Below, in pieces: positions 1 to 64,000 of a stretch of DNA of 64,000 nucleotides (positions within the stretch are counted from its first letter, which is position 1; every line of letters starts with the position of its first letter). Where the stretch lies: IMG/VR virus record IMGVR_UViG_3300042516_004811, positions 87,108 to 151,107 of that record; one strand, given 5' to 3'. Source of the DNA: a virus. The translations under genes and the position numbers were made by a program. The notes below the pieces were generated by a model, which did no database searches, was not told the origin of the DNA, and saw nothing but the letters and a program-made list of their open reading frames with translations.

Positions 1-1821
1 GACCGTCATGAATTCGAGCACCTCGAATGGGAAAGTCTTTCCCCTCTTCATTTTAGTCGGCCATTGACGCTCGTCACGGGCACCTCGGAAATGTCTAACA
101 TCGTAGACGTAATCACCGAGAGCCATTGGGTCTGGCTGCAGCGAGATACCGAATTCGGGCCACCTGGACCATACGGCAGAACCAAATGGTCTTAAATCTC
201 TGCTTGACATACTTGTACCCAATGGTGCGTGATGCTCAATCCATAGGGCACATCTGTACACAGTCCTGATTGTGTCAAGATATTTGGCGACCTCAATAGC
301 AATTGATTCCGATGTTCTCCCACCTGGGTCTAGGAATGCTTTGTATAGAGGTCCTATAACAAGGAGCTCTGGCCTCACCTCATCCAGTGCTTCTTCCAGT
401 ATTGCCCTATCTGCGGCCTTGAGTAGGTCCATTCCCGATGGCTTGGTCAGCAGGTGAGCGTCAAGTCTGGATGTGCGTGCCATTCCCATGGCTCTCTCCG
501 CTATTCCGCGAGATGTTCTACGAATAATTCTGTCTGGGTTTTCTAGGTCAACAGTAAGTGTTTTAATTCTTGGCATCGGCTGGAAAGAAAAAGGATGAAT
601 GCCGGCAGAACAAAGAATCCCAACTTGTCGTGCGAGCATTGTTTTACCAACACCCTCTGCGGCAACAACAATAACCCTTTCGGAACGCTCCAGCAGACCA
701 GGGATTACCCACTCATACTTTTCACCAGTTGTCTCCTGGAGGAAGTCATTCCAGTGAACGAGCCTTCCTGTGTCGAGAACGAAAGAAACAGTAGCCGTCG
801 AAAGAATTAGATTGCTCTTTAAAATCTTCTGCTTTATATCGATATCATCTCTTTGCAGAAGTTCTTGCAGCTTGTGTAATGCCTGCTCTTCTGGTGAAAG
901 TTCTTCTACCTCTATTACTTCATCTATGAGTGGGGTGGTGCTAGACGATTCTTCGCTAAAGCTTTCCATATACTCAAGGTCATCGATTCCTAGGCCGGCG
1001 GAAAGATGGTCCGTAATGTCTTTGTGCTTGGGTGTATACCAAACCTGCGCACTACACCCAGCGTTGGTTAATTCATCAAGCACCTGTTGTGCGTGCTTCT
1101 TGCCCGCTTCATCATTGTCAGCAATGATTTCTACTGTTGCCCCCGCTAGGGCTTCTGTGTGGATATCCATCCAGCTACCAGCACCATTAGGCATAGTGGT
1201 TGCGATAATCCCAACATCAATGAGGGTGTTGGCATCCTTCTCGCCCTCAACAACCCAGATAGGGAAGCCTTGCTGCTTTGCCGTCAATACTGCTGGGAGA
1301 TTATAAAGAGGTCGAGGTATGTCGCCAAGCGAGTACTCCCATCCACCAGCGCCATCAGGCTTCCTTTGCCTAAAGGTTTTCTTGCCATTCTCATCCACGT
1401 AGCGCAGTTTCTGAAAAAGTAAAACACCGTTCTCGTCCAGGTAGTCGTATGACTCAACAAACTTTGGTTTAGATTGCGGCAGGATATTCAGATTTTTTTC
1501 TGTTTTTTCTGGTTGCTTGAGAGTGCGGATTGGTGCTGGCGCTTTACTGCCGAATCTATCGATAGAAAAGCTTTCAGAACTCGGTGGCATAAGGTCTGCT
1601 GGTTTGAGACTAACAGCATCACAAATCTGCTCAAAGTTGCAGCCAGAACCACGGTGACAAGTTACAAGAACACGACCGTCGTTACCCTCAGAGATTGAAA
1701 GCGATGGGTTGTCGTCATCACTTCTGCAGGGGCAACTAGAAACCCAACCCTTGCCAGACTTTCTTACATTTTGAAGTCTGCTAAGGAAGTTCTCTGTTTG
1801 TTCTGATGGGTGATTACTCAT
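1..1821 (-). CDS. DNA primase-helicase (Zn-binding + TOPRIM + RecA-like/AAA_25 helicase), 3' end outside window
   Basis: Not in the ORF track because it has no stop in the window. Manual translation from ATG 1821 gives MSNHPSEQ...CPCRSDDDNPSLS...CHRGSGC (Zn finger), WVVEGEKDA...IIADNDEAG (TOPRIM), VAAEGVGKT (Walker A), DLEN and IEHH...GS motifs. Confidence 0.9.
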   Translation of the reverse strand, partial: MSNHPSEQTENFLSRLQNVRKSGKGWVSSCPCRSDDDNPSLSISEGNDGRVLVTCHRGSGCNFEQICDAVSLKPADLMPPSSESFSIDRFGSKAPAPIRTLKQPEKTEKNLNILPQSKPKFVESYDYLDENGVLLFQKLRYVDENGKKTFRQRKPDGAGGWEYSLGDIPRPLYNLPAVLTAKQQGFPIWVVEGEKDANTLIDVGIIATTMPNGAGSWMDIHTEALAGATVEIIADNDEAGKKHAQQVLDELTNAGCSAQVWYTPKHKDITDHLSAGLGIDDLEYMESFSEESSSTTPLIDEVIEVEELSPEEQALHKLQELLQRDDIDIKQKILKSNLILSTATVSFVLDTGRLVHWNDFLQETTGEKYEWVIPGLLERSERVIVVAAEGVGKTMLARQVGILCSAGIHPFSFQPMPRIKTLTVDLENPDRIIRRTSRGIAERAMGMARTSRLDAHLLTKPSGMDLLKAADRAILEEALDEVRPELLVIGPLYKAFLDPGGRTSESIAIEVAKYLDTIRTVYRCALWIEHHAPLGTSMSSRDLRPFGSAVWSRWPEFGISLQPDPMALGDYVYDVRHFRGARDERQWPTKMKRGKTFPFEVLEFMTV

Positions 1822-2182
1822 CCCTCAAGGCCACCTGTTCACGCGAGACCATGATAAAGGGCTCACGAGGAACCATTTGAATTTTGAGAAGTCGTCTAAT
1901 GGCGTTCCGTTCACGCTCAGTCTTTCCTCCCCATATTCCATGCCCCTCATGATATAACGCATAACTGAGGCATTCAAGTTTTTTGATACAGCCGAGACAA
2001 ATCCTCTTCGCCGCTTTCCCATCCTCAATAGCCTTTTTGTAATTCTCTGAGTAGTTGCCTTCATCACTACGAGATGCGTGCGGATACCACATTCTTGGGT
2101 CATGACCCTTGCATGCGCCATCTCGCGGGGGCTCATCGATTCTTGTAATCCTGTTTATTCCGTGGATTACTTCTTCGTACAT
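1814..2182 (-). CDS. whiB: WhiB-family transcription factor
   Basis: C...CxxC-x5-C plus GIWGG followed by ERER, the WhiB signature. Confidence 0.92.
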   Translation of the reverse strand: MYEEVIHGINRITRIDEPPRDGACKGHDPRMWYPHASRSDEGNYSENYKKAIEDGKAAKRICLGCIKKLECLSYALYHEGHGIWGGKTERERNAIRRLLKIQMVPREPFIMVSREQVALRDE

Positions 2183-2218
2183 TGCCCCTCCATGTTCAGT
2201 TCAACCTGTTTGTGAATG

Positions 2219-2629
2219 CTACCTGCTGTCAACAATCCTTGCTACATCTCGTGCAGATAAGTAAATAGTTGCGCTCCTGATAATCAGTTCGCCAGCAATA
2301 TCTTCTGAGGCAATATCTACAGCATCAAGTGGGACACCGAGTCTCTGTGCTATTGCGGCTCTCGATGATTCTATTTTTAATTCTTGGTCGGCAAGATTTG
2401 GCTCGTAGGCAACAAGTATCCCAGGGCGTGAAAGCGCCTTTATCTCTTGTTCTTTTTGTTCAGCCTTGGGACACCACGTGCACGCAAGTTCTGGCGTTGA
2501 AGCCGCACGTTTGCGCTCCTCGACGTGACCACAGGAGAGAAAGTGTCTGTAGATGACGTTACCCCAAGAACCAGCTCTCTCAATTTTTGTGACAGACCGT
2601 CTTGGAGCTTTTCTTCGCTCCGTGGTCAT
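2219..2629 (-). CDS. hypothetical protein (CGH...CxxC, possibly metal-binding)
   Basis: 136-aa ORF co-oriented with whiB. Confidence 0.7.
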   Translation of the reverse strand: MTTERRKAPRRSVTKIERAGSWGNVIYRHFLSCGHVEERKRAASTPELACTWCPKAEQKEQEIKALSRPGILVAYEPNLADQELKIESSRAAIAQRLGVPLDAVDIASEDIAGELIIRSATIYLSARDVARIVDSR

Positions 2630-2637
2630 GTATTTTT

Positions 2638-2943
2638 TTAGCGACCGAAGAGTCGGCTAAACAGTGAGCGCTTTTTTGCTGGCTTCGCTGGGGTGGTTTG
2701 TTCAATCATCTTATTTTGAATGATGTTATTTTGAATGATTGGCTTGCTGTGTGTCACGGGAGCAATGGAAGCCTCAAAAGAAACGTTTTCCACCGTCTTG
2801 GGGGTTGCTGAAGTTTTGGATGCTGCAGCCTTCTTTGCCGGAGCAGCCTTCTTTGCCGGAGCAGCCTTCTTTACTGGGGCTTTTTTCTGTGCAGCTTTCT
2901 TTGGGGCTGCTGTCTTTTTTGCTGGTTTTTTGTCATTGGCCAT
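2638..2943 (-). CDS. Lys/Ala/Pro-rich histone-H1-like protein
   Basis: PAKKAA repeats. ATG 2943 chosen because TAGTAT lies 7 nt upstream (leaderless). Confidence 0.7.
   Translation of the reverse strand: MANDKKPAKKTAAPKKAAQKKAPVKKAAPAKKAAPAKKAAASKTSATPKTVENVSFEASIAPVTHSKPIIQNNIIQNKMIEQTTPAKPAKKRSLFSRLFGR
2825..2872. repeat. 18-bp tandem repeat (GCAGCCTTCTTTGCCGGA, ~2.7 copies)
   Basis: Directly visible. Encodes PAKKAA units. Confidence 0.9.
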
Positions 2944-3039
2944 GCCGGAAATACTAATACACAAGAGTGCTGTTGTCTGCAAATATTCGTCGATTAAGTA
3001 TTTACGGAAAAATTTTAAAAGGGGATTTAGTATCTTTCT

Positions 3040-3681
3040 GTGCAGGAGTACGTCAGTGAAATAAGTAAGATGGCCCTCGCCCTAACATCTGGACAGATGG
3101 CCAAGGATGAGGCTGTCAAGGAACACGGTGTTGGCGAGGAGCTGGCTGTCCATTTTTTAGGATGGGTGGGAGACAGTTTGGGGCTGATTTGCCAGATGGG
3201 AGAATCCCTCTCCAAGAGCGACAAAGAGGACCGATTTGCCGCGTCCATGAACCTATGTAGCATCCTTAGGCAGTATTGGTGGATTACGGCGATAACCATG
3301 GTTTCTGAGGGCTACTGCTCCCTGGACAGGGCGGCCACTGGGGACACCGACCTTGCCGAGGCCTTCGTGGACCCAACAAAACCAGTCATGGAGTGCCTCA
3401 CCGTCATGCACGCCGGACTAGATGATGGTGGAAGGATTAGTCCAGTGTCAATGGTTGCCGCACCATACAGGATGGGTGTTGGGAAAAACGTAATGTGGAA
3501 CGACATTTTGGTTTATCCAGAAAAGGCCGACTCCCACATCAAGAACGCCAAATACCCAACCATGATTCGCAGGTCACTCATGGTGCAGCCAGTAGAAGAG
3601 GTTACGTCGGCCCACTTGGTGCAAGTCAGGGATGAAATAAATGAAATCGGCTTTCTAATGCAAGAATTTTTTGACGTATAA
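3040..3681 (+). CDS. hypothetical protein
   Basis: 213-aa ORF. TAGTAT lies 6 nt before the GTG. Confidence 0.75.
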   Translation: MQEYVSEISKMALALTSGQMAKDEAVKEHGVGEELAVHFLGWVGDSLGLICQMGESLSKSDKEDRFAASMNLCSILRQYWWITAITMVSEGYCSLDRAATGDTDLAEAFVDPTKPVMECLTVMHAGLDDGGRISPVSMVAAPYRMGVGKNVMWNDILVYPEKADSHIKNAKYPTMIRRSLMVQPVEEVTSAHLVQVRDEINEIGFLMQEFFDV

Positions 3682-3691
3682 TTTATTGACT

Positions 3692-4018
3692 ATGGGAGCA
3701 TTCTACGATAGCCCTGCCTTTGGGGGGGAGGAATCCGAGTCTGGGGAGATTCATGGCATCCCGTATTTGAGGGCGGCTAGGAAGCCATGTCTTGTTTGTG
3801 GTCACCCAACTGGTGACTGCACCGGGGATTCTGGTCCGCCAGAAACTATTTGGGGGTTCAATACAAATTCAACCCTGGATAAAAAACTGACTTTTTATGT
3901 TGAAGAAGATTATTACGAAGAGCGTCAAATTGCGCCCGGTTTAGTGACGCGGATACTTATCCACAAGAAGGGGAAACACATACCCCTTGAGGAAGCAAAA
4001 AATCTAGGACTCATTTAA
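3692..4018 (+). CDS. hypothetical protein (CxxCGH...C)
   Basis: ORF track starts at 3671. First in-frame ATG is at 3692, after an AT-rich -10-like element. Confidence 0.7.
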   Translation: MGAFYDSPAFGGEESESGEIHGIPYLRAARKPCLVCGHPTGDCTGDSGPPETIWGFNTNSTLDKKLTFYVEEDYYEERQIAPGLVTRILIHKKGKHIPLEEAKNLGLI

Positions 4019-4109
4019 AAATTACTATAGTCCCTCGACTTTTTCACTATTCATTCTTGCGCTACACTCGGTGTTCCACTGTTGAACACCTAGCAAGCGA
4101 AAGATAAAA

Positions 4110-6035
4110 ATGAGCGTAATTAGCGACGAATTTGTAAACACCTATAACGGCAAGCCAATACCTTGGGGTTTTAATGGCATGGGGGAGATTGTTTTTCTCC
4201 GTACGTATAGCCGCACCAAAGAAGATGGAACACTCGAAACCTGGGCTGACACAATCCAGCGCGTTATAAATGGCGCAATTGAAATTGGAGTCCCCTACAC
4301 ACAAAAAGAAGCTGAAGAACTTTTTGACCACATGTACAACCTTCGTTGCTCAATGAGCGGACGAGCATTGTGGCAACTTGGAACACCTATGGTTAAGAAG
4401 TTTGGTGGAGCATCGCTCAATAACTGTTATTTCGTAAACGTTGAAACAATCGAGGATTTTGAGTTCTTGTTTGACATGCTCATGCTTGGCGGTGGTGTTG
4501 GATTCTCTGTTGAGCGCTCCAAGATTCATGACCTGCCAAAAATCAAGACAGGTGTAACGATTACGCATGAACGCACTAATGATGCGGACATCATTGTTCC
4601 GGACTCACGAACCGGTTGGCGTCGCCTTCTTCACGGCGTACTAAAGTCATACTTTGACACCGGTAAGTCATTCTCATACTCCACGATTCTGGTTCGCGAA
4701 TTTGGAGCACCACTCAAAACGTTTGGTGGAACTGCCAGCGGACCTGGCGCGCTCATTGATGGAATAGCAGATATCTGTAAAGTGCTAGACAACCGTGTTG
4801 GCAAGAAACTTCGCTCTGTTGACGTGCTAGATATTTGCAACATCATCGGGCGCATTGTTGTCTCTGGTTCATCTCGCCGCTCGGCTCAGATTTCAATGGG
4901 TGACCCAGATGACGTTTTGTTTCTCCGAGCCAAAAACTGGGCGTCTGGTTCCATTCCGGCATGGAGAGCAAACAGCAACAACTCCCTCTACGCGGATGGC
5001 TGGAATGAAATCCCCTCCGAGCTATGGAAGGGTTATGACGGTTCTGGTGAACCATACGGTTTGGTAAACAGAAAACTTGCTCGCACGTATGGACGTCTTG
5101 GAGAGAAGCGTCCAGACCCAACAATCGAGGGCTTCAACCCTTGTGCCGAAATTGCCCTTGGGGACGGCGAGTCGTGCAATCTAGCAACGGTTTTCCTTCC
5201 GAATATCACATCAGAGAAGCAGTTGCACAGCATTGCTCGTTTGCTTTACATGACACAGAAGCACATCACGCGTCTGCCCTATCCATATGAGAAGACAACT
5301 TCGATTGTTCGTCAGAACGCTCGTCTTGGGCAGAGCATCACTGGAGTTCTTCAGTCAACGGAGAAGCAGTTGTCATGGCTCGACGGCACTTATCAATATT
5401 TGCGCGATATCGATAAGGAATATTCAGCAAAGAATGGTTTCCCTGAGTCAGTCAGAATAACGACGGTTCAGCCATCCGGCACACTTTCTCTGCTGCCTGG
5501 GGTTACTCCTGGAATTCACCCAGCTTTCGCTAGTCACTACATTCGTCGTGTTCGGTTCGGTGCCTCTGACCCATTGGTTGAGGCATGCCGCAAGCGTGGA
5601 TACAAGGTTCAGTGGGACGTCGGCCTTGATGGGCGTGAGGACCATACGCGTTTCGTTGTTGAATTCCCTTGCATGTCACCAGAGGGTTCAGTTCTCGCAA
5701 AAGATATGACAGCAATCGAGCAGCTTGAGTGGGTTAAGAAAATGCAGACACAGTGGGCAGATAATGCAGTTTCTGTGACTGTTTATTACCGTAAAGAAGA
5801 GCTTGATGACATCAAGTCATGGTTGAGCCAGAACTATGACAAAGGCGTAAAATCTGTTTCGTTCCTCTTGCATAGTGACCACAACTTTGCCCTACCTCCA
5901 TATGAGGAAATTACGGAAGAGCAATACACGAAGACTGTTTCGAAGATTAATTTCGACCTACCTTTGGTCCAGAGCAAGTTTGACGCAGAGTTCGATTTAG
6001 AGAATTGCGCAACTGGAGCCTGCCCGGTAAAGTGA
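4110..6035 (+). CDS. nrdJ: class II (adenosylcobalamin-dependent) ribonucleotide reductase
   Basis: RTYSR, LNNC, GGGVG, FNPCAEI, TVQPSGT and C-terminal CATGACPVK redox pair. Confidence 0.95.
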   Translation: MSVISDEFVNTYNGKPIPWGFNGMGEIVFLRTYSRTKEDGTLETWADTIQRVINGAIEIGVPYTQKEAEELFDHMYNLRCSMSGRALWQLGTPMVKKFGGASLNNCYFVNVETIEDFEFLFDMLMLGGGVGFSVERSKIHDLPKIKTGVTITHERTNDADIIVPDSRTGWRRLLHGVLKSYFDTGKSFSYSTILVREFGAPLKTFGGTASGPGALIDGIADICKVLDNRVGKKLRSVDVLDICNIIGRIVVSGSSRRSAQISMGDPDDVLFLRAKNWASGSIPAWRANSNNSLYADGWNEIPSELWKGYDGSGEPYGLVNRKLARTYGRLGEKRPDPTIEGFNPCAEIALGDGESCNLATVFLPNITSEKQLHSIARLLYMTQKHITRLPYPYEKTTSIVRQNARLGQSITGVLQSTEKQLSWLDGTYQYLRDIDKEYSAKNGFPESVRITTVQPSGTLSLLPGVTPGIHPAFASHYIRRVRFGASDPLVEACRKRGYKVQWDVGLDGREDHTRFVVEFPCMSPEGSVLAKDMTAIEQLEWVKKMQTQWADNAVSVTVYYRKEELDDIKSWLSQNYDKGVKSVSFLLHSDHNFALPPYEEITEEQYTKTVSKINFDLPLVQSKFDAEFDLENCATGACPVK

Positions 6036-6041
6036 TTGTAA

Positions 6042-6078
6042 GTGGCCACCCCGAAAAGTACGAACTCGGGGTGGCCAC
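6042..6078. other. 13-bp perfect hairpin between nrdJ and the tRNA cluster
   Basis: GTGGCCACCCCGA-N11-TCGGGGTGGCCAC, with no U-tract on either side. Confidence 0.75.
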
Positions 6079-6086
6079 CAACAAAT

Positions 6087-6162
6087 GCGTCGGTGGCCAA
6101 ATGGATAAGGCAACAGACTTCTAATCTGTCGATTGCAGGTTCGAGTCCTGCCCGACGCGCCA
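6087..6162 (+). tRNA. tRNA-Arg(UCU)
   Basis: Acceptor GCGTCGG/CCGACGC, anticodon arm ACAGA-CTTCTAA-TCTGT, GGTTCGAGTCC, encoded CCA. Confidence 0.95.
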
Positions 6163-6197
6163 TTTTGACAGCGTGGGGTGCGTAGCCCAGCAGCAGG

Positions 6198-6278
6198 GGG
6201 CTAGTGGTGGAATGGCATACACGGAGGACTTAAAATCCTCTCCCGAAAGGGATGCGGGTTCAAATCCCGCCTAGCCCA
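6198..6278 (+). tRNA. tRNA-Leu(UAA)
   Basis: Acceptor GGGCTAG/CTAGCCC, GAGGA-CTTAAAA-TCCTC, long variable arm, GGTTCAAATCC. CCA is not fully encoded. Confidence 0.93.
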
Positions 6279-6297
6279 CAAGGTAGTATTCAATCAT

Positions 6298-6373
6298 TGG
6301 CGAGTAGCTCAGTTGGCAGAGCGGAGGACTGTTAATCCTTTGGTCGCAGGTTCGAGCCCTGCCTCGCCAGCCA
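6298..6373 (+). tRNA. tRNA-Asn(GUU)
   Basis: Acceptor TGGCGAG/CTCGCCA, GAGGA-CTGTTAA-TCCTT, GGTTCGAGCCC, encoded CCA. Confidence 0.95.
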
Positions 6374-6405
6374 AATAAATACCGTATAAGGTGTACAATG
6401 TTCGG

Positions 6406-6768
6406 ATGGCTGAATTCGAACCAACAGAGAGACTTGGTGACTTTAAGGATATATTGTCCCGGTTCCAGTCTGGTTTTCCCGCAATAATAGATTGCGAGCA
6501 TGGGTGGAATGAAATTATCGCCAACTGCCATCAGGAGTTAAAAACAATAGATGACGAGTATACGATTGCCCAGATTAAAGAGAAATTTGGAACACTCAGG
6601 TATTACTTTTCTTCTAGTAACCCATCTCTTTACAAGCAGATGTGTGGGGTTGTTTCTAAATATGAAAAGATGTCTTCTTCGACATGCGAGCTCTGTGGTT
6701 CTCCTGGGGCAACCAGGAACTCTGGCTACATCAAGACGCTATGTAATGAGCACGCGAAAACTAATTAG
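6406..6768 (+). CDS. conserved hypothetical phage protein (QIKEKFGxLRyY ... CxxCG ... LC)
   Basis: Recurrent phage motif. TACAAT (6394-6399) lies 6 nt before ATG 6406. Confidence 0.8.
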   Translation: MAEFEPTERLGDFKDILSRFQSGFPAIIDCEHGWNEIIANCHQELKTIDDEYTIAQIKEKFGTLRYYFSSSNPSLYKQMCGVVSKYEKMSSSTCELCGSPGATRNSGYIKTLCNEHAKTN

Positions 6769-7589
6769 CGCTTAGCTTTTCTCGCTTTAGCCATTTGTCG
6801 TGACGCCCTGTTCATTCTGGCCATGACGGATTCGTCACCAGCAAACATTCGGTCGCCTTTCATAAAAGATGGGGAAAGCATCAACATTGCTTTCCTGGTC
6901 TCATCGCGAAGTGTGGTTACCGATTCGTCTGTAACTAGCTCTTCCGGGGTATAGAGTTCACTAATTACACCAATACCGGTGAGGTCCGTATCATGAATAC
7001 TGTGGTCAGCCGATTTTCTTTGTGTCGAGCTAAATATTGACAAACTAAATTCTTCGGGATTTTCTGACTTCTTCTTAACCTTACTATAACGCTCAAGAAG
7101 TCTTCTCCCCTTTGCTGCAAGCTTTGCTGCATCTTCCATATTTTTGGGTACTGGTTCACCCCATGCTGCGGCAGAGAGCGCAAGCCTTGTAGCTCTACCT
7201 TTTTCGTCAACCATTGGCCCGGATGGATTCGTGAAGAAGCGTGTTAGGAAGGAGCCCTTCCTTCTCATCTTTTCTGGAGTATTTGCTGGCCCCATTACTC
7301 CGGGTTTTAGGTTTGCCCCTTCTTTGCGCTTGAAGTAGGCGCGCCCAGCAGCAGTGAGACCACCCTTGGGGTCTTTGAGTCTTTTCTTGGCTGCCTTGCC
7401 TTCAATGCAGTCATTTAAGATTTTCCCACCGTAGTATTCATCGAATATCGGCATCATTGAATCGCTCTTTAGTTCGACTATTGACTGCTCAGCAATTAGG
7501 GCAAGTTCTTCTTCGACGTCTATGGCGTCAGAAATATTAAGAAGCTGCTCAAAGAGGGAGTCAAGATTCTCGTTATTGGTTTCATCCAT
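6765..7589 (-). CDS. DUF6321-like phage protein
   Basis: KDPKGGLTAAGRAYF...SFLTRF...RLALSAAAWG motif, directly downstream of the capsid gene. Confidence 0.7.
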   Translation of the reverse strand: MDETNNENLDSLFEQLLNISDAIDVEEELALIAEQSIVELKSDSMMPIFDEYYGGKILNDCIEGKAAKKRLKDPKGGLTAAGRAYFKRKEGANLKPGVMGPANTPEKMRRKGSFLTRFFTNPSGPMVDEKGRATRLALSAAAWGEPVPKNMEDAAKLAAKGRRLLERYSKVKKKSENPEEFSLSIFSSTQRKSADHSIHDTDLTGIGVISELYTPEELVTDESVTTLRDETRKAMLMLSPSFMKGDRMFAGDESVMARMNRASRQMAKARKAKR

Positions 7590-7625
7590 ATAGCTACATT
7601 ATCCCATGAAAGTTGTTTGTAGATA

Positions 7626-7669
7626 GAAAAGAACCCTGGGGTTCCGGTTTCCCGTTGCCCCAGGGTTCT
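7626..7669 (-). terminator. intrinsic terminator after the major capsid gene
   Basis: AGAACCCTGGGG/CCCCAGGGTTCT stem followed by a T-run on the minus strand. Confidence 0.85.
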
Positions 7670-7697
7670 CTCTTGCGTTGCTACGCGTTGGTCGTTA

Positions 7698-9059
7698 TCA
7701 GACAGGTGCGCTGTCGAATGACACCTTCACGAAGGCCTCTGGACGCTTCACCGCTAGGGCTAGGCGCTGCTCGGCCAAGATGACGATGGCGTTGCGTACG
7801 AAGAAGTCTGAGTGCTGTTCCGAAATACGGATGCTGGCTTCCTCGCGGTCGTACAACTGAGCGCCGGTACCGAAGGCACCAACAAGAGCAGTGCCCTCAT
7901 CGATGGCTGGGGTGTCCACCAGCGGCATGCGCCAGACCTTTGGCTCACCACCCATCGCAACCGAAACTGCGATTAGGTACTGACCCTGCTCGTCCTTCGT
8001 CAGTTCGATGTCTTCCCAGTCGTTCGGGTGTAGAACAACACCGCTTGGCTCGTAGTAAGCCAGGAACGAGAGGGTAGCAGCACGACGAATTGCGTCAGCC
8101 TTGGTGTCAGCAACTGGAGCGGTTTCTCCATCTGACCATGCGTATTCCTGAATGTTTGGTGTGTTGAGCACGCCGAGAAGGTTCTCGCCGGTTCCGTCAC
8201 CGTTCAGAATCTGGTTGTCTTCGAGGAGACGCAGACCGTACATTAGCTCGTTGTCGATGATTGAGCGCAGCTGTGGCTCATCGGCAAGAACGTTGCGGTG
8301 TGCTGCTTCCCAGTGTGCGAGTGTGCGCACTGGAGCCTGCTCGCCAACGAAAGCGAATGACGACTGTGGCTTGATGCCGAAGGTCGCGCTCGCTGCGCCG
8401 GTTCCACGCTCTGCAACTGTCGCAGCGTTGTTTACGCCATGACCAGCCTCAAGTGTGGTGAACCCGAGCTGACGGAAGTACTCGATAACCGCTGCGTTTG
8501 TGCGACGGACCGGGAAAAGGTCACGAACGCGCTTGGTACGCATTGGAGGAGTAACGATTGCGTCACGCTGAACTGAACCAAGGCCAGTGGTGATGTCACC
8601 GCTTGGCATACCTGAGAAGACGTCCTTGACGTTGTAACCACCTGAGAAGCTGGTGAGGGAAGCCTTCACCTGCCATGGAGCGGCCATGTTTGCGCCATTA
8701 CGTCCACCGTTGAGGGCCTTGAACTCAGCTGACTCAAGGAACATCTGGCCGATGCTCTTGATTTCACGTGATGTCAACTGGGTGAGGTCAGCGGCAGCAG
8801 CAGCATAGGCTGAAGAAACCGAGTCACCTGCTGGCTGATTTGACCAGCTGTCAACGTTTTCGATGGTCTGAAGGTCCGAAAGAAGCGACTTGATTTCTTT
8901 GATGTCGCGCATGTTCTTGTCGAACGCTGTCTTCTGGTCTGAGGAGACGACTACTGTGCCGTCCTCAACGCGGAACGAGTCGGCAATTGCCTTATTCTCG
9001 TCCATTTTGGTTCTTAGAGCTGACTGGAGCTCTGAGATGCGGGCTTTGTCTTCCGACAT
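7698..9059 (-). CDS. HK97-fold major capsid protein
   Basis: N-terminal coiled delta domain, VRTLAHW, NQILNGDGTGENLLG, VLHPNDW, FVRNAIVILAEQRLALAVKRPEAFV. Confidence 0.96.
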   Translation of the reverse strand: MSEDKARISELQSALRTKMDENKAIADSFRVEDGTVVVSSDQKTAFDKNMRDIKEIKSLLSDLQTIENVDSWSNQPAGDSVSSAYAAAAADLTQLTSREIKSIGQMFLESAEFKALNGGRNGANMAAPWQVKASLTSFSGGYNVKDVFSGMPSGDITTGLGSVQRDAIVTPPMRTKRVRDLFPVRRTNAAVIEYFRQLGFTTLEAGHGVNNAATVAERGTGAASATFGIKPQSSFAFVGEQAPVRTLAHWEAAHRNVLADEPQLRSIIDNELMYGLRLLEDNQILNGDGTGENLLGVLNTPNIQEYAWSDGETAPVADTKADAIRRAATLSFLAYYEPSGVVLHPNDWEDIELTKDEQGQYLIAVSVAMGGEPKVWRMPLVDTPAIDEGTALVGAFGTGAQLYDREEASIRISEQHSDFFVRNAIVILAEQRLALAVKRPEAFVKVSFDSAPV

Positions 9060-9225
9060 TGTGTTTACCTCTTATTGAAGTTGAAGGGTTGGATTAATTG
9101 CTTTTCAGCGGATGGCTTAGGTAAGCACCCAGCCCTGCTAATAATCAAAAATAACAGATGATTGACATCATTTAGTGGAACTAATTATGTTTTGCCATTA
9201 AAGTGTGTAAATAGTTTTTTTACTG

Positions 9226-9864
9226 CTACTTGTGCCTTAGTTCTTCAGGGATGCTTGACTTGCGTTTTACGGGCTTATTTCCTCGTTCTGAAAGAACAAC
9301 CCGAACTGCTTCCCTGGTTTCATTGTCTCTTCTTTTGGAGATATTTCGTCTACCAAGGGCCGTTGAGCCAGCCCTGTTTGCATAATCCGTCATGTTGCTG
9401 CACGGCATCCATACCGAGCGTCCATTTTTGCTGACCCGCCTACTAATGCCGATGCACCCAAGCTGTCTTGAACGAGCCCTAGCTGACTCTGGGTCCATAA
9501 ATACATCCATGTCTGTCTCGCGGATATATTCTGGGCCGACTGATTTGCCACCAAAAGAAGTTGCCGACACGAGTCCACCGCCAGGGAGTGTAGCTATGCC
9601 CATTATTGGGGCTTCGCGGAGGTTCTCCCAATCACTTCTTTTCTTTTTCCTCTTACCCATCTCGCGTTTTTTCTTAGGGCTGTAACCGGGGACAACTGTT
9701 CTCCATTTCGATGTTTCCGCAATATTGGAGATTCTCTCCATTTCTTCCATTGTCTCGCATGGCATCCAGTTTCCGTCTGCGGAAAGATGCGCACCAGTGC
9801 AGCCAATTTCTCTGGCCATTGCAAGTGCCTGAACTTTATCGACTAATTTCTTTTCGCGTGCCAT
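9226..9864 (-). CDS. protein with two DUF3721-like (GCxG...WMPC) repeats
   Basis: AREIGCTGAH...WMPC and SRQLGCIG...WMPC. Confidence 0.75.
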   Translation of the reverse strand: MAREKKLVDKVQALAMAREIGCTGAHLSADGNWMPCETMEEMERISNIAETSKWRTVVPGYSPKKKREMGKRKKKRSDWENLREAPIMGIATLPGGGLVSATSFGGKSVGPEYIRETDMDVFMDPESARARSRQLGCIGISRRVSKNGRSVWMPCSNMTDYANRAGSTALGRRNISKRRDNETREAVRVVLSERGNKPVKRKSSIPEELRHK

Positions 9865-9866
9865 GA

Positions 9867-10604
9867 TTACCCAAGTTTCGACTTAATTGAAATTGTTATT
9901 CTTTGCTTACCAGAAAGCATTTTTTTGCCATCAATAACTGGAGACAGGTTTCTCGCTCTTCTCTTCAGTCTTCTTCTGGCTGTGGTCCTATCGCGTTTTC
10001 CGTCATCTGAAAGAAATCTGCCCATCATTGATTCAGGCACAGATTTTTCTGCAATTTCGGAGGCAAGTAGAGAGATTGCATTATTTTTTCGTGGAACAAA
10101 TGCTGACTTAGTTGTATCGAAACCAAATTTTCCACTCTTTATGGGGGAAATGATGGACGAAATCCGCGAAGCGACCTCGAATTGTCTTGCCTTATAATCA
10201 ATTGCATTCATTTTTGACTCAACAGAAGAAAATTTTGCTATTGATAGCTCTGATGAGGGCTTGTTTTCACTTAATTCAGTGTTTGTGTGTCTATTGCTAA
10301 ACATGCGAAAGGCCTGCGATGGTTTTTCAGTAACGTAATCTTGTTTTAGTGACTTGGTTTCTATGGCGTCCGAGGCAAACGAACCAAGCATTTTTTCAAT
10401 CGATGGGGTTACGGACTTGAATCCAGTGCAAACAAACCCCTCGGGAAGAGCTATTTGCTCTATATCTGCAGATATAGAGCTTTCTGCAACTATCCGCTTC
10501 CCGTACTCCGTCAAACTCTTTGATTCAATTACACCGTCATTATCGGAAATAACAACATGAGGGGTGTTTCTGAACAAATCTTTGATTATTGCGACTTTTT
10601 TCAT
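9867..10604 (-). CDS. hypothetical head-cluster protein
   Basis: 245-aa ORF tightly packed in the operon. Confidence 0.75.
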   Translation of the reverse strand: MKKVAIIKDLFRNTPHVVISDNDGVIESKSLTEYGKRIVAESSISADIEQIALPEGFVCTGFKSVTPSIEKMLGSFASDAIETKSLKQDYVTEKPSQAFRMFSNRHTNTELSENKPSSELSIAKFSSVESKMNAIDYKARQFEVASRISSIISPIKSGKFGFDTTKSAFVPRKNNAISLLASEIAEKSVPESMMGRFLSDDGKRDRTTARRRLKRRARNLSPVIDGKKMLSGKQRITISIKSKLG

Positions 10605-10605
10605 T

Positions 10606-12648
10606 TTAGGCGCCTCTGATTATCGTGTTTAGGATGTTTTTTTGATTTCTAAGAACATCAAGTCGCTCTGTGAAAAGTTTTTCCATGATTTCCATGTGTA
10701 TCTTTTCGCCTGCAGACATTCCATATCTGTTCATATCGTTCTGGAAATTGGAAGTACTGAACTTTCTTGCCCTATTAATGAGCTGACCAATGAACTGAAT
10801 CAATAGAACCCTTTGTTCAGCCTTCAAAGTCTGGTAATACTCAGAATATGCTGGTGTCAGGCCTGATTCATAGAAGTCATTGAGTCTCAATTTCATTCTT
10901 TTGGTGATTTCTATCTTGGATAGGTCTGTCAGACCAGAAGTAGTGTTTTGTGCAAGCACTGCCCTTGTGCCATCAGGGGTATCTATTGGATAAATCGATG
11001 TTGATGGCCTATTTCTCTGGTCAGTAAGGAAATCGGCAACAATCATCCGGGCCACATCCTCGTAACCTATGTCCTGAAACTTTGCATTTGGATTAAACAC
11101 GCCACCCGGTATTGCTGCTTCAACATCCTGGCGCAAGTACGTTCTTTTATCGCCGGCTTTGCCAACAAAAAGCACGTCAGGTGAGCTAAGCCCAAGGAAC
11201 TGCTGTACGTCTGAAGCAAACCTTTCACCGAGATGTTGGAATTTTGCTGGACGCTCATACATGAAATACTTTTCTGGCCCAGATACAACTGCAGTAATGT
11301 TGTTGCCCATTTTCTGTTTCTGGATAGCGTTGGAACGCTTAATTACCTCAGAAAGAATGTCTGGGTGGATTGCAGAGAGAGAGCCACCCCCAGATAGGTG
11401 AGCCATTGCCCTGTCAATATCTTTAATAAGCTTACGCTTTGCATCAAAAGACACAGTTTCTCTTGATTCCGAGGTGGAAACATCAACTGGCTTTTTTCTT
11501 CTCTTTGAAAAAAGGAGCTCTTGTGCCCATCTGGTTGTCTTGCCAACTGGCTCGTTTGGGTTCTTTATCCCAACAAATTTTTCTGAGTACTGAATCCCGT
11601 CGCCAATTTCTTGAGAAACGTTTACCAGTCTTGCTGCTGGGTTTGTTGAGTTATTTATCTCCTGTGCAGTGTTAACTACCCGCCCAAGCTTTCTTCTTTC
11701 GCCAACAGTGAGCTTCCTTGCTTTTTCAAGCGTCAGCGAAGAACCACCAGGCAGAACATAAATAAGAGACCTTATTCCCGTATTTGAAAGAAGACCCAGC
11801 TCTTCTCCACCAATATCAGATGGAGACAATGCTGACATTATGAATGAAGCGCCTTCCATGTCCCTGTTGTCGGGTATTGCTCGCAAAACGCGGCTTGGTA
11901 CGACCGGCTCAAGAACAAATCCGTCACGTCTTACCATTCGTCTCACCCGCGTCGACGACGAAGAATTAAACTGACCAACGTCACGGATAATGTCTCTTGT
12001 TCTACCCATAGAGATTGAGCGATTTTCGTTTCCGACACGCGGAATCTGGGGGGCACGACTTTGAATGATTGAACTTGGTGCTATTCCGCCAGTTATATCC
12101 CTTCCGGACACCCTATCCGGTAGTCCAGAAGTCTGTGCTCTGCGTATTTCTCTTACTGCTGCACCAAGGACTGATGGTATGTCGAAAAGTTGTTGACCGC
12201 AAGTTGTAAACCTATTGTCTGTAAATCTTCCACCATACTGATACCCCTCGGGGCATCTGGCCGCACGGTTTTGACCAGGCAGTGAACCGCCACGACGGCC
12301 TCCACCAAAACCTGGAGTGGCTGCTCTATAAAAAGCAGAACGAACAGGCGACCTTACCGGACCTAAGTCTCCAGGAACGAGAGTGCTTCCTATCGTGCTT
12401 CCTATTTGGCGTAGTGCATTTGCCTTGAAGCTGATTTGATTGTTTCCTGTCTGACTTTTTCTTCTCTTAGTGTTGCCGTTTCTTTTTGAGAGAGCCCTGT
12501 ACTGAATTAGGGCATGGGAAAGCTGCTTTCTTCCACGTAGATGGTCCACGTTTGACTTCCCAAAAAGGTCGCCAAGTACCACTCTTGTTACAATAAGCTC
12601 GTTATTGTCGCAACATGGAAGAAGTTCATCCACAGCAGTTTTCCTCAT
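10606..12648 (-). CDS. head-cluster protein with a degenerate HipA/PI3K-like kinase domain
   Basis: GERFASDVQQFLGLSSPDV and ADFLTDQRNR resemble kinase motifs. True start may be GTG 12633. Confidence 0.6.
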   Translation of the reverse strand: MRKTAVDELLPCCDNNELIVTRVVLGDLFGKSNVDHLRGRKQLSHALIQYRALSKRNGNTKRRKSQTGNNQISFKANALRQIGSTIGSTLVPGDLGPVRSPVRSAFYRAATPGFGGGRRGGSLPGQNRAARCPEGYQYGGRFTDNRFTTCGQQLFDIPSVLGAAVREIRRAQTSGLPDRVSGRDITGGIAPSSIIQSRAPQIPRVGNENRSISMGRTRDIIRDVGQFNSSSSTRVRRMVRRDGFVLEPVVPSRVLRAIPDNRDMEGASFIMSALSPSDIGGEELGLLSNTGIRSLIYVLPGGSSLTLEKARKLTVGERRKLGRVVNTAQEINNSTNPAARLVNVSQEIGDGIQYSEKFVGIKNPNEPVGKTTRWAQELLFSKRRKKPVDVSTSESRETVSFDAKRKLIKDIDRAMAHLSGGGSLSAIHPDILSEVIKRSNAIQKQKMGNNITAVVSGPEKYFMYERPAKFQHLGERFASDVQQFLGLSSPDVLFVGKAGDKRTYLRQDVEAAIPGGVFNPNAKFQDIGYEDVARMIVADFLTDQRNRPSTSIYPIDTPDGTRAVLAQNTTSGLTDLSKIEITKRMKLRLNDFYESGLTPAYSEYYQTLKAEQRVLLIQFIGQLINRARKFSTSNFQNDMNRYGMSAGEKIHMEIMEKLFTERLDVLRNQKNILNTIIRGA

Positions 12649-13279
12649 CCGATTTTGAACTAATGAACGCAGAATAAACCTTTGTTCCAGATTCGTTTTC
12701 GCCTTCTATTTGCCAATTTTTATCGTCACCGATAAACTTGATAAAATCTGGCTCCATGTCGGCAAATTCCGACAAGACCTTCATCGCGTACTCAATGTCA
12801 CCTTCTGTTACGACCTGGTTTAGACCCTTTTCCTCAGTGGCAAACTCCCTGTCGTAAAAGAACATGTCCAACTCTTCAATGGAGTCACTCTTTTTAAGAT
12901 TTCTAACCACATTCTTTGGTTTCTTGCCAGCGAGAGACTGAGAAAACTGCGCATCAGTCCAGTTTGTTAACTTGCGAAGCTTTTTTCTGCAGTTTTTCAT
13001 GCCCGGATGATGACATCCTTCGTTTGGCCATAAACCAGTTGTCTCATGGTGCAGCCAGGCGCATATATTGCTAAGTGGATAAAGCTCTGGATGGTTTGCA
13101 AGAATCACTCGACATCTTCTGAATCCACCAGGCTTCTTCATGATTGGTCGCCAATACCTAAGTAGGCGCTCAAGATTGCCTCTTCTGGGGCCGTACCCCC
13201 TAAGTATGTCACCAGTGACCAGTTCCTGTGGCAGTATGCCGCCAAGCGGGTCGGCCTTAATCTGCTCATTGTCAAGCAT
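12626..13279 (-). CDS. hypothetical head-cluster protein (GNxERLxRYW...CAWLH...GxWP)
   Basis: 217-aa ORF overlapping both neighbours. Confidence 0.75.
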   Translation of the reverse strand: MLDNEQIKADPLGGILPQELVTGDILRGYGPRRGNLERLLRYWRPIMKKPGGFRRCRVILANHPELYPLSNICAWLHHETTGLWPNEGCHHPGMKNCRKKLRKLTNWTDAQFSQSLAGKKPKNVVRNLKKSDSIEELDMFFYDREFATEEKGLNQVVTEGDIEYAMKVLSEFADMEPDFIKFIGDDKNWQIEGENESGTKVYSAFISSKSDEENCCG

Positions 13280-13784
13280 TATCGCTCTCCTCTATTTTTC
13301 GGAGCAGGTGCATGGCGAGCCATGCGTCTTTCCGCTCCTGCTTCGTATTGAATACTCGTTTTGGCTTATCAAACTTTACCACTGGCCCATTAGCCGATTT
13401 GCTCAAAATTTGATTCGCTAAACCACTGGATGAAAATTCAAGAGATTTCTCATTAATCTTGTCAATCTTCTTGCGGTCTTTTCCAAGAGCAGAATAAACA
13501 GGCAACCCGGCAAGCATCTTCTCATCCACTTCTTTTTCCTTTGAGATGAATGTTTCATACCAGCTACCGGAAGACATGTTTCTTGGGGCATCCCATAGTT
13601 TTCTATGGAATGGCGATGTCCTTATTTTCTTTAAACTGCGAGCACTTGAGGAAAAGGACATAAAGTCAATCCTCACAACAGTTCCATCTTCTCTCTCAAT
13701 TGCGCCATCTTTGTCATTGACCGTGGCGTCGATTATGTAGTAAAGCTTGTCGTCTCCAACGGTCCCTACAAGTGCTGCTTTCAT
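13272..13784 (-). CDS. hypothetical protein
   Basis: 170-aa ORF with start/stop overlaps on both sides. Confidence 0.75.
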   Translation of the reverse strand: MKAALVGTVGDDKLYYIIDATVNDKDGAIEREDGTVVRIDFMSFSSSARSLKKIRTSPFHRKLWDAPRNMSSGSWYETFISKEKEVDEKMLAGLPVYSALGKDRKKIDKINEKSLEFSSSGLANQILSKSANGPVVKFDKPKRVFNTKQERKDAWLAMHLLRKIEESDNA

Positions 13785-15298
13785 AGCTTGCCGCCTCGTC
13801 TTGAAATAAGTGAAGGTTTTTCACTGCTTCTTATTTCCTTCATGAGCTTCTTGCCCATCTCGGCTATCTCTATCTCTATGTTTTCTTTCAAAACCTCTTC
13901 AACATCTTGTCCTGGCCTCGCAGCTTTAGAGTGGCTTAGTGGGTTAAAGATATTTATGCCAGATGGGTGAGCAATCATTAATTTGTTTATGCCTGACTCC
14001 TGGTACTTGTCTCGCATCTTTACGGCAAGCCTGTAGGAGCGAAGCATGTCCATACTTTCGGTGTTTGTGCGTGAAGTCATCCCCGTAGAAGACATGTACT
14101 CAATTTCTTCAATAGTAAATCCGTTCTTAACAAGGGTGTTGTTAATAAATGATTCGTTAACAACATCGCTTATATCCTGATTGGCGGCCATTTTCTGCAA
14201 CTTGGTGAACGGGTAGTTAATTTGCTCAATTTCATCTATGTCAAATCCACCAAGCACATGTGCTTCAAGCGGTTTATGGGTTCTTTTCTCTGAATCAAAT
14301 TGCCCAGAGCGCCTCATTGAGCCAGACTCATCGAGTGAGCTGTTGACGTCTGCAAAATCCTTATCAATACTTGCCGCAAGCAGATTAAGCATTGTCTCCA
14401 TTGACTCTATTTTTCCGTTTGAGCCATCTAGATTAGATAGGGCGTCAGATACATCTTCTTTATTTGTTGAGTTAAGGCGAACAGGCTTATTGCCATTTTT
14501 CACCCCATTACCCATTCCGTATGACACTCTTCCTGATACGCCGGGCTTTAGCACAACCTCTATTTCCCCATGGGCGGTCAATCCATCACCGAGAATATCT
14601 TCGTCACCTAATTCAAATATCGCATCTGACTCAACGTTGCCAATACCTGAAGACATTGCGAGCTGTCTTTTCTTTTTGATTTGGTCCTCGTGAATTACGT
14701 ACCCAGAGACCGGCATTAGCTCGTCAGGTACATCCTGACCAAGACCAACGCTTGCGTAATAATCCCTAGCAATGTCCGATGCCGCTCTTTCTACGGTTTC
14801 TCCACCTAAAGGTTTTTGCTCACTGGTTGCACTTCTATTGCGGTTTCCGCCCGAACCTATCGTTCTGCCATTTATAACCTTTGGGGCGAGAAGACCAATT
14901 CCTGACTCCGTAACAGCATCTGCTGCCTGATTAAATAATCGGGTTATTCGCACCGAATTATTTCTGTTGGTTTTGTGCTTCTTTTCTATCGCGGAAATCA
15001 TTGATTCAACTTCGATGTCACCAACAAGCCCCATATCACCGAGTCTTGAGACTGCAGCAATTGCATAATCCGGCCCAATGTCCGTAGCTACAGACGTAGC
15101 CGCTTTCATATACCCCGAGTCTCTGTCACGAGAAACAACTGAACGAAGCTCCCAAATGGTTTTTTTAATATTGTCTGATTCCTGCTTGCTGGCACCAGAA
15201 CGAGAAACAGCGGCAGAAATAAATCTATTTGCCCGAGCCTTTTCTGACTTCGTTATATTTCTTGCGCTAAATCCGCGCTGATTGTTGTTACTTGTCAT
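13781..15298 (-). CDS. protein with a divergent DUF3626-like domain
   Basis: PVSGY...HGEIEVVLK...RVSYGMGN...LEAHVLGGFDIDEI. Confidence 0.55.
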   Translation of the reverse strand: MTSNNNQRGFSARNITKSEKARANRFISAAVSRSGASKQESDNIKKTIWELRSVVSRDRDSGYMKAATSVATDIGPDYAIAAVSRLGDMGLVGDIEVESMISAIEKKHKTNRNNSVRITRLFNQAADAVTESGIGLLAPKVINGRTIGSGGNRNRSATSEQKPLGGETVERAASDIARDYYASVGLGQDVPDELMPVSGYVIHEDQIKKKRQLAMSSGIGNVESDAIFELGDEDILGDGLTAHGEIEVVLKPGVSGRVSYGMGNGVKNGNKPVRLNSTNKEDVSDALSNLDGSNGKIESMETMLNLLAASIDKDFADVNSSLDESGSMRRSGQFDSEKRTHKPLEAHVLGGFDIDEIEQINYPFTKLQKMAANQDISDVVNESFINNTLVKNGFTIEEIEYMSSTGMTSRTNTESMDMLRSYRLAVKMRDKYQESGINKLMIAHPSGINIFNPLSHSKAARPGQDVEEVLKENIEIEIAEMGKKLMKEIRSSEKPSLISRRGGKL

Positions 15299-15315
15299 TT
15301 AAATCATCCACCCAA

Positions 15316-18300
15316 CTAAACAACACTTCTTGTTGTTTCAGATAGTGAGTTGTTTGCCCCAGACCATCTATCTTGATGCATTAAACGCAGAAGAGCATTT
15401 CGACTTAAGTTAGCAAATATTCCAGGAGTAACAGGGAATGACATACCATCATGTTTTCTTGTTTTTTCAAAGTGTGCATTATCTGAGTGTGAGTGCATTT
15501 TATTCTCAACGTCAAGCTGGGCAGCTATTCCACTTATTCTCTGGTCGGCATCGAGGCCAACAGAGTCTGTGCCTCCATACATCCTGACATCAGGACTCAT
15601 TCCCATGCTTTCAAGCTCAGTATGAACCTTGCCCCATGGGTCGGTTTCACCCTTTTCTAGTTTGAGTGTCCTAACTGCAGACGCAGGAAGTTTGAGTGGC
15701 TCCCCCGGTGGTGGCGTTAAATATGTATCAACTCCGTAAAGGTTGTCGAGTGCTCCAGGGTTGGCCGCAATAACGTCCTTTAACGGAATCATTATTACAT
15801 TGCTTGCTTCTGGGGTCTCTCTTTGCTGATGTCCGGAAACCCTGTGGTTAATAGAAAAATGTATTGTTCCCCTATATGTATCCCACGGTCTACCATTGTC
15901 ATCGAGTAGCGGTTGACCATTTTCATCAAGCATTGGGTAGTCGCCTGTTGGTCTTATAACTAAATTACCATCACTGTCGTACTGTGGTTCATATGTAGTT
16001 TCGTGGACGAGATACAGGTCGTCTACTGACAGGCCACTAAAGCCGTTGGACCGAGAGGGGCGTGCTCTTCTTTGTATTTCTTCTTCTGAAGCGTCTGGCA
16101 ATGCCCTTCTAAGTTCACTTAGGGTCTTCTCTCTTGCGGCAGCTTCCCTATCGATTGTTTCCTGTCGTAATTGGGCTATGTTTTTGCGACTTGCGTCAAC
16201 TGTCTTCTGTCCGGCCTCGGCAAGGTCATCAAGTCTCTTTTGTGCGTCAGTGTCACCGCGCGTTGCTGCATAAAGTATTGAACTTGCTTCTGTTTTTGAA
16301 TCATTACCTTCTTCATTAAGTCCAATTCCGGCAAGTGTCCACTTAATGGCCAACTCCCGGCCCTCGTCAGATGTCTCGTCAAGCCCAGAAATAACAAATG
16401 GGTTAATTGGTAAAACTTCAACATCAGATATATCTGATTCCCATGACTGTTCATTGGGAACACCGAAGGCGACACGCTTTCCGCCTATCTCGTAAACTTC
16501 TATTTGGTCACGCCAATTTTCCCCGAGAGAGATTGAAGCACGACTGCTCTTTATTTTGGAAGTTTGTGGGGATATCGAGCCAGGCTTAAGTGTTCTCTCC
16601 ACCCTTCCGCTAGAGAGGGTCACTCGTGGTTCGCCGCGAAGAACCGGCACTGGCGGTAGCCCGATGGGAGGCCCAGTTTCGCCCGCGTCGTTGATTGCCT
16701 CAACACCAGTTATTCTGTCTCGCATTTCGCGCACTCGTTCTGCGCTTGCATCTCGTAAGCGCCTTGCTCTGCGTCCAGCAGATTCACGCGCTGTAGCTAT
16801 TCTTTCCCTGTTTTCTGGTGTATCAACCATCCTGCGCGCGCCCCTTGCTGCAGAAACTGCGGCATCCTTGAGCGGTTCGGGCAGCCCCTCTGGGGCAACT
16901 CTATTCATTCTCTTAAGAATCATCTTTGCTTGTTCATCGTTGATTCTGTCGTCTTCCTTAAGTTTTTCAACAACAAACTCTGCTAGGTCTCTGCTTCCTC
17001 TTCTGGCTAGTTCCATTCCAAGTTTCGTGAGTGCAGCTTGAGGACCAAAACGCATCGCTGCGGCCGTATCAACGACAAGCTCCATGACTTCTTTCTCTTC
17101 ATCATCGAGGCCCATTCGTTCAGCTATCTGATTCATCGCCCTGCCCTTTAGGCGCTCACCGATGCCCTTTTTGACTGCCCCACTGCTAAGGGATTCGCTT
17201 TGCATGGCTCTTCTGAAGCCGTCTTCTCTTGTGCCAGATGAGTTGCGTCTCAGTATTCTTTCTATGCGTCTTGAAGCAACTGGAGAATCGTCAGAGCTTG
17301 ATGCGAGTGGTGAACGAACCGTTCCAGTTATGAGCATTTCATCAACTTCTGATTCCCTCATTCTCACATGGGCGCGCCTATCTAGGCCAGAATGCATTCT
17401 GTATGCGGTTTCCTCGATTAGTGAATGAAGTTCTTCATCTGGAAGGTTCATAATTAATTCGGCAACACGTGGGTCAATATTTTCCTTTGATAGTTCTGGG
17501 AATTCTTTTGAGCCTTTGCCTGAAAGTATGTTTCTTATTTCCTTAGCGTTGCTGGAGATTTTACTGCGTCGAGACTCGGTTCTCTGTGCTCTTGTTTGTT
17601 TTGGACCATATATTGAACGTCCGGATGACAATGATTCGCTTGCGCCCTGAAGGTCAACATCATCTATACCTTCACCAAAGCTTGAGCCAGCATCAACTAC
17701 CTGTTCATTGATGGATGAGTTTGTCTCTGCTATCTGTTTATCGCTGTCGTTTCTAGGGGAATCTATATCTCTGCTTTCCCGGCGTGCAGTCACATATTCA
17801 TTGACAACCTTGCCAACCCTATTGGATGCACCTTTTCGCCAAATTGCGTCATCAGTGCCGTTAGAAAGAGAATCCCTCAATGACTCGGCAGCCTCAACTG
17901 CATTCTTCTGAGATGAAACCTCCATGTAGATTGTTCCATCGTCACCACGAGACACAACACGCAAAGAGCCGGGAGGTAGAATGAATCTGCTCTCCCCATC
18001 TTCTCCAGGAGACGAGAATATTCCCTTGTCTCCCTCCTTCAGAGAAATTACAACGCGCTTCTTCTTCTTGCCTTCGGGGGCATCAGATTCTTGCTGTCTT
18101 GTCAGCTTCGTTGGTCTACGGCCCTTGGGCATAAGCCTGCCCGTAACGAGGCTGTCTATCTGAACATCTTTTCCAACAGAGCGGCCGGAAACCTTACCAG
18201 ACTCAACTTCTACGATTGCCTCAATCTCGAAAGGCTCTGTTATGGAGGTGGCATCTATCGCCTCCATTGTTGGAATCAAAACATTCTGCACTTGCCTATC

Positions 18301-21300
18301 AAGGGGGGCTTCAGAAGATGAATTTTCATCTACCTCAAGACCAAGCCTTGCAAGGCGAGCGTTGCGACGATTTATTGCACGACCAGCGGAAACTTGTTTC
18401 TGTGGGTCCAAAACATTAGAGATATCCACGTCTTCACCAGTACCAATCTGGCGAATGGCTTCACGTTGACGTGGCGTAAGTCGTCTTGATTGACTCGCCC
18501 TACGAGACTTAACAAATGAATCAGCATCCGCTTTCGATTTGAATTTTCTAGTTGGTTTTGGTTTAGGGCTGTTTAGGGCTTCAATTTTTTCATCGATTTC
18601 TTTACTAATTCTCGACCTGCTGCGTTTATCTCCACCAGCCCTAAGTTTTTCAATCATGGCATTCTTCATGGTGTCGAATTCTTCAGCTAGTTCTACTGAT
18701 TTGTCGACATCATCAGAATTTGCCTTCATCAGAACTTGGGTGTCGGCCATTTTTCTGATGGCTTTTTTATCATCGATTTGTGTTATGTCTTCAGAAATAG
18801 CATCAAGCTGTCTTGCTCTTGCATTTTTAGCAGCTTCCGATGGACTAAGTAGGCCGCGAGACTCCCTTAGTGACCCTACTTCTGCGTCAAATCTTGCGTT
18901 TTCCGAACGAGCACCAATTCCATACTTCTTTTTCCATTCACGACGTGCATCGTCGTACTTCTTCTCATGGAATTGAGCCTCTTCTATGGCTATATCAAGA
19001 AGCTCTTGTCTGGCTCTTGTTGCAGCATCTGTTTCTTCCGGTGTTAAGCCAGATGGGATTTCCGACTTTTCTATTTCATCCAGACTTTCTTTAGCGATAG
19101 TGTAATCTGTCGCTATTTCTGTAGCAACATCAAACATCTCCTCCTGAGTGAGTCCCGAATAGTCACTTCTGAAAGCTTTTAGAGTTTCTCTCCTGTCGGC
19201 AACCCTACGGACTAGCGCTTCTTCTGCCATTGCGTCTAGTTCTTCTGGCGTTATTCCAGGAAGAACGTCTGCTGTTGGTGAATCAATGTCTGGAGAATCA
19301 ACCTCATCCAGGTCATATGTTGCGCTTGCGATTGCTGCCGAAGTTTCAGCTCTCTTTGCCATGATGTCATCCATGAACTCCAGAACCGAGTCGACGTCAT
19401 CGCCGCTTATAAGTTTTTGTTCCCTCAGCGCATAAAGTTCAGCAAGGGCTTCTAGCGCCCATATTTCGCTTCCCTTTTCATATTCTCTTGGATATGCGCC
19501 AGAGAACTGAGCAACACCCTCTAGGCGGCTCATCACATCACCAAGTTCTTTAAGGTTTATCCCGTCAGCTGTTTGTGTCATCATGTTCATGATGTCGCCA
19601 GCGCTTAAGTCGTAAAGGCTATTTATCTTTTTCTGCCCTAGATAGTCGCCGCGCTTAGAGAACTGCGGAACCTCAAGCATTCCGGCTTTTGCTCTGCGGT
19701 CAATCTCCTCCATGAATCCCTGAGCCTGGACCAAGTGGGCAAATTCGTGTATCCCTATGTGTCTCGTGAATGATTTTGGACCATCTACGAGTCCAGCCAT
19801 GTGGCGAGCCGCAAGGTCAGCGTTTAGCATAAAATGTGAAAGAGCCATCTGAGATTCGGCGTCTGTTCTTCCGCCAATGGCAGCTATTGACAGGCGCTGG
19901 CCAGCACCCATGTTTGGAAGCATGGTTTCCTGGTTGCTCATAATCATGTCCATGTTGAAGTCGATTACCCCACGCATTTCCCCGGGTATTTTGACTTTTC
20001 TTGTTTTCCCAGTAACAGGGTCAGTCATGTCGATAATTTGAGCAGCATCGCGCATTAGTGATGTTCCGGCCTCGTGGTTCGAGTCCGAGTCGTACATGAT
20101 TGTTCCAAGAAACTTTGCTGCAGATGGGTTTCTCTTGAACTGAACTAGCAGGGACTCAAGGAATGCTCTTTCGGTTTCGTAATATCTTGCAGTATCAGCC
20201 TTGACCATGAGGTCTTGTTCTTCTTTTGAGAGTGAAGTCCATCCCTGAACGGCCTGTAGGCGGGCTGTGACAAACTGCTCGACTTGTTGTGGTGTCAGTC
20301 TTGGCTGGTCTACTCCGTTTGCGTTGACAAGGTTTACATCCCATCCGCGTGGGTCGCCATTATTAGCCATCTGTCGCAGTGTGTCAAATGCTTGACCAAG
20401 GTCTTCATTCGTGGCTCTCGCCTCATCACTTATGTCGACACCAAGGTCATCCAGTAGACTGAGAACTTCAGCATCAGCTCGCGCAATTTCATCTTGCGCG
20501 TTAATCATCCCATTAGTTGTTACGCGGAGATTTTCTGGGCCATCAACGTCACGCCAGTCAGGTGTTTCTATTCTTTCGCCAGTTGCTGCGTCATACCATG
20601 GACTGCGACCAATTCTTGCTGGGTCAGCATCAGCTAAGTCACGAAACCATCTTCCGTTGTAAACAAAGTCAAGTACATTTCGTGCACTGTTTCTAAGTCC
20701 CTGCATTTCTCCTTGGTTGGAGAGTTCTGCGGCCTGGCGAGCAGCAAATCTTGCGAATCTACTAGCACTGAACCCAAAGCAGTTTGAGCCCATGGCGTCC
20801 GTAAACTGGTTAGCTGCTGGCGTTCCTGGAGGACACCTAAACTTATTATTTTCATCTCTAAGTATTCCAACTGCTGCAGCTGCCCTTGCTAGCAATGAAC
20901 CGCCAGGAACTCGCGCACCAAGATTGGGTCCTAATGATTTTTCTTCTACGTTTTTGCCCTTGTTGAGCCTTCTTCTGCGTTCCTCCATTGTCATGCCTGT
21001 TGACATTGCAAATGGGTCGACAATTTTTTCAGAAGATGTGTCAACTTCGTCAGTCTTAGGGTTTACATCAAACTTAGATATTTTTATGTGTGGTTTATTT
21101 CGCAGCTTATTCAGCAGCTTGTCAAACGAATCAACTTCGCGTTCCTTTTCTGGAATCCAGCCAAAATTAGGCTCGATATCCATTCCGCGAATGCTCTCAA
21201 TTGTTGGCGATAGAACAAGCTTTGAGCCCGGTTCCCATCTGGCTTCTGGTTTCCACCTATACCCGTATGCGTTTTTTTCAACACCGGGCATTGATTCCCC

Positions 21301-21528
21301 GGTGAATTCACGCTTTTTATTGTCAGTGTTTCCCTCGTCTTGTTTGCGAGAGATGTCCCAACCAAGCGCCTTTACGGCTATATCTGCTTGAAGCCTGCCT
21401 GAGTAGACGCTTCCGTTGATTGATTGCTTGAAACGAAGCGCTCTAGCATCGAAGTCCCTACAGCAGGCAACTGGAGATACTAGACGTCCAGACGTTATTA
21501 CCCTGTGCTTTACCGGTTCACCCGACAT
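15316..21528 (-). CDS. 2070-aa multidomain (polyvalent-type) protein: zincin metallopeptidase + degenerate VIP2-like ART + others
   Basis: HEFAH...EALAELY, LTPRQREAI...GESRFILPPGSLRVV, and three LSSG motifs. Confidence 0.75.
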   Translation of the reverse strand: MSGEPVKHRVITSGRLVSPVACCRDFDARALRFKQSINGSVYSGRLQADIAVKALGWDISRKQDEGNTDNKKREFTGESMPGVEKNAYGYRWKPEARWEPGSKLVLSPTIESIRGMDIEPNFGWIPEKEREVDSFDKLLNKLRNKPHIKISKFDVNPKTDEVDTSSEKIVDPFAMSTGMTMEERRRRLNKGKNVEEKSLGPNLGARVPGGSLLARAAAAVGILRDENNKFRCPPGTPAANQFTDAMGSNCFGFSASRFARFAARQAAELSNQGEMQGLRNSARNVLDFVYNGRWFRDLADADPARIGRSPWYDAATGERIETPDWRDVDGPENLRVTTNGMINAQDEIARADAEVLSLLDDLGVDISDEARATNEDLGQAFDTLRQMANNGDPRGWDVNLVNANGVDQPRLTPQQVEQFVTARLQAVQGWTSLSKEEQDLMVKADTARYYETERAFLESLLVQFKRNPSAAKFLGTIMYDSDSNHEAGTSLMRDAAQIIDMTDPVTGKTRKVKIPGEMRGVIDFNMDMIMSNQETMLPNMGAGQRLSIAAIGGRTDAESQMALSHFMLNADLAARHMAGLVDGPKSFTRHIGIHEFAHLVQAQGFMEEIDRRAKAGMLEVPQFSKRGDYLGQKKINSLYDLSAGDIMNMMTQTADGINLKELGDVMSRLEGVAQFSGAYPREYEKGSEIWALEALAELYALREQKLISGDDVDSVLEFMDDIMAKRAETSAAIASATYDLDEVDSPDIDSPTADVLPGITPEELDAMAEEALVRRVADRRETLKAFRSDYSGLTQEEMFDVATEIATDYTIAKESLDEIEKSEIPSGLTPEETDAATRARQELLDIAIEEAQFHEKKYDDARREWKKKYGIGARSENARFDAEVGSLRESRGLLSPSEAAKNARARQLDAISEDITQIDDKKAIRKMADTQVLMKANSDDVDKSVELAEEFDTMKNAMIEKLRAGGDKRSRSRISKEIDEKIEALNSPKPKPTRKFKSKADADSFVKSRRASQSRRLTPRQREAIRQIGTGEDVDISNVLDPQKQVSAGRAINRRNARLARLGLEVDENSSSEAPLDRQVQNVLIPTMEAIDATSITEPFEIEAIVEVESGKVSGRSVGKDVQIDSLVTGRLMPKGRRPTKLTRQQESDAPEGKKKKRVVISLKEGDKGIFSSPGEDGESRFILPPGSLRVVSRGDDGTIYMEVSSQKNAVEAAESLRDSLSNGTDDAIWRKGASNRVGKVVNEYVTARRESRDIDSPRNDSDKQIAETNSSINEQVVDAGSSFGEGIDDVDLQGASESLSSGRSIYGPKQTRAQRTESRRSKISSNAKEIRNILSGKGSKEFPELSKENIDPRVAELIMNLPDEELHSLIEETAYRMHSGLDRRAHVRMRESEVDEMLITGTVRSPLASSSDDSPVASRRIERILRRNSSGTREDGFRRAMQSESLSSGAVKKGIGERLKGRAMNQIAERMGLDDEEKEVMELVVDTAAAMRFGPQAALTKLGMELARRGSRDLAEFVVEKLKEDDRINDEQAKMILKRMNRVAPEGLPEPLKDAAVSAARGARRMVDTPENRERIATARESAGRRARRLRDASAERVREMRDRITGVEAINDAGETGPPIGLPPVPVLRGEPRVTLSSGRVERTLKPGSISPQTSKIKSSRASISLGENWRDQIEVYEIGGKRVAFGVPNEQSWESDISDVEVLPINPFVISGLDETSDEGRELAIKWTLAGIGLNEEGNDSKTEASSILYAATRGDTDAQKRLDDLAEAGQKTVDASRKNIAQLRQETIDREAAAREKTLSELRRALPDASEEEIQRRARPSRSNGFSGLSVDDLYLVHETTYEPQYDSDGNLVIRPTGDYPMLDENGQPLLDDNGRPWDTYRGTIHFSINHRVSGHQQRETPEASNVIMIPLKDVIAANPGALDNLYGVDTYLTPPPGEPLKLPASAVRTLKLEKGETDPWGKVHTELESMGMSPDVRMYGGTDSVGLDADQRISGIAAQLDVENKMHSHSDNAHFEKTRKHDGMSFPVTPGIFANLSRNALLRLMHQDRWSGANNSLSETTRSVV

Positions 21529-21542
21529 ATCGGGGACCTCGG

Positions 21543-23120
21543 TTACTTATCGTCGATTGAGTCTTCGAGAAGCTGGAACTCGACGAGGGCCGCCATGAAA
21601 TCCGCATCACCCAGCTCCTCGCTCTTTTCCTTGCTTCCGGCAAGCCAGTTTGCGGGGATAAGGCTTTCGAGTTTAAGGTCGCGAGCGCGCTTCATAATAT
21701 GGCGCTTGGCAGCCTCTTTGTCTTTTGCCCTACCGAAAGCCTGAATTGCATTTCTTAGGTCGGACTCTGAAACGATTGGATATGAACCGTCAGGAAGAGC
21801 CATACCTTCCTTGGCAAGTTCCATTCTTCTCTCTTCAGAAAAAGCTCTCTTGATTGCAATCTCAGCTGCTTCTGCTTCAATCTGCTCAACCTCATCAGCT
21901 TCATACTTGTCATAACCGAGCACTTCGCCATCAAGGGCAACGAAGACGTCGTACGACTTTCCGTCAAATCCTTCGATTTCTACAGCATAAGCATCAAAAC
22001 CTTCGAAAACATCTGGCTCTACCGCAACAACATGTCCATCAATTGACTTGACGGCGATTTCTGCTGCTTCGGTGAAATCAATGAGCTTGTATTCAGAAAA
22101 GCCAGACTTCTGTTCAAATTCTGATTCATCGAGCTTCTGGAAGCCCAAAACTTCTGCGCTTGTTCCGTCGATGAATACTTCCTTGACGGAACCATCCTTT
22201 GTCTGTACGTCAACAACAAACATGTCTGCTGGCTGCGAGTAGCCGGAGTCAACAACAACACCATCGAACATTTTTTCTGCCAAACCTTCGACGTGTAGCA
22301 GTCCGGGCAGACCCTTTTCAGCAACACAACCACCTGGGCAGTCGTCGCAAACAGGAGAAGAACCCGCATAGGCTTTTCTCTCTATTGCACATAGATATCC
22401 GTGAGCGCCAAGGTCAGCTGTCTTTATTCCAAGGGACTTAATTCGTGACCTGCGAATGTCTTCCCACTCTGAGTCGCGAGCAGAGAATGACTTCTCGCCC
22501 ATAATGAGCTCATCGTCTTCGTCTTCCTCGTATTCCTCGTCCTCTTCGTCCTCGTCTGACATTTCTTCGTCTTCCGACATTTCTTCGTCGTCTGACTCTT
22601 CGTCATCATCTTCTGAGTCGATTTCTACCTCAAGCTTTGCAGCCTTCGCCTTGCCCATAGTTCTTTGAGCAGAAGACTCCTCGTCTTCGTCACCCATTGA
22701 CTCCATGTCCATTTCGGCTTCGTCAAGCGCTGCCTCTTCGCCCTCGTCATCAGCCATTATTACCTGGCCAGGAACTGGGACCCTCTTGGGCTTCATCTCT
22801 TTAGATGATTTCTCCATTGGCTCGCCGTCTTCGTCTTCTTCCTCTTCGGTGTCTGCCTCAAGGTCAACTTCCATTACGCCAACAACGCCACCTTCTGCAG
22901 GCTTCTTCTTCGGCTTCATTTCCGGAGCTTCCATGGCCATTTCCTTCTCCTCCAACTCAGAGGCGGGAACCATCTTCATCTCAACAGGCATGGCGCCGCA
23001 CTTTGCGCACAACTCCGAACCCTTAACAAAACCGCAGTCAGCGGCACTAGCGCCTTTGGCGCACTTAAGAACGTTGCCCTCGGCGTCAATGCTGACTGTG
23101 GCTTTCTCGTCGTAGCTCAT
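21543..23120 (-). CDS. acidic scaffold-like protein with two PepSY-like domains and a C-terminal DUF6582-like domain
   Basis: GGGAG RBS before ATG 23120. D/E-rich tract, IDFTEAAEIAV...YAVEI...DG...VFVALDGEVL, and ALPDGSYPI...NAIQAFGRA...HIMKRA. Confidence 0.7.
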   Translation of the reverse strand: MSYDEKATVSIDAEGNVLKCAKGASAADCGFVKGSELCAKCGAMPVEMKMVPASELEEKEMAMEAPEMKPKKKPAEGGVVGVMEVDLEADTEEEEDEDGEPMEKSSKEMKPKRVPVPGQVIMADDEGEEAALDEAEMDMESMGDEDEESSAQRTMGKAKAAKLEVEIDSEDDDEESDDEEMSEDEEMSDEDEEDEEYEEDEDDELIMGEKSFSARDSEWEDIRRSRIKSLGIKTADLGAHGYLCAIERKAYAGSSPVCDDCPGGCVAEKGLPGLLHVEGLAEKMFDGVVVDSGYSQPADMFVVDVQTKDGSVKEVFIDGTSAEVLGFQKLDESEFEQKSGFSEYKLIDFTEAAEIAVKSIDGHVVAVEPDVFEGFDAYAVEIEGFDGKSYDVFVALDGEVLGYDKYEADEVEQIEAEAAEIAIKRAFSEERRMELAKEGMALPDGSYPIVSESDLRNAIQAFGRAKDKEAAKRHIMKRARDLKLESLIPANWLAGSKEKSEELGDADFMAALVEFQLLEDSIDDK

Positions 23121-23237
23121 AGAACTCCCGTAAATGCAGGGAAATGCCATAGGGACATTAACCAATCAATTTGCTTAAATTATAACGTATCAGAACCTTG
23201 CGCGCTAATTAGTAACGTTTGCTAATTTGCTTGCCTG

Positions 23238-26200
23238 TTAATCGTTGGCGAAATTGTCTGGCTTAACCTTTCTTCTCTCTCGTTTTTTTCCAGAGAGTGT
23301 CTCGCCATCCTCTTCAATTCTTCTGCGTGCTGTCTCTAGCTGCTCTCTACTGAAGATGTCTTCAATGGTGTGATTCGTTCCAAATGCTTCATTGAATCTG
23401 TTGACAATCTGTTGTAGCTCGTTGCTGCTGAATCTTGGTTCATCGCCCTTTCTTGGGCTGAATACGGAACCTTTTCTCTTTGCTGACTCCGACAGATATA
23501 GGGCCATATCTGTGCTGTTTGTTATGTAGTTGCGCGTTTTTGTGCTGTTTTGCGGCGAATTCGGAAAACTCTTGTCAATAAATTCATTAAGTGCCTCATA
23601 AACAGCATGTTTCGCGTTGCTGAGTTCTGAATCCAGTTTTGAACCGGAGTCTCCATCTCGCCAAACAGAACTGGCGTCTGGAATGAGACCAGCCTTTATC
23701 ATCTGGTTGATATACGCGATTGGAACTCCGTTTTTCTTCCAGTCACTCTGTGCGCCAAGACCAACATCATCCATGCCGAACGACTGCTGCAGTCTTTCGC
23801 GCATTCTCTGTTGCCATCCCTTTTCTGGGATACCCAGATACTTGAGAAGAGCGTCAAGTTCAAAGTCCTTGCGCGCAGTCTTGTCAGCCCTTAGCTCCTC
23901 CGCAGAAACATCTGGCTCCTGTATGTCAGGAAGTTCTGCCTCATCAATTGACTCCTCCATGAGCATTTCCTCAACTGGTGAGTCACCCCTGGTGGCGCTA
24001 TCTTTATCGAATCGGCCGCTAGCACGGAATTGTGAAACCCTGCTCACCTCACCAAGTGAATCGTATTCCTCTGGGGAGATTGGGTTATTTTCTTCCTCGT
24101 CAAACCAGTGTGGGAATGCGTCCTTGCCAAATGTTTCGATTATGAATCGGTCACGCATGTTGGCCCTGCCAAGATTTTCCGCAAATCGTTCCATTACGTT
24201 CATTTCAGCAAAGTCTTCGTCTGCTCTTGTGACAGGGGCAAAAAGCCTCCATCCAGCAAACTCTGGCTGTTTTCCAAGTTCGGCAACAAGCATGCGTACC
24301 GCATCGTGGTTAATTCCGGCATCGGGGTCCGAAAGTTTTGCCGCATTTGGCTTGTCAAGGTTCAGCAGGGATGCCAGCTCATCATTGCTTAGTGGACGCG
24401 ATTGGGTCCAGGTAATGTCTTTTCTTCCGGTTCCTGGGTCGGTCTGGACAGAGTATTCCGTTGGAATTCTTATCGTATCCTTCAGTTTTTCCGTGGAGAG
24501 CATCCATGTTGAGGCTGTTGGGTTCTGGTTGGGGTTGTTTGACGAAACGCTACCAACAGTAATTTGTGGTCTGTCTGCCATTCTCTGTGAAACGTTGTTC
24601 ATCGCTTCGCGAATCTGTCTCTGTCTTGCATCAGTTCCAGAATCATCACTATTCACGTCAAGGGCTATGCCGGTTCTCTTGAATCCGTCCCATACGCGCA
24701 TTGAATAATCGAGTTCGCGTCTAGCTTTAGAGTTTGTTTCTGGGTTTCCAGACAACCTCAGACCTGCAATTCCCTGTGTGCTTGGTCTTGCATTCCTTGG
24801 TGCGCGCTGAGCTCCGCCCTGGCGCAGTCTGCGACCAAATCTTCCTTCTAGCTCCACATCGGTACGACCGCTAGAGAAGAACTCTTCTGGCGACGGACCA
24901 TCATTCCGCTTGCCAGGGCGACGATTTGCCCTCAGCCTGTCACGGTCAGCAAATCTTTGCCTGTCTTCGTCGGACCATGGGGTTTGACGGGAACGATTTA
25001 GTCTGCGGTTTCTGCGTCCGCGACCTGAGCGACCAGAGGAAAGGAAGTCAACGAACTGGTCCATGTCTGGACTATTGGACGCGTCCTCGTCACCGATGTC
25101 TTCGATTCCGTCGATGCTGGCGTCTTCGTCTTCTTTTTCCTCTTCTTTTTCTTTGATTATGTCGTCAATTGACTTGCCATCATCGCCACCACCAACTTCG
25201 TAGTCGCCAGGCTCATCGTCGTCGTCTTCGATTGTTGGTGTTGGTGCATTTATTTCCCCAGAGTATGGGTCAAACAGGCCTTCCGGCTTATTGAGATAGT
25301 CGGGCATTCTGCCGTCCTCAATAGCCTTGTCGATTGCCTCCCTTTGTCTTGCCGACACAGTGTCAGAGAGGTAAAGGTCGTATATTGCCTTGCCCGGGTC
25401 GATTGCTCTCTTTGCTCTAGTTAGAGCAACATAAACAATGTTGAGTTCCTCTCTTCTGGAGCGACTCTCAACTGGTTTTCCAGTTTCTGGGTCTATGTCG
25501 AGGTCTGGAGGATTACGGAAGTCAGAAGCAACGCGGACCCTATCCCACTCTCTACCCTTGGATAGCTGCGCGGTTGTTATTTCAACGTCAGCATTTGGCG
25601 TTTTTGCTGAAGTCCTCATGCGGCTTACTATGTCGTTGAGAATAAAAGCAGTTTCTTCGTCGGTATCGCCCTTGATAACAACAGTGTCTCCAAACTCTTT
25701 TCCAGAACCTTCCTTGTTTCGGAGACCGTTCTTCTTGAATTGGACTTTTCCACCGTAGTAATCACTATCCTCTAGGATTCTCATCATGTCTCTGAAGTAG
25801 ACACCCTGTGGCGCTTTTACGACTTTTCCAGTCTTGGTATCGGTGTATTCACCACCGCTATCAATGCCCCAGTCAAATAACTCAATGGCCCCCGTCCATT
25901 CGCCCTCACGCTTTCCGTTCACATCCGCGAGCTGGAGGTGCCACTGAACCTTGCTCTTTCCTTTACCGGTTGTGTCTGGAATTACCTCAAATCTTCTGGC
26001 ACGACTTGCTGTTGACGTTGAGGTGAAACCCGTTCCGCGCTGTGCAGATATGGTCTTTAGGTCATCAACATTTACGTCCTTGAGCTTGGAAAGATTGAGC
26101 ATCTTTCTCTCTGGAACAATGACTGGCGCCTTGATTCCTGGCGTTACGCCATTAGCGAACATGTTTCGGTATTCCCATGCCCTGCGTGGTGGGATTCCGA

Positions 26201-29200
26201 GGTTTTTATTGCCGCGAGTAACAAGCTTGTACATTGACTTGAGCTGTGCATACTGCTCTTGTTGAGCCCTGCGCTTTATTTCGCCAGCATCCCAAACATC
26301 ACCAATCCATGAAGACGCTTTCGGGCGCAACCCCTTCTTTGTCAGCTCTATCTGCTTATCTACCGGTGTATCCATTACGAACGACAAGTGCTCAAAGAAT
26401 GCTTTCATTTCTCTGTGTTTTGTCGCTGGAATCATCACAACGGGAGGGAGTTCCTGTCCGTTTCTGGTGAATCTCGGCTGGAAGTTTTGGATGAACTGCA
26501 ATGCTTCATAAATAATTGTTGCATTATCGCGCGTAAGGATTGCGTCAGCGTCCTTCATGTCGGCAACAAACTCACCAGCTGCTTCTTTTGAAAGAACATC
26601 CTTTAGTGACGCAAGCTCCCTGCTTCTTGCTGCCTCGTCCATATCGGCAAGAGCAACGTAACTATCTTCTACTTTTCGGAGCTCCTTGGAGAGAGCCTTG
26701 TTGATTTCAATACCTGAAACAATTTCATCATCAGACAAAGATGCAAGCTTTGTCTTGTACTTCTTGTCTGCTGCTTTGAGCTTTTCTCTTCTCTGGTCAA
26801 CAGTCATGCTTGTCATATCGAAATCATCACGAATGCCTTTTTGGGCAATTCTGATTCTGTCGCTCTTGTACTTTGACTCAATCTTTACTAAGGCTTCGCG
26901 GGCTCTTTCTGGGGAAAGGCCATCCATGTCGAAGTCGTTGTTGATTACATCAACAGCCAAACCGGCAACGTGGTGGAATCTGTCTTCTATTCCCAATTCA
27001 GAATCGTCAATATTGCCCTGTGACTGAATCAGGTTTGCCAACCAAGCAACAGTTGGTCCATAACGGAACGACTCATTCAATGGGAGGTCATAGTCGCCGT
27101 TTAGTGAGGAAAGAATGTCTTTAGCACCACGGAACGCATAAACTGCTTGCCTCTTGTCGCCAACAAGTAGAATAGAGAGATTGTCTCTGTTCTTATTTAA
27201 CACCTGCTCCATTACTGGGTTCATATCTTGAGCTTCGTCAATCATGAACATTGACAGCGGGTTATCCTTAGTTGCGTATCTCCGCGCGACCGTGGCCTGG
27301 AAGTTCTTGCCTTTCTGGCCTGTCTTTACAGAGATAACCACACGTCCGTCAGGGAGAATGTCCCCAACTTTTGTTTCCTTTGGAACCTGAACGTTTGCCT
27401 CTAGGTCTTTTCCTGTGGCATGACCAATCAAGCCAGGGTCGCTTCTCAGGTCTGGGTCGGTCATCGCCCAGAGTTTGTCTGTCTGCCCTTGGTCTGGAAG
27501 GACGATGCTGTCCGGGTCGGTAACCATGTTCCAACCATCATTGGCGTCTTTCAACCACTGGTCTGGAATTGAAGGCCATTCAGTGTCAACAATTGAATCA
27601 GATGCTCTGCCCTTGTTGATGTCTGCTCTCTTGAAGTGCTGTGGGCCGATTTTCTCGTCAGCACTGTTTGCGAATGCCTTGAGTGCCTTGTTAAGAATGT
27701 CTGCATAGTCTCTAACTGTTAGATTTACTCCCGCTATTGGGGTTGGCATTCCGGCACCCTTGCCAGCAGAGAACTCTTCTCTATCGGTGAGCTTGAGTGC
27801 TTTAATCCAGCCGTTTGAGTCAGATAGCTTCAAATAACCAAGGTCTCTCCAGCCCGGGTCGTACCCAACCGTCTCACCCTCTGTTCCATCAACTTTTGTG
27901 AACTTGATTGTTTGAAGTTTTCCGTCTTTGTCTCTTCTGGCAAATGTCCCTCTATCCTGGGTGGAAATTTTTACCTTGTCGCGGAACTTCTTGCCATACT
28001 TTTCGTCACCCTGACCGAGCAACAATGACCACCAAGACAGCCTGTTTAGTGTTGATACACCAGTGTTGTCGCTGAATTCAGCAGCAGCCTCTTCTTCATT
28101 CTTCTTGTTGAAAACAACGTAGTACGCCGTTGGTGACTTAAATTTGTCTCTAAGTTCAGAAAGTTTTGTATCCCTGTCCTCTTCCGACATTGAGGAAAGG
28201 TCAAACTTGTCATCATCGGTGCTGTACTTCTCGGAGATGAAATCCAGTTTTTCCTTTAGGGCTTCCGGTCGATTAATGAATCGCGTGATATCAAACTCGC
28301 GTTCAGCTGCGGCCATCAATGCCTTGAGGGTTGTTGTTTTCCCTGAGCCGGCACCAGCAGAAACAGTCATGATGCCTTTTTGCTCGCCAAACATTAAAGC
28401 AAGACCAGTATCGATGATGTCTTTCTGCTGCTCTGTTGGCTCATAAGAGAATCCATATAGGCTTCCGAAATGTGCCGTTCCTGGTGAGCGTTTTACGGCA
28501 CGAGCTTCGTCACCGCTCCTATGCTGGACTGAACCACGCGATGCACCACTGGACAAGCGTCCAGATACGTCCTTAGCTAACCCGTCGCGACCCTCACGAC
28601 GGATATAGCCGCCGCCGATAATGTCTTCATCAACGGTATTGAGGTTGCTCATCATTGCGCCGCTAGACAGGGCCTCGGTTGAAGCCTCGCCGGAGGCCTT
28701 TGAGCCCTTCCTCGTTCTCTTTGGCTTTTCTGCTGGAGCTGGAGGAACTATGTCCTCAATGTCTTCGTCGCCAAATGTTCCACGCACGCCACCAATTGTC
28801 GGAATCTTTGGTGAATCCTCAAATCCAACAATCATTGGGACTTCAGCGGTTGCCTCGTCCTTGCCCTTGCGCTCGCCATCCGGAATACCAGCACGCTTGC
28901 GCATGGTTGCCGAACGATTCATCAGGAAGTCAACAGCCTGCTGAGCTTGAGTAATTGCGTCTTTCAATGCCTCTGGACGGCTACGTAGAGCCTGGAGCCA
29001 TGAAGCCAAGTACGGTGCGTGGTCTTTTCTCACTGGAGCTTCAACACCCATTGCGCCAAGAGCAAATGCCGAACCAATCTCGGCAATAAGTTCTTCGAAT
29101 GCATAATCAGCATCACCAAACTGTTTGCCAAGTTTTCTGTTCATTCTTGATGGGTGTGATGTCCAGTGAACGGTCTCGTGGAATAGCGTTGAGTAGAAGT

Positions 29201-32141
29201 TCAATGGGTCCTTGAACTGCTCAAACTGCGGCATTGTGATTTCGTCAGCCATTGGGCTATAGAAAGCCCTATTGCCCTTGACTTCCTTCCATGCTGGAGC
29301 AATTTCTTTGATTACATCTTCCAGGTCCTGGAGTCTCTGCTCTGGTGACAACTGAAGAACATCATCTAATTCATACATTTCTGGTGGGAGACCCTCAACG
29401 TCTGCGACGTTCCAGACTGTGGTTGTGTGGAAGCCGCGATAGCTGCCAACTACATTTCCATCCCTATCGAGTATGGCTGTCTCTGTTTTGTTCGGAGCAA
29501 GAATCTGGACGCCACGCTTTTCCATGGCCTCCTTGCTTATTTTGCCGCCAATCTTTTTCCACTGACCAGCTCCGGCCCAGCGATTCGTCTTGTAGCCCCT
29601 AGCGCTGCTGATTAGTGTCAGCATCAGCTGGTTTGTTCCCTGATAAACACGCTTCTGGCCAGTTGCGTTTCTCGCCATGATTTCCAGTTGGCGCCACGGG
29701 ATTTCCCATCTCGCATTGCCTGGATTCTTGGCAATTTCTTCAAGAGCAGTAATAATCTGCTCTGTCATCTTGGCATAAACATCATCCAGAATTTGCTTTT
29801 GCTCTTCTGGGGTTACATTGTCGGAGTCAAGAACCTTTCCAGAGGAAAGTCTTTCACCTTCTTTGAACTTGTTGAGTGGGCCCTGATACTTAACCTTGTC
29901 AAAATCGCTACGCTTATTGTCTGGGGTGCTGAGGAAGCGCTGGTAACCGCTTGAGAGTTTGGTTACGTCTCCAGCATCCTGCTGACGCATTTCGCGCTCT
30001 GACATCTTCTCGACACGATTCATGTATTTGTCGAGTTCGTTGATTGCCTTACGCAGTCTCTTTATTTGGTCTGGGTCACTTGCCCCATCAAGAACACCCT
30101 GTAGCTGTTCTCTCTGCTCTTCAGCCATGGCCATTTTGTCAAACGACGCAACATCTGGGTCATCCACACGTGGAACCTCATAGAGCTTTCCACTCGAAAG
30201 TCCTGTTGCTGGCTTTGATACTGGCGCGCCAGGTGCGCCTGGCTTCTTGAGCTGCTCGGGGGATGGCTTTGGGTTGCGTATTGAGCCAGGACCGTCTGGG
30301 GTTGGGTCGGCCTGCGCAAGGGGTGTGCCTCGCATGAATAGGCCCTCACCAACAATTCCATCAAGGTCAACGTCTCTTGCGGTGAATGGGTCAAAGTCCT
30401 GAGCACCAGAGCTGGTGAAGAATCTTCCACGAGAGCGACCGCCACCAAGATTTGGTCGGTCAACCATTCGGCTACCAATTGCCCTGCCTAGGCGGTAGCC
30501 AATAGCCTTTTCTTCTATGCCACCATCATTTAAGGATTTTTTTTTTAAATTATCAAGCGCGGTATCAATTGCGTCGATGAGCTCAAAGCTGGCCCCCGAA
30601 GTGATAACAATTCCATCCGTATCCACATAAGCGTCGGCATAGTGGTAATCAAAAATTGGGTCGAGAGCCTGCTTTACACGGAACGCATACTGCGGCATTA
30701 CCGGAATGCAGTATGCGCCATTCATGTCATCGCCCTCGCGACCGAAGTCAGCGAGGCTCTTGTATTTACGATTCTTCTTGCGCTTACGCCCAATAATTCC
30801 TCTTAGAGCAGCTACGGCTAGTTCGCCTGGATACTTAACCTCAAGGTCCTCAAGGTAATCCTCTTCATTTGCTTCTGTCTGGTATTCGTAAGACTTCTTG
30901 ATGACAACATCACCCTTGACTACACCCTTAGGAATGACTGCAAATCTGCACTTACCTTCAGATTCAATGTCGAGGTCGATTATCTGGCAAGAGTTCCCAC
31001 CCTTGAAAAATACGCAGTTGGCGCACTTGACGCCGATGTTCTTGACATCATTTTCTGCGGCCGATGTGTACCCAGCCCAAACGCCATCAGCGTCTTCATT
31101 AAACTTGCCATAGCGCTTAACTATCTTAAGAAGAGAATCGCGGAGGTCAGCCTCTTCTGAGTCGATATTGTTCGGGTCGAACTGCGGACGAGGCTTTTTA
31201 CCTGAGTCCTCGTAATCAACTGGCGGAAGCGGAACTATTTGCATCCCAGCCTCGCCTGGCTTGATTGCAACAGGGATTCCCGGCATCTGCGAAGGACGCA
31301 TAATTCTTTCTGGGACTGACGGCATTCCAGGTGAAGCCATTGGCATCATTGGCATTGGCTTTGGAGCCATAGGAACACGCTGTGGTGGGCCAAACATAAA
31401 TCCGGCAGGTCCACGGCTGTAGTGGCACTTGTACTTGCCCACTTTTCCTTCGTCTTCCCTACGCGAGAAGGTAATCATGTCATCAGCAACGTCATCAATC
31501 ATGACCTTTGAACCGATAACCATCGATAGCTGCTTTTGGATTTCGTCTGTCTCGTCCTCTTCCATCATCATCATCGGTGATGGGGTCATCATTCCGCCCT
31601 TTTCATCTGACTTAACTGAGATTGTTCCAGTTAGCTGGTTTGCACCATGCAGAACGGGGGAGACTTCGTATAGTTCAAGCTCAAAGATGACATTTGCCTG
31701 AGATTTCTGGTCATACTGAGCGCGTAGCGTCTTGTAACCAATTGACCACTCTTGCTCCTCGCCAAAAAAGGCAACATTTGCAAAGGCTTCCCGGCCCTTC
31801 TCGGACTGAAGATTGAACTGGACGCGAGCAAAAAGTCCACCAATTCCAGCCATTTTCATCTTCATTGGCAAGCGATTATCGGTGGGAGGAACTTCGTAAA
31901 TCTCTAGAACTTTACCAATCGGGTCATTCCAGTTATGGCCCCATACAACACGTGGTTTTCTACGCATCAAGCTCTTTGTAAAAGCGCCAGTGGCAACGAT
32001 GTCACCAACTGAGTCCTTGTTTCCGATGCCAGCAACGAAACACTCGACAATACCCTGCGCCTCATTGAGGTTAACTGAGTCGGCCTTGCCCTCGGCAGTG
32101 CCTAGCGCAGTTGTCTTGTATTCAAAAACCTCACCTGGCAT
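23238..32141 (-). CDS. 2967-aa polyprotein: HK97-type prohead protease + 4-Cys domain + ArdC (ssDNA-binding + metallopeptidase) + UvrD-like SF1 helicase
   Basis: Protease: DSVGDIV..GAF, WGHNWNDPIG, WSIGY, LYEVSPVLHGAN. ArdC: WEIPWR, YQGTNQLML, HETVHWT, YAFEELIAE. Helicase: AGAGSGKT, IDEAQD, VGDKRQAVYAFRGA, SFRYG, SKGREW, YVALTRAK. Confidence 0.92.
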   Translation of the reverse strand: MPGEVFEYKTTALGTAEGKADSVNLNEAQGIVECFVAGIGNKDSVGDIVATGAFTKSLMRRKPRVVWGHNWNDPIGKVLEIYEVPPTDNRLPMKMKMAGIGGLFARVQFNLQSEKGREAFANVAFFGEEQEWSIGYKTLRAQYDQKSQANVIFELELYEVSPVLHGANQLTGTISVKSDEKGGMMTPSPMMMMEEDETDEIQKQLSMVIGSKVMIDDVADDMITFSRREDEGKVGKYKCHYSRGPAGFMFGPPQRVPMAPKPMPMMPMASPGMPSVPERIMRPSQMPGIPVAIKPGEAGMQIVPLPPVDYEDSGKKPRPQFDPNNIDSEEADLRDSLLKIVKRYGKFNEDADGVWAGYTSAAENDVKNIGVKCANCVFFKGGNSCQIIDLDIESEGKCRFAVIPKGVVKGDVVIKKSYEYQTEANEEDYLEDLEVKYPGELAVAALRGIIGRKRKKNRKYKSLADFGREGDDMNGAYCIPVMPQYAFRVKQALDPIFDYHYADAYVDTDGIVITSGASFELIDAIDTALDNLKKKSLNDGGIEEKAIGYRLGRAIGSRMVDRPNLGGGRSRGRFFTSSGAQDFDPFTARDVDLDGIVGEGLFMRGTPLAQADPTPDGPGSIRNPKPSPEQLKKPGAPGAPVSKPATGLSSGKLYEVPRVDDPDVASFDKMAMAEEQREQLQGVLDGASDPDQIKRLRKAINELDKYMNRVEKMSEREMRQQDAGDVTKLSSGYQRFLSTPDNKRSDFDKVKYQGPLNKFKEGERLSSGKVLDSDNVTPEEQKQILDDVYAKMTEQIITALEEIAKNPGNARWEIPWRQLEIMARNATGQKRVYQGTNQLMLTLISSARGYKTNRWAGAGQWKKIGGKISKEAMEKRGVQILAPNKTETAILDRDGNVVGSYRGFHTTTVWNVADVEGLPPEMYELDDVLQLSPEQRLQDLEDVIKEIAPAWKEVKGNRAFYSPMADEITMPQFEQFKDPLNFYSTLFHETVHWTSHPSRMNRKLGKQFGDADYAFEELIAEIGSAFALGAMGVEAPVRKDHAPYLASWLQALRSRPEALKDAITQAQQAVDFLMNRSATMRKRAGIPDGERKGKDEATAEVPMIVGFEDSPKIPTIGGVRGTFGDEDIEDIVPPAPAEKPKRTRKGSKASGEASTEALSSGAMMSNLNTVDEDIIGGGYIRREGRDGLAKDVSGRLSSGASRGSVQHRSGDEARAVKRSPGTAHFGSLYGFSYEPTEQQKDIIDTGLALMFGEQKGIMTVSAGAGSGKTTTLKALMAAAEREFDITRFINRPEALKEKLDFISEKYSTDDDKFDLSSMSEEDRDTKLSELRDKFKSPTAYYVVFNKKNEEEAAAEFSDNTGVSTLNRLSWWSLLLGQGDEKYGKKFRDKVKISTQDRGTFARRDKDGKLQTIKFTKVDGTEGETVGYDPGWRDLGYLKLSDSNGWIKALKLTDREEFSAGKGAGMPTPIAGVNLTVRDYADILNKALKAFANSADEKIGPQHFKRADINKGRASDSIVDTEWPSIPDQWLKDANDGWNMVTDPDSIVLPDQGQTDKLWAMTDPDLRSDPGLIGHATGKDLEANVQVPKETKVGDILPDGRVVISVKTGQKGKNFQATVARRYATKDNPLSMFMIDEAQDMNPVMEQVLNKNRDNLSILLVGDKRQAVYAFRGAKDILSSLNGDYDLPLNESFRYGPTVAWLANLIQSQGNIDDSELGIEDRFHHVAGLAVDVINNDFDMDGLSPERAREALVKIESKYKSDRIRIAQKGIRDDFDMTSMTVDQRREKLKAADKKYKTKLASLSDDEIVSGIEINKALSKELRKVEDSYVALADMDEAARSRELASLKDVLSKEAAGEFVADMKDADAILTRDNATIIYEALQFIQNFQPRFTRNGQELPPVVMIPATKHREMKAFFEHLSFVMDTPVDKQIELTKKGLRPKASSWIGDVWDAGEIKRRAQQEQYAQLKSMYKLVTRGNKNLGIPPRRAWEYRNMFANGVTPGIKAPVIVPERKMLNLSKLKDVNVDDLKTISAQRGTGFTSTSTASRARRFEVIPDTTGKGKSKVQWHLQLADVNGKREGEWTGAIELFDWGIDSGGEYTDTKTGKVVKAPQGVYFRDMMRILEDSDYYGGKVQFKKNGLRNKEGSGKEFGDTVVIKGDTDEETAFILNDIVSRMRTSAKTPNADVEITTAQLSKGREWDRVRVASDFRNPPDLDIDPETGKPVESRSRREELNIVYVALTRAKRAIDPGKAIYDLYLSDTVSARQREAIDKAIEDGRMPDYLNKPEGLFDPYSGEINAPTPTIEDDDDEPGDYEVGGGDDGKSIDDIIKEKEEEKEDEDASIDGIEDIGDEDASNSPDMDQFVDFLSSGRSGRGRRNRRLNRSRQTPWSDEDRQRFADRDRLRANRRPGKRNDGPSPEEFFSSGRTDVELEGRFGRRLRQGGAQRAPRNARPSTQGIAGLRLSGNPETNSKARRELDYSMRVWDGFKRTGIALDVNSDDSGTDARQRQIREAMNNVSQRMADRPQITVGSVSSNNPNQNPTASTWMLSTEKLKDTIRIPTEYSVQTDPGTGRKDITWTQSRPLSNDELASLLNLDKPNAAKLSDPDAGINHDAVRMLVAELGKQPEFAGWRLFAPVTRADEDFAEMNVMERFAENLGRANMRDRFIIETFGKDAFPHWFDEEENNPISPEEYDSLGEVSRVSQFRASGRFDKDSATRGDSPVEEMLMEESIDEAELPDIQEPDVSAEELRADKTARKDFELDALLKYLGIPEKGWQQRMRERLQQSFGMDDVGLGAQSDWKKNGVPIAYINQMIKAGLIPDASSVWRDGDSGSKLDSELSNAKHAVYEALNEFIDKSFPNSPQNSTKTRNYITNSTDMALYLSESAKRKGSVFSPRKGDEPRFSSNELQQIVNRFNEAFGTNHTIEDIFSREQLETARRRIEEDGETLSGKKRERRKVKPDNFAND
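30526..30549 (-). other. candidate frameshift/slippage site T TTA AAA AAA AAA with nearby out-of-frame stops
   Basis: T10 on the + strand at 30537-30546. The -1 frame stops at TGA 30528-30526 and the +1 frame at TAA 30532-30530. Confidence 0.5.
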
Positions 32142-32244
32142 TGGGCTACCTTCCGTAGTGGACTATCTGATAATAAACCACTATTAAGTCTGAGCAGTGT
32201 AAGTTTCGATTTTTATAGCTGTATAAAGATAATATTTACAGCAA

Positions 32245-34332
32245 TTAAACAGTTTGGGCGTAATTCCAGGTACTTCTGGCAACATCCATAGCAATTTCAG
32301 CCTGTTCTTTGGCAAAAAAGTTGGTGTACATGTCGACAATTCCCTCACGAATCATCGACGCTCTACTATCTCCGTCAATGAGATTAAGGCTGTCAATGTA
32401 GAGGCGCTGTATTTCATTGACGTTCTCCCTGTTGAGTGACTTAATTACACCAACCTGAGAGTCAACGGTCTTTACCGTGTCAAGTTTTGGCAGGCTCTTT
32501 ACTTTGATTCCGTTAGCTTCGCCAAATTCTTTTCTAGCATCGTGAGAGTCGCGAATAATCGCAGAAAGAATTGGCTTAATGTCCTCTTCCATCTGTCTAT
32601 CCCAAGTATCGATAGCTAGAACTGCGTCCACCTCAAGGGTTCCAGCAGATAGGGCCTTTCTGGCCTTCATTCCAGTCACCTTCTCAAGAACGACCCTTTG
32701 CTGTCTTTCTATGACGCGCTCAATGCTTCTTGAAAGAATTTCGGCCCATCTTTCGATAGCCATCTCCGACTTGTCTTCGAAGTAAGAGTCATTTTTTTCT
32801 TCTATTTCATCTTCTTCAGTCTTTGTTTCAACTAGAGAAGCGTCTGCGCCAGCCATCGTCATTCCGGGTACTGGGGGCGGCGGAGTTACTGGTGGTGCGG
32901 CCTCGGCCGGAACGGTTGTTTGGGCCAACTCGCCCGCACCAGCTGCTTCAGCCATCGCTCCCTGCATTGTGTTTGGGTCAAGGGGTACTGGTGCCCCAGG
33001 AGGCATTGGGGCACCCGGCATTGGTGGCATTCCAGGCATTCCAGGCATTCCAGGCATTCCAGGTGCGCCGGGGACCTGTGCTGCGTTCTCCTCCATCTTC
33101 TTCTTGGTGTTGGCAATCGGAATGAGGTTCGGGTTTGCTAATAGTGAGTCAGCAAGGTCGGCTTCAACTTCCTTGCGTGACGAGCCAGTTCTGTACTCGT
33201 TTGCCGAAATCAGGCCGCCCTGGAACTCCTGGAGGAGGTATCTGTCTCGCTCTTGCTTGTAAAGCATAAGGATGGGGACTTCCGAAGTGTCGAAGTCGAC
33301 GTAGTACTTATCATCCAGTTCATCAAGCGCGCGAGCAATTGGCTCTAGGTGAGGAAGCATTGTTTCCATCCAGAAAACGCGAATTTCCTCTGCTGCGTTA
33401 CTAAATGTTCTTCCAGCAGCATTTCCGATGACCGACTCGGGAACACCAAACGCAGAAAGGATTTCCTCCTTGGTGACCTGACGCATCTGAATATATGCGG
33501 CATCTCTTGGGGAGGCCGAGGTGTCGACGTAATCAACTCCGTCATCTGCCGCAATTACCGTTGTGTGGCCAGTCTTCGCGAGGTTCCCACGAAATCTAGA
33601 CTTCAACTCTTCCTTGTCGTCTTCGTCGATTTCTCCACGAACAACAAGGAGTCCGCCTGGTCTACCGTCATTAAGGAGGTAGTTGCGGTTATAAAGCTTG
33701 GCAAGGTTTTCAATTTCTATCGCAACACCGGCTGCTTCCAGCGGGGTCAGGGACAAGTATGGGTCGAGTGGGTGTGGTCGCCTAATCCAGCAGACATCTT
33801 CTGGTTTTAGGAATTTCTTCTCACCATAAGGCATCATCACTTCGTAGCCCTTGACGAAAGTCTTGGGGTCTGGAATTGGCGCAGTTGATTGCGGTGGAAG
33901 AAGGTTCAGAGCAATTATTCCGCCGTCTCGACCACGGATTTTCTCGATAAAAACACCGCGAGTACCGAGAAGCAACTGAGCCGAAAGCCGGTAACGGAAG
34001 ATAAACGAGTTCTCCCCAAGGTTGGCACGATTGTTAAGAATCTCCAAAAGATTGGACCTGTTTGCTTCGCGCCCAACAACAATCTCACCCATATTGGAGT
34101 TGTCTTTGCGGAGAATTATTGGAAGTCTCGCCTGGTTCCCGGAAATAGCGTCAATACAGCGATTAACCCACGTAATTTTGGACATGCCCTCGCGGTATGC
34201 GCGCTCAATGTCCCACGAGTCCCTATAGGACTTGCCAACGAACGATGGATTGCTTGAAATAGGCAACCCGTAGCCGAGCTGCTTAGCCTGAGGTCCATCA
34301 AGGGACTTGTTTTGTCTTGAGTTCCACGCCAT
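32245..34332 (-). CDS. HK97-type portal protein with a Pro-rich linker and C-terminal extension
   Basis: WVNRCIDAIS, GRPGGLL, ILSAFGVP..IG...FSNA, ISANEYR. Confidence 0.93.
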   Translation of the reverse strand: MAWNSRQNKSLDGPQAKQLGYGLPISSNPSFVGKSYRDSWDIERAYREGMSKITWVNRCIDAISGNQARLPIILRKDNSNMGEIVVGREANRSNLLEILNNRANLGENSFIFRYRLSAQLLLGTRGVFIEKIRGRDGGIIALNLLPPQSTAPIPDPKTFVKGYEVMMPYGEKKFLKPEDVCWIRRPHPLDPYLSLTPLEAAGVAIEIENLAKLYNRNYLLNDGRPGGLLVVRGEIDEDDKEELKSRFRGNLAKTGHTTVIAADDGVDYVDTSASPRDAAYIQMRQVTKEEILSAFGVPESVIGNAAGRTFSNAAEEIRVFWMETMLPHLEPIARALDELDDKYYVDFDTSEVPILMLYKQERDRYLLQEFQGGLISANEYRTGSSRKEVEADLADSLLANPNLIPIANTKKKMEENAAQVPGAPGMPGMPGMPGMPPMPGAPMPPGAPVPLDPNTMQGAMAEAAGAGELAQTTVPAEAAPPVTPPPPVPGMTMAGADASLVETKTEEDEIEEKNDSYFEDKSEMAIERWAEILSRSIERVIERQQRVVLEKVTGMKARKALSAGTLEVDAVLAIDTWDRQMEEDIKPILSAIIRDSHDARKEFGEANGIKVKSLPKLDTVKTVDSQVGVIKSLNRENVNEIQRLYIDSLNLIDGDSRASMIREGIVDMYTNFFAKEQAEIAMDVARSTWNYAQTV
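33026..33063. repeat. 9-bp tandem repeat GGCATTCCA x4 (PGM units)
   Basis: Directly visible inside the portal gene. Confidence 0.9.
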
Positions 34333-34339
34333 GATTTAT

Positions 34340-34585
34340 CTACTCAGCACCCAGCAAAAATCCGAAAACGCCACATGAAACCCCAGCCACAATCCACCCA
34401 GCGGGGAAGAAAATCATTCCCGCTCCAATACTGGTCAATATTATAAAGCAAAGCATGAATATATTGGCGAACGTGCCTCTGTTGAGTGCCGTTCTGACCC
34501 TTATTCTTGCCACTCTAAGCCTTGAGCGGGTGTTCGCCATGGTAACTCTGAGGCGCTTCTTAATATTTGTCTTGGGTTTTGGCAT
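34340..34585 (-). CDS. small membrane protein upstream of portal
   Basis: Basic N-terminus and two hydrophobic segments. TACTGT lies 7 nt before ATG 34585. Confidence 0.7.
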   Translation of the reverse strand: MPKPKTNIKKRLRVTMANTRSRLRVARIRVRTALNRGTFANIFMLCFIILTSIGAGMIFFPAGWIVAGVSCGVFGFLLGAE

Positions 34586-34647
34586 ATAACATACAGTAGC
34601 GCACAAAATTGCTCGCCGTGGCGGAAAGAGTGCAGGAAGAATTGATT

Positions 34648-35961
34648 ATGGCTCAAAAACCAAACTGGGAAGAAGTTCTTGAATACTTAACCCCTAAAGA
34701 AACTCCGTTTTGTCCAGAAGAACCCTCCATAAACCAAAAAGTCTTCTTGAGGACAAACGCAATCGAGGCCCTTTTTGGTGGCGCAGCAGGCGGTGGCAAG
34801 TCCTCGGCTTTGCTAATGGCCGCCCTGCAGTATGTCGACATTCCTGGATATTCAGCCATTCTCTTCCGTCGTACTTTTGCCGACCTCTCCCTTCCTGGCG
34901 CCCTGATGGACCGTTTTAAATCTTGGATGTCCAACTACGACGACATTCACTGGAACAGCAATACTTTTATTGCGACATTTCCTTCTGGGGCGAGAATTTC
35001 TTTTGGTTACCTAAACAATCAGAATGACTACCTTCGCTACAAGGGTTCAGAATTTCAGTTCATTGGCATGGACGAAGTTACAGAAATCCGCGAATCTGAC
35101 TACCGATACATGTTCTCCCGTTTGCGTCGTCCCGCGAATGGTCCCGTGTCCCAAATACCCCTCAGAATGAGAGCGGCATCAAACCCCGCTCCCAACTGGG
35201 TTAGACAGAGATTTATTGTTGAAGGAAGGAAAGAGGGAAGAATTTTCGTTCCTTCACGACTTACCGACAACCCTGGAATTGACGCCGATTCTTATCGACA
35301 GTCGTTGTCTGCCCTTGACCCTGTTGAGCGTCGCAGGCTTGAGGAAGGCGACTGGTGGTCGACAACTCTTGGTACCCTATTTGACAGAACCGGTTTTGTA
35401 ATAATCGACGGAAGCGAGATTCCGAATATCACCAGTTCGGCACGGGTTGTCAGATACTGGGACTTGGCAGCGACCGAGCCATCCGCGTCAAATCCCGACC
35501 CGGACTGGACGGTTGGTACTTTGATGATGTTCGACGGTGGCATTGCTTACGTGCTCGATGTTAGAAGAGCTCGTGTTCGTGGCGAGAAGGTTGAAGAGCT
35601 AATGGCCCAGACAGCCTCGGAGGATGGTCATGGCGTTCCAATCAGAATGGAACAGGAACCTGGTTCATCGGGTAAGGCACTGGTTGACCAGTTCGCTAGA
35701 TATGTAGTTCCAGGATACGACTTTGGCGCGATGAAGCCCACGGGGGACAAAGTTACGAGAGCGCGCCCATTCGCTGCAGCCGTTGCCAATGGGAATGTGA
35801 GATTAGTCCGTGGGGCATGGCTAACAAACTGGCTTGACGAGTTTTCATCGTTTCCAGAAGCAACCAATCATGATGACCAGGTTGACTCTGCCGTTGGGGC
35901 TTTTACATATTTGACCGGACTGGGGTTGCCCCAGAGAAAACGGGTACATATACTCCTCTAA
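34648..35961 (+). CDS. terL: terminase large subunit
   Basis: FGGAAGGGKS, IGMDEV, ASNP, RYWDLA, EQEPGSSGK, HDDQVD. Confidence 0.95.
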   Translation: MAQKPNWEEVLEYLTPKETPFCPEEPSINQKVFLRTNAIEALFGGAAGGGKSSALLMAALQYVDIPGYSAILFRRTFADLSLPGALMDRFKSWMSNYDDIHWNSNTFIATFPSGARISFGYLNNQNDYLRYKGSEFQFIGMDEVTEIRESDYRYMFSRLRRPANGPVSQIPLRMRAASNPAPNWVRQRFIVEGRKEGRIFVPSRLTDNPGIDADSYRQSLSALDPVERRRLEEGDWWSTTLGTLFDRTGFVIIDGSEIPNITSSARVVRYWDLAATEPSASNPDPDWTVGTLMMFDGGIAYVLDVRRARVRGEKVEELMAQTASEDGHGVPIRMEQEPGSSGKALVDQFARYVVPGYDFGAMKPTGDKVTRARPFAAAVANGNVRLVRGAWLTNWLDEFSSFPEATNHDDQVDSAVGAFTYLTGLGLPQRKRVHILL

Positions 35962-35988
35962 GCCACCTACTTGCTAAGGGGATTATTA

Positions 35989-36486
35989 ATGTCATTAGAA
36001 AAACTTGCCGAGATAAAAGAACTTATTACAAAACTTGAGTTCGATATCGATGCATTCGTTTCATCTGAGCCATCCATGGATGAGGCTTGTTCAGCCCTAG
36101 TTGAAATGAACATCCTCAAGAGGGATATCTCATATGTGTATGACCATCTGTCTAGGGCAGTCTCTAGAATTATGGGAGAGACAGAAAATATTTCGCTCCC
36201 CGATGGCTCAACTATTGAGAAGAAATCCTCGTACGACAGAAAGGGTTGGGACCACAAGGCTCTTGCCTCCGTCGTTGCCCAAAAAGTTGTTCAGATGTCG
36301 GTTGATATGGATACTGGTGAAGTCATCAAGTCTCCACAGGAAATAGCTGCAGAAATGTTGACCTACTGTGCTCCCTCTTACTGGAGAATCAAGGAACTAA
36401 ATAAACTCGGCGTTAATGCCGACAACTACTGCGAAGTTGGCGAACTGCGCACTAGCATCATCGTGCGTAAACCAAAGGAAATCTGA
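35989..36486 (+). CDS. hypothetical protein
   Basis: AAGGGG before ATG 35989. In operon with the recombination genes. Confidence 0.75.
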   Translation: MSLEKLAEIKELITKLEFDIDAFVSSEPSMDEACSALVEMNILKRDISYVYDHLSRAVSRIMGETENISLPDGSTIEKKSSYDRKGWDHKALASVVAQKVVQMSVDMDTGEVIKSPQEIAAEMLTYCAPSYWRIKELNKLGVNADNYCEVGELRTSIIVRKPKEI

Positions 36487-36496
36487 GGCATTGAAC

Positions 36497-37180
36497 ATGG
36501 AAAACTCTTCCGAACTTTACAACCACCTAGCGGAGCCATTTCCGCAGGAGATGGAGAAGGTAATTGTCAAGAGCGGCGTGGAGCTGGTCTACCTGCCTGT
36601 TAGCGAGGTAATCAACCGGCTCAATCGCGTCATTGGCGTAGATAACTGGTCCTTTGAAATTATCTCTGTCAATAGAGACACGATTGACCAGGATGAAATC
36701 ATCGCCCACGTAAGCCTTACTGCGCTCATCGGTGACAAGACCGTTGTCAAGCACGGATTTGGTGGAATTAGTGTGAAGCGTTCAAAGAAGGACGGCCGAC
36801 CCGTTGACCTTGGAAATGACTTTAAGGGTGCAGTTTCTGATGCGTTGAAAAAGGCTGCACAGAATCTTGGTATCGGCCTATATCTTGCTCGTTCCGCTGA
36901 TGCTCTTGATATTGAAGAGGCAATGCAGGCTACGGAAAGTTCTTCCGCTCCACAGCAGGCAGTGGACCCAGAGATTGAATCACGCTGGGATAACTTCATC
37001 ACTGTAACGAAACTCCTCACAAAAGAACAAAAAGACGAACTGAATGCATTCTGGGAGACACATTCTTCAGGTCGGCCCAAGCCAACAAAAACAACAGCGA
37101 CGATTGAAGATATTGATGCCCTGGTTGTCAAGGCCATGGCTTTGTCGTTCGGCGCTACTCCGGTGAAGAATGATGAGTGA
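36497..37180 (+). CDS. Rad52/Rad22-like (Sak) single-strand annealing protein
   Basis: YL...VINRLNRVIGVDNWS...KGAVSDALKKAA..LGIGLYL. Confidence 0.88.
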   Translation: MENSSELYNHLAEPFPQEMEKVIVKSGVELVYLPVSEVINRLNRVIGVDNWSFEIISVNRDTIDQDEIIAHVSLTALIGDKTVVKHGFGGISVKRSKKDGRPVDLGNDFKGAVSDALKKAAQNLGIGLYLARSADALDIEEAMQATESSSAPQQAVDPEIESRWDNFITVTKLLTKEQKDELNAFWETHSSGRPKPTKTTATIEDIDALVVKAMALSFGATPVKNDE

Positions 37181-37943
37181 GCCAATTCTGGTAGCACCAG
37201 ACAGGCTTTCCCCTTCGTCAATCTCCACTTTTCGCCAGTGTCCACTGAAGTTTAAGTACAGCAAAATCGATGGCTTACCCGATGCGCCGACAGACGCGAC
37301 TGTTCTCGGTAATTTCGTTCATGAAGTTCTTGAAACAATGTATGCACTGCCCCCCGAGCAGAGAACGCAGGAAACGGCAAAAGCACTAGCTAGACAGTTG
37401 TGGACTGAATCCTGGGGAGAGAAGGCGGCAGGTCTTATTCATTCTGAAAAGGAACTGAACTTTTTTAGATGGACAGCATGGTGGTGTATAGAGAACCTCT
37501 GGAGACTTGAGGACCCGCTGAATACGACCCCATGGGCAATAGAGGAGCATGTTGAGGGTGTTGTTGGCGGCATTCGTCTCCATGGCTACATCGACCGTCT
37601 TTTCTACGAGAATGGCGTCGCCAAAATATCCGACTACAAGACCGGCAAAACACCAAAACCCAAGTACATGGGGGATAAGTTCTTCCAGTTGATTATCTAT
37701 AGTCAACTATTGGAGAGCATTGATATTGTTCCAGAATCAATGTCACTAGAGCTCCTCTACCTCAAGGATGGCGTTAGGTTTGAAAAAGTCGTTTCACCAG
37801 AAGATGTTCAAGAAGTCATCGAGGTGATTCAAGAGGTCCGAGAAGGAATAGATTCACGCTGCAGAAGCGGTGAGTTTGAGCCAAATAAATCAATTCTTTG
37901 CAATTGGTGTGGATATAAAAGGATTTGCCCAGCATGGCAGTAA
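37170..37943 (+). CDS. PD-(D/E)XK RecB/Cas4-like exonuclease
   Basis: LSPSS..QCP, GNFVHEVLE, GYIDRL..ISDYKTG, QLIIY, CNWCGYKRICP. Confidence 0.9.
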   Translation: MMSEPILVAPDRLSPSSISTFRQCPLKFKYSKIDGLPDAPTDATVLGNFVHEVLETMYALPPEQRTQETAKALARQLWTESWGEKAAGLIHSEKELNFFRWTAWWCIENLWRLEDPLNTTPWAIEEHVEGVVGGIRLHGYIDRLFYENGVAKISDYKTGKTPKPKYMGDKFFQLIIYSQLLESIDIVPESMSLELLYLKDGVRFEKVVSPEDVQEVIEVIQEVREGIDSRCRSGEFEPNKSILCNWCGYKRICPAWQ

Positions 37944-37993
37944 GAGGAAAAACAATAAAACCGCAGGCTTTAATACCTGCTATGTTCATCGAT

Positions 37994-38497
37994 ATGAACG
38001 ATGACGCTTTTGCAAGGATGGTTGCAGAGGAGGTTAAGAATAAAATCTCCCCTGTTCACAAACAGGAGTTGATGAAAGAAGATAATTGGGAGCGCTGGAG
38101 AGAAGCGCTTATTGCTCTTTCAGAAAATCTTCAACGTCAGATTGAAAGCATTGAAGCAGATGCAATCTCTGACGAGAGGCGCTATGCGTCCCTGGGCAAG
38201 ACCGGAACAAGACTTGCTCGCGAGTCAAATAGCTACTACGACACAAAGGCCACAAGAGTTCGTAGATTTAAGTTTCATGTAGATAAGAGACTCGACGAAG
38301 TTTGCGTGATGATTGATACTGGCGATGTCATTAATTCTGACGGATGGGACCAGGTTGAGTTCTATCGAAAAGCCATAATTGAGCATCGTAATCTGATGAG
38401 ACAGTTTGACCTTGAGGACACTTCTATCGATAGAGCTCTATGGGATACTCTGGATAACCAGTGGAACTTTGATTCCGTAAATAACGACAACCTATAG
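37994..38497 (+). CDS. hypothetical coiled-coil protein
   Basis: TGCTATGTT extended -10 lies 7 nt before ATG 37994. Confidence 0.75.
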   Translation: MNDDAFARMVAEEVKNKISPVHKQELMKEDNWERWREALIALSENLQRQIESIEADAISDERRYASLGKTGTRLARESNSYYDTKATRVRRFKFHVDKRLDEVCVMIDTGDVINSDGWDQVEFYRKAIIEHRNLMRQFDLEDTSIDRALWDTLDNQWNFDSVNNDNL

Positions 38498-38508
38498 GTG
38501 GTAACGCC

Positions 38509-38928
38509 GTGGCGCTACAGAGAAAAAAACCGCTACAGCAGAAAACGCCACTAAAAGCAAAAAAACAACTACAGTCAAAAACTGGCCTAAAACAGAATAA
38601 ACCCATAAATCGTTCTTCTAAAAAAATTGCTCACAGAAGCAAGAAGATGGAAGATAAGTACGTTGACAGGCGGAAGTTTGTCAAAAAAATACTTTCGGAA
38701 AGACCATTTTGTCAGGCCTGTCCAGTTTTTGCCGAACATGATGCTAGGGCAGTTTTTTGGGTAAACCAGAGCACCGATGTTCATGAATTAGTCAGACGTT
38801 CACAGGGTGGCTCGATACTTGACGAAGAAAATGTACTCGCAGTTTGCAGGCCGTGCCACACACGCATAGGTGAATATCCTGAGTTGTCTTTTAATTTAGG
38901 ATTAGCAAAACACTCCTGGGAAAAGTAG
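38509..38928 (+). CDS. HNH endonuclease
   Basis: CQAC...DVHEL.RRSQGG...ENVLAVCRPCH. Confidence 0.88.
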   Translation: MALQRKKPLQQKTPLKAKKQLQSKTGLKQNKPINRSSKKIAHRSKKMEDKYVDRRKFVKKILSERPFCQACPVFAEHDARAVFWVNQSTDVHELVRRSQGGSILDEENVLAVCRPCHTRIGEYPELSFNLGLAKHSWEK

Positions 38929-38934
38929 TACACT
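38929..38934 (+). promoter_or_regulatory. -10 element TACACT of the candidate small RNA
   Basis: TAnnnT placed 6 nt before A38941, the same spacing as at leaderless genes here. No clear -35. Confidence 0.6.
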
Positions 38935-38940
38935 GTAATC

Positions 38941-39002
38941 ACCTTAGGACCGTTATAGGCGCAGAAGTAGGGAGATAAAGCCTCCCTACTTCTGCGTTTT
39001 TT
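38941..39002 (+). ncRNA. candidate small RNA antisense to 23S rRNA helix 69
   Basis: ACCTTAGGACCGTTATAG is the reverse complement of CUAUAACGGUCCUAAGGU (E. coli 23S 1914-1931). It is followed by a terminator hairpin. Confidence 0.7.
38960..39002 (+). terminator. intrinsic terminator
   Basis: 15-bp stem CGCAGAAGTAGGGAG/CTCCCTACTTCTGCG followed by T6. Confidence 0.92.
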
Positions 39003-39017
39003 GTTATAGTCGAAACT

Positions 39018-39554
39018 ATGCGGCTCGTTGGTCTTGATTTATCACTTACATCAACGGGTGTTTCAATTAATGGCAGTACGCATGTCATCGCGGTCAAAGA
39101 GAGAGGGCCAGAACGCCTCTCTATCGTGAGCAGACAAATAGCTGATATTTGTTTATCTGAGAGAATTGATTGCGCCCTCATAGAGGGGTATTCATTTTCC
39201 TCAAGGAATTCCCAAGCACACAGTATTGGTGAGCTTGGTGGATGTGTGAGAATGAGACTCTGGGAGAACCAAATACCCTTTGTAGACATCCCACCAACAT
39301 GCAGGGCTAAGTTTGCTACCGGAAAAGGAAACGCAAGCAAGGGTGAGGTAATTTCAGCGATATCAGCAAAAACTGGAAAAGTATTCTCCGGTGCTGGTGG
39401 AAACGATGAGTGCGACGCTTGGGTGCTTGAGCAGATGGGAATCGCCTATTTAGGTAACTCGGAGTGGGATTGGACAAGGGAACAATTATTAGCCTTGGCC
39501 AAAGTAGACTGGACCGCAATTGACAACATTGAAAACGATAAGACAAATTTGTGA
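39018..39554 (+). CDS. ruvC: RuvC-like Holliday junction resolvase
   Basis: GLDLSLTSTG, ALIEGYSF, ELGG, KFATGKGNASK, DECDA. Confidence 0.88.
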   Translation: MRLVGLDLSLTSTGVSINGSTHVIAVKERGPERLSIVSRQIADICLSERIDCALIEGYSFSSRNSQAHSIGELGGCVRMRLWENQIPFVDIPPTCRAKFATGKGNASKGEVISAISAKTGKVFSGAGGNDECDAWVLEQMGIAYLGNSEWDWTREQLLALAKVDWTAIDNIENDKTNL

Positions 39555-39564
39555 GGATTAATAA

Positions 39565-39900
39565 ATGAGAACTACACCTATTAGCCAGATAGAAATTGAG
39601 CAGGAATTGATTCGACTGGTGAATAGATTAGAGAACGAGACGGAGCAGTTTGAAACAGTCGCCATGGATATGGCTAAAAAGGAAGCTCTTTATAAGTCTA
39701 ATTGGGCCAAAGAGTACATATCAGCAAAGGGCTCAATCAAAGAACGAGAAGCATGGGCAGACTACAAGCTTGACCAGCAGCTTTTCGAATACAAGTGCGC
39801 TGAGGCCCTAGTCAAAGCAAAGCGCGAAGTTCTTCTTTCAATCAGGTCATCAATTGATGCTATTCGCACACTTAATGCAAACGTTAGAACACAGGTCTGA
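39565..39900 (+). CDS. hypothetical coiled-coil protein
   Basis: GAGGA RBS, 111 aa. Confidence 0.75.
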   Translation: MRTTPISQIEIEQELIRLVNRLENETEQFETVAMDMAKKEALYKSNWAKEYISAKGSIKEREAWADYKLDQQLFEYKCAEALVKAKREVLLSIRSSIDAIRTLNANVRTQV

Positions 39901-39901
39901 C

Positions 39902-40780
39902 ATGTCGAATGGAATACATGAGTCACTCAGCGAGCTTGCTGTAGACATAAATACTCTTTCACCACTAGACGGAAACCCGCGTCGTGGAAATGTTGAGGCA
40001 ATCATGGCCTCGTACCGTGAATTCGGACAAATTAAACCAATAGTTATTCGACCAAACTCGGATGGTACTGCAACCGTTATCGCTGGCAACCACCAGCTAG
40101 AGGCAGCAAAGAGACTTGGTTGGGACAAGATTGCTGCTGTCGCATACGACGTCGACGACAGAAAGGCAATTGCCTTCGCTCTTGCTGACAATAGGACAAT
40201 GGAGCTCGGATACACAGAGCCGGAACTTCTTGGGGAAGCGATACTGGAGTTGTCTGACTTTTACCCAGAACTCATGGAGGGTCTCGGTTGGGATGAGTTT
40301 GCTGCTGCGGAAATAGAGCAGAAGATAATCCGTCAGGATAATCAGATTGTTGAACCAGGCTCGGGATTCATGCCGCCAGTTATTGTTTCTAACGGAAGCA
40401 ATGGATTCGACAGGATAGACGATGATGATGAAGAAGAGTACGAAGATGCTCTATCGCCTCAAGGTTTAACAACACCAACACAGCCATCGCCGTCAATTGA
40501 CAGAAACGCAGTGTCAATCACTACGACGGAAGATGGACAACAGAGGATTAGCGCACGACCCGGTGTTGACCAGGATGATGCTGTGGTTAGGGGTTCAACA
40601 ACTGTTACACCAGGCTCTGCGCCTCAAGCGATAGTTCAGTACACGCTTGTTTTTGATAACCACGAGCAGCAGAGACGCTGGTACGACTTCATTAAGTGGC
40701 TCAGAAGTGACCCAGCAGTGGTTGGCGTAACAACCGCTGAAAGACTAATGGACTTCATCGGTCAACACACGGAAATATAA
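39902..40780 (+). CDS. ParB/Srx N-terminal domain protein
   Basis: NPRRGNV..I..S...FGQIKPIV...VIAGNHQLEAAKRLGW...LADNR. Confidence 0.88.
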   Translation: MSNGIHESLSELAVDINTLSPLDGNPRRGNVEAIMASYREFGQIKPIVIRPNSDGTATVIAGNHQLEAAKRLGWDKIAAVAYDVDDRKAIAFALADNRTMELGYTEPELLGEAILELSDFYPELMEGLGWDEFAAAEIEQKIIRQDNQIVEPGSGFMPPVIVSNGSNGFDRIDDDDEEEYEDALSPQGLTTPTQPSPSIDRNAVSITTTEDGQQRISARPGVDQDDAVVRGSTTVTPGSAPQAIVQYTLVFDNHEQQRRWYDFIKWLRSDPAVVGVTTAERLMDFIGQHTEI

Positions 40781-40784
40781 CAGC

Positions 40785-40940
40785 ATGGATACTCCAGAAG
40801 AAAGAATCGAGAAACTAGAGAAGAACCTCGCTGAGGTTGAAGCTGACCGAGACTACTGGCGCTCAATGGCGGTTAGGGTTCTTCAAGAAATCAATGATGC
40901 TAAAGCGGAGATATTGAAACTATCGACCGGTAAACACTAA
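40785..40940 (+). CDS. 51-aa hypothetical protein (below ORF-track cutoff)
   Basis: MDTPEERIEKLEKNLAEVEADRDYWRS...KH*. Fills the gap, and its TAA overlaps the next ATG. Confidence 0.65.
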   Translation: MDTPEERIEKLEKNLAEVEADRDYWRSMAVRVLQEINDAKAEILKLSTGKH

Positions 40941-42085
40941 TGACAAGACAGAGACTCTTCCTTGATATGTCCTGTGTTGATGCAGCTCGTCAACGCATTA
41001 GGCACGTATACGACACATTTGATACTGTCTGCGTTCAATTTTCCGGAGGAAAGGACTCCACAGCTGTCCTCCTTCTTGCCAAGGAAGTCCACGAAGAACG
41101 AGGTCTTGGGCCTGTAAAAGTTATTTTCCGTGATGAGGAAATGGTTAGCCCAACTGTTGCTGCCTATGTTGAGAAGGTAAGAAATTACGACTGGGTTGAT
41201 ATGGAGTGGTATTGCCTGCCATACCCAGCCGAGATATGGGTTCTTGGTTACCGTTTAACCACAATCCTGTGGAGCCAGGAAAGATTTGAGCAGGACAGAT
41301 GGGTCAGGCCCATGCCACCCTGGGCCATTAGCGGCAAGAATTTTGGTCTTTCGCACAGTGTCTCCCTTCCAGAGCAGACCGACTATTACACAATGCAGGG
41401 AAAAAGAGGAAACGTGGCGTTCCTTACCGGCGTTAGGGCCAGTGAGTCAATGGTTCGTTATCGCTCAATAGTTCAGAAGCTTCACGAGAACTACATCAAT
41501 ACCCCATACAAACTGAAACGCGGTATCCCCCTTAAGTTTGCCAAGGTAATTTATGACTGGAATACAAATGATGTGTTCAAGTTCATTATTGAGGAGCATG
41601 GGGCTGAATACTGTGAATACTATGACCTTGCTGTAACTACGGGAAGTAATACTCGCGTGGGGATTCCACTCCACGCAACAGCCATTAGGAGAATCGGTGA
41701 CGTCATTGCAACTGAGCCAGAATTCTACGACAGACTATTTGAGTGTTTTCCATACATTGACGCACAGCGTCGCTTGTGGCCTGAATTTGATTCAGAAAAA
41801 CTGATTGATAAATATGCCAAAGATGGTTTTGACGGAGCTTCACGCTTTATTGACGAATACCTGATTGGCGATAGAAGAAAAACAGAAGCCAGGGCATATG
41901 TAAATAAGTTTCGTAAGAAGCATTTAACAGACCCGCATGGCTATCCTGTTAGTTGGTTAATCAGAAACTTGATGCTCAATGAGATTGACGTCAATTCACC
42001 AACCCCTGTTGGTCCCAAGACGAAAGCCTATGCTGTCAGGGCAATAGAGATGGAAAGGGCAGATGTTTATGAAGATGAAAATTGA
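40940..42085 (+). CDS. IbrA-like PAPS-reductase-family (PP-loop) protein
   Basis: AARQRI..VY..FD...VQFSGGKDS, FRDEE, TGVRASES..R, IYDW..NDV. Confidence 0.88.
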   Translation: MTRQRLFLDMSCVDAARQRIRHVYDTFDTVCVQFSGGKDSTAVLLLAKEVHEERGLGPVKVIFRDEEMVSPTVAAYVEKVRNYDWVDMEWYCLPYPAEIWVLGYRLTTILWSQERFEQDRWVRPMPPWAISGKNFGLSHSVSLPEQTDYYTMQGKRGNVAFLTGVRASESMVRYRSIVQKLHENYINTPYKLKRGIPLKFAKVIYDWNTNDVFKFIIEEHGAEYCEYYDLAVTTGSNTRVGIPLHATAIRRIGDVIATEPEFYDRLFECFPYIDAQRRLWPEFDSEKLIDKYAKDGFDGASRFIDEYLIGDRRKTEARAYVNKFRKKHLTDPHGYPVSWLIRNLMLNEIDVNSPTPVGPKTKAYAVRAIEMERADVYEDEN

Positions 42086-42626
42086 TTATGTTGACCCATC
42101 GGTACTGAGTGTTCCGGAATGGAGAGCTACATACACCGTTAGACCTGAAATGCTTGTGATTTCCGCCTCGCTCTCTCAGTTTGGATTTATTGAACCGATT
42201 CACGTTCGCCTATCAACTGGTGAAATAATCAACGGCTCAGAGAGATACTTACTGGCAACCAGTATTCCGGCAATCCTGGCCCATACTGATGGAAAAATAC
42301 CAGTTGTATTTCATGATGTTGACAAAATCGACGCAATGATGCTGCATCTCCGCCTCAATAGGGGTCATTCTCATGTGATTGCGGCCAAAACTTCTGAAAT
42401 AATTCGTTCGGTTCGTCGTTCCGGCAAATACGGGGCAGCCGATTTTGAAGACATGCTCTGCATGAGGTCAGAAGAATTATCGCTAATGCTTGACGGAAGC
42501 CTATTCAAGGTTAGAAAAATCAAGGAGCACAACTATGCAAGAGCATGGGTTCCGATTGAGGCTCCGCCCGGCTATAAAGACCAGGAATCAATGGTTATAG
42601 AAAGACCACCAAATCCTGACAGATAA
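42063..42626 (+). CDS. IbrB-like ParB-domain protein
   Basis: SLSQFGFIEPI...IINGSERY...LRLNRG. Overlaps the IbrA-like gene. Start could be 42069 or 42075. Confidence 0.75.
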   Translation: MFMKMKIDYVDPSVLSVPEWRATYTVRPEMLVISASLSQFGFIEPIHVRLSTGEIINGSERYLLATSIPAILAHTDGKIPVVFHDVDKIDAMMLHLRLNRGHSHVIAAKTSEIIRSVRRSGKYGAADFEDMLCMRSEELSLMLDGSLFKVRKIKEHNYARAWVPIEAPPGYKDQESMVIERPPNPDR

Positions 42627-42672
42627 GTAAAGTCTTTTTCTGGTATATTTAGAAAAACACCAGAGGAGAGCC

Positions 42673-43389
42673 ATGCCAGGAGTACGTTACGGTCCTGATA
42701 TTTCTGATGACGCTGCATTCGTCGTGGATAGGGTCAAGGAGCTTCAGGCTGTCCTGCGTCGCGGCGGAAGACTCAATAAGCGCCAGACAACCCAGTATGA
42801 GAGCTTTGCAACTTACGCTAGGGACCTATTTGGTGTGGGTCGCGACCGTTTTGACAGGGGTCAGCTTGGTGAGTTGGGTGAAATGGCTAGATACGGCGGC
42901 TCTAAATCACGCAGTAAACTAGCTAGAAGCTGGCGAACTGGTGGAGACATGAAAAAGTCGGTTGCGCAGGAATTTGCTGACCGTGGTGGCGGAGTGAGAA
43001 GGGCTGGTAGCGCCAAAACCCCACAAGGTGCATGGTACGCAGGCAGAACGAGACCAAAGAAATTCCGCGACCTGGAGGCCAGGGCTCAAAGGCGAGCAAA
43101 TCGCAATGGTGTTAAATTTGGGAAAGTCTCTATTGCTAAAGGCTCGGTTAAGCCCAACACGTTCTTGGCCCAGACGGATAAACTAAATGTCGCCAAGGTT
43201 GGTGCTGGGGCTAGCGACATAGCCAACAGACCGCGTGGCGTCACGACAGTAAGAAAGACCGGAGCCTCAATTAGGCCAGCACTTCCAAAATCACAGGCTC
43301 GTGCTCAACAGAGAGCAAGGAAGAGGGCTGTTGCTGGCGCAACCAGGGACCTTACGAATAAGGGCAGAACTGGCGGCAGGCGCAGGTAG
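42673..43389 (+). CDS. highly basic Arg/Gly-rich protein
   Basis: TGGTATATT promoter (42641-42649) and GAGGAG RBS. Confidence 0.75.
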   Translation: MPGVRYGPDISDDAAFVVDRVKELQAVLRRGGRLNKRQTTQYESFATYARDLFGVGRDRFDRGQLGELGEMARYGGSKSRSKLARSWRTGGDMKKSVAQEFADRGGGVRRAGSAKTPQGAWYAGRTRPKKFRDLEARAQRRANRNGVKFGKVSIAKGSVKPNTFLAQTDKLNVAKVGAGASDIANRPRGVTTVRKTGASIRPALPKSQARAQQRARKRAVAGATRDLTNKGRTGGRRR

Positions 43390-43406
43390 TTGAACGTTTG
43401 ATTTAA

Positions 43407-43808
43407 CTAGATTTCGCTAGTTAATTTTTCGTCGTGCCTTCCAAAACCGGAATCTGGACCAACGTCCTCAAGATAATCCTCGTAGAAGATGTGGTCATCT
43501 TCTCCGATATCTTCATTGATTAGGAATTCTTTTACTGAAGCACATGGCTCAAGGGCGGCAATAATCCTGCCCCTATCGTCCTTGCCTATAAATGAAATTC
43601 CCGCTGCTGCCAGTGCTGAACTAGTTACGTCCCAGAGGTAATTGGAGAACTCATCCATGGCCCCCTCGTCATCAAGTTCTTCTTGGTCTTCTTCAAAGTA
43701 AAAGAAAAGAACTTTCATAATTTTCTCACCCACAGCCACAGCAGCAGCTCGACGCTCACTCTCGGTGCCAAAATACTGAGAAACGACAACTTCTTGATTC
43801 TTGTTCAT
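43407..43808 (-). CDS. acidic hypothetical protein (paralog A)
   Basis: TAGATT lies 6 nt before the ATG. Similar to the neighbouring ORF. Confidence 0.75.
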   Translation of the reverse strand: MNKNQEVVVSQYFGTESERRAAAVAVGEKIMKVLFFYFEEDQEELDDEGAMDEFSNYLWDVTSSALAAAGISFIGKDDRGRIIAALEPCASVKEFLINEDIGEDDHIFYEDYLEDVGPDSGFGRHDEKLTSEI

Positions 43809-43848
43809 AGACAGAATCTATCTTTCAAAAATGCCAAGCGCAATAGCA

Positions 43849-44154
43849 TCAAGAGATGTTGTACTTATTAGCAAAATCAGACATCGATGCCATGGGGTTA
43901 AATTTGGCAACTATCTTGCCATCGCTATTTTCCCCAATTACTTCCATTCCAGCTACTGCCATTACGAGACAGGCAATATCTGTCAGGGAATCAACAAACC
44001 CATTGAACTCGTCGTCATCACCCAAGCCATCTTCAGTATCTGCAAAAAATGCGAACAGTATCTGAACTATGTGGTCAGTGATTTCCGTGTTTGCCCCAAT
44101 GCGCTCCTGTTCGCTAAAAAACTTAACTGGCTCAAATATTGAAGCGTTTCCCAT
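43849..44154 (-). CDS. acidic hypothetical protein (paralog B)
   Basis: TAGATT lies 6 nt before the ATG. Similar to the neighbouring ORF. Confidence 0.75.
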   Translation of the reverse strand: MGNASIFEPVKFFSEQERIGANTEITDHIVQILFAFFADTEDGLGDDDEFNGFVDSLTDIACLVMAVAGMEVIGENSDGKIVAKFNPMASMSDFANKYNIS

Positions 44155-44264
44155 TCCACGAATCTACATCACTTAAAGCATTCAGTCAATGGAATTCACG
44201 GCCCATATCGCTTAAAGGTGTTAAAATTTAGAACACAGATTTTTCTATCTCTTGACGAGGTGTC

Positions 44265-44912
44265 ATGATTGTTTCACTTTCAGAAATCAGAAACTATATG
44301 GACATCTCGTTCACTCAGCGGCAGGAAGATGCCGCAACACTTGTTCTTGCCGGACTTCAGAGTGAGCTTGAGGCATTCCTGCGTAGACCAATAGAGCCGA
44401 CTCAGTTTGTTGAGCAGTACAGGCTTGATGCAATGCATACCGGTGTTCCGATGGGGACATTTCTTACGGCAAATGACAATGTTTATAACGAATCATTCAC
44501 AACATCTAGCCCAAGACAGAACGCCACTCAGTATGCGGACCCACCACCAGCTATCTACTTCAAGAACACCCCGATTGTGGAAATTGAAGAAATAAGGGTT
44601 AAGCCGCTGTTTGGTAGCGAAAGAGTTCTTGAAAATGAGCTGGACTACGTACAGCGGCCGTACGGTATCGACTACTACTACGGCTACGCAGATGACCTAC
44701 TGACCATGACCTACACTGCCGGCCTTGATGGCGCAAGTATCCCAGTACTTAAGCTCCTCATACTCCGTGCCGCATCACGAGAAATGCAGAATATGCATGA
44801 CGATGTTGTCGGTGTCAAAGACCTGAACACCAGAAACACTGGACCATTGGTTACGGGTTTTCTGGAAACCGAACTTTCATCAGTGCGTAAATACCGCAGG
44901 GTGCGTGTTTAG
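44265..44912 (+). CDS. head-tail adaptor
   Basis: VSLSEIRNYM...ELEAFLRRP...TYTAG. First gene of the tail operon, with promoter TGTTAAAAT at 44219-44227. Confidence 0.75.
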   Translation: MIVSLSEIRNYMDISFTQRQEDAATLVLAGLQSELEAFLRRPIEPTQFVEQYRLDAMHTGVPMGTFLTANDNVYNESFTTSSPRQNATQYADPPPAIYFKNTPIVEIEEIRVKPLFGSERVLENELDYVQRPYGIDYYYGYADDLLTMTYTAGLDGASIPVLKLLILRAASREMQNMHDDVVGVKDLNTRNTGPLVTGFLETELSSVRKYRRVRV

Positions 44913-44914
44913 GC

Positions 44915-45415
44915 GTGGCGCGCAGGCGTAGTGCAAACGTTCTTGTCAAGGTAATCGTCCACGCCGAGGAGACGATAGAGAACCTTCAAGACATGCAGGA
45001 TAGGGCCAATGACATGCGCCCTGTTTTCGCCTGGGGTAAAAGAGAGCTTGAGCGCGCCTACTCAAACAACTTCACCAGCATGGGTTCAGAATCGGCCAGA
45101 GCGATGCTGAAAGGGGCGTGGCCGCCACTTGACCCACAGTACGCATCATGGAAGCTTAGAAACCAGCCAACGCCAATGATGATTGGACCAACGGCAAGAC
45201 TTTTCCGCAGTGTTGCAGATTTGGCTCAGTCACCGGCGAACTCAACCACGAACAGCGAAGCCACGTTCTTTGTTGATAATCCCATAGCAAAGTTCCATCA
45301 GTACGGAACGGAGAATATGCCAGCTCGCAGGCTTGTCTTTACCCCGAGGGACTTTGAGGACGACTTTGCAAAGAAGGTTGCCAAGTATGTGAAGAATGGA
45401 GCTAACGGGCTATGA
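44915..45415 (+). CDS. virion morphogenesis/neck protein (Mu gpG-like)
   Basis: WPPL.P.Y...AKFHQYGTENMPAR. Confidence 0.8.
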   Translation: MARRRSANVLVKVIVHAEETIENLQDMQDRANDMRPVFAWGKRELERAYSNNFTSMGSESARAMLKGAWPPLDPQYASWKLRNQPTPMMIGPTARLFRSVADLAQSPANSTTNSEATFFVDNPIAKFHQYGTENMPARRLVFTPRDFEDDFAKKVAKYVKNGANGL

Positions 45416-46026
45416 GTTCAGAAGCTCTAATGAATGGTTCACATTTTGCCAAGCAGTTTGTGACGGATTATCTAAAACAAGATATGCCAATTAGACTCAT
45501 TCGTTACAGGAACGGCTGGAACCTAGATAGCTCTCAGTTGCCGGACCCAATGCAGTACATAAGTTATGAACCACTAGCCATAGATGAGTGGCCATCAATA
45601 ATCACCGTCGCTCTGTCAATGAATAATATAAACAGAATCGGATTCGATGGTCCAGACCCGCTGTATAGAGTTTCTTACAACATGCGCACATATGTTTGGG
45701 TTAGGTCAGAAGGTTCAGAGGGCGTAACATTAATGCGTGACCGACTCGTAACCGTTCTGCGGTCTTCGCTACTTGACTACCCGTGCTTAAAGGCTTATGA
45801 CTCAAGAACATCCTTCAAGGCAATGATTGATGAAGGAACAATTCGTGAAGAATACTCAGATATTACGCTTCTAAAGGGCGACCGAATGATGGCTGGGGCC
45901 TATGTTGGATACACATTGAATCTTGATGAGGTTGTAACACGGGTCGGATTGGGAACTGTTTCAGAAATACAGTTGACAACATTCTCAGTCGGGCCAAATC
46001 AAGAGTTAACGGAACCAGAAGAGTGA
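45412..46026 (+). CDS. tail completion/terminator protein
   Basis: Position immediately before the sheath gene and size. Confidence 0.55.
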   Translation: MSSEALMNGSHFAKQFVTDYLKQDMPIRLIRYRNGWNLDSSQLPDPMQYISYEPLAIDEWPSIITVALSMNNINRIGFDGPDPLYRVSYNMRTYVWVRSEGSEGVTLMRDRLVTVLRSSLLDYPCLKAYDSRTSFKAMIDEGTIREEYSDITLLKGDRMMAGAYVGYTLNLDEVVTRVGLGTVSEIQLTTFSVGPNQELTEPEE

Positions 46027-46136
46027 TTGCAGCTTCTGCAATAAAGTTAAATTCATAGTTGCACAAAATATTACCTACCCATCTGTACAATTAGAACCAT
46101 ACGGGAGTTAATCCAAAGCTCGAACAGTGAGGTCCT

Positions 46137-47603
46137 ATGCCTGGCTTAGTCATTTCAACTTCAGTGAGAACCGGCCCATCATCAGCGACGGTTCGCGAAT
46201 CTTCACAGCTATTTGTCGTCGGCCAGGCCGAGCGCGGCCCATCCGATGAACCAGTCGTGGTTGAGAGCCTGGCAGAGTTTGAGTCGATTTTTGGTGGGTA
46301 TATTTCAGGTTCTTATCTGCATCCAACAATTGAGACATTCTTTGAAGAGGGTGGAACACGCGCCTACATCGGTAGAACCGTTGGTAGTGCTGCTGCAATT
46401 GGTGAACTCACACTTCAGTCAGCAAGCGCAGTTGACGTTCTGACCCTCACCGCCAATGGTGCTGGAGACTGGTCAGACAACCTGGAAGTTGAAGTTACTC
46501 AGCCAACACCTGGCTCAACATTTAAGGTCAACTTCTATTACGACTCAGCTCTTGTTTACTCAACAGGAACAGTAACATCAGCGACTCAGGCAGCTGGCAG
46601 AATCAACTCTTCAGCTATTGCGACTCAGTATGCATCTGCAACTGTCGAGGACGACACCCTCATTCCGGCAGTCCTGGCTGCAGAAAACGGTGCATTCTCT
46701 GGCGGAGATTCCAACACAGCCGGAATTAACGATGCTAGCTACGTAGCAAGCCTTGAGTTGTTCAACGATGCTCTTGGCTCTGGTGCGGTAACATGCCCAG
46801 AGAGCTCAGCTACCGAGGTTGTTCAGGGACTGGTTGCCCATGCCAACACATACAGCAGAATTGCTCTACTGTTTGGCGGAGAAACCAACAGCGTTGCAAC
46901 AATCAAGCAGGCCGCTCTTGACGTACAGACAGAAAACCACGCCGAGCACGCCGCTTACTACTACCCATGGGTTGAAGTGCCAACAGGAACTCCTGGCGTA
47001 ACACGCTTCATTCCACCAGTTGGATATGTTGCCGGCAAGCGTGCCCTTGCTCACAATCAGACAGGACCACATCTTCCTGCGGCTGGCCTCCTCTCGGTTG
47101 CTCGCTTCGTAGTTGGGCTCAAGTCCAGCATCAATAAGACCGTTGGTGATGACCTTGACGAGAACTACGTGAATGCTCTGAGGGTTATTCAAAACACCAT
47201 ACGAATTTATGGTGCGCGCTCATGCTCTTCAGATACTGACAACTTCCGCTATATCACACAGCAGGATGTTGTTAACTCAATCGTGACGGAGTGCTACCGC
47301 TCAATCGAAGATGTCGTCTTCAGTGCAATCGACGGAAGAAACACAATTTTCGCGAACGTCGAATCACGACTACTTTCAATTCTTTCCGTCATGCGCAACA
47401 TTGGCGCTCTGTACCCAGCCTTTGACGCCAATGGCCGTCAGCTTGACCAGGGATACACCGTACGATGCGATGCTTCGCTCAACCCCGCCTCTCAGCTAGC
47501 GACCGGCTTGGTCAAGGCTACTGTCGGTGTTCGAGTGAGCAGCGTTGGCGACAAGATTGAAATCGAAATCGTCAAGTCCAACCTAACCTCATCAGTGGTT
47601 TAA
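46137..47603 (+). CDS. tail sheath protein
   Basis: MPG..., VVGQAERGP, FFEEGG.RAY, AAYYYPWV, PPVGYVAG, VNALR, IYGARS. Confidence 0.93.
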   Translation: MPGLVISTSVRTGPSSATVRESSQLFVVGQAERGPSDEPVVVESLAEFESIFGGYISGSYLHPTIETFFEEGGTRAYIGRTVGSAAAIGELTLQSASAVDVLTLTANGAGDWSDNLEVEVTQPTPGSTFKVNFYYDSALVYSTGTVTSATQAAGRINSSAIATQYASATVEDDTLIPAVLAAENGAFSGGDSNTAGINDASYVASLELFNDALGSGAVTCPESSATEVVQGLVAHANTYSRIALLFGGETNSVATIKQAALDVQTENHAEHAAYYYPWVEVPTGTPGVTRFIPPVGYVAGKRALAHNQTGPHLPAAGLLSVARFVVGLKSSINKTVGDDLDENYVNALRVIQNTIRIYGARSCSSDTDNFRYITQQDVVNSIVTECYRSIEDVVFSAIDGRNTIFANVESRLLSILSVMRNIGALYPAFDANGRQLDQGYTVRCDASLNPASQLATGLVKATVGVRVSSVGDKIEIEIVKSNLTSSVV

Positions 47604-47619
47604 TCGGAGGAAATAAGCA

Positions 47620-48117
47620 ATGGCAAAAATTTCGCAGAGACAAGTACTTGCGACGATTGTCCCAAGCACCTTCACTGACAACGCTAAGCAGCAGACAAAC
47701 GTCCAGACAAACCTGCCCAAGTGGAATGACTTCCGCTTTGCTCAGGTCTCTGGTGGTGAAATCACTGCTTCGGTTGAGAAGATTTACGAAGGTGGTAAGT
47801 CACGTCCAACGGTGCTGTGTGCTCCATCCGAGATTGGTGATATCACCTTGACGGCGCACTACGACGACGACTTTACCCCAGCTGATACCGCCGCTGGTAT
47901 CGGAGACAAGTTGCAGAAGCTCCGCCGCTACGTTGGTGTTGCGTACTACAACGTTACAGTATCTGTTTACGACTGTGACATCAAGGACCCAACCAATGAC
48001 CGCGTTTATACAAACGCTCTATTGGTGGGAATGACCGAGCCAGAAGGCGACTCCTCATCTGGAGCCCCAGCTACGTTCGCCCTAACGTTCGCAATTTCTG
48101 ACGTCGACGCTGCATAA
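47620..48117 (+). CDS. tail tube protein
   Basis: Follows the sheath gene. FAQVSGG...DITLT...DSSS. Confidence 0.8.
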   Translation: MAKISQRQVLATIVPSTFTDNAKQQTNVQTNLPKWNDFRFAQVSGGEITASVEKIYEGGKSRPTVLCAPSEIGDITLTAHYDDDFTPADTAAGIGDKLQKLRRYVGVAYYNVTVSVYDCDIKDPTNDRVYTNALLVGMTEPEGDSSSGAPATFALTFAISDVDAA

Positions 48118-48166
48118 CTAACAGAGTTGCGCTTCCGGCGCATGTCACTATGCTAGGTTCTACCTC

Positions 48167-48709
48167 ATGAGTGATAACGCATTTTTCACAGTTGAGGACG
48201 GCAACGAGGATAACAAGACCCCCAAGAAGGGTCGTGAGTCCACTAAGTCGCACGAGGAAACGCAGCTCCAGAAGCTTCGCGGAATTGTAAGCAAGAAGGT
48301 CGAAAGACCTATTGTCTTGCTACCTGTTCCGGAACGCCCTGGTGTCAGCCTGAAGGTAAGCCCCAACATTACCCAGTCCCAGATGAAGAACTGGCGTAAG
48401 AATGCTGGTGAGGACTCCAGAAATGGCCTTGATGCGACAAAGTTTGCATGTCTAGTTATTGGGCACACAACAATTGGCATCTACATGGATGACGAAGAAG
48501 TGTTTGACGATAACGGTACCCAAATGACCTTTGGACATCCACAGATTCTGGAGATGACCGAAACAACTCGTCCAGTCCCTGACGCTGTTCGCGCCCTTTT
48601 CGGCGTGGACCCACATGTAGAGTCCGCAGCTCTCGCAATCCTTGATGCTGCTGGTTACTCGGATACGGTGGCAGCCGTGGACCCTACGAAGGAATCTTCG
48701 ACGAACTAG
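48167..48709 (+). CDS. tail assembly chaperone (short form)
   Basis: Between tube and tape measure genes. Ends DPTKESSTN. Confidence 0.75.
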   Translation: MSDNAFFTVEDGNEDNKTPKKGRESTKSHEETQLQKLRGIVSKKVERPIVLLPVPERPGVSLKVSPNITQSQMKNWRKNAGEDSRNGLDATKFACLVIGHTTIGIYMDDEEVFDDNGTQMTFGHPQILEMTETTRPVPDAVRALFGVDPHVESAALAILDAAGYSDTVAAVDPTKESSTN

Positions 48710-48882
48710 CCGAAGATTCTTACATCAAGTCAGCAGCAAGACTTGGAGAACTCTTTAATGTCAATCCATTGGAGCTGCTAAACGTTGACGACACTGACTG
48801 GATGATACTGATGGCTTGTGCTACAGTTATTAGTAACGACCGCGAAGAGCAAGAGCGCCAGTCGAAGACTCAGAAGACCTAA
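48682..48882 (+). CDS. -1 frame extension of the tail assembly chaperone (G-T type)
   Basis: Open -1 frame PYEGIFDELAEDSYIKSAARLGELF...QKT* fills the gap before the tape measure gene and lacks an obvious start of its own. Confidence 0.7.
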   Translation, partial: PYEGIFDELAEDSYIKSAARLGELFNVNPLELLNVDDTDWMILMACATVISNDREEQERQSKTQKT

Positions 48883-48947
48883 TATTCAGGCTTCATAGCT
48901 CGGCCGCCCTTACACTCACGTGAATTAAAAACTCACCTGGAGACGTA

Positions 48948-51900
48948 ATGGCCGACGAGATTGTCAGCATAAAACTTAAGGTAGATGCCCACGATAGGCA
49001 GCTGACCCAAGTTATTGCCAAGCTCAAGGCTCTTGAGGCTGTCGAAAAACGCCTTGCTAGCGGTTCTCGCATGCAGAATTATGCAAAGAACCAAAGCAGC
49101 GCACTAAACGGCATGACAAAGGGCTGGAAGCGCCACTTTGATGCTGTTGACGCCGGAATTAAAATGATGGGCAAGGGTCTTAGTGGATTCCTCAAGATGG
49201 CCATCAAAGGTGTAATTATCGAAATGGGCCTCCTTGGCGCTTCCATGATTGCCGTCCACGGTGTGTTTGTTGCTGGTCAGCTGATAATGAAGGCCTATCG
49301 AGGGGCTATGCAGCTGGTCGCTGGTGCGGCCGCAGGAACCGTGGTTGCCATAGCGGCGGTATCGGCAGCAATTCGTGAGCAGCAAGCCGCAATATACGCC
49401 TACCGAGGCAAGGGCGCTAAGGAATTTGGCTCAGCCATGAGTCAGACGCGAATGGCGATGAGGGCGCTTCAAGCTGACGCAAGTTTGGCGACGCTTGGCG
49501 TGGATGCCCTCAACCAGGCATACGGCATTATGTCAACGACGATGAACTCTCGTCAAATCGCAGGAAGCACCGGAGCGCTAAAAGCATTGATGGACTTTGG
49601 TTCAGCCGGCCAAGACCCAGCAAAAGGCCTCCAATCAGTTGCCTCTGTTGTTCAGGCACTTAATGACCCAAAGAAGGGCATGGCTGCAGTTAGGGCGGAA
49701 GCTAAAAAACTTGGTCCGGAAATGGAAAAAGCGCTTAAGGCCGCAAACGTTCAGACAAAACAGCAATTTTCCGAACTTCTGTATTCGGGAGAACTAGCCC
49801 GACTTGGTGGCGTAGAAGGCCAATTTGGGGCAATCAATAGCACCCTTATTGCGCAACTAAAAAGCTATATGACGCAGATGCGAACGGTTTTCGCAGACTT
49901 TGGTGACCAGTTTCTTGAACCACTAAAGGTTGCCTTTAACGAAATATTCCACATCCTCAAGAGGGATATCGCCAGAATTATGGGCGCTGTTCAAATAACC
50001 ATCGGAACAGATGGTTATATCGATGGTTTCGTAAGCATGATTGACAAAACCTCAAACTTCATGGTCAAAATGATTCGTGAATACCTGCCCAAGGCTGTTG
50101 GTATGTTCGACAGAATTGGCGATTGGATGGATAACTTCCAAAAGGGATGGAACAGAACTCTTGACTACCTGCGCCCACTGATTGACGGTGCTCGCGTTTT
50201 ATATAGGGCATTAAACCCAGTATGGGAAGCAATTAAGGGCGGAGCAGACAACCTGTTCCTTATGAAAGATTTGCTTGTCGAAAATGCTGACAATGTAGAG
50301 GAATTTGGTGAGCGTATTGGTGGATTCATAACAGCGCTATCTGAACTGTTCATGAACCTAAAGATGATGTTCTTTGATGTTCTTCCATTAATTAATGACA
50401 TGATTAGTGGACTTACTCAAGTATTCAAAATGCTCTCCAATATTCTTACCGGGTTTGCCGGCAAGGGGTTGACATCAGCTCTTGCTCCATTGTTGGCTTT
50501 TGCTGTTGCTGGCCGAGCAATGCAAGGCGTAAAGGGACGCCTAATGCCGGGCGCTACACCATTCAAGCAAAACATGATGAACGTTCAGGCAAACGTCGTA
50601 AATGTGAGTGGTCCTGGTGGTCCAGTTGGCGGCACTGGACCAGGAGGGCTATCCTCGGGCCTACGCCGAGTGGGCGGTATGGCTCCAGTTATGGCAAGTG
50701 GTGCGGCATATGGTCCAGCCCTTCCACCTGGCTCAATGAGACTCAGGGACCTCAAGTCACAGCACGGCATGACAAGAGGCGCCCTCATGAGGGAGGGTAT
50801 TGGCGCGGCAACGCGAAATATGAACTACCAGAGCATCATGGCTGGTGGTAATGCAATTGTTGCTGGAAGACCTGGATTCCTATCAGCCCTCAGCCGTGGT
50901 CGTGGAATTGGAATGCCGAGCTACTCGCAGGCTTTAGGAATGACCCCATTTGAGAGAAATCAGATGACCGCAACACAGACATCTCGTCGTGATGACTTGC
51001 GTCAGGGTGCAGCAAACTCACTAAGAAATCTAGGAACAAGAGCGAAGCAGGGTCTCGCTACTGCAAATTATAGAGGTCGTCAGGGTTTTGGTGCTGCTGC
51101 TGGTTTAATGGGATATGCGCGAAGCGGTGCATGGGATGAGTCAATGGGCGCATATGTTGACGTGGGGGCAAGCCGCCAAGCGTTGCGTGACAAGCTAAAC
51201 TACGACCTATCTCAACAAACAGCTACCGGTCCGCTGGGTAGGGCGAAACTTCGTGCTAGAGCCGCAATAGACCAAAGCCGAATATCACGAAACTATACAA
51301 AGTTTGGTGCTGGTATGAATAAGTTTCAGGGCGGAATGGGTGGACGTATGGGAACGTCACTTGGTCTTGGCTTAGCCAGTCAGTACGCACCAGAGGAAAT
51401 GCGCGGAGCCATGGCGCTTGGTGGCATGGTTGGTCAGTTCAATCCACTAGCAGGTATTGCGGTTGCCGGAGTTGGCGGAGCCCTAAAAGCTGAGGGGGCA
51501 GGCAAGGGGGCGCTATCTGGAGCAGCAGGTGGAGCAGCAATTGGAGCCATGGTTGGTGGACCAATGGGAGCGGCTATTGGTGGTGGAATTGGTCTTGTTG
51601 TTGGCGGCATTATGGGTTCCATAAATAAGGGGAAGGCGGAACTGAAGCGCGCAAAAGTTGCGGCTGAAAATTCATTCGACACCCTTTATGCCGGTGTTGC
51701 TTCAAGCGCATCTAAAAAACTTACAAATTTTCAACAGATAATTGAGGCCGGGGGAACTATCGCCGTAGGAACAAAAGGCGCGTTTCAGGACCAGGCTTAT
51801 GAAACGAAAGGAAGACAGGACACACTGCGAAGAACGATTCTTGGTCTTCAACCAGGCGGTGGTCCCTCAATACATAGACCACAAGGGGAAGTAATCGAAG

Positions 51901-53498
51901 ACTTGTACAGAAATCAGGCTAGATACGGCATGACGATTACTGAGCAAGAATATAAAGACATGACAAAGAGCCCTGAAGCAACTTCTAAGGCGCTTCAAAC
52001 CTATCTAACCGAAATAGGAGAGGCGGAAAAACCACTCCAAGCTGTTCAGGACCAAACTACAGCCAGAATGAACATGCTAACGAAAATGACAGGCAAGACG
52101 GCCCCAGAGCTAGAAATGCTTGCCCATGAAATCGGTTTCAACCTATACGATGCAACACTTGATTTTAATAAAGTAGTCAAAGAACTTGGTGCTGCAGTAC
52201 TGAAAACTGGCCAAGAATTTAAATTTGCAATGCAGGACGCATTTCTTGGTGGCTCAGAAGTATTCCGCAAGTCAGTGGAACAACGTGAAGGTGAAAAGGC
52301 TGTGGACCAGTCTGCTGCAGCACTGAATGCGGTACTCATGGGCGGGGGCAGTATCGAGGAAAAAAACCTGGCCCTTGAGCAAACGATGGCGGACTTCTTC
52401 CCGCAGATGCTCGCTGCTTCTGGTGGAGACCCAATATCCGCCTACTTGAGCACTCAGGCATTATTTGGCCAGGGGCCAACTGGTGGGGCATTTGCGCCAG
52501 GCATGGCATACGCGGGACAGGGTGAATTCTTTGCTCAAAACGAATCATTCCAGGGAATGCTTGAGCAGCAGAAGACCGCAATGCCCCAGATTGCAGCTGA
52601 GCAGCTATCAGCATATGTATATAGCAAAACTGGTCAAGCACTAGACGTATCAACATTGATTCCAGCCATCGGAAAAATGACCGCAGAGCAACAGGGTAAG
52701 TTACTTACAGACCTTTCTACGCTCGACCAGAACACCCTTGTTCAGACCGGAATGAATGCATATGACAAGGTTGAAACAAACGCCCTCAAGGGAATAACCG
52801 CATATTCGGGGGACCAGGGAATCAAGGATGTTCTTGCTGGAGTTGGACTTACTGGTGCAGGGCTTGTGAAAGCTGGTGAAGATGTAAATGTTGTTTCTGA
52901 TGCTCTGGCCGGCCTAACAGACCCAATGAACACGTTAGGCATAAAGACAGAAGACCTTAAAAATACGGTAGAGAAGCTTAACGAAAACTTTGGGGCATAT
53001 TTTACTGGAAAAGAACCAGAAGAAGATGACACCAGAACACCAAGAGGTGGACAAATTGGCGACACCGCAACATCCCGCCTATCACAGACGATGGCGCGTC
53101 ATGCAGGCCTTGACTCACAGCTCACCGGCAAGAGAACAATCACATCAGCATTTAGGACATGGGGCCTTGGTTCTCCAAGTTCGGACCATGCAACTGGCAG
53201 AGCATACGACCTAACCGGCCAAAACCTCGGTCAATACGCAAAGCTCGTTCATGCAAACGGTGGATTTGCGGAGTTCCACGGAGCAGCCGCTAATCGCCAC
53301 CTCCACGTCGTTCCTGGTCCGGGAATTGGCGACACAGCAACAATGAGAGCAACAGTTGGAGCATCTTCTGGCGGCGGCTCGACGACCAATTACTATAACT
53401 TTGAGATAAACGGAACGGGTTTTGACTCAGAGGCAGTTGCTCAGATGGTAATGATGAAGATTAAGGAAACTGAGCGCGTGAACAGAGAGCGTTCATAA
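48948..53498 (+). CDS. tape measure protein with a C-terminal M15-like peptidase domain
   Basis: Long Ala/Gly-rich helical protein. ITSAFR...SDHATGRAYD...HLHV. Confidence 0.9.
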   Translation: MADEIVSIKLKVDAHDRQLTQVIAKLKALEAVEKRLASGSRMQNYAKNQSSALNGMTKGWKRHFDAVDAGIKMMGKGLSGFLKMAIKGVIIEMGLLGASMIAVHGVFVAGQLIMKAYRGAMQLVAGAAAGTVVAIAAVSAAIREQQAAIYAYRGKGAKEFGSAMSQTRMAMRALQADASLATLGVDALNQAYGIMSTTMNSRQIAGSTGALKALMDFGSAGQDPAKGLQSVASVVQALNDPKKGMAAVRAEAKKLGPEMEKALKAANVQTKQQFSELLYSGELARLGGVEGQFGAINSTLIAQLKSYMTQMRTVFADFGDQFLEPLKVAFNEIFHILKRDIARIMGAVQITIGTDGYIDGFVSMIDKTSNFMVKMIREYLPKAVGMFDRIGDWMDNFQKGWNRTLDYLRPLIDGARVLYRALNPVWEAIKGGADNLFLMKDLLVENADNVEEFGERIGGFITALSELFMNLKMMFFDVLPLINDMISGLTQVFKMLSNILTGFAGKGLTSALAPLLAFAVAGRAMQGVKGRLMPGATPFKQNMMNVQANVVNVSGPGGPVGGTGPGGLSSGLRRVGGMAPVMASGAAYGPALPPGSMRLRDLKSQHGMTRGALMREGIGAATRNMNYQSIMAGGNAIVAGRPGFLSALSRGRGIGMPSYSQALGMTPFERNQMTATQTSRRDDLRQGAANSLRNLGTRAKQGLATANYRGRQGFGAAAGLMGYARSGAWDESMGAYVDVGASRQALRDKLNYDLSQQTATGPLGRAKLRARAAIDQSRISRNYTKFGAGMNKFQGGMGGRMGTSLGLGLASQYAPEEMRGAMALGGMVGQFNPLAGIAVAGVGGALKAEGAGKGALSGAAGGAAIGAMVGGPMGAAIGGGIGLVVGGIMGSINKGKAELKRAKVAAENSFDTLYAGVASSASKKLTNFQQIIEAGGTIAVGTKGAFQDQAYETKGRQDTLRRTILGLQPGGGPSIHRPQGEVIEDLYRNQARYGMTITEQEYKDMTKSPEATSKALQTYLTEIGEAEKPLQAVQDQTTARMNMLTKMTGKTAPELEMLAHEIGFNLYDATLDFNKVVKELGAAVLKTGQEFKFAMQDAFLGGSEVFRKSVEQREGEKAVDQSAAALNAVLMGGGSIEEKNLALEQTMADFFPQMLAASGGDPISAYLSTQALFGQGPTGGAFAPGMAYAGQGEFFAQNESFQGMLEQQKTAMPQIAAEQLSAYVYSKTGQALDVSTLIPAIGKMTAEQQGKLLTDLSTLDQNTLVQTGMNAYDKVETNALKGITAYSGDQGIKDVLAGVGLTGAGLVKAGEDVNVVSDALAGLTDPMNTLGIKTEDLKNTVEKLNENFGAYFTGKEPEEDDTRTPRGGQIGDTATSRLSQTMARHAGLDSQLTGKRTITSAFRTWGLGSPSSDHATGRAYDLTGQNLGQYAKLVHANGGFAEFHGAAANRHLHVVPGPGIGDTATMRATVGASSGGGSTTNYYNFEINGTGFDSEAVAQMVMMKIKETERVNRERS

Positions 53499-55057
53499 TG
53501 GCACTTGGTGATGTAACACTAATTACTGTTGGCTATACGTCAACGGCTGGGAACTCTACAAAAAAGATGTACCCAATTAAGCGTAAATATAAGCAGGTGG
53601 AGCGGACCGATAATCCAATATTTCCTTCTTCTTATCAACTTTTTGATACCACCTATTACTGGTTTCCGTACGATGAGCTAAACGTAACCGAAGAAAATTA
53701 TGTCGTATATGAATCGGGTGATGAAATTGGATGGCAGGAATCACCAAGAAAGCATAAGCCAGCAGTTGCTAAAGCTTCTCCGGATTTGAAAAAGTATGAC
53801 CTTATTCAGTCTGGAACACGTATTTACTACGCAAACAACATATATGAGGCCACTGCTTATTATTTTAACTGGACAGATACCAAACTTGGTCTACGCAGAA
53901 ATCCATACTTTTCTAATAGGGTAAATAAATGGCGTAGATTTGATGACTTATCAAACGATTGGGTTCAGTATTGGTATCACCCTTTCCTTAAGAGGTTTTA
54001 CCCACTCGAAGATTCAAGCATTGTGTTGGAATTGCCCGACTCCGGAGATTTTGACCAAGAGAAGTGGGACCTATTTATAGGCGATGCGCAAGACATGAAT
54101 CTGCAAAATTTAACTATTTCGCAAATAGAAGAATTAGTAGCGGGTGGTTTTAGTCCTGGTGCCGCAGCTGCAGCCGTAGCAAATATCGACAATAAGGTTG
54201 TTGCCGCAAATGTTTCAGATACAACACCATTGGAAAACTCAACAAGGCAATTGTCCGAAATAACTACACATTCCGACCCCACATCGGAAGCTCCAAAGCC
54301 AATAGCGGCTACGGTAATTCCTCGTGGCGGTGTTCCAGCCAATCAGAGAAGGCGGCGTGAAAGAACTAGACCAAGTGGCGTAACAAACTCCCCATCCATG
54401 ATTCAAGAGTACAAGAATCCGATAAATGGTGAGCAAAGACGAGAAAGATTTACATTCGATTATGCGCCAAACAATATTTCCTACACCAATATTGGTTCAA
54501 CATGGACGGAGATAGAGCGCATAAATAACGCTCCGATAGTTGACTTCAAGAACTTTAAGCATATGAAAATAAGTTTTGAGTTTGTGGTGGGTGATAAAGC
54601 TGGCGGAATTTCATCACTTTACACCTCGTGTGAAGAACAGTTATTTCAGTTAAGAAAGATGGCAGCCAGGCCGGAATTCGTCAGATTTGTTAACTTTGAC
54701 ACTCTTTTCAGCAAGTTTCTTATTTATCCAAAACTTCTACCAAACGGCAACAACACAGCATTTGCGATTGTTGACATGTCAATTAGCTCCGTTCAGCGGG
54801 CAAGAGAAGACAGCACAACGGGTTATTCTGGAGAGATAAGTAGAGCAACTGTAAACATGACAGTACAGGAAGTTTCTACATCATCACCCGACCTAATTAT
54901 TATGCCGCGCATGATTGCTGCTCCATTAAATCCAGGAAAACCAAACGAGGGTGGCGGAGACCCGGAAACATCTCGTAGAAAATTGACACAAACACCGGGT
55001 GTTACAGGAAAAGCCGCAACAACACCATACGACAACATACTTCAGCTTGGGCTTTGA
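53498..55057 (+). CDS. tail tube initiator/baseplate-associated protein
   Basis: Position after the tape measure gene. FTFDYAPNNISY...ISFEF. Confidence 0.55.
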   Translation: MALGDVTLITVGYTSTAGNSTKKMYPIKRKYKQVERTDNPIFPSSYQLFDTTYYWFPYDELNVTEENYVVYESGDEIGWQESPRKHKPAVAKASPDLKKYDLIQSGTRIYYANNIYEATAYYFNWTDTKLGLRRNPYFSNRVNKWRRFDDLSNDWVQYWYHPFLKRFYPLEDSSIVLELPDSGDFDQEKWDLFIGDAQDMNLQNLTISQIEELVAGGFSPGAAAAAVANIDNKVVAANVSDTTPLENSTRQLSEITTHSDPTSEAPKPIAATVIPRGGVPANQRRRRERTRPSGVTNSPSMIQEYKNPINGEQRRERFTFDYAPNNISYTNIGSTWTEIERINNAPIVDFKNFKHMKISFEFVVGDKAGGISSLYTSCEEQLFQLRKMAARPEFVRFVNFDTLFSKFLIYPKLLPNGNNTAFAIVDMSISSVQRAREDSTTGYSGEISRATVNMTVQEVSTSSPDLIIMPRMIAAPLNPGKPNEGGGDPETSRRKLTQTPGVTGKAATTPYDNILQLGL

Positions 55058-55063
55058 TACACC

Positions 55064-56824
55064 ATGAGCAGCGGCATAACGACACAGCAACTCGTTCAAG
55101 ATAGGTCGAGAAAATTCAGCAGAAAGTTATTCATAGCCAATCTTCCACGCCTTGGTGATGGTGAGTATGTAGATATAACTCGCTTCATAACAGACCTATC
55201 TGTCAGTTACACCATGGATATGGCTTCGTCAATAAGCTTTAATATTATTGACAAAGACCTAAGAATGGCCAACAACAGATACTTTTCCATTGGCCGCGAC
55301 ATCATATACGAAACACAAACAATAGGTGTCATTAGCGGTGTTAGCGGTGAAGTACGAAACGTAAGACAACTGTTTGAAATATCTAGCGTAACGGTGGCTC
55401 AGGGTCCTGGTGGTAGTGCATCTTTTAACGTGCAGTGCTATTCGAAGGCCGTTCAGCAAATGAAGAGAGATAAAAATCCATCAGCAATCAAAGGAAACGG
55501 TTCGACTTTCATAAAAAATGCAGCTGCTAAATACGGTTTGCGTTTTTACGGTCAAGAAACATCAAAAGCGAAAGAAATAACAAAATCATCAGGGTCAAAG
55601 CAGGCTGAATCATTATGGGATGTCATGACCAGATTAGCAAGTGATGCAAAATTTGTACTTTTTGAAGTTGATGGGTATTTAGTGTTTGCTTCAGAAAAGT
55701 GGCTTTTGAACAAATGGGGCTCAGATTCTAAAAGACAAATCAAAAAATCAAAAAACTCCAAAACCGGTGTAACAACATCTAAATGGGTGACGAAACGATG
55801 GGTTCCTCTTCAGTTCAAAAATGATGCATGGAACTACAAGGGTAGGAAAAACGTATTTAGACTAACCCAGTATCCACAGATAACGGCATCAGACAATGAC
55901 CCGTATGCTGCTAGTGGTTCGTGCCTGGCAGAGCGAACCAACGCTGTACAGCTACGGCCGGGAATGACCGCGTACGTTGGCCTAATTCCTGGATTGTCGA
56001 ACTATTTCATAATTGACAGCGTTACTTTCCAAGAAATGGTTCCTGACCCTGTTTCTATATCTTTTCGAACCCCAACGAAAGACCCTGAAAAAGAAAACAT
56101 ACGCCAGTTGGCTATTGGTGAGGTTTATCAACAGACTTATGTTCCCACTCCATCTGGTCAGTTAACTGTAAAAACAGTTTCCCAGGCTCTTGCGGAACAA
56201 TGGAGAGCGCGTGACGTAAATGGAAATCCTTCTGTTTTTCCAGTATTTGACTCCAGAATCATTAATCATCCAACCGAAGAAAATCAATTCCTTTATCCAG
56301 TAATGGAATTTGCAAATATAAGCACTTCTTATCCGGCATTTTTGGAAGTAATCAATTCTTGGACTGGTACAAAATATCTAACATCCACTCTTGACAAAGA
56401 TTCACAAGTGGTGACTGGGAACCTAAACCTTTACAACAGGCCTGTATTCAAGACAAGCACCCTAATAAGAAGAACAAAACCATCTATTGTTGATTCTTAT
56501 ATTCTGACATTTCCATCAGGTTCGGAGTGGCTGTCTGTGATAGTTCCATCCGTGTATACGCAGGGTGGACTTGCGGTTACAAAAACACTTCAACAGGTAA
56601 CGAATAAATATAATGAACTTGGTGGTTATTTGGGTTCAGCTAAACACTTTGGTGTTTTTCGCGGAAACTCGGAGTTGGCCGCCAGAACAAATGCCAGGGA
56701 TTATTTATATTTAATAGTCTGGCAGCAAGAGGGTCTCGTGCTTAGGAAGCGTTTTCCTTCGCTAGCTGGAAATACTCCAGCAATACCAAACACGCCCGGT
56801 GGCGCAGATAGTGATTGGGTGTAG
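55064..56824 (+). CDS. baseplate hub (gpD/gp44-like)
   Basis: DITRFITDLSV, ESLWDVMTRLA...F.LFE.DG.LVF, LRPG. Confidence 0.7.
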   Translation: MSSGITTQQLVQDRSRKFSRKLFIANLPRLGDGEYVDITRFITDLSVSYTMDMASSISFNIIDKDLRMANNRYFSIGRDIIYETQTIGVISGVSGEVRNVRQLFEISSVTVAQGPGGSASFNVQCYSKAVQQMKRDKNPSAIKGNGSTFIKNAAAKYGLRFYGQETSKAKEITKSSGSKQAESLWDVMTRLASDAKFVLFEVDGYLVFASEKWLLNKWGSDSKRQIKKSKNSKTGVTTSKWVTKRWVPLQFKNDAWNYKGRKNVFRLTQYPQITASDNDPYAASGSCLAERTNAVQLRPGMTAYVGLIPGLSNYFIIDSVTFQEMVPDPVSISFRTPTKDPEKENIRQLAIGEVYQQTYVPTPSGQLTVKTVSQALAEQWRARDVNGNPSVFPVFDSRIINHPTEENQFLYPVMEFANISTSYPAFLEVINSWTGTKYLTSTLDKDSQVVTGNLNLYNRPVFKTSTLIRRTKPSIVDSYILTFPSGSEWLSVIVPSVYTQGGLAVTKTLQQVTNKYNELGGYLGSAKHFGVFRGNSELAARTNARDYLYLIVWQQEGLVLRKRFPSLAGNTPAIPNTPGGADSDWV

Positions 56825-56828
56825 CACC

Positions 56829-57512
56829 ATGAGCCGCCCAGATATTGTCGATAAAAGTAAGGCCTCTGCTCATCCACTTAGGCCCGGAAGATTTTATACA
56901 GCTCGTATCAAGAAGGTAAATACCGATGGTCGAGTTATCGTCTTTATTCAAGAACTTGGCCTAAGCATGGGGCCGATGCTTGCATTGAACAGCAACGACG
57001 ATACCCCCTATGAAGTCGGGGAATATGTTAAGTGTGCATTCACTGATGAATTTTTCAATGAATTAATTATTTTTGGCAGTGTCACAAAAAAAACAATGCC
57101 GTACGTTTTGCTTTCGACATTTGATACAGCGTGGAAAGAGTACGTACCAACGATAAGTCAACTAGGGGTACCGGACATAGCGAAAACAGTTGACTACTCC
57201 AGGTATTCATTAATTGCAAGAACTCTTACATGGAACTGCAAGATGACTGTTACTGAAGATAGTGCTGGCATGGGTGAGATAGTCATAACCTTGCCAGAGA
57301 TATCAATAGCACCAGCCTCCACCGTTATTGGTAGTGCCGTATTGTCTGTGCCCGGCAACACCTATCCATGCGTCGCCTTGGTCAATGGCCTTCAGGCAGA
57401 CAATCTCTCCTTTCGCGGTTCAGCAGGTGGGATTCTGGGGGAATCACCAGCAGTAAACTTAAGCAATGGACATGTTCTCACTTTCTCTGTTTGTTACGAG
57501 GTAGGTTCATAA
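56829..57512 (+). CDS. baseplate spike-like protein
   Basis: OB-fold-like N-terminus (YTARI..V..DGRV.V...VGEYVKCAF). ATG at 56829. Confidence 0.55.
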   Translation: MSRPDIVDKSKASAHPLRPGRFYTARIKKVNTDGRVIVFIQELGLSMGPMLALNSNDDTPYEVGEYVKCAFTDEFFNELIIFGSVTKKTMPYVLLSTFDTAWKEYVPTISQLGVPDIAKTVDYSRYSLIARTLTWNCKMTVTEDSAGMGEIVITLPEISIAPASTVIGSAVLSVPGNTYPCVALVNGLQADNLSFRGSAGGILGESPAVNLSNGHVLTFSVCYEVGS

Positions 57513-57817
57513 TGGACTGCATAGCTTTCCCGGTACGTTTTGATTCGACTGGTCTAAGAAAATTACAGGACGGTTCGAGCGAGTACTACACGCAGCTTCT
57601 TTCCGTGTCAATACTTACGGAACCTTTTACTCATCCTTTTACCCCAACATTTGGGGCCAACGACCCAAGCTTTACGAATCTTGACAAAGGTTTATTTGTT
57701 CTCAATGCTGCAAAATTTGTTCCAGAAGTGAGAATCATCGACCTATTAATTGATGATAGTGGGGCCGAGGCAGGCAAGAGCAAAATAAACTTCTCATTCG
57801 AAATAGTGCAGACATAA
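57512..57817 (+). CDS. gp25-like baseplate wedge protein
   Basis: IAFPVRF...LTEP..HP..PTFG..DP. TAATG overlap with the previous gene. Confidence 0.75.
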   Translation: MDCIAFPVRFDSTGLRKLQDGSSEYYTQLLSVSILTEPFTHPFTPTFGANDPSFTNLDKGLFVLNAAKFVPEVRIIDLLIDDSGAEAGKSKINFSFEIVQT

Positions 57818-57826
57818 GGAAAGACC

Positions 57827-59290
57827 ATGCCAGCAGACTTCTCAGAATATGTCAATTTAACGATATTTGACAAAGAACCAGGCGATATTTATCGCGATTC
57901 AATTGAAATAGCCAGACTCTCTCTTCCTGAGTTCAATCTGCGTGTAGGAACGCCAGAAGACGCAATATTTCAGGCAATGGCATACGTTAGTGCATTGAAC
58001 GTTGCTTCAATAAATCGCCTTCCAGACAGGCTTATGGCCGGGATTGTTGGAATGATGGGGTTTTCACGACAGGAAGCTGTTCCTGCGGAAATCGATGTCG
58101 TCATAACAGTTGGTGACCTGGCTGGTGGAGTCATTCCGGAAGGAACAGTATTTACTTACGATGCGGTATTTGAAGATGAGGCGATTCAGTACGCATTTAC
58201 TACAACTTCCGCCACAACTGTACCGCCATCCGAAAGTGAGTATGAACTCCCATACGCAACTATCACTGTACAGGCAATAGAAGGTGGAGTAATTCCACCA
58301 ATTGGAAGCGGCGTGGAGTTGAATATAATTTCATCAGGCACGGACATCGCCTCCGCAATTACAGCAACACCATCAAACTTTGCAAATGGACTTAATGCCG
58401 ACACAGACCAAGACTACCTGTCACGTGCTTCCACGTATTTAAGGTCACTAACGTCAGCGTTAGCAAAAGCAAGCCAAGTTGATGCCTATGTTCTCACTCA
58501 GTATCCAGGAGTTATTGGTCGCGTAAAGACATTTGACCTAACAAACGGTGATGACAATGGTGGAGATATTACCCTTAATAGGGTTTATCCAATTGAAAAT
58601 ACTTATCTTCAGGACAACATTGCAACAATCGAACTCAATGCTCCACACCTTTACGTAAGCGGAGACACCGTGCGTATTGAGTTGTCTGGTGCATCAGCGA
58701 GTGCTAGTGCTATTTATGAAGGCGAATTCGAAATTGACAATACAGCAGAAACACTCATAGTTTTCCCGCGCGTTGCATCAAACCAAGCCAGCGCACAGCT
58801 TACTGGTTCAGTGTTCGCTGGTGAAGATATTGCTGGTTACGTAACAATATTTGCATATGGTCAAAATAGATTCTTGACGCAGATTGAAAAAGACGAAATC
58901 CTCGCGGATGTTATTAACCGTTCAATAGCCGGTTTGAGATTCTTCATTCTTGACCCAACGCTTGTAACGCTCGAAGTGAGTGGAACCGTTAGCCTTAACG
59001 ACGACTACGATGCCACAACCGTGCAAGATGCTATTAATAATGCGCTAATTGAGTACCTCAGTCCTGCTACGTTTCCAATGTCGTTTGACAGGGTTCGCCA
59101 GAGCCAAATTGTTTCAATAATAAGCAATATACCTGGTGTTCTTTATGTCAATTCTTTAACACTGACACCAACTGGTCAGAACTGGCTACCCAAAATTGAT
59201 GATGACATCATATTCAAAAACAAGGGAACACTGCCGGTTTTGTCGGTTGGCGATATTGGCATCACGTACCAGATTGTTGCGGTGGAGTAA
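57827..59290 (+). CDS. baseplate J-like protein
   Basis: G.SRQEAVPA, IPEGT, NG.NADTDQDYLSR, ISNIPGV.YV. Confidence 0.88.
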   Translation: MPADFSEYVNLTIFDKEPGDIYRDSIEIARLSLPEFNLRVGTPEDAIFQAMAYVSALNVASINRLPDRLMAGIVGMMGFSRQEAVPAEIDVVITVGDLAGGVIPEGTVFTYDAVFEDEAIQYAFTTTSATTVPPSESEYELPYATITVQAIEGGVIPPIGSGVELNIISSGTDIASAITATPSNFANGLNADTDQDYLSRASTYLRSLTSALAKASQVDAYVLTQYPGVIGRVKTFDLTNGDDNGGDITLNRVYPIENTYLQDNIATIELNAPHLYVSGDTVRIELSGASASASAIYEGEFEIDNTAETLIVFPRVASNQASAQLTGSVFAGEDIAGYVTIFAYGQNRFLTQIEKDEILADVINRSIAGLRFFILDPTLVTLEVSGTVSLNDDYDATTVQDAINNALIEYLSPATFPMSFDRVRQSQIVSIISNIPGVLYVNSLTLTPTGQNWLPKIDDDIIFKNKGTLPVLSVGDIGITYQIVAVE

Positions 59291-59292
59291 AT

Positions 59293-60504
59293 ATGGCTAC
59301 AACCGTCAACCTTCTTGAGTACAACAATGCACTTTTACGCAGAGATGGCGACAGCCGAGTCGTTGGTGTTGCTAATTACTCAACAAACTGGACAGCTGGT
59401 GTTGGACAAGCATCTTTATCTGTCGTTTCCGACATATACACAGTTGATACTAGGTACTCTCTCAGGGTCAACCCATCAACATCTGGGGCAATAGTCCTAA
59501 CGCTTCAGTCCAGGGACCTAAGACTTTTTGACAATAATAGAGTTTTGTCTTTCAATTGCAAGATTAAAGCAGAAGGTACGTGCGATGTTTCCACGCTTCT
59601 GTTGATAGACGAAGATACTGCTGGTAGTCCGCACAACCAAGAGTTTAGCAGTGGTCAATTTAACTCAATTCAGTCTAACCGCGTGCTTGTTCCAGATGAT
59701 AATGAAATCCACTCGTACACAATTCAGATGACAATCACGAACCATGGTAGCTCGTTAATTTATTTAACAAACTTTCACCTTATACATGACATGGCATTTT
59801 ACGAAAATCCATTTGTTCCACAGATGCGCTCATACATGCCGGATTTCTACTGGGACTACGACTCGGACGAAGAATACCCAACTTACCCATTTCACAGACT
59901 GATTGACGTACTTTCATCTACTGCGGGTGATTCTCGTCGACTATACGACTCGCTCTTCCCTTTCGAAACACCAGAGTTTGTAACACCAGATGACCAGACC
60001 GGATACTGGGCAAAAAGCACACTTACAACACCCCACCTCGTAAGAGATGAATATATTCCATGGCTATCGCAGTTTACTGGAGTGCGCATCCAGAGAAATG
60101 CGATGCTTCCAGATGGTTCTTTATATTTCCAAAATCCATCCGTTGAGCGTGATTATGTTGAGTGGCAGTTGCGTACTGGATATTATGGAAGAAACTCCGG
60201 AACACGACAAGCGATAATCGAGGCGGCTCAGCAGTTCTTGATACGTACTCGTGATGGTAGTCAGTCAACCAAATCCGTTGGCGTTACAACTAATTACCTT
60301 GGTGACCCCTTCACTATTCTTGTTCAAACTCTTGAGAACGAAACAATTGATGCGCTCAACGGTCAGACAAGCCCAACTGTTCTTGCTTCCCTCAACCTTG
60401 CCAGGCCAATTGGGTACAAAATAATTCACGAAACAGTTGACGAATTTGAATTCACGCTTGACAGCCTCACGCTTGGTCGTTTGGACGAATTCAGGTGGGG
60501 TTAA
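59293..60504 (+). CDS. baseplate wedge (gpI-like) protein
   Basis: IPWLSQFTGV...GTRQAI...ARPIG, following baseplate J. Confidence 0.7.
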   Translation: MATTVNLLEYNNALLRRDGDSRVVGVANYSTNWTAGVGQASLSVVSDIYTVDTRYSLRVNPSTSGAIVLTLQSRDLRLFDNNRVLSFNCKIKAEGTCDVSTLLLIDEDTAGSPHNQEFSSGQFNSIQSNRVLVPDDNEIHSYTIQMTITNHGSSLIYLTNFHLIHDMAFYENPFVPQMRSYMPDFYWDYDSDEEYPTYPFHRLIDVLSSTAGDSRRLYDSLFPFETPEFVTPDDQTGYWAKSTLTTPHLVRDEYIPWLSQFTGVRIQRNAMLPDGSLYFQNPSVERDYVEWQLRTGYYGRNSGTRQAIIEAAQQFLIRTRDGSQSTKSVGVTTNYLGDPFTILVQTLENETIDALNGQTSPTVLASLNLARPIGYKIIHETVDEFEFTLDSLTLGRLDEFRWG

Positions 60505-60543
60505 TAATGATAAAATCAATATTTAGTGGTTTAGGAGAATAAA

Positions 60544-61512
60544 ATGGCCGGCACCGGAGTAAAGCTATTTCTGTCTGGCGAGGTTGCATACGCAGCCGAT
60601 GTCAACACGTACCTCATGGACCAGGTGGTTGCCGTATTTGACGACTCCACGGAACGGAATAACGCCTATGGCGACGGTGTACCTGTTTCCCTAGGCGGTA
60701 CCGGTAAGCCATCTCTTTCCCCTGGACGATTCTGCTACCTTATTGACCCAGGCGAGGTTCAGTACTACGACGGCACTTCTTGGCAAGCATCAAGTCAGTT
60801 CAGCATCGAAGACGGTGCGATTACGGAAATAAAACTTGCCAACCTTGCTGTGACAACTGGAAAGATTGCAAACCTGGCTGTTACTGAAGGAAAGATTGCA
60901 GCCAGTGCTGTAACAAGTGCAAAAATTGCGGATGACAATGTTATTGAGTCGAAAATCCTGAATGGTGCTGTAACTACCAACAAAATTGCAGCAAATGCCG
61001 TAACGGCTTCACGTTTTCGTCAGTCAGTATCGACTTCGGTTGTTGGTAACGCAACTGGTAGCACCGCTGATGTGGCCGATATTCAAGCAGCATCAGACGC
61101 AACGGTTCTAAGGCGAAACGGCTCAGCCCTAGAGTTTGCCAAGATAACCAATACAAATGTTGACGATGCAGCAGCAATATCATCAACAAAACTTGGCCCC
61201 ATTTCGGTTACGTCCCACGTTGGAGCAAGCGGCTCAACTATATCGGCTTCATACGCCAACAGGCTAATCACTGTTGATTCGGCTACAGCATTCAATCTGG
61301 GCCTGACCGGCTCCGATGTTTCCTACCCAATAGGCACAACTATTACATTTGTTCAGATTGGTACTGGCAAGCTGACATTTCAGTCACATGACAGCTCAGT
61401 ACTGGTTACGCCAATTTCTGGAGCACTTAGCTGCAGAGCAAGATATTCGGTTGTGAGCGCAATCAAGATTGCATCAATTACATGGCTTCTGGCTGGTGAC
61501 CTCTCGACATGA
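60544..61512 (+). CDS. tail fibre protein
   Basis: DVNTYLMDQ N-terminus, 10-aa AVTxxKIAxx repeats, C-terminal PIGT...QIGTG...W.LAGDL. Confidence 0.8.
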   Translation: MAGTGVKLFLSGEVAYAADVNTYLMDQVVAVFDDSTERNNAYGDGVPVSLGGTGKPSLSPGRFCYLIDPGEVQYYDGTSWQASSQFSIEDGAITEIKLANLAVTTGKIANLAVTEGKIAASAVTSAKIADDNVIESKILNGAVTTNKIAANAVTASRFRQSVSTSVVGNATGSTADVADIQAASDATVLRRNGSALEFAKITNTNVDDAAAISSTKLGPISVTSHVGASGSTISASYANRLITVDSATAFNLGLTGSDVSYPIGTTITFVQIGTGKLTFQSHDSSVLVTPISGALSCRARYSVVSAIKIASITWLLAGDLST

Positions 61513-62954
61513 TTCTTGCTCGTTTTGTTGGTTCAATTTCTGGGGCCAGGTTAAGTCCGATAATTGGCGGTCCTGCATCCTCTGGTGCACCGTTAGCACC
61601 AACCGTAACCACCTCCACATCCTCGGAAGCTGTCGGGTCTGTTGCTGTTTCTGGAACATTTACCGGAGTAGCAACAACGTCTAGATACTTTCAGCATGGA
61701 GCTAGTTCTGGTGCATTGAACTCAACACTCAACATAACAAACGATGCGACATCTGGAACATTGACTGGCCTATCTGATAGCGAAACTAAGTTTTTTAGAG
61801 CAGTTGGGCAAAACGATAATTATGTCCGAACTATAACTGGAACAATAAATCCTAACTTCTTTTCAACACAACTTTCCCTAATTTGGGGTACGAGCCCAAC
61901 ACTTGATGGGGCAACAACTGTAAACCTAGGCACATTCACTGGTAATACTGCTACAAGCTTTAGTGCTTCACGTTCATCTGTTGCAGGCACAACGTATTAC
62001 TACAAAATAGTTGCTACAAATGTATTCACGACAGTTGAATCTTCTATAATTTCCTATATTGAATCGCCGGCTATTGGTTTTGGAACAACCAGAAGCCAAA
62101 CAACAGCCGCCACACAACCAACACCATCAATAGTGTGGGAGAACTCAGAAACAACCAGAATTGCCGACTGGCGTCTTTATCTTACATCTGCGGCTGGCAC
62201 CACATACAGATGGGAATACTCTTCGAACAGAAGCAGCTGGACGGATGGCGGAGCAATGAGCGTCTACGGAACTCAGCACTGGACACCTTACCTAAATCCA
62301 GGAACTGTTGATTACGCAACGACATACACTTATTACAGAGCTAAAGCCACGGACGGTTATGGCCGCGTCAAATACTCAAACGTTCGCGGTGTTGCCCCAA
62401 TTAATCTCAAATGGGGAGCGCTACGTGGCGGTGTTCAGGACCCTGGAGCGTACGACACGAGTGTTCCATCTGGAAGCTTCGTGATGGATGCGATTGGGAG
62501 AGAAGTAGAAGACGCGGTAAAAATTCAGAGCTTTTTGGGTGGATTTACTAGATACCGCGTTACATCAACTAGATGGATTCTCGACAAGAATGGAAGCACT
62601 GGTAACGCAACGAGCTTAAACAGAAGATTTAGGCTCTATTTTAGAAATGGCTGGTCATCAGAGAGAACTAGCGACTTCGATGGAGCGAATAGAGTCCAGT
62701 ACGATAATTTTGGTGACTATCCAGATAACAGCTTGAGCCGCAGCAATGATGGATACTGGACAAAGGAAACTCTTGAATATGGCGGCGGAGATATGCCGTC
62801 ATCTGGCGGTGTGTACCCAGGCGGAGCCTCAAACTTGTGGGGTTCGAGCACAGCCAATACAACATCTGTTGAAGTATATGTATTCATAGAAGAGCAGGGG
62901 CTCAGAACAACAACCACAAACAGTGAAAGCCTGTACTACAATGGCGCAACATGA
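61509..62954 (+). CDS. tail fibre/receptor-binding protein with FN3-like segments
   Basis: Thr/Ser-rich beta protein with GTTYYYKIVATN and YYRAKATD. Confidence 0.6.
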   Translation: MILARFVGSISGARLSPIIGGPASSGAPLAPTVTTSTSSEAVGSVAVSGTFTGVATTSRYFQHGASSGALNSTLNITNDATSGTLTGLSDSETKFFRAVGQNDNYVRTITGTINPNFFSTQLSLIWGTSPTLDGATTVNLGTFTGNTATSFSASRSSVAGTTYYYKIVATNVFTTVESSIISYIESPAIGFGTTRSQTTAATQPTPSIVWENSETTRIADWRLYLTSAAGTTYRWEYSSNRSSWTDGGAMSVYGTQHWTPYLNPGTVDYATTYTYYRAKATDGYGRVKYSNVRGVAPINLKWGALRGGVQDPGAYDTSVPSGSFVMDAIGREVEDAVKIQSFLGGFTRYRVTSTRWILDKNGSTGNATSLNRRFRLYFRNGWSSERTSDFDGANRVQYDNFGDYPDNSLSRSNDGYWTKETLEYGGGDMPSSGGVYPGGASNLWGSSTANTTSVEVYVFIEEQGLRTTTTNSESLYYNGAT

Positions 62955-63184
62955 GAGACAACGTAGGCAAAAACAAAAAAGCTAGACCTACTGACTTTTT
63001 GATGCCATCGACAGAGTACGTAGAGAAATCACTGCAGGAACAGCGTTTTTCCATATGTGCAGAATGCCCCGAGTTAATAAAGCTCACGAATCAGTGCAAA
63101 CTTTGTGGATGCTTTATGAAGATAAAGGTAAAGCTGGCGCATGCCGAGTGCCCGGCAGGCAAATGGGACTCAGTTAGCGGGTAG
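62951..63184 (+). CDS. small Cys-rich protein (DUF6171-like)
   Basis: R..IC..C...QC.LCGCFM..K......CP.GKW. Confidence 0.75.
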   Translation: MRDNVGKNKKARPTDFLMPSTEYVEKSLQEQRFSICAECPELIKLTNQCKLCGCFMKIKVKLAHAECPAGKWDSVSG

Positions 63185-63192
63185 TCTATTGA

Positions 63193-63825
63193 CTACTTAC
63201 CGCCCTTTTTCTTTTTTTCCTCTGCGGCAACGGCTGCAAGATAAGCAAACAAGTCCCTAACCGGCTGTGGCAAGTTGTCGCCAACCGCATACTGCCAATG
63301 CCATGCTTCAAACTCTGGCGACTTTGGGTCATTTCCCTGTAGGTAGAAGCCGTACTTCGGAGCGTTTGCACACATCCATCCCATCGCCTTGGCGTTGCCA
63401 CCGAGGGTTGACCCATCCTTCATGCATAGGTCGATTGCGAGGCCCATGCCATGATTGGATGTACCAGGTGTGCCGCTTGGGCTTTTGCCAGGCTTGAGAT
63501 ACCAGGTCTTGCCCTCGAATGTTCTTGTGACGCCTCGACCATGGTCCTTGCTGTCATATCTATCTCTGAACATTGCCAGCTGAGCGTCGTAAAGGCGGTA
63601 GTCACCAATGTTCTTCAGCTCAATACCCTCTTTCTTTGCGGCATCAAGCATCATGTCGAAAGAAATTGAGGACCAATGCCACAGTCTTCCGCCAATCTTG
63701 GTCTTTCTAAGAATGCTGTCGGGCAACTGACCGTTCTTGATGTTTTTTAGTTCGGTTGGAAGAACTAGCTTGATGTATGGGTACTGCATTTTCCTGTTTC
63801 TCCGATTTCTCGAAAGCCGCTTCAT
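63193..63825 (-). CDS. M15B/VanY-like peptidase, probable endolysin
   Basis: YR...Q, PGTSNHGMGLAID, EAWHWQY. Alternative start at 63789. Confidence 0.88.
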   Translation of the reverse strand: MKRLSRNRRNRKMQYPYIKLVLPTELKNIKNGQLPDSILRKTKIGGRLWHWSSISFDMMLDAAKKEGIELKNIGDYRLYDAQLAMFRDRYDSKDHGRGVTRTFEGKTWYLKPGKSPSGTPGTSNHGMGLAIDLCMKDGSTLGGNAKAMGWMCANAPKYGFYLQGNDPKSPEFEAWHWQYAVGDNLPQPVRDLFAYLAAVAAEEKKKKGGK

Positions 63826-64000
63826 GTCACTCCATAATAGCAGAGAGAATATTTACAGCATTTAATAATTAAAGCTGGTACCAGCCATCTTCCCAAAGCT
63901 GAGAAAGTCTTCGAAAATGCTTGTCATATTTAAGAGCAACGACATCTAGTGAGTAGTTGTCTATGGCATGCTGCCTAACCATCGTTCTATCCATATATTT

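Follow-up and report, generated by a model that had tools for sequence, protein, structure and literature searches.

In phage T4, the protease gp21 acts at L/I-x-E sites and capsid targeting sequences are present, and the herpesvirus maturation site reads V/L/I-x-A↓S. Polyproteins are familiar from eukaryotic viruses, including those of the picornavirus type and retroviral Gag/Gag-Pol, whose ratio is controlled by slippage. Giant polyvalent proteins occur widely among phages and plasmids, and to our knowledge it is not known how they are packaged or converted to working enzymes. The phiKZ protease gp175 and the SPN3US protease gp245 share the site S/A/G-x-E (PMC5694885, PMC10052503), and gp245 cuts at A-x-E to remove N-terminal propeptides of 111-254 aa from both head and ejection proteins (PMC10052503, PMC5694885). 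Polyvalent proteins were described from phages and conjugative elements by Iyer, Burroughs, Anand, de Souza, and Aravind in 2017 (PMC5512222). In addition, the Tal protein of phages TP901-1 and Tuc2009 is processed at a Gly-rich linker with the site NGGGNSGGGD (PMC11409707).

The locus described here belongs to an uncultured phage of 151 kb, from which a window of 64,000 nucleotides was analysed (positions 87,108 to 151,107 of IMG/VR record IMGVR_UViG_3300042516_004811). The genes of two giant proteins, P0001 and P0002, sit between the portal and major capsid genes (Table 1). P0001 is built, in order, of an S78 protease, a scaffold-like core, a leader, and an ArdC-N/zincin module, a UvrD-type helicase, and a C-terminal domain that are separated by LSSG tetrapeptides. 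With S78, ArdC-N, MPTase-PolyVal, and a UvrD helicase in one chain, it has the domain make-up of a polyvalent protein. The S78 domain matches PF04586 with 40.6 bits (cut-off 21) and the PHROG head maturation protease with E = 2e-24, and more than 100 of its columns, including H69, S133, and H165, are invariant over 61 homologues. These three residues are candidate catalytic residues, assigned by analogy because no solved structure was matched by the sequence of this domain. In the AlphaFold2 model of residues 1-1200, the S78 part was modelled poorly and no motif site was docked into the active site. The HExxH of MPTase-PolyVal lies at aa 988-992, and the confident predicted fold of this module spans aa 781-1091. 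For P0002, no Pfam or PHROG match was obtained, and its use as the sole IMG/VR query returned nothing.

Table 1. Positions within the window of the polyproteins, their modules, and the motif copies.
Feature	Position	Strand	Basis or remark
P0001, 2967-aa polyvalent protein	23238..32141	-	ORF, Pfam, PHROGs, 120 homologues
S78 (assemblin-fold) prohead protease domain, aa 28-174	31620..32060	-	Pfam PF04586, PHROG
A10 run (TTA AAA AAA AAA), aa 532-535, five residues ahead of leader	30537..30546	-	DNA-level conservation
Leader-like domain of P0001, aa 523-624	30270..30575	-	BLASTP vs P0170 E = 1e-7; leader HMM; phmmer
LSSG copy 1, aa 648, first site past leader	30189..30200	-	In pLDDT<50 segment 633-651
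LSSG copy 2, aa 729	29946..29957	-	Edge of pLDDT<50 segment 720-727
LSSG copy 3, aa 765, directly ahead of ArdC-N	29838..29849	-	Start of pLDDT<50 segment 766-780
ArdC-N + MPTase-PolyVal zincin module, aa 784-1083	28893..29792	-	PF08401, PF18818, phrog_7245
LSSG copy 4, aa 1158	28659..28670	-	pLDDT<50 segment 1092-1200; alignment bin with 59% gaps
LSSG copy 5, aa 1196, directly ahead of helicase	28545..28556	-	Sequence match
SF1/UvrD-type helicase module, aa 1233-2246	25404..28445	-	PF00580, PF13245, PF13361, phrog_1967
LSSG copy 6, aa 2367, opens 51-aa Arg-rich spacer	25032..25043	-	Sequence match
FSSG variant, aa 2422, closes basic spacer ahead of C-terminal domain	24867..24878	-	Sequence match
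P0002, 2070 aa, HEFAH at aa 594, LSSG x3 in C-terminal third	15316..21528	-	ORF
P0002 LSSG, aa 1300, orthologous site	17620..17631	-	Column is [LFM]SSG in 42/47 homologues
P0002 LSSG, aa 1447	17179..17190	-	Followed by I-G-E-R-L-K-G-R-A, similar to leader helix
P0002 LSSG, aa 1638, heads C-terminal module aa 1642-2070	16606..16617	-	Module recurs in P0170
1516-aa protein in tape-measure position	48948..53498	+	Downstream of tail sheath gene (sheath by PHROGs)
Tape-measure LASG, aa 36	49053..49064	+	[LF]-[SA]-S-G in same column, 6/6 genomes
Tape-measure LSSG, aa 568, Gly/Pro-rich linker	50649..50660	+	[LF]SSG in same column, 4/6 genomes

LSSG occurs six times in P0001 and three times in P0002, and every count and coordinate that the initial annotation had given for the two proteins was reproduced. 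Their own compositions predict 0.07 and 0.08 copies, respectively (about 0.15 for both vs nine observed), and the observed count was reached in 0 of 20,000 shuffles of P0001 and 1 of 20,000 shuffles of P0002, which bears out the claim that the motif lies far above chance. Among the copies, the Leu codons vary and both TCN and AGY codons are found at each Ser position, which argues against a DNA repeat and agrees with the selection on the peptide that had been proposed. The ArdC and helicase modules had been described as free of internal copies; this holds for the full helicase module, and no copy falls inside the Pfam matches to S78, ArdC-N, MPTase-PolyVal, or UvrD. Likewise, the listed FSSG is present at aa 2422 and is retained in an 86%-identical homologue, in a region that is 89% gaps in more distant relatives. 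A TSSG at aa 576 of P0001, also listed, was rejected as a member of the motif, as it falls within the conserved leader domain, where relatives show T-x-P-G. The NSSG at aa 1429 of P0002 was rejected as well, since it is missing from an 84%-identical homologue.

The character of the motif was defined in the homologues of P0001 (120 proteins), in which about 1320 xSSG comprise 1029 LSSG, 146 FSSG, and 41 MSSG, and L, F, or M precedes roughly 92% of all SSG. LSSG was found in 733 unique contexts vs 7.4 expected, whereas the other orderings of the same four letters gave 3-27. The sequence information is confined to positions -1 to +5, the flanks are polar, and the linkers that hold the motif are rich in S, G, D, E, K, and R. 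Copies are spaced by a median of 150 aa and number up to 22 in one protein, with tandem copies 7-20 aa apart. Overall, [LFM]-[SA]-S-G is a genuine short linear motif under selection, and the residue that precedes it depends on the lineage.

The motif is kept in more than 190 homologues and about 80 IMG/VR contigs, being carried by all IMG/VR relatives of sufficient length, and each of the 47 proteins in the P0002 homologue set has 3-6 [LF]SSG. Orthologous positions are retained at 36-84% protein identity, and the S-S-G core is invariant across phages with cargo proteins just 35-45% identical; at copy 5 of P0001, S1198 and G1199 are invariant in 43 sequences. In both families, the copies fall in low-conservation, gap-rich alignment bins, and in the model of P0001 aa 1-1200 all five LSSG lie within or at the edge of segments with pLDDT<50. 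Counting [LF]SSG in homologues against disorder and domain limits was the check that the initial annotation had put forward, and it came out as foreseen, with about 100-fold enrichment and placement in low-pLDDT linkers between modules. Lying in disordered linkers, the motif marks off short basic spacers and domain-sized modules that can be swapped. Moreover, the -1 residue and the choice of Leu or Phe are homogenised within each genome: one contig uses FSSG at 7/7 copies in both giant proteins, with zero LSSG, and the identity of the -1 residue within a protein is 0.384 vs 0.195±0.005 after shuffling. This uniformity argues for one reader per genome. A search of 50,697 phage records found no close DNA or protein relatives among cultured phages, and our literature search found no paper that describes the motif or pairs LSSG with a prohead protease or phage cleavage.

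A third motif-marked polyprotein, P0170, is encoded just outside the window. This 1210-aa exonuclease/zincin-like protein combines a DnaQ-type exonuclease, the only domain identified by a Foldseek search with its model, and an HExxH (HEYGH) domain, and it has the multi-enzyme make-up of polyvalent proteins. Both of its motif copies are centred in low-pLDDT linkers, one of which is only 14 residues long and lies between domains with pLDDT >80. The BLASTP alignment of P0002 with P0170 (E = 2e-53) starts two residues upstream of LSSG in both proteins. The two-protein list of the initial annotation left out P0170, the tape-measure sites, and the leader.

The leader, of about 100 aa, contains K-A-I-G-x-R-L-G-R-A-I…D-R-P plus a D-x-D-x-D-G-x-V loop and precedes the first site, following the protease–scaffold part in P0001 and starting from residue 1 in separate cargo proteins. 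A phmmer search with the leader alone against 1.84 billion representatives yielded an independent set of 29 new proteins; in 25 of them the first [LFM]SSG lies at residues 87–141, the sequence pattern of an N-terminal propeptide that ends at the motif. In the P0170 family, all 14 leader-bearing proteins have 2-12 sites, whereas proteins with unrelated N termini have 0-1. In one genome the polyprotein is split, and a 547-aa S78 gene is followed by a cargo gene that opens with the leader. At the A10 run, both shifted frames hit a stop within 1-2 codons, and the run and its out-of-frame stops are kept in the DNA of three relatives at 45-59% protein identity. In the P0001 gene, just 33% of Lys residues are encoded by AAA and 4% of Leu residues by TTA. 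The A10 run is probably a slippage site that would set how much protease–scaffold is made free relative to the cargo fusion.

The retention of the motif at the same joints in hundreds of related phages points most readily to a protease cutting signal. We propose that [LFM]-[SA]-S-G may serve as a signal for one phage-specific factor, most likely a protease, at the joints of virion-delivered cargo polyproteins, and we put the probability of this reading at roughly 45%. Cargo would enter the prohead by means of the leader or through being fused directly to the S78 protease–scaffold part, and there the near-invariant S78 assemblin-fold protease would cut at the motif, between the second Ser and Gly if Leu is P3 as in the T4 and herpesvirus sites. 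Cutting would free the ArdC/zincin, helicase, exonuclease, and other modules, which would be ejected with the DNA, and slippage at the A10 run just ahead of the leader would adjust how much free protease–scaffold accompanies the fusion. That the motif splits the polyproteins had already been suggested in the initial annotation, and this is still the best-supported reading, given its conservation, its position in linkers, the module homology that starts at the motif, and the homogenised flanks, although cleavage itself is what we infer from these patterns. Its further statement, which sets the motif apart from a Lys-specific head-maturation site, has no basis here, as nothing shows this S78 protease to be Lys-specific. 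Its suggestion that the HExxH peptidases are the cutters is weakened, since nine full-length S78 polyproteins with zero HExxH keep 2-10 LSSG and the motif travels with S78 and the leader.

As the candidate cutter, the S78 prohead protease is favoured over the HExxH domains, and S78 is fused or adjacent in every genome examined. However, several observations stand against the prohead model. P0002 is without a leader, as judged by the leader HMM. The presumed tape measure, a protein not expected inside proheads, has homologues in five complete relatives and carries the motif at two conserved places, so the motif-bearing proteins extend beyond the prohead interior; at the second place, the two genomes that lack [LF]SSG in the same column have LASG nearby. 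A metagenome search with this protein returned solely a near-identical fragment. Core head proteins are free of the motif, with no [LFM][SAG]SG in the major capsid protein, portal, or scaffold candidates of this genome and one relative. The presence of sites in the tape measure and their absence from capsid and portal both count against S78 as the cutter. When S78 residues were compared with the Leu/Phe choice or the -1 dialects, the only substitutions to emerge were confounded with clade (A50H in a single clade that uses Phe, and E27Q in the dialect with Gly). Among cultured phages, the S78 proteases that come closest, at about 40% identity, are those of actinophages, namely Gordonia phages Gray, GMA6, and DalanDe, Brevibacterium phage Cantare, and Streptomyces phage Gilgamesh, and LSSG is not enriched in any of these five. 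The one FSSG seen in the capsid protein of Gray is unconserved and was rejected as a use of the motif.

The same sites could instead be cut by an embedded zincin, whether MPTase-PolyVal in P0001, HEFAH in P0002, or HEYGH in P0170, in cis or in trans and possibly only after ejection. An HExxH is present in the same chain as the sites in all three polyproteins of this genome, and autoprocessing of polyvalent proteins by MPTase was predicted by Iyer et al. (PMC5512222). Cutting after ejection, where cargo and tape measure arrive together, would explain why the tape measure has sites and the capsid and portal have none. On the other hand, the nine S78 polyproteins mentioned above have no zincin in cis, although in one such genome the adjacent 2224-aa protein contains three HExxH. 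The zincin-like domains of the three polyproteins are mutually unrelated, which makes one shared and almost invariant specificity less economical; the leader adjoins the S78 part and no zincin; and known ArdC and TraC1 proteins travel uncut (PMC5512222). We regard cutting by a zincin as unlikely.

It is also conceivable, if doubtful, that the motif is never cut and is a docking or hinge signal of proteins that exit through the tail, acting in contact with the portal, tube, or channel, in ejection order, or in binding of a host factor. All four carriers, the three polyproteins and the tape measure, are plausible ejected proteins, and the capsid shell proteins are without the motif. However, the number of copies in one chain, their tandem arrangement, and their position at exact module borders are typical of polyprotein cut sites, and motif-flanked modules exist as separate pieces in other proteins. 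The leader with a site at a fixed distance resembles the propeptides of known processed head proteins (PMC10052503).

Cutting after injection by a host protease, or by an unrecognised phage protease, appears very improbable. Cutting outside the prohead would fit the tape-measure sites and the site-free capsid and portal, and the flank dialects could track host lineages; against this stand the invariance of the S-S-G core across such diverged phages and the tight link of the motif to the phage's own protease and leader. We know of no host protease of LSSG specificity. Finally, the residue content of the linkers might suggest that the motif merely reflects linkers rich in Ser and Gly, or else repeated DNA, but such an origin is refuted by the shuffles, the codon variation, the residue bias ahead of SSG, the letter-order control, and the retention of orthologous positions.

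Returning to the cleavage signal, it is possible, though we propose it tentatively, that a large clade of tailed phages follows a true polyprotein strategy. Cargo that is tagged with the leader, along with the protease–scaffold/cargo fusion whose level is controlled by slippage, would be loaded into the capsid and cut at a genome-specific tetrapeptide code into at least 12 injected enzymes and basic peptides, the tape measure would be cut likewise, and phages would exchange modules as cassettes with the code at their borders. Should the motif prove to be a cleavage site, the clade would provide a cut-site code that can be read, a candidate leader for loading, and a candidate device for the protease:cargo ratio. 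The proteins that hundreds of uncultured phages inject could then be parsed module by module from sequence alone, and the question of processing would become testable with recombinant protease and linker reporters. It would also place in tailed phages a polyprotein logic otherwise known from eukaryotic viruses.

Comparing this locus with T4 gp21, phiKZ gp175, and SPN3US gp245, an assemblin-fold serine protease in the head module and a short consensus motif are shared, as are N-terminal propeptides of packaged proteins (about 20-250 aa; predicted as such here) that end at the motif and extra sites inside the propeptide or linker that would give small fragments. However, the sites predicted here have a small Ser-Ser-Gly core and no P1 Glu, and they also lie between internal modules, with up to 22 in a protein. 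Moreover, the protease is fused to cargo here, the capsid and portal are motif-free, and a tail protein carries the motif. With Tal of TP901-1 and Tuc2009, this system would share the cutting of a tail-borne protein at a linker of small residues that joins a structural part to an enzyme domain; Tal differs in being another protein with another sequence, a single site, and no genome-wide code. As in retroviral and picornavirus-type polyproteins, a structural/protease part is followed by enzymes, with putative short virus-specific cut sites and small spacer peptides, and as in Gag/Gag-Pol a slippery run lies where the structural part meets the enzymes. There is, however, no homology to these polyproteins, and the predicted frameshift would end the protein rather than extend it. 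The closest likeness in domain content is to the polyvalent proteins of Iyer et al., which are likewise giant chains with ArdC-N, MPTase zincin, helicase, nuclease, and virion-linked domains and are likewise predicted to be delivered with DNA and proteolytically processed (PMC5512222). That paper defines no cleavage motif or leader, favours MPTase autoprocessing, and places assemblin-like peptidases only at the C terminus (PMC5512222), whereas in the polyproteins described here S78 is N-terminal and the sequence shows a leader as well as a discrete tetrapeptide code.

LSSG occurs six times in P0001, the 2967-aa polyprotein, and three times in P0002, the 2070-aa protein, whereas 0.07-0.08 copies are predicted from the composition of each. 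All LSSG coordinates in the initial annotation were reproduced, and its claim of over-representation holds, as 0/20000 shuffled proteins matched the six copies and 1/20000 the three. The residue ahead of all twelve SSG sequences in P0001 and P0002 is leucine in nine and otherwise Phe, Thr, or Asn. The copies differ in their codons and draw on both serine codon families, so selection is on the peptide, as had been proposed. We place the probability that LSSG is a selected junction motif at about 0.97.

The enrichment extends to relatives, which are encoded on ~568 IMG/VR contigs; among the 80 examined, every sufficiently long one carries the motif. Counting [LF]SSG across homologues gave three to six copies in 47 of 47 P0002 homologues (36-84% identity), and two alignment columns keep the motif in 42/47 and 44/47 sequences. 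The 120 P0001 homologues contain ~1320 xSSG, including 1029 LSSG, 146 FSSG, and 41 MSSG, with up to 22 copies per protein compared with 1-2 SSG expected. In unique sequence contexts, LSSG is found 733 times versus 7.4 expected, and other orders of the same four residues 3-27 times. The sequence logo is [RKSG]-[LFM]-S-S-G-[RKA], with information confined to positions -1 to +5 and polar, disorder-type flanks; LASG is a minor variant.

The window, the final 64 kb of a 151,107-bp phage contig, carries a portal-to-capsid minus-strand block from which the large terminase is divergently transcribed. On the plus strand are genes for a tail sheath and for a 1516-aa protein whose position is that of a tape measure. 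No Pfam or PHROG family matched P0002, which has a HEFAH motif at aa 594; its most conserved stretch (identity 0.84-0.93 over 47 homologues) includes F-R-C-P-P-G-T-P and N-Q-F-T-D. The scaffold-like core of P0001 has a conserved cysteine cluster, G-V-K-C-x-N-C … C … E-G-K-C-R-F, which may bind zinc and lies in a region of low AlphaFold2 confidence.

Features of the motif-bearing genes and their surroundings
Feature	Position	Strand	Remark
Portal	window 32245-34332	-	first in minus-strand order, ahead of P0001
P0001, 2967 aa	window 23238-32141	-	after portal
P0001 S78 prohead protease	aa 28-174; window 31620-32060	-	Pfam
P0001 cysteine cluster	aa ~371-400; window 30942-31031	-	scaffold-like core
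P0001 A10 run	window 30537-30546	-	five residues ahead of leader
P0001 leader	window 30270-30575	-	
P0001 ArdC-N	aa 787-873		Pfam
P0001 MPTase-PolyVal zincin	aa 953-1062		Pfam
P0001 UvrD-type helicase	aa ~1250-2250		Pfam
P0001 basic spacer	aa 2371-2421; window 24879-25031	-	between tandem sites
540-aa protein		-	between P0001 and P0002
P0002, 2070 aa	window 15316-21528	-	followed by six smaller genes
P0002 most conserved stretch	aa 221-260; window 20749-20868	-	
Major capsid protein	window 7698-9059	-	after the six smaller genes
P0170, 1210 aa	contig 82423-86055 = L001:4424-8056	-	third motif carrier, just outside window
P0170 leader	L001:7757-8056	-	

The proposal that the motif marks domain boundaries was borne out, with no copy inside any Pfam domain. 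Motif-containing alignment bins of P0001 have low identity and many gaps (for example, 0.11 with 59% gaps and 0.08 with 89% gaps), and the adjoining domains score 0.5-0.9. In the AlphaFold2 model of P0001 aa 1-1200, all five LSSG copies lie in or at the edge of segments with pLDDT<50 (633-651, 720-727, 766-780, and 1092-1200), and residues 652-720, 731-765, and 781-1091 form confident folds. The median motif-to-motif distance is 150 aa; 22% of spacers are under 60 aa long, and these are very basic (K+R fraction 0.25-0.32). If released, these short segments could act as DNA-binding spacer peptides. One spacer in P0001 has 17 K/R in 51 aa.

The motif also varies coherently within genomes. One 154.5-kb relative has FSSG at all seven sites of its two giant proteins and no LSSG in either. 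The residue ahead of the motif is homogenised per protein (for instance, R at 12/13, K at 14/17, and G at 9/9 sites), its within-protein identity being 0.384 versus 0.195±0.005 when shuffled. Such a dialect would be expected if many sites co-evolved with a single recognising factor, and linker copying by recombination could contribute to the homogenised flanks.

In plausible genes, a whole-genome scan found LSSG in only four proteins. The third carrier, P0170, consists of a leader, LSSG, a module of the P0002 C-terminus type, a DnaQ-type exonuclease, a second LSSG, and a HEYGH zincin-like domain, with LSSG at aa 125 and 861, both mid low-pLDDT linker; its relatives reach 6526 aa. P0170 aa 123-543 are homologous to P0002 aa 1636-2069 (E = 2e-53), and the alignment starts two residues ahead of LSSG in each protein, implying an exchange of modules that the motif delimits. 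The fourth carrier is the tape-measure-like protein, in which a column at aa 36 reads [LF]-[SA]-S-G in 6/6 genomes compared; a second column, at aa 568 in a Gly/Pro-rich linker, reads [LF]SSG in 4/6 genomes, with LASG nearby in the other two.

A ~100-aa leader precedes the first site. P0170 aa 21-128 are homologous to P0001 aa 541-651, LSSG closing both stretches, and a leader HMM matches only these two proteins in this genome. Its signature combines K-x-I-G-x-R-L-G-R-A-I-D-R-P with a D-x-D-x-D-G-x-V loop. The HMM matches 92 of 121 P0001 homologues at aa ~520-625; 84 of these 92 lack a motif ahead of the leader, the first one lying a median of 34 aa beyond it. As an independent test, residues 1-100 alone were searched against 1.84 billion representative proteins, which yielded 29 new proteins of 204-6526 aa with the leader N-terminal and, in total, 180 LSSG in 70,000 residues; the first [LFM]SSG falls at aa 87-141 in 25 of the 29. 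Within the P0170 family, all 14 leader-HMM matches have 2-12 sites, whereas proteins with unrelated N-termini have 0-1. The leader also has a conserved basic amphipathic helix, K-x-I-G-x-R-L-G-R-A-I, and its D-x-D-x-D-G-x-V-x-E-G loop resembles calcium-binding DxDxDG loops; calcium-loop repeat proteins were weak matches of the leader search.

At the exact boundary where the protease–scaffold part of P0001 gives way to the leader lies TTA AAA AAA AAA, an A10 run at which both shifted frames reach a stop within 1-2 codons. Three relatives with 45-59% protein identity conserve the run and these stops in their DNA, although the run's codons are disfavoured in P0001 (AAA, the minor Lys codon, 33%; TTA, the rarest Leu codon, 4%). 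In a more distant relative, the corresponding position is occupied by a T7 run and a stop in a shifted frame. In a split relative, the protease is its own 547-aa gene, and the next cargo gene (3352 aa) begins with the leader at residue 1. A truncated slippage product would correspond to this separate protease, and slippage probably sets how much protease–scaffold is made relative to cargo fusion.

Cleavage at the motif, by whatever factor, is probable. That the S78 prohead protease domain is the cutter is possible, at somewhat less than even odds. All genomes examined have this domain fused or adjacent; it is nearly frozen (>100 invariant columns across 61 homologues, against just 35-45% identity in their cargo parts, proposed for virion delivery) and occurs in nine polyproteins that have the motif but zero HExxH. 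Counting against it, the motif is absent from capsid, portal, and scaffold candidates and present in a non-prohead protein, the tape measure, and P0002 is without a leader. Because of these three points, cutting by a zincin (HExxH peptidase), possibly post-ejection, is a serious rival. A role for the motif without any cutting is conceivable, though less probable than cleavage.

No cultured relative of this phage was found, and a full-text literature search found no paper on the LSSG motif. The closest cultured S78 proteases are from actinophages, and in relatives a WhiB gene adjoins the P0170-type gene, both consistent with actinobacterial hosts. Streptomyces phage Gilgamesh (MN234216.1, gene 48) and Gordonia phage DalanDe (gene 27) encode a related S78 protease with giant genes alongside: in one, a 4624-aa gene precedes the protease, and the other has a 1633-aa 'capsid maturation protease' with the S78 part in its C-terminal third. 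LSSG is enriched in neither. P0001-type chains fit the definition of polyvalent proteins given by Iyer et al. 2017, who predicted processing by MPTase and reported assemblin-like peptidases at C-termini only; in contrast to the chains described here, no motif or leader was defined there (PMC5512222). In known prohead-protease systems, packaged proteins are cut at short motifs that follow N-terminal propeptides, by T4 gp21 at L/I-x-E and by SPN3US gp245 at A-x-E, the latter removing propeptides of 111-254 aa (PMC5694885, PMC10052503). Their propeptide-then-site pattern is the same as the leader-then-site pattern seen here.

Follow-up and report, generated by a model that had tools for sequence, protein, structure and literature searches.

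The controlled loading of large enzymes into phage heads is understood for few models, which include the targeting peptides of T4, the Dar proteins of P1, the virion RNA polymerase (vRNAP) of N4, and the inner bodies of phiKZ. The window analyzed here, a stretch of 64,000 nucleotides (positions 87,108 to 151,107 of the IMG/VR record IMGVR_UViG_3300042516_004811), comes from the complete, terminally repeated 151-kb genome of an uncultured tailed phage, and raises the question of why a prohead protease should stand at the head of a giant protein that also contains an anti-restriction protein and a helicase. The answer preferred here, with a probability of roughly 60%, is that the gene encodes a capsid-cargo polyprotein which is led by the phage's own prohead protease and made in two forms. 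The likeliest course of events is that a mixture of the bare protease and the protease-cargo fusion, in proportions set by slippage, would be loaded into the proheads and cut there at the junctions between the modules.

The fusion gene and its genomic setting

The open reading frame (23238..32141, minus strand) is uninterrupted over 2967 aa, which correspond to the long form of the protease-led polyvalent cargo polyprotein. As the original prediction had it, this is a single ORF lying immediately after the portal gene (32245..34332, minus strand; PF04860, E 2e-50, with agreement from PHROGs), and the divergent gene of the large terminase, identified by Pfam, follows at 34609..35961. The modules combined in this one protein are a protease of the S78/HK97 type, a 4-Cys domain, an ArdC-N domain with a zincin, an SF1 helicase, and a module of 545 aa. 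The PHROGs profiles that match the ORF (head maturation protease, anti-restriction protein, and DNA helicase) agree with those of Pfam and, together with the sequence motifs, they bear out all the domains called originally, beyond which lies a C-terminal module without a known fold.

Large homologues of the fusion are numerous (n = 296), with lengths of 2300-4760 aa, and the same architecture and synteny are found in about 300 protein clusters and at least 468 IMG/VR stretches, with the giant ORF being present in every IMG/VR locus long enough for one. The common gene order comprises TerL and the portal, the fusion, an acidic protein of ~500 aa, and a giant of ~2100-2300 aa. The original prediction had considered that the fusion might be an artefact of assembly, which is ruled out by the conservation of the protease-cargo fusion across hundreds of independent contigs. 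A DNA search and a tblastn search of a collection of cultured phages recovered no relative of the whole fusion, only single-domain tblastn matches to the ArdC, the helicase, or the protease alone. An incomplete search of the literature found no description of a protease-cargo fusion, a junction code, or a slippage site of this kind, and recovered only a general paper on polyvalent proteins.

The protease and the conserved N-terminal module

The protease domain occupies aa 28-174 (31620..32060, minus strand), where the match to Peptidase_S78, the HK97-type prohead protease (PF04586), reaches 40.6 bits against a cut-off of 21 (E 3.7e-10), and is accompanied by matches to the head maturation protease families phrog_80 and phrog_3244. 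The residues H69 (31935-31937), S133 (31743-31745), and H165 (31647-31649), presumed to be catalytic from their position in the motif, do not vary in sets of 24 and 26 homologues. About 110 columns of the protease domain are invariant across the 24 homologues, in which the overall identity is 29-63%, and the protease is N-terminal in all homologues. This domain is the sole S78 match within the complete genome, and neither ClpP nor S49 was found elsewhere in it, so that the S78 domain of the fusion appears to be the only recognizable maturation protease of the phage.

The conserved N-terminal module, of ~535 aa, is formed by the S78 protease, a linker rich in Met and Pro, a 4-Cys domain, and a helical/alpha-beta domain. 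The 4-Cys domain (aa 345-410; 30912..31109, minus strand) has four cysteines (C373, C376, C385, and C398) that are invariant, or nearly so, in the homologues. The helical/alpha-beta domain (aa 412-531; 30549..30908, minus strand), which has a pLDDT of 70-87, is conserved in A3, and forms the end of the module, is a candidate for the part that docks with the capsid. The AlphaFold model of the N-terminal module as a whole is poor (pLDDT 55), with low confidence over the 4-Cys domain, and a comparison of the module with PDB sequences gave no match.

The cargo modules

The first cargo module contains an ArdC-N ssDNA-binding domain (PF08401, E 4.6e-14) at aa 787-873 (29523..29783, minus strand), followed by an MPTase-PolyVal zincin (PF18818, E 3.4e-38) at aa 953-1062 (28956..29285, minus strand), with its HETVH motif at 29166-29180 (aa 988), exactly where it had been placed originally. 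This succession of an ArdC-N domain and an HExxH zincin is the arrangement of the ArdC anti-restriction proteins, and the module matches phrog_7245 (E 6e-64). It is predicted to be an anti-restriction protein that binds ssDNA.

The second is a UvrD-like SF1 helicase with large insertions (aa 1198-2368; 25038..28550, minus strand), which is recognized by Pfam, by PHROGs, and by its motifs, that is, GSGKT (1265), DEAQD (1635), GDKRQ (1661), and TRA (2241), which represent Walker A, DExx, motif III, and motif VI, respectively. The Pfam matches are UvrD-helicase/AAA_19 at aa 1621-1674 and AAA_30 at 1251-1282; PF00580, with 40.6 bits, is above its cut-off, and UvrD_C, at aa 2179-2246, is slightly below its own (22.7 bits for a cut-off of 25.6).

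The C-terminal module (aa 2424-2967, 545 aa; 23241..24872, minus strand) is conserved in the family and is modelled with confidence (pLDDT 82). It has no match in Pfam or among PDB sequences, and nothing usable in the ESM Atlas, while Foldseek recovered no recognizable fold (best E 0.48) and the best hit of a wide VIA search (Z 4.4) covers solely residues 421-524, a short helical stretch that resembles an HTH.

The comparison of relatives, which the original prediction had proposed as a means of looking for interchangeable cargo, revealed an identity of 50-60% over the first ~620 aa, and differences in the cargo. The homologues vary in their Pfam content, with sigma70_r4, pentapeptide repeats, DEAD, or RNase_T, and with or without the ArdC or the helicase.

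A slippery run at the border between protease and cargo

A run of ten adenines (A10; 30537..30546, minus strand) is read as TTA AAA AAA AAA and encodes LKKK at aa 532-535. It is predicted to be a site of transcriptional slippage or of -1 frameshifting, which would end a short form of ~537-539 aa. No homopolymer in the 151-kb genome is longer than this run, which is unique there and is spelled with TTA, the rarest of the Leu codons (7%), and AAA, which accounts for only 43% of the Lys codons. At the nucleotide level, the pattern NNA AAA AAA AAA is kept in the same phase in 41 distinct relatives; the residue before the run varies (L, I, V, or T), as do the flanking synonymous sites, but the codon of that residue always ends in A. 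Both shifted frames reach a stop within five codons in all 41 relatives, for background medians of 8 and 14.

The short form is itself encoded in some relatives. In at least six protein clusters, with lengths of 534-548 aa, the protein ends 1-6 residues past the KKK, and the next ORF is a cargo ORF in all four of those whose neighbours were examined, lying in another frame where the DNA is readable. In one lineage, known from five assemblies of different samples, the sequence is TTA AAA AAA AAG and the short form is encoded in frame; the cargo is open in the -1 frame, beginning within the run, whose A_AAA_AAG is the heptamer of dnaX. Another lineage has an A13 run, with the cargo in the +1 frame, and some of the out-of-frame cases that come from a single contig may be homopolymer assembly errors. 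Two clades that are distant members of the family, L004 and L005, lack the run. A search for a downstream stimulatory RNA structure with RNAalifold found 0 pairs in 26 sequences, which fits transcriptional slippage, a process that requires none; in the dnaX of Thermus, it is transcriptional slippage on an A run that truncates the product. The expression of two products did not form part of the original prediction.

A junction peptide shared by the giant proteins

Every module of the fusion is bracketed by the peptide [RK]-[LF]-S-S-G, which lies in linkers rich in acidic residues, Gly, Ser, and Pro. The protein contains six copies of LSSG and one of FSSG, for an expectation of 0.07 (Poisson P 2e-10), and none of 20000 shuffles reached six. 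On the minus strand, the first LSSG (aa 648; 30189..30200) marks the end of the N-terminal module and is followed by a second (aa 729; 29946..29957), the third (aa 765; 29838..29849) and fourth (aa 1158; 28659..28670) mark the start and end of the ArdC module, and the fifth (aa 1196; 28545..28556) and sixth (aa 2367; 25032..25043) those of the helicase module, while the FSSG (aa 2422; 24867..24878) marks the start of the C-terminal module.

In the proteome, 11 of the 12 copies of LSSG are found within three giant proteins, and nearly all of the homologues compared, about 120, have the junction peptide as their commonest tetrapeptide, with as many as 18 copies. The segments between the sites recur as modules of ~650, ~390-410, ~1170-1300, and ~525-550 aa, and the density of junctions per 1000 aa is 2.47 in the fusions, 1.07 in the downstream ORFs of the head operon, and 0.16 in the upstream genes. 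The variants of the peptide covary within genomes: the L004 fusion and the protein next to it, for example, both have LASG, and in the L029/G001 phage F-variants are found in all three of the fusion, the neighbour, and the tape-measure-position protein.

The block from the portal to the capsid gene, of ~23 kb, contains giant proteins with this same peptide, such as the neighbouring 2070-aa head-operon protein (15316..21528, minus strand), which has LSSG at aa 1300, 1447, and 1638, together with an HEFAH motif. The last gene of the block encodes the major capsid protein (7698..9059, minus strand), which has the HK97 fold (PF05065, beginning at aa 165) and, at its N terminus, a delta-like region about 140 aa long. 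No canonical [LF]SSG was found at its expected delta-domain boundary, and the conserved motifs are instead SLT[SA], near the boundary, and QL[ST]S. The FSGG at aa 137-140 was rejected as a junction peptide of the capsid, being a lineage-specific, non-conserved insertion of 4 aa. The tape-measure-position protein (1516 aa; 48948..53498, plus strand) also bears the junction peptide, at conserved positions, as RLASG (aa 36), GLSSG (aa 568), and VMASG (aa 582).

Proposed loading and cleavage of the polyprotein

In the scheme proposed here, slippage on the A run, whether by the RNA polymerase or as a -1 shift of the ribosome, would yield a short, protease-only product beside the full-length fusion, in a ratio set by the frequency of slippage, as in the tau/gamma of dnaX and in Gag/Gag-Pol. 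Prohead proteases of the HK97 type co-assemble into the procapsid, and the shared N-terminal module would bring both forms into it in the same way. Inside the prohead, the junction peptides would be cut, most likely by the S78 protease, to free the ArdC, the helicase, and the C-terminal module, which would stay in the head, exit with the DNA, blunt restriction, and act on the DNA at its entry. We infer the packaging, the cleavage, and the identity of the cutting enzyme from sequence, as well as the presence of the cargo in virions and its ejection. The original idea of a loading tag with a cargo that is cut free is supported indirectly, given that the tag is conserved while the cargo differs, that the junction peptide brackets each module, that the complete genome contains a single recognizable maturation protease, and that a conserved slippage site lies at the border between tag and cargo.

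The cutter need not be the S78 protease, since the junction peptide is present in the tape-measure-position protein and HExxH motifs are found in the neighbouring giants. The same packaged polyprotein might be cut at its junctions by a zincin, either the MPTase of the ArdC module or the HExxH proteins next to it, in the virion or after ejection, which is considered unlikely. The MPTase-PolyVal domain is present in the fusion, the autoproteolytic release of cargo by MPTases has been proposed by Iyer et al. (PMC5512222), neighbouring proteins have HExxH motifs (those of 2070 and 1210 aa here, and that of 2296 aa in L004), and the peptide of the tape-measure-position protein lies outside the prohead. 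However, the HExxH motifs of the neighbours have no Pfam zincin match, the constant element of the family is its S78 domain, whereas the zincins come and go, and the peptide is kept in fusions with neither an MPTase nor an HExxH (the P0096-99, P0104, P0108, and P0111 types, and the fusion of L004). These zincin-free fusions were rejected as proof against a zincin, because the proteins neighbouring them bear HExxH motifs.

Nor need the cutting be confined to the prohead, of which the peptide-bearing tape-measure-position protein is no component. It is conceivable, with a lower probability than a zincin cutter, that a late polyprotein is processed in the cytoplasm, with the protease alone entering the proheads, and the ArdC and the helicase acting within the producing cell, whether on progeny DNA or on DNA that comes in. 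The short form could, in this case, be the sole packaged form, and the presence of the junction peptide in a tail protein implies that a protease is active beyond the prohead, but the gene lies within the portal-to-capsid block of giants that share the peptide, and co-assembly is what one would most simply expect of two forms with a common N-terminal module. Anti-restriction, moreover, is needed at DNA entry, ahead of any phage gene expression, and action at this moment is established for ArdC and for the packaged Dar and IPI proteins. Very unlikely, finally, is an [LF]SSG that is never cleaved, and serves as a docking, chaperone, or ejection signal, or as a flexible hinge, in a giant that works uncut like the vRNAP of N4, which is packaged unprocessed. 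The peptide is common to the tape-measure-position protein, another traveller through the tail, but its position in the fusions coincides precisely with the borders of modules, within disordered linkers, the protein is headed by a protease, and the covariation of the variants within genomes fits the co-evolution of enzyme and substrate.

The preferred reading, a polyprotein led by the prohead protease, may be extended to a complete loading system of the Gag/Gag-Pol kind, with a ratio of protease to fusion set by slippage, swappable anti-defence cassettes brought into the capsid, and one genome-wide junction peptide, at which the S78 protease would cut not only the fusion but also the tape measure and the other giants of the head, to give the individual enzymes that are injected. 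With slippage as the source of the two products, the frame that the genome has at the run could switch from one lineage to another. This extended version is tentative, its chances falling somewhat short of even.

Comparison with known systems

The general concept of head-packaged polyvalent proteins that are freed by embedded peptidases, including an explicit analogy with polyproteins, has already been published by Iyer, Burroughs, Anand, de Souza, and Aravind in 2017 (PMC5512222). The fusion has the traits of these proteins, which are known from phages and conjugative elements, with at least two enzyme domains in one polypeptide and linkage to the portal and terminase genes, and resembles them in its several effector domains, its hub of ArdC-N and MPTase, and its helicase. 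Assemblin-like peptidases are described there as rare and always C-terminal, whereas the protease here is N-terminal and the sole recognizable maturation protease of the phage. The same paper describes no defined junction peptide or recoding site (0 matches to "frameshift" or "linker").

Two products with a common N terminus, derived from slippage on an A-rich run (predicted in the present case), are shared with the Gag/Gag-Pol of retroviruses and with the dnaX tau/gamma of E. coli and Thermus. The long form is in frame in the window, where slippage would truncate it, as in dnaX, whereas some sister lineages have the arrangement of Gag-Pol. In Gag-Pol, a shared structural part carries the enzymes into the capsid, and the protease then frees them. 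A conserved stimulatory RNA structure was not found here.

The internal proteins of T4 and phiKZ also have one short consensus that is common to several head-operon proteins, which the maturation protease is known, in those phages, to cut in the prohead, ahead of their ejection into the host. The cleavage motif is L/I-x-E for gp21 of T4 and S/A/G-x-E for the gp175 type of phiKZ and SPN3US. The cargos of these phages are separate proteins with targeting peptides, whereas here they are fused to the protease, which belongs to S78 rather than to the S77/T4 type, and the motif borne by the capsid proteins of T4 and phiKZ has no evident counterpart in the capsid protein of this phage.

Stand-alone S78 proteases are found in cultured actinophages, in gp34 of Gordonia phage Hanem and gp52 of Streptomyces phage Gilgamesh, with a protease-domain identity of 36-37% by direct protein comparison, and of about 36-40% by tblastn. 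Their genes lie just ahead of the capsid gene, and the proteins, of 455 and 642 aa, have acidic, scaffold-like tails (with a Nudix box, in addition, in Gilgamesh), without the ArdC/helicase cargo or the LSSG code, and with no homology beyond about aa 213.

Implications

The sequence suggests a whole scheme, with the protease as the loading module, slippage as a device for dosage, a code of cut sites, and exchangeable cassettes of cargo. If true, it would represent a prokaryotic equivalent of Gag-Pol, and would revise the published statement that assemblin-like peptidases are found only at the C terminus of polyvalent proteins. It would also supply a defined pair of protease and site, and a natural design for the delivery of proteins through phage capsids, and would account for the giant genes of a group of uncultured phages, of ~150 kb, that is widespread.

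The protease fusion and its genomic setting

The virus record, 151,107 bp long, is complete and has direct terminal repeats; the window is its final 64 kb. The tail sheath gene (46137-47603) marks the phage as contractile-tailed. The closest cultured relatives of its protease are found in actinophages (Gordonia, Brevibacterium, and Streptomyces), so an actinobacterial host is likely. The head operon lies on the minus strand, divergent from the large terminase gene (34609-35961), and is headed by the portal gene (32245-34332). This is directly followed by the fusion ORF (23238-32141), and then by a strongly acidic protein of 540 aa, a giant of 2070 aa, six more proteins without an assigned family (505, 170, 217, 680, 245, and 212 aa), and, last, the HK97-fold major capsid protein (7698-9059). 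In most phages, only a protease and a scaffold separate the portal and capsid genes, which here are ~23 kb apart.

The original prediction placed an HK97-type (S78) prohead protease, a four-cysteine domain, an ArdC module, and a full SF1 helicase motif set in this single ORF, and all of these, together with the HETVH motif (29166-29180) and the ArdC-N and zincin (MPTase) parts of the ArdC module, were found where they had been predicted. The S78 domain is the sole recognisable maturation protease of the genome, and about 110 of its roughly 150 columns, including H69, S133, and H165, are invariant in 24 homologues whose identity is otherwise 29-63%. The motifs of ArdC-N, the MPTase, and the helicase are intact. 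The fold of the C-terminal 545 aa is predicted confidently (pLDDT 82), but searches of Pfam, PDB sequences, Atlas, Foldseek, and VIA yielded no match other than a weak HTH-like segment. In the poorly modelled N-terminal module, only two parts are confident: a small beta domain at aa 200-258 and, at aa 412-535, a helical/alpha-beta domain. The second is a candidate for docking to the capsid, by comparison with the targeting region at the C-terminus of the HK97 protease.

Several neighbouring genes present features of their own. The acidic protein (21543-23165, minus strand), which has no family match, combines N-terminal cysteine clusters with an extremely acidic tract of ~150 aa; its place after the fusion is conserved (494 aa in phage L004), and the protein may act as a scaffold or, as an internal protein, balance charge. 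A protein of 212 aa, encoded immediately before the capsid gene (9226-9864, minus strand), has two DUF3721 copies (PF12518, E 2.7e-13) and paired cysteines, and occupies the position expected for a scaffold or decoration gene. The block adjoining the terminase (36416-42085, plus strand) encodes Rad52/Erf-like annealing, PD-(D/E)XK exonuclease, ParB-like, and PAPS-reductase-like proteins, with its synteny kept in all the relatives examined.

A widespread family with exchangeable cargo

A protein search recovered 296 relatives of 2300-4760 aa that carry S78 and cargo, and a profile scan matched at least 468 IMG/VR stretches. Among 80 fetched IMG/VR loci, an ORF of 2874-4909 aa is present in every sufficiently long contig. 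The gene order, with the PAPS-reductase-like protein, ParB, exonuclease, Rad52, and TerL on one side, and the portal, the fusion, an acidic protein of ~500 aa, and a giant of ~2300 aa on the other, is maintained even in distant clades. The cargo proves to be interchangeable, a point that had been put forward for checking, and varies behind a conserved first ~620 aa (50-60% identical among relatives): some relatives are without ArdC and some without the helicase, while others have gained sigma-70 region 4, pentapeptide repeats, or DEAD or RNase_T domains. Relatives whose fusions share only 34-60% identity with that of the window have capsid proteins 81-88% identical to its own.

In more distant lineages (P0162-P0256), the S78 proteins are ~460 aa or ~1000-1240 aa long, and some contain pentapeptide repeats. 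These proteins have about aa 1-270 in common with the fusion and mostly lack [LF]SSG. The C-terminal partner of the protease therefore varies widely across this phage group.

A junction peptide and its putative reader

The modules of the fusion are separated by a short peptide, LSSG or a variant, in the context [RK]-[LF]-S-S-G-[RKA]-[RK], with flanks rich in Asp, Glu, Gly, Ser, and Pro. The fusion contains six LSSG and one FSSG, against 0.07 expected, and six were reached in none of 20,000 shuffles; in the whole proteome (46.8 k residues) there are 12 LSSG, 11 of them in three giant proteins. The seven sites (aa 648, 729, 765, 1158, 1196, 2367, and 2422) frame the ArdC, helicase, and C-terminal modules precisely. 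LSSG, replaced by FSSG or LASG in some clades, outnumbers every other tetrapeptide in nearly all of about 120 homologues and reaches 18 copies, and modules of similar size recur between the sites (N-terminal ~650, ArdC ~390-410, helicase ~1170-1300, and C-terminal ~525-550 aa). The density is 2.47 sites per 1000 aa in the fusions, 1.07 in the downstream head-operon ORFs, and 0.16 in the upstream genes. Within a genome, the variants covary: G-L-A-S-G is used by the L004 phage in both its zincin-free fusion and the neighbouring giant protein, and F-variants alone occur in the fusion, its neighbour, and the tape-measure-position protein of the L029/G001 phage. The pattern is explained by a single trans-acting reader of the peptide, in the simplest case a protease.

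Two other giants, of 2070 aa (15316-21528, minus strand) and 1210 aa (genome positions 82424-86056, minus strand), match nothing in Pfam or PHROGs. Three LSSG sites are present in the first and two in the second, along with a single HExxH in each (HEFAH at aa 594 and HEYGH at aa 1081, respectively), and both are probably additional cargo polyproteins. The tape-measure-position protein (48948-53498, plus strand; 1516 aa), encoded after the sheath and tube, has RLASG at aa 36, GLSSG at aa 568, and VMASG at aa 582; sites are kept near aa ~40 and ~580-600 in its relatives, and phage G001 has RFASG, GFASG, and GFSSG. Their presence in this protein implies that the peptide is processed or recognised outside the prohead.

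The S78 protease is supported as the cutting enzyme by its position at the head of the protein, by its being the invariant part of the family, and by the persistence of the junction peptide in fusions without any zincin. The last point also stands against the rival reading, in which a zincin cuts the peptide. Three findings count against an exclusive S78 role inside the prohead, so that a zincin stays a live candidate: the capsid protein has no canonical site, the tape-measure-position protein, whose assembly takes place outside the head, carries the peptide at two conserved places, and HExxH motifs are present in the neighbouring giants. Near the expected delta-domain boundary, the capsid protein has only a conserved SLT[SA], and the FSGG found there (aa 137-140) is a private 4-aa insertion in the protein of the window.

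A predicted slippage site between protease and cargo

The border between protease and cargo is encoded by TTA AAA AAA AAA (A run at 30537-30546, minus strand; LKKK, aa 532-535), and no other homopolymer of the genome is as long. The run keeps its phase, NNA AAA AAA AAA, in 41 distinct relatives; KKK is preceded there by Leu, Ile, Val, or Thr, always with a codon that ends in A (TTA, CTA, ATA, GTA, or ACA). The A9 core is the sole invariant block of a 140-nt alignment in which adjacent synonymous sites vary freely, and in this genome TTA is the rarest Leu codon (7%) and AAA represents 43% of Lys codons. In all 41 sequences, and in several different downstream contexts, a stop lies within five codons in each of the shifted frames, against background medians of 8 and 14 codons. 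No conserved RNA structure was found 3' of the run. This fits ribosomal slippage without a stimulator, or slippage by RNA polymerase, which yields +1 as well as -1 transcripts. The run is missing from two distant clades, and is thus a feature of the main lineage rather than of all fusions.

The opposite arrangement also exists. Among shorter relatives, at least six clusters of proteins (534-548 aa) consist of the N-terminal module, ending 1-6 residues past KKK. The next gene is the ArdC/helicase cargo in all four clusters with examined neighbours (P0137, P0140, P0143, and P0149), in a different frame in the two with readable DNA (P0140 and P0143). In one split lineage, assembled identically from five different samples, the sequence reads GAT TTA AAA AAA AAG TCC; five codons later the zero frame meets a stop, and the cargo frame, -1, is already open within the run. 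The heptamer there is A_AAA_AAG, as at the classic slippage site of dnaX. In another lineage, the run is A13 and the cargo is in +1. The split type P0137 is 80% identical to the protein of the window, and the in-frame P0002 86%. The persistence of both arrangements in one family argues that slippage would supply both products in either, truncating the product in the window, as in dnaX tau/gamma, and fusing it in the split lineages, as in Gag/Gag-Pol.

Relationship to known systems

Iyer et al. 2017 (PMC5512222) defined the polyvalent proteins, likened them to polyproteins, and predicted that they are packaged in the head and set free by peptidases embedded in them. Assemblin-like peptidases were stated to be rare and always C-terminal, and neither a junction motif nor recoding was mentioned. 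The present family differs in three features, for which no describing paper was found in an incomplete coverage of the literature: the sole maturation protease is at the N-terminus, the junctions follow a defined code, and a predicted slippage site is present. In the Streptomyces phage Gilgamesh (MN234216.1), a Nudix-box sequence and an acidic tail come after the S78 protease that begins the 'hydrolase' gp52 (9025-10950), which lies just downstream of gp48 (1-7713), a hypothetical protein of 4624 aa. Protease-enzyme fusions and giant head-region genes are thus also found in cultured actinophages, without the LSSG code.

The proposal that the protease loads enzymes into the head, where they are cut free and injected with the genome, is partly supported: the architecture, its conservation, the junction code, and the recoding site are shown at the sequence level. 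From these features we infer two-product expression, packaging, cleavage, the enzyme responsible, and ejection. The resulting model, of a packaged polyprotein expressed as two products, is specific and directly testable.

Follow-up and report, generated by a model that had tools for sequence, protein, structure and literature searches.

Phages carry a conserved, strand-specific small RNA gene whose unpaired head, as the comparisons below support, is complementary to helices 69 and 70 (H69/H70) of 23S rRNA. We consider it likely that small RNAs pairing with H69/H70, at the subunit-joining centre of the ribosome, have arisen repeatedly and in several lineages of aquatic phages, often accompanied by one directed at the 3′ tail of 16S rRNA; this would be a layer of host takeover or counter-defence previously unknown in bacteria and phages. 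The small RNA described here quite probably pairs with 23S in the cell. Our main reading of its action, to which we give a probability of about one half, is that it would pair with 23S in free or immature 50S subunits and take them out of use.

A compact gene between HNH and ruvC

The element lies in a 64,000-nucleotide stretch (the window; positions 87,108 to 151,107 of IMG/VR record IMGVR_UViG_3300042516_004811) of a complete 151,107-base phage genome with terminal repeats (Table 1). On re-reading the sequence, we recovered the layout given in the preliminary description: TACACT, a spacing of 6 nt, the 18-mer, a hairpin and T6. The single G placed there before the hairpin is present but is not a separate spacer, as G38959 is the first base of the stem, with a closing pair that is G-U in 17 of 20 homologues and A-U in 3. 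The stem strands (38960–38974 with 38982–38996) form 15–16 bp, and the 18-mer occurs once in the 64-kb window even with three mismatches allowed.

Table 1. The element and its neighbours, in window coordinates
Feature	Position	Strand	Remarks
Predicted −10 box TACACT	38929–38934	+	Directly 3′ of HNH stop codon; consensus evidence
Predicted small RNA, ~62 nt (seed, stem-loop, U tail)	38941–39002	+	Single copy in genome
Seed, 18-mer, exact complement of 23S rRNA 1914–1931	38941–38958	+	H69 loop, H69 3′ strand, H70 start
Stem-loop flush with seed	38959–38997	+	15 Watson-Crick pairs, closing G-U, 7-nt loop
T6 tail, intrinsic-terminator-like	38997–39002	+	Sequence
Extended −10 (TG-N-TATAGT), predicted leaderless ruvC promoter	39002–39010	+	7 nt upstream of ruvC ATG
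Small HNH endonuclease, upstream neighbour	38509–38928	+	phrog_15522, E 2.7e-10 (PHROGs)
RuvC-like Holliday junction resolvase, downstream neighbour	39018–39554	+	phrog_159, E 1.9e-35 (PHROGs)

We predict a start site near 38941 and, for the small RNA, a promoter of its own at fixed spacing and no ORF; the HNH–ruvC gap holds no plus-strand ORF of 50 aa, and the window no canonical −35 upstream of TACACT. The extended −10 before ruvC would restart transcription downstream of the RNA. In the predicted fold the first 16 nt of the seed are 75–100% unpaired, and C/D or H/ACA boxes (UGAUGA, CUGA, terminal ACA) are absent from the 62 nt. Several relatives (L082, L086, L088, L090 and L094) share a conserved TT(G/A)ACACTTTCAGTATTTA block ~22 nt upstream of the −10, too distant for a canonical −35 and possibly a phage or host activator site.

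An exact complement of 23S rRNA

As the preliminary description had proposed, the 18-mer is antisense to 23S: its reverse complement sits inside a true 23S gene (locus L017; Rfam LSU, minus strand). In E. coli 23S numbering the target is 1914–1931, which spans the loop and 3′ strand of H69 and the first part of H70. The 18-mer is the longest word common to the 151-kb genome and a 2,486-nt piece of 23S, the next being 14 nt, and by a naive recalculation the window would contain some 18-mer match to rRNA by chance with a probability of about 0.008, close to the ~0.01 estimated earlier.

The computed duplex with the exact target reaches about −31 to −32 kcal/mol, compared with −22 for the CCAUCC variant of the target and −20.8 for the best other duplex within the phage genome. 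After opening a 65-nt target the net gain is still ~22 kcal/mol, in folding energies that leave aside proteins, tertiary contacts and H69 modifications. In five genomes from the class of the probable host, the seed has no site other than 23S within three mismatches; at this stringency the mRNA target that is a feature of the sRNA family was not found, although short imperfect mRNA sites may exist. In viruses, the seed 18-mer returned 22 matches, 16 of them seed-plus-stem elements, whereas a control 18-mer from 23S returned five, comprising three rRNAs and two chance matches. We rejected the idea of an H69 mimic encoded on the opposite strand, as the H69 5′ strand is missing and the promoter and tail are on the antisense strand.

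Conservation, strand and distribution

Loci fetched by RuvC protein (80 viral loci) gave, with the window, 65 distinct upstream regions, which we scanned with element patterns derived from the seed scan and homologue contexts, the reverse strand serving as control. An anti-H69/H70 element stands upstream of ruvC in 30 of these regions and is absent from 35; all 30 lie on the ruvC strand and none is reversed. It occurs in 0/18 loci where HNH abuts ruvC and in 29/36 loci with a gap before ruvC, and a separate −10 (TAnnnT-N6-8-start) precedes ruvC in 32 of the 36 gap loci versus none of the 18 HNH-abutting loci. A quick tree of RuvC calls for no fewer than five gains or losses along its well-supported branches, and near-identical RuvC pairs differ in presence of the element. 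By covariance model there is one copy per genome in five of seven near-complete genomes, the remaining two having a loop variant and none, respectively; the element was not found in a 97%-complete relative. From this patchy presence, the single copy and the separate ruvC −10, we conclude that the element is an accessory cassette, one that probably brings its own signals for starting and ending transcription. None of these conclusions draws on the unpublished genomes G501 and G539.

Among RuvC relatives down to about 55% identity, the seed is nearly invariant while the stem turns over, although some homologues retain only 10–11 nt of complement or carry mismatches. Substitutions that keep pairing through G-U outnumber the others by six types to two, a weak bias to which we attach little weight. 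Seed scans of viral and metagenome contigs added many further members. Across 33 representatives below 85% identity, of which three are not true members, the stem begins 0–2 nt 3′ of the seed, and TAnnnT lies 6–7 nt upstream of the seed in 21, as anticipated for relatives, against a mean of 2.6 and a maximum of 8 in shuffles; T-rich tails such as the T6 of this genome occur in only 13. Almost all members have the seed flush with a 15–20 bp stem. In 20 aligned members, 12 of 14 counted stem pairs change on both sides and 98.9% of stem cells are paired, a level that 0 of 500 shuffles and no slid register approach, and the consensus fold leaves the seed unpaired. The covarying stem and the strand count of 30 versus 0 support the earlier proposal of a phage small RNA and point to a gene that is conserved and strand-specific.

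The preliminary description also suggested that the RNA could guide a nuclease, which is not supported for the neighbouring HNH: HNH lacks the RNA in 18 loci, and the RNA is also found away from HNH (L003, L006, L007, L009, L011 and L014). We rejected an IscB/HEARO-type guide RNA for HNH on the same two counts, the 18 loci with HNH alone and the six with RNA and no nearby HNH. Neither the window nor 23 other loci matched an Rfam family at gathering score; a FinP antisense RNA match (30.9 bits against a cut-off of 45) was stem-driven and without traJ, and was discarded. Bacterial copies were not found either, a GTDB scan yielding 13 matches, none an element, and a covariance-model search of 121 host-class genomes matching nothing but 23S on its reverse strand. 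Cultured phages, whose nearest terminases are about 40–44% identical, gave only rRNA contaminants and weak chance matches.

Other scaffolds and a partner RNA

The complement is carried on more than one scaffold. In a sister clade the complement reaches 1937, and the added part is presented in the loop of a 5′ hairpin whose 3′ strand carries the 23S match further. A second class, a longer RNA 3′ of genes in unrelated phages, holds an anti-1917–1930 stretch in one hairpin and, in a separate loop that lay outside the search pattern, an anti-1930–1936 stretch whose C-G-C and A are invariant in 20/20 aligned RNAs. These RNAs of ~95 nt comprise the anti-1917–1930 hairpin, a GGCGGCTGCTGCC hairpin, the anti-1930–1936 loop and, on the 3′ side, AAGTGAGC, which could plausibly take part in a pseudoknot; examples are L119:4629-4723, L103:3436-3529 and L146:5921-6013, with about 40 more, and none has an Rfam match.

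In many relatives a second RNA beside the element pairs with the 16S 3′ tail at a computed −23 to −28 kcal/mol; it was not found in this genome. It occupies the HNH–ruvC gap in L081:2840-2985, L084, L086-L088, L090, L093, L098, L061, L062, L048, L023-L026, L056, L029 and L067, with a head such as AGAAAGGCAGGTGGTC and, in every one folded, a bulge or mismatch inside the Shine-Dalgarno core.

Taken together, the fixed strand, the varied scaffolds, the 23S-only site, the 16S-tail partner RNA and the control 18-mer argue for RNA pairing with 23S.

Sense copies of the target region also occur. Phage tRNA arrays contain 23S 1914–1934 on the tRNA strand (L001:2618-2641, L005:10979-11040, L012, L020, L197 and L200), and in L005 and L012 the copy continues with a hairpin and a CACGAA-GGC-AATGA stretch resembling 23S at about 1965–1980, an arrangement that could be a mini-mimic of H69–H71. 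The copies in these arrays may be decoys. Outside rRNA operons, sense copies appear in a delta-proteobacterial MAG (L337:2396-2416), in a tRNA array directly 3′ of a Ro60/TROVE gene, and in Myxococcus (L336 and L338); similar pieces occur in metagenome loci L344, L371, L380 and L390.

The phage and its probable host

Two whiB genes in the phage genome indicate an Actinomycetota host. The named cellular relatives of the phage RmlB (75–78% identity) belong to Acidimicrobiales or unplaced Actinomycetota and sit in cellular-looking contigs, and from this one gene plus whiB we infer that the host is probably a member of the Acidimicrobiia. In the class to which one RmlB-relative genome belongs, 128 of 146 genomes with readable H69 have the exact target, 12 the CCGUCC variant and one CCAUCC; the GGUCC form, suggested earlier as an aid in typing the host, fits a host in the Acidimicrobiia. 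The variant given earlier for Mycobacterium and Streptomyces is real, as Arthrobacter and Streptomyces H69 read CCAUCC.

The expectation that the seed covaries with host H69 was disappointed: a fully compensated GGATGG family was not found, a scan with the actinomycete-variant 14-mer gave 85 chance-like contexts, and the 17-mer gave three matches, none an element. The GGATGG heads of L030, L038 and L494 do fit CCRUCC variants better. We do not count them as host tracking, because that part of the seed also reads GGACAT, GGACAG and GGACCC within the same clade and typing the host of that phage was unsuccessful.

Elsewhere, the phage has a full rmlABCD cluster closely related to Acidimicrobiales genes, and two whiB genes (G000:C1:66093-69547, outside the window, and window 6087-6373), and it encodes a class II ribonucleotide reductase and three tRNAs. 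At window 39854-42626 lies a trio of ParB-N, PAPS-reductase-like and second ParB-like genes, and at 23238-32141 a 2,967-aa ORF that, by eye, has a prohead-protease-like start followed by ArdC/MPTase-like and helicase-like stretches.

Proposed mechanism and alternatives

In our main reading, the phage would transcribe a 60–65-nt RNA from a host-type promoter, and the 3′ stem, whose structure is evident from covariation, would end and stabilise it. The unpaired head would nucleate on the H69 loop of host 23S rRNA and displace the H69 5′ strand, and the exact complementarity would allow a 17–18-bp duplex over 1914–1931 in the cell. H69 is part of intersubunit bridge B2a. Because it is buried in that bridge in 70S and mobile in free and late-immature 50S, these particles would be the likely targets. 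Without B2a, a bound particle would stall in maturation or be unable to associate with 30S. Ribosomes already at work as 70S would be spared at first, the supply of new and recycled 50S would drop, and trapped particles may be degraded. The gain could be a reallocation of the resources of a slow-growing host and a damped host response. Direction of effect and gain are the least certain of these steps, and the main difficulty is the cost to the phage's own translation. Helices 67–71 are unstable in 45S (late 50S) precursors (PMC3737534), and a synthetic anti-H69 PNA is described as inhibiting E. coli growth in a citation of earlier work (Kulik et al. 2017, cited in PMC7038079).

The main rival reverses the benefit. 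The RNA would cover or remodel H69/H70 of idle subunits against an infection-induced rRNA-cutting toxin or decay nuclease and be displaced at subunit joining, preserving ribosomes for the phage; we regard this as unlikely, if a serious candidate. Of the M. tuberculosis toxins, MazF-mt3 cleaves both at helix/loop 70 and in the 16S anti-Shine-Dalgarno, which are the regions covered by the RNA and its 16S-tail partner, and MazF-mt6 cleaves loop 70 of 50S subunits while leaving that of 70S ribosomes uncut (PMC5408214). The sense copies in tRNA arrays of other phages and at the Ro60 locus likewise have a decoy-like placement. However, the seed stops at 1931, about 8–10 nt before the UUCCU cut site, only a few homologues reach 1937–1941, a duplex with a net −22 kcal/mol would be hard to release, and no such toxin was identified in the host.

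It seems doubtful that the duplex instead marks 23S for decay or modification by attracting a double-strand RNase of the host or an enzyme, after which 23S would be cleaved or modified and would supply nucleotides for phage DNA synthesis. The flush junction of seed and 15–20 bp stem would give a long stacked helix, the phage has its class II ribonucleotide reductase, and one distant element (L168) lies 3′ of a putative RNR-like gene. Yet C/D and H/ACA boxes are missing from the RNA, none of the phage enzymes is consistently linked to it, and the loop-display variants would not form the same long helix.

We think it improbable that the RNA biases initiation, favouring 70S initiation on leaderless phage mRNAs by depleting free 50S and, jointly with the partner RNA, the anti-Shine-Dalgarno. 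Among 158 phage genes, 29 have leaderless-type starts where about 3.5 are expected, the predicted start of ruvC among them, but Shine-Dalgarno-type starts are also in excess (42 versus about 17), 18% leaderless genes is ordinary for actinobacteria, and this genome has no partner RNA. The suggestion that a leaderless bias is the purpose of the RNA is therefore not sustained by these counts.

More improbable still is a role at the DNA level or in cis: an I-CeuI-like homing-endonuclease site or decoy, a binding site for a protein, or control of ruvC as a leader. The best-conserved form is a near-perfect DNA match, and the 18-mer is the core of the I-CeuI site. Against a DNA role, the strand is fixed, the covariation is of RNA type with many G-U pairs, and in other classes the complement is split over separate loops, as would not be expected of a DNA site. 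As a leader, the seed cannot open the stem, ruvC has its own downstream −10, and the element is also found away from ruvC.

A chance match, or vector or adapter contamination (I-CeuI sites are used in vectors), is on these sequence comparisons already refuted by conservation: only 18 nt of the I-CeuI site are present, dozens of phages from numerous samples have natural variants at this locus, and the control 18-mer yields no such elements.

Relation to known systems

If this RNA does pair with 23S, RNA alone would suffice for phages to control or protect the ribosome, and they would do so at a target of antibiotics and of synthetic antisense agents. The varied natural scaffolds show ways in which an RNA can invade a structured rRNA helix. 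The target sequence is identical in enterobacterial 23S, which makes the proposal directly testable in E. coli.

Trans-acting base-pairing sRNAs of the RybB and OmrA/B type, with a 5′ seed and intrinsic terminator, resemble the phage RNA in being short stand-alone genes with a conserved unpaired 5′ seed and a 3′ stem-loop. They target mRNA, whereas the only complement found for the phage RNA is rRNA; its match is also perfect over 17–18 nt, its seed is flush with the stem and it is phage-borne. The phylum of the probable host is not known to have Hfq. Box C/D and H/ACA guide RNAs and snoRNA chaperones of archaea and eukaryotes act on pre-rRNA through antisense elements of 10–21 nt; the phage RNA has neither their boxes nor partner proteins and belongs to a bacterial virus. 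The synthetic anti-H69 PNA shares antisense invasion of helix 69, but it is man-made and not RNA; what it demonstrates is that the site is open to invasion, not how the phage RNA acts.

Ribosome-associated small RNAs (rancRNAs) are alike in that action on the ribosome itself is proposed for them, as we predict for the phage RNA. The 5′ end of S. aureus SprF1 binds the subunit interface and lowers initiation, but unlike the phage RNA it acts through a purine-rich tract and doubles as an antitoxin; the review describing it contains no occurrence of 'phage' or '23S' (PMC8938821). MazF-mt3 and MazF-mt6 likewise address helix/loop 70 of free 50S, mt3 also the 16S anti-Shine-Dalgarno, but they are host protein nucleases, with a cut site just 3′ of the seed's target (PMC5408214). 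A literature search with incomplete coverage of subscription papers, and a comparison with Rfam as the one set of motif tables, returned no description of such an RNA, in agreement with the earlier statement that no phage anti-H69 sRNA had been described. The base-pairing sRNAs of bacteria and phages that we know of act on mRNAs; a natural sRNA that pairs with a working helix of 23S, of which we found no description, would be a new kind if the pairing occurs in the cell.
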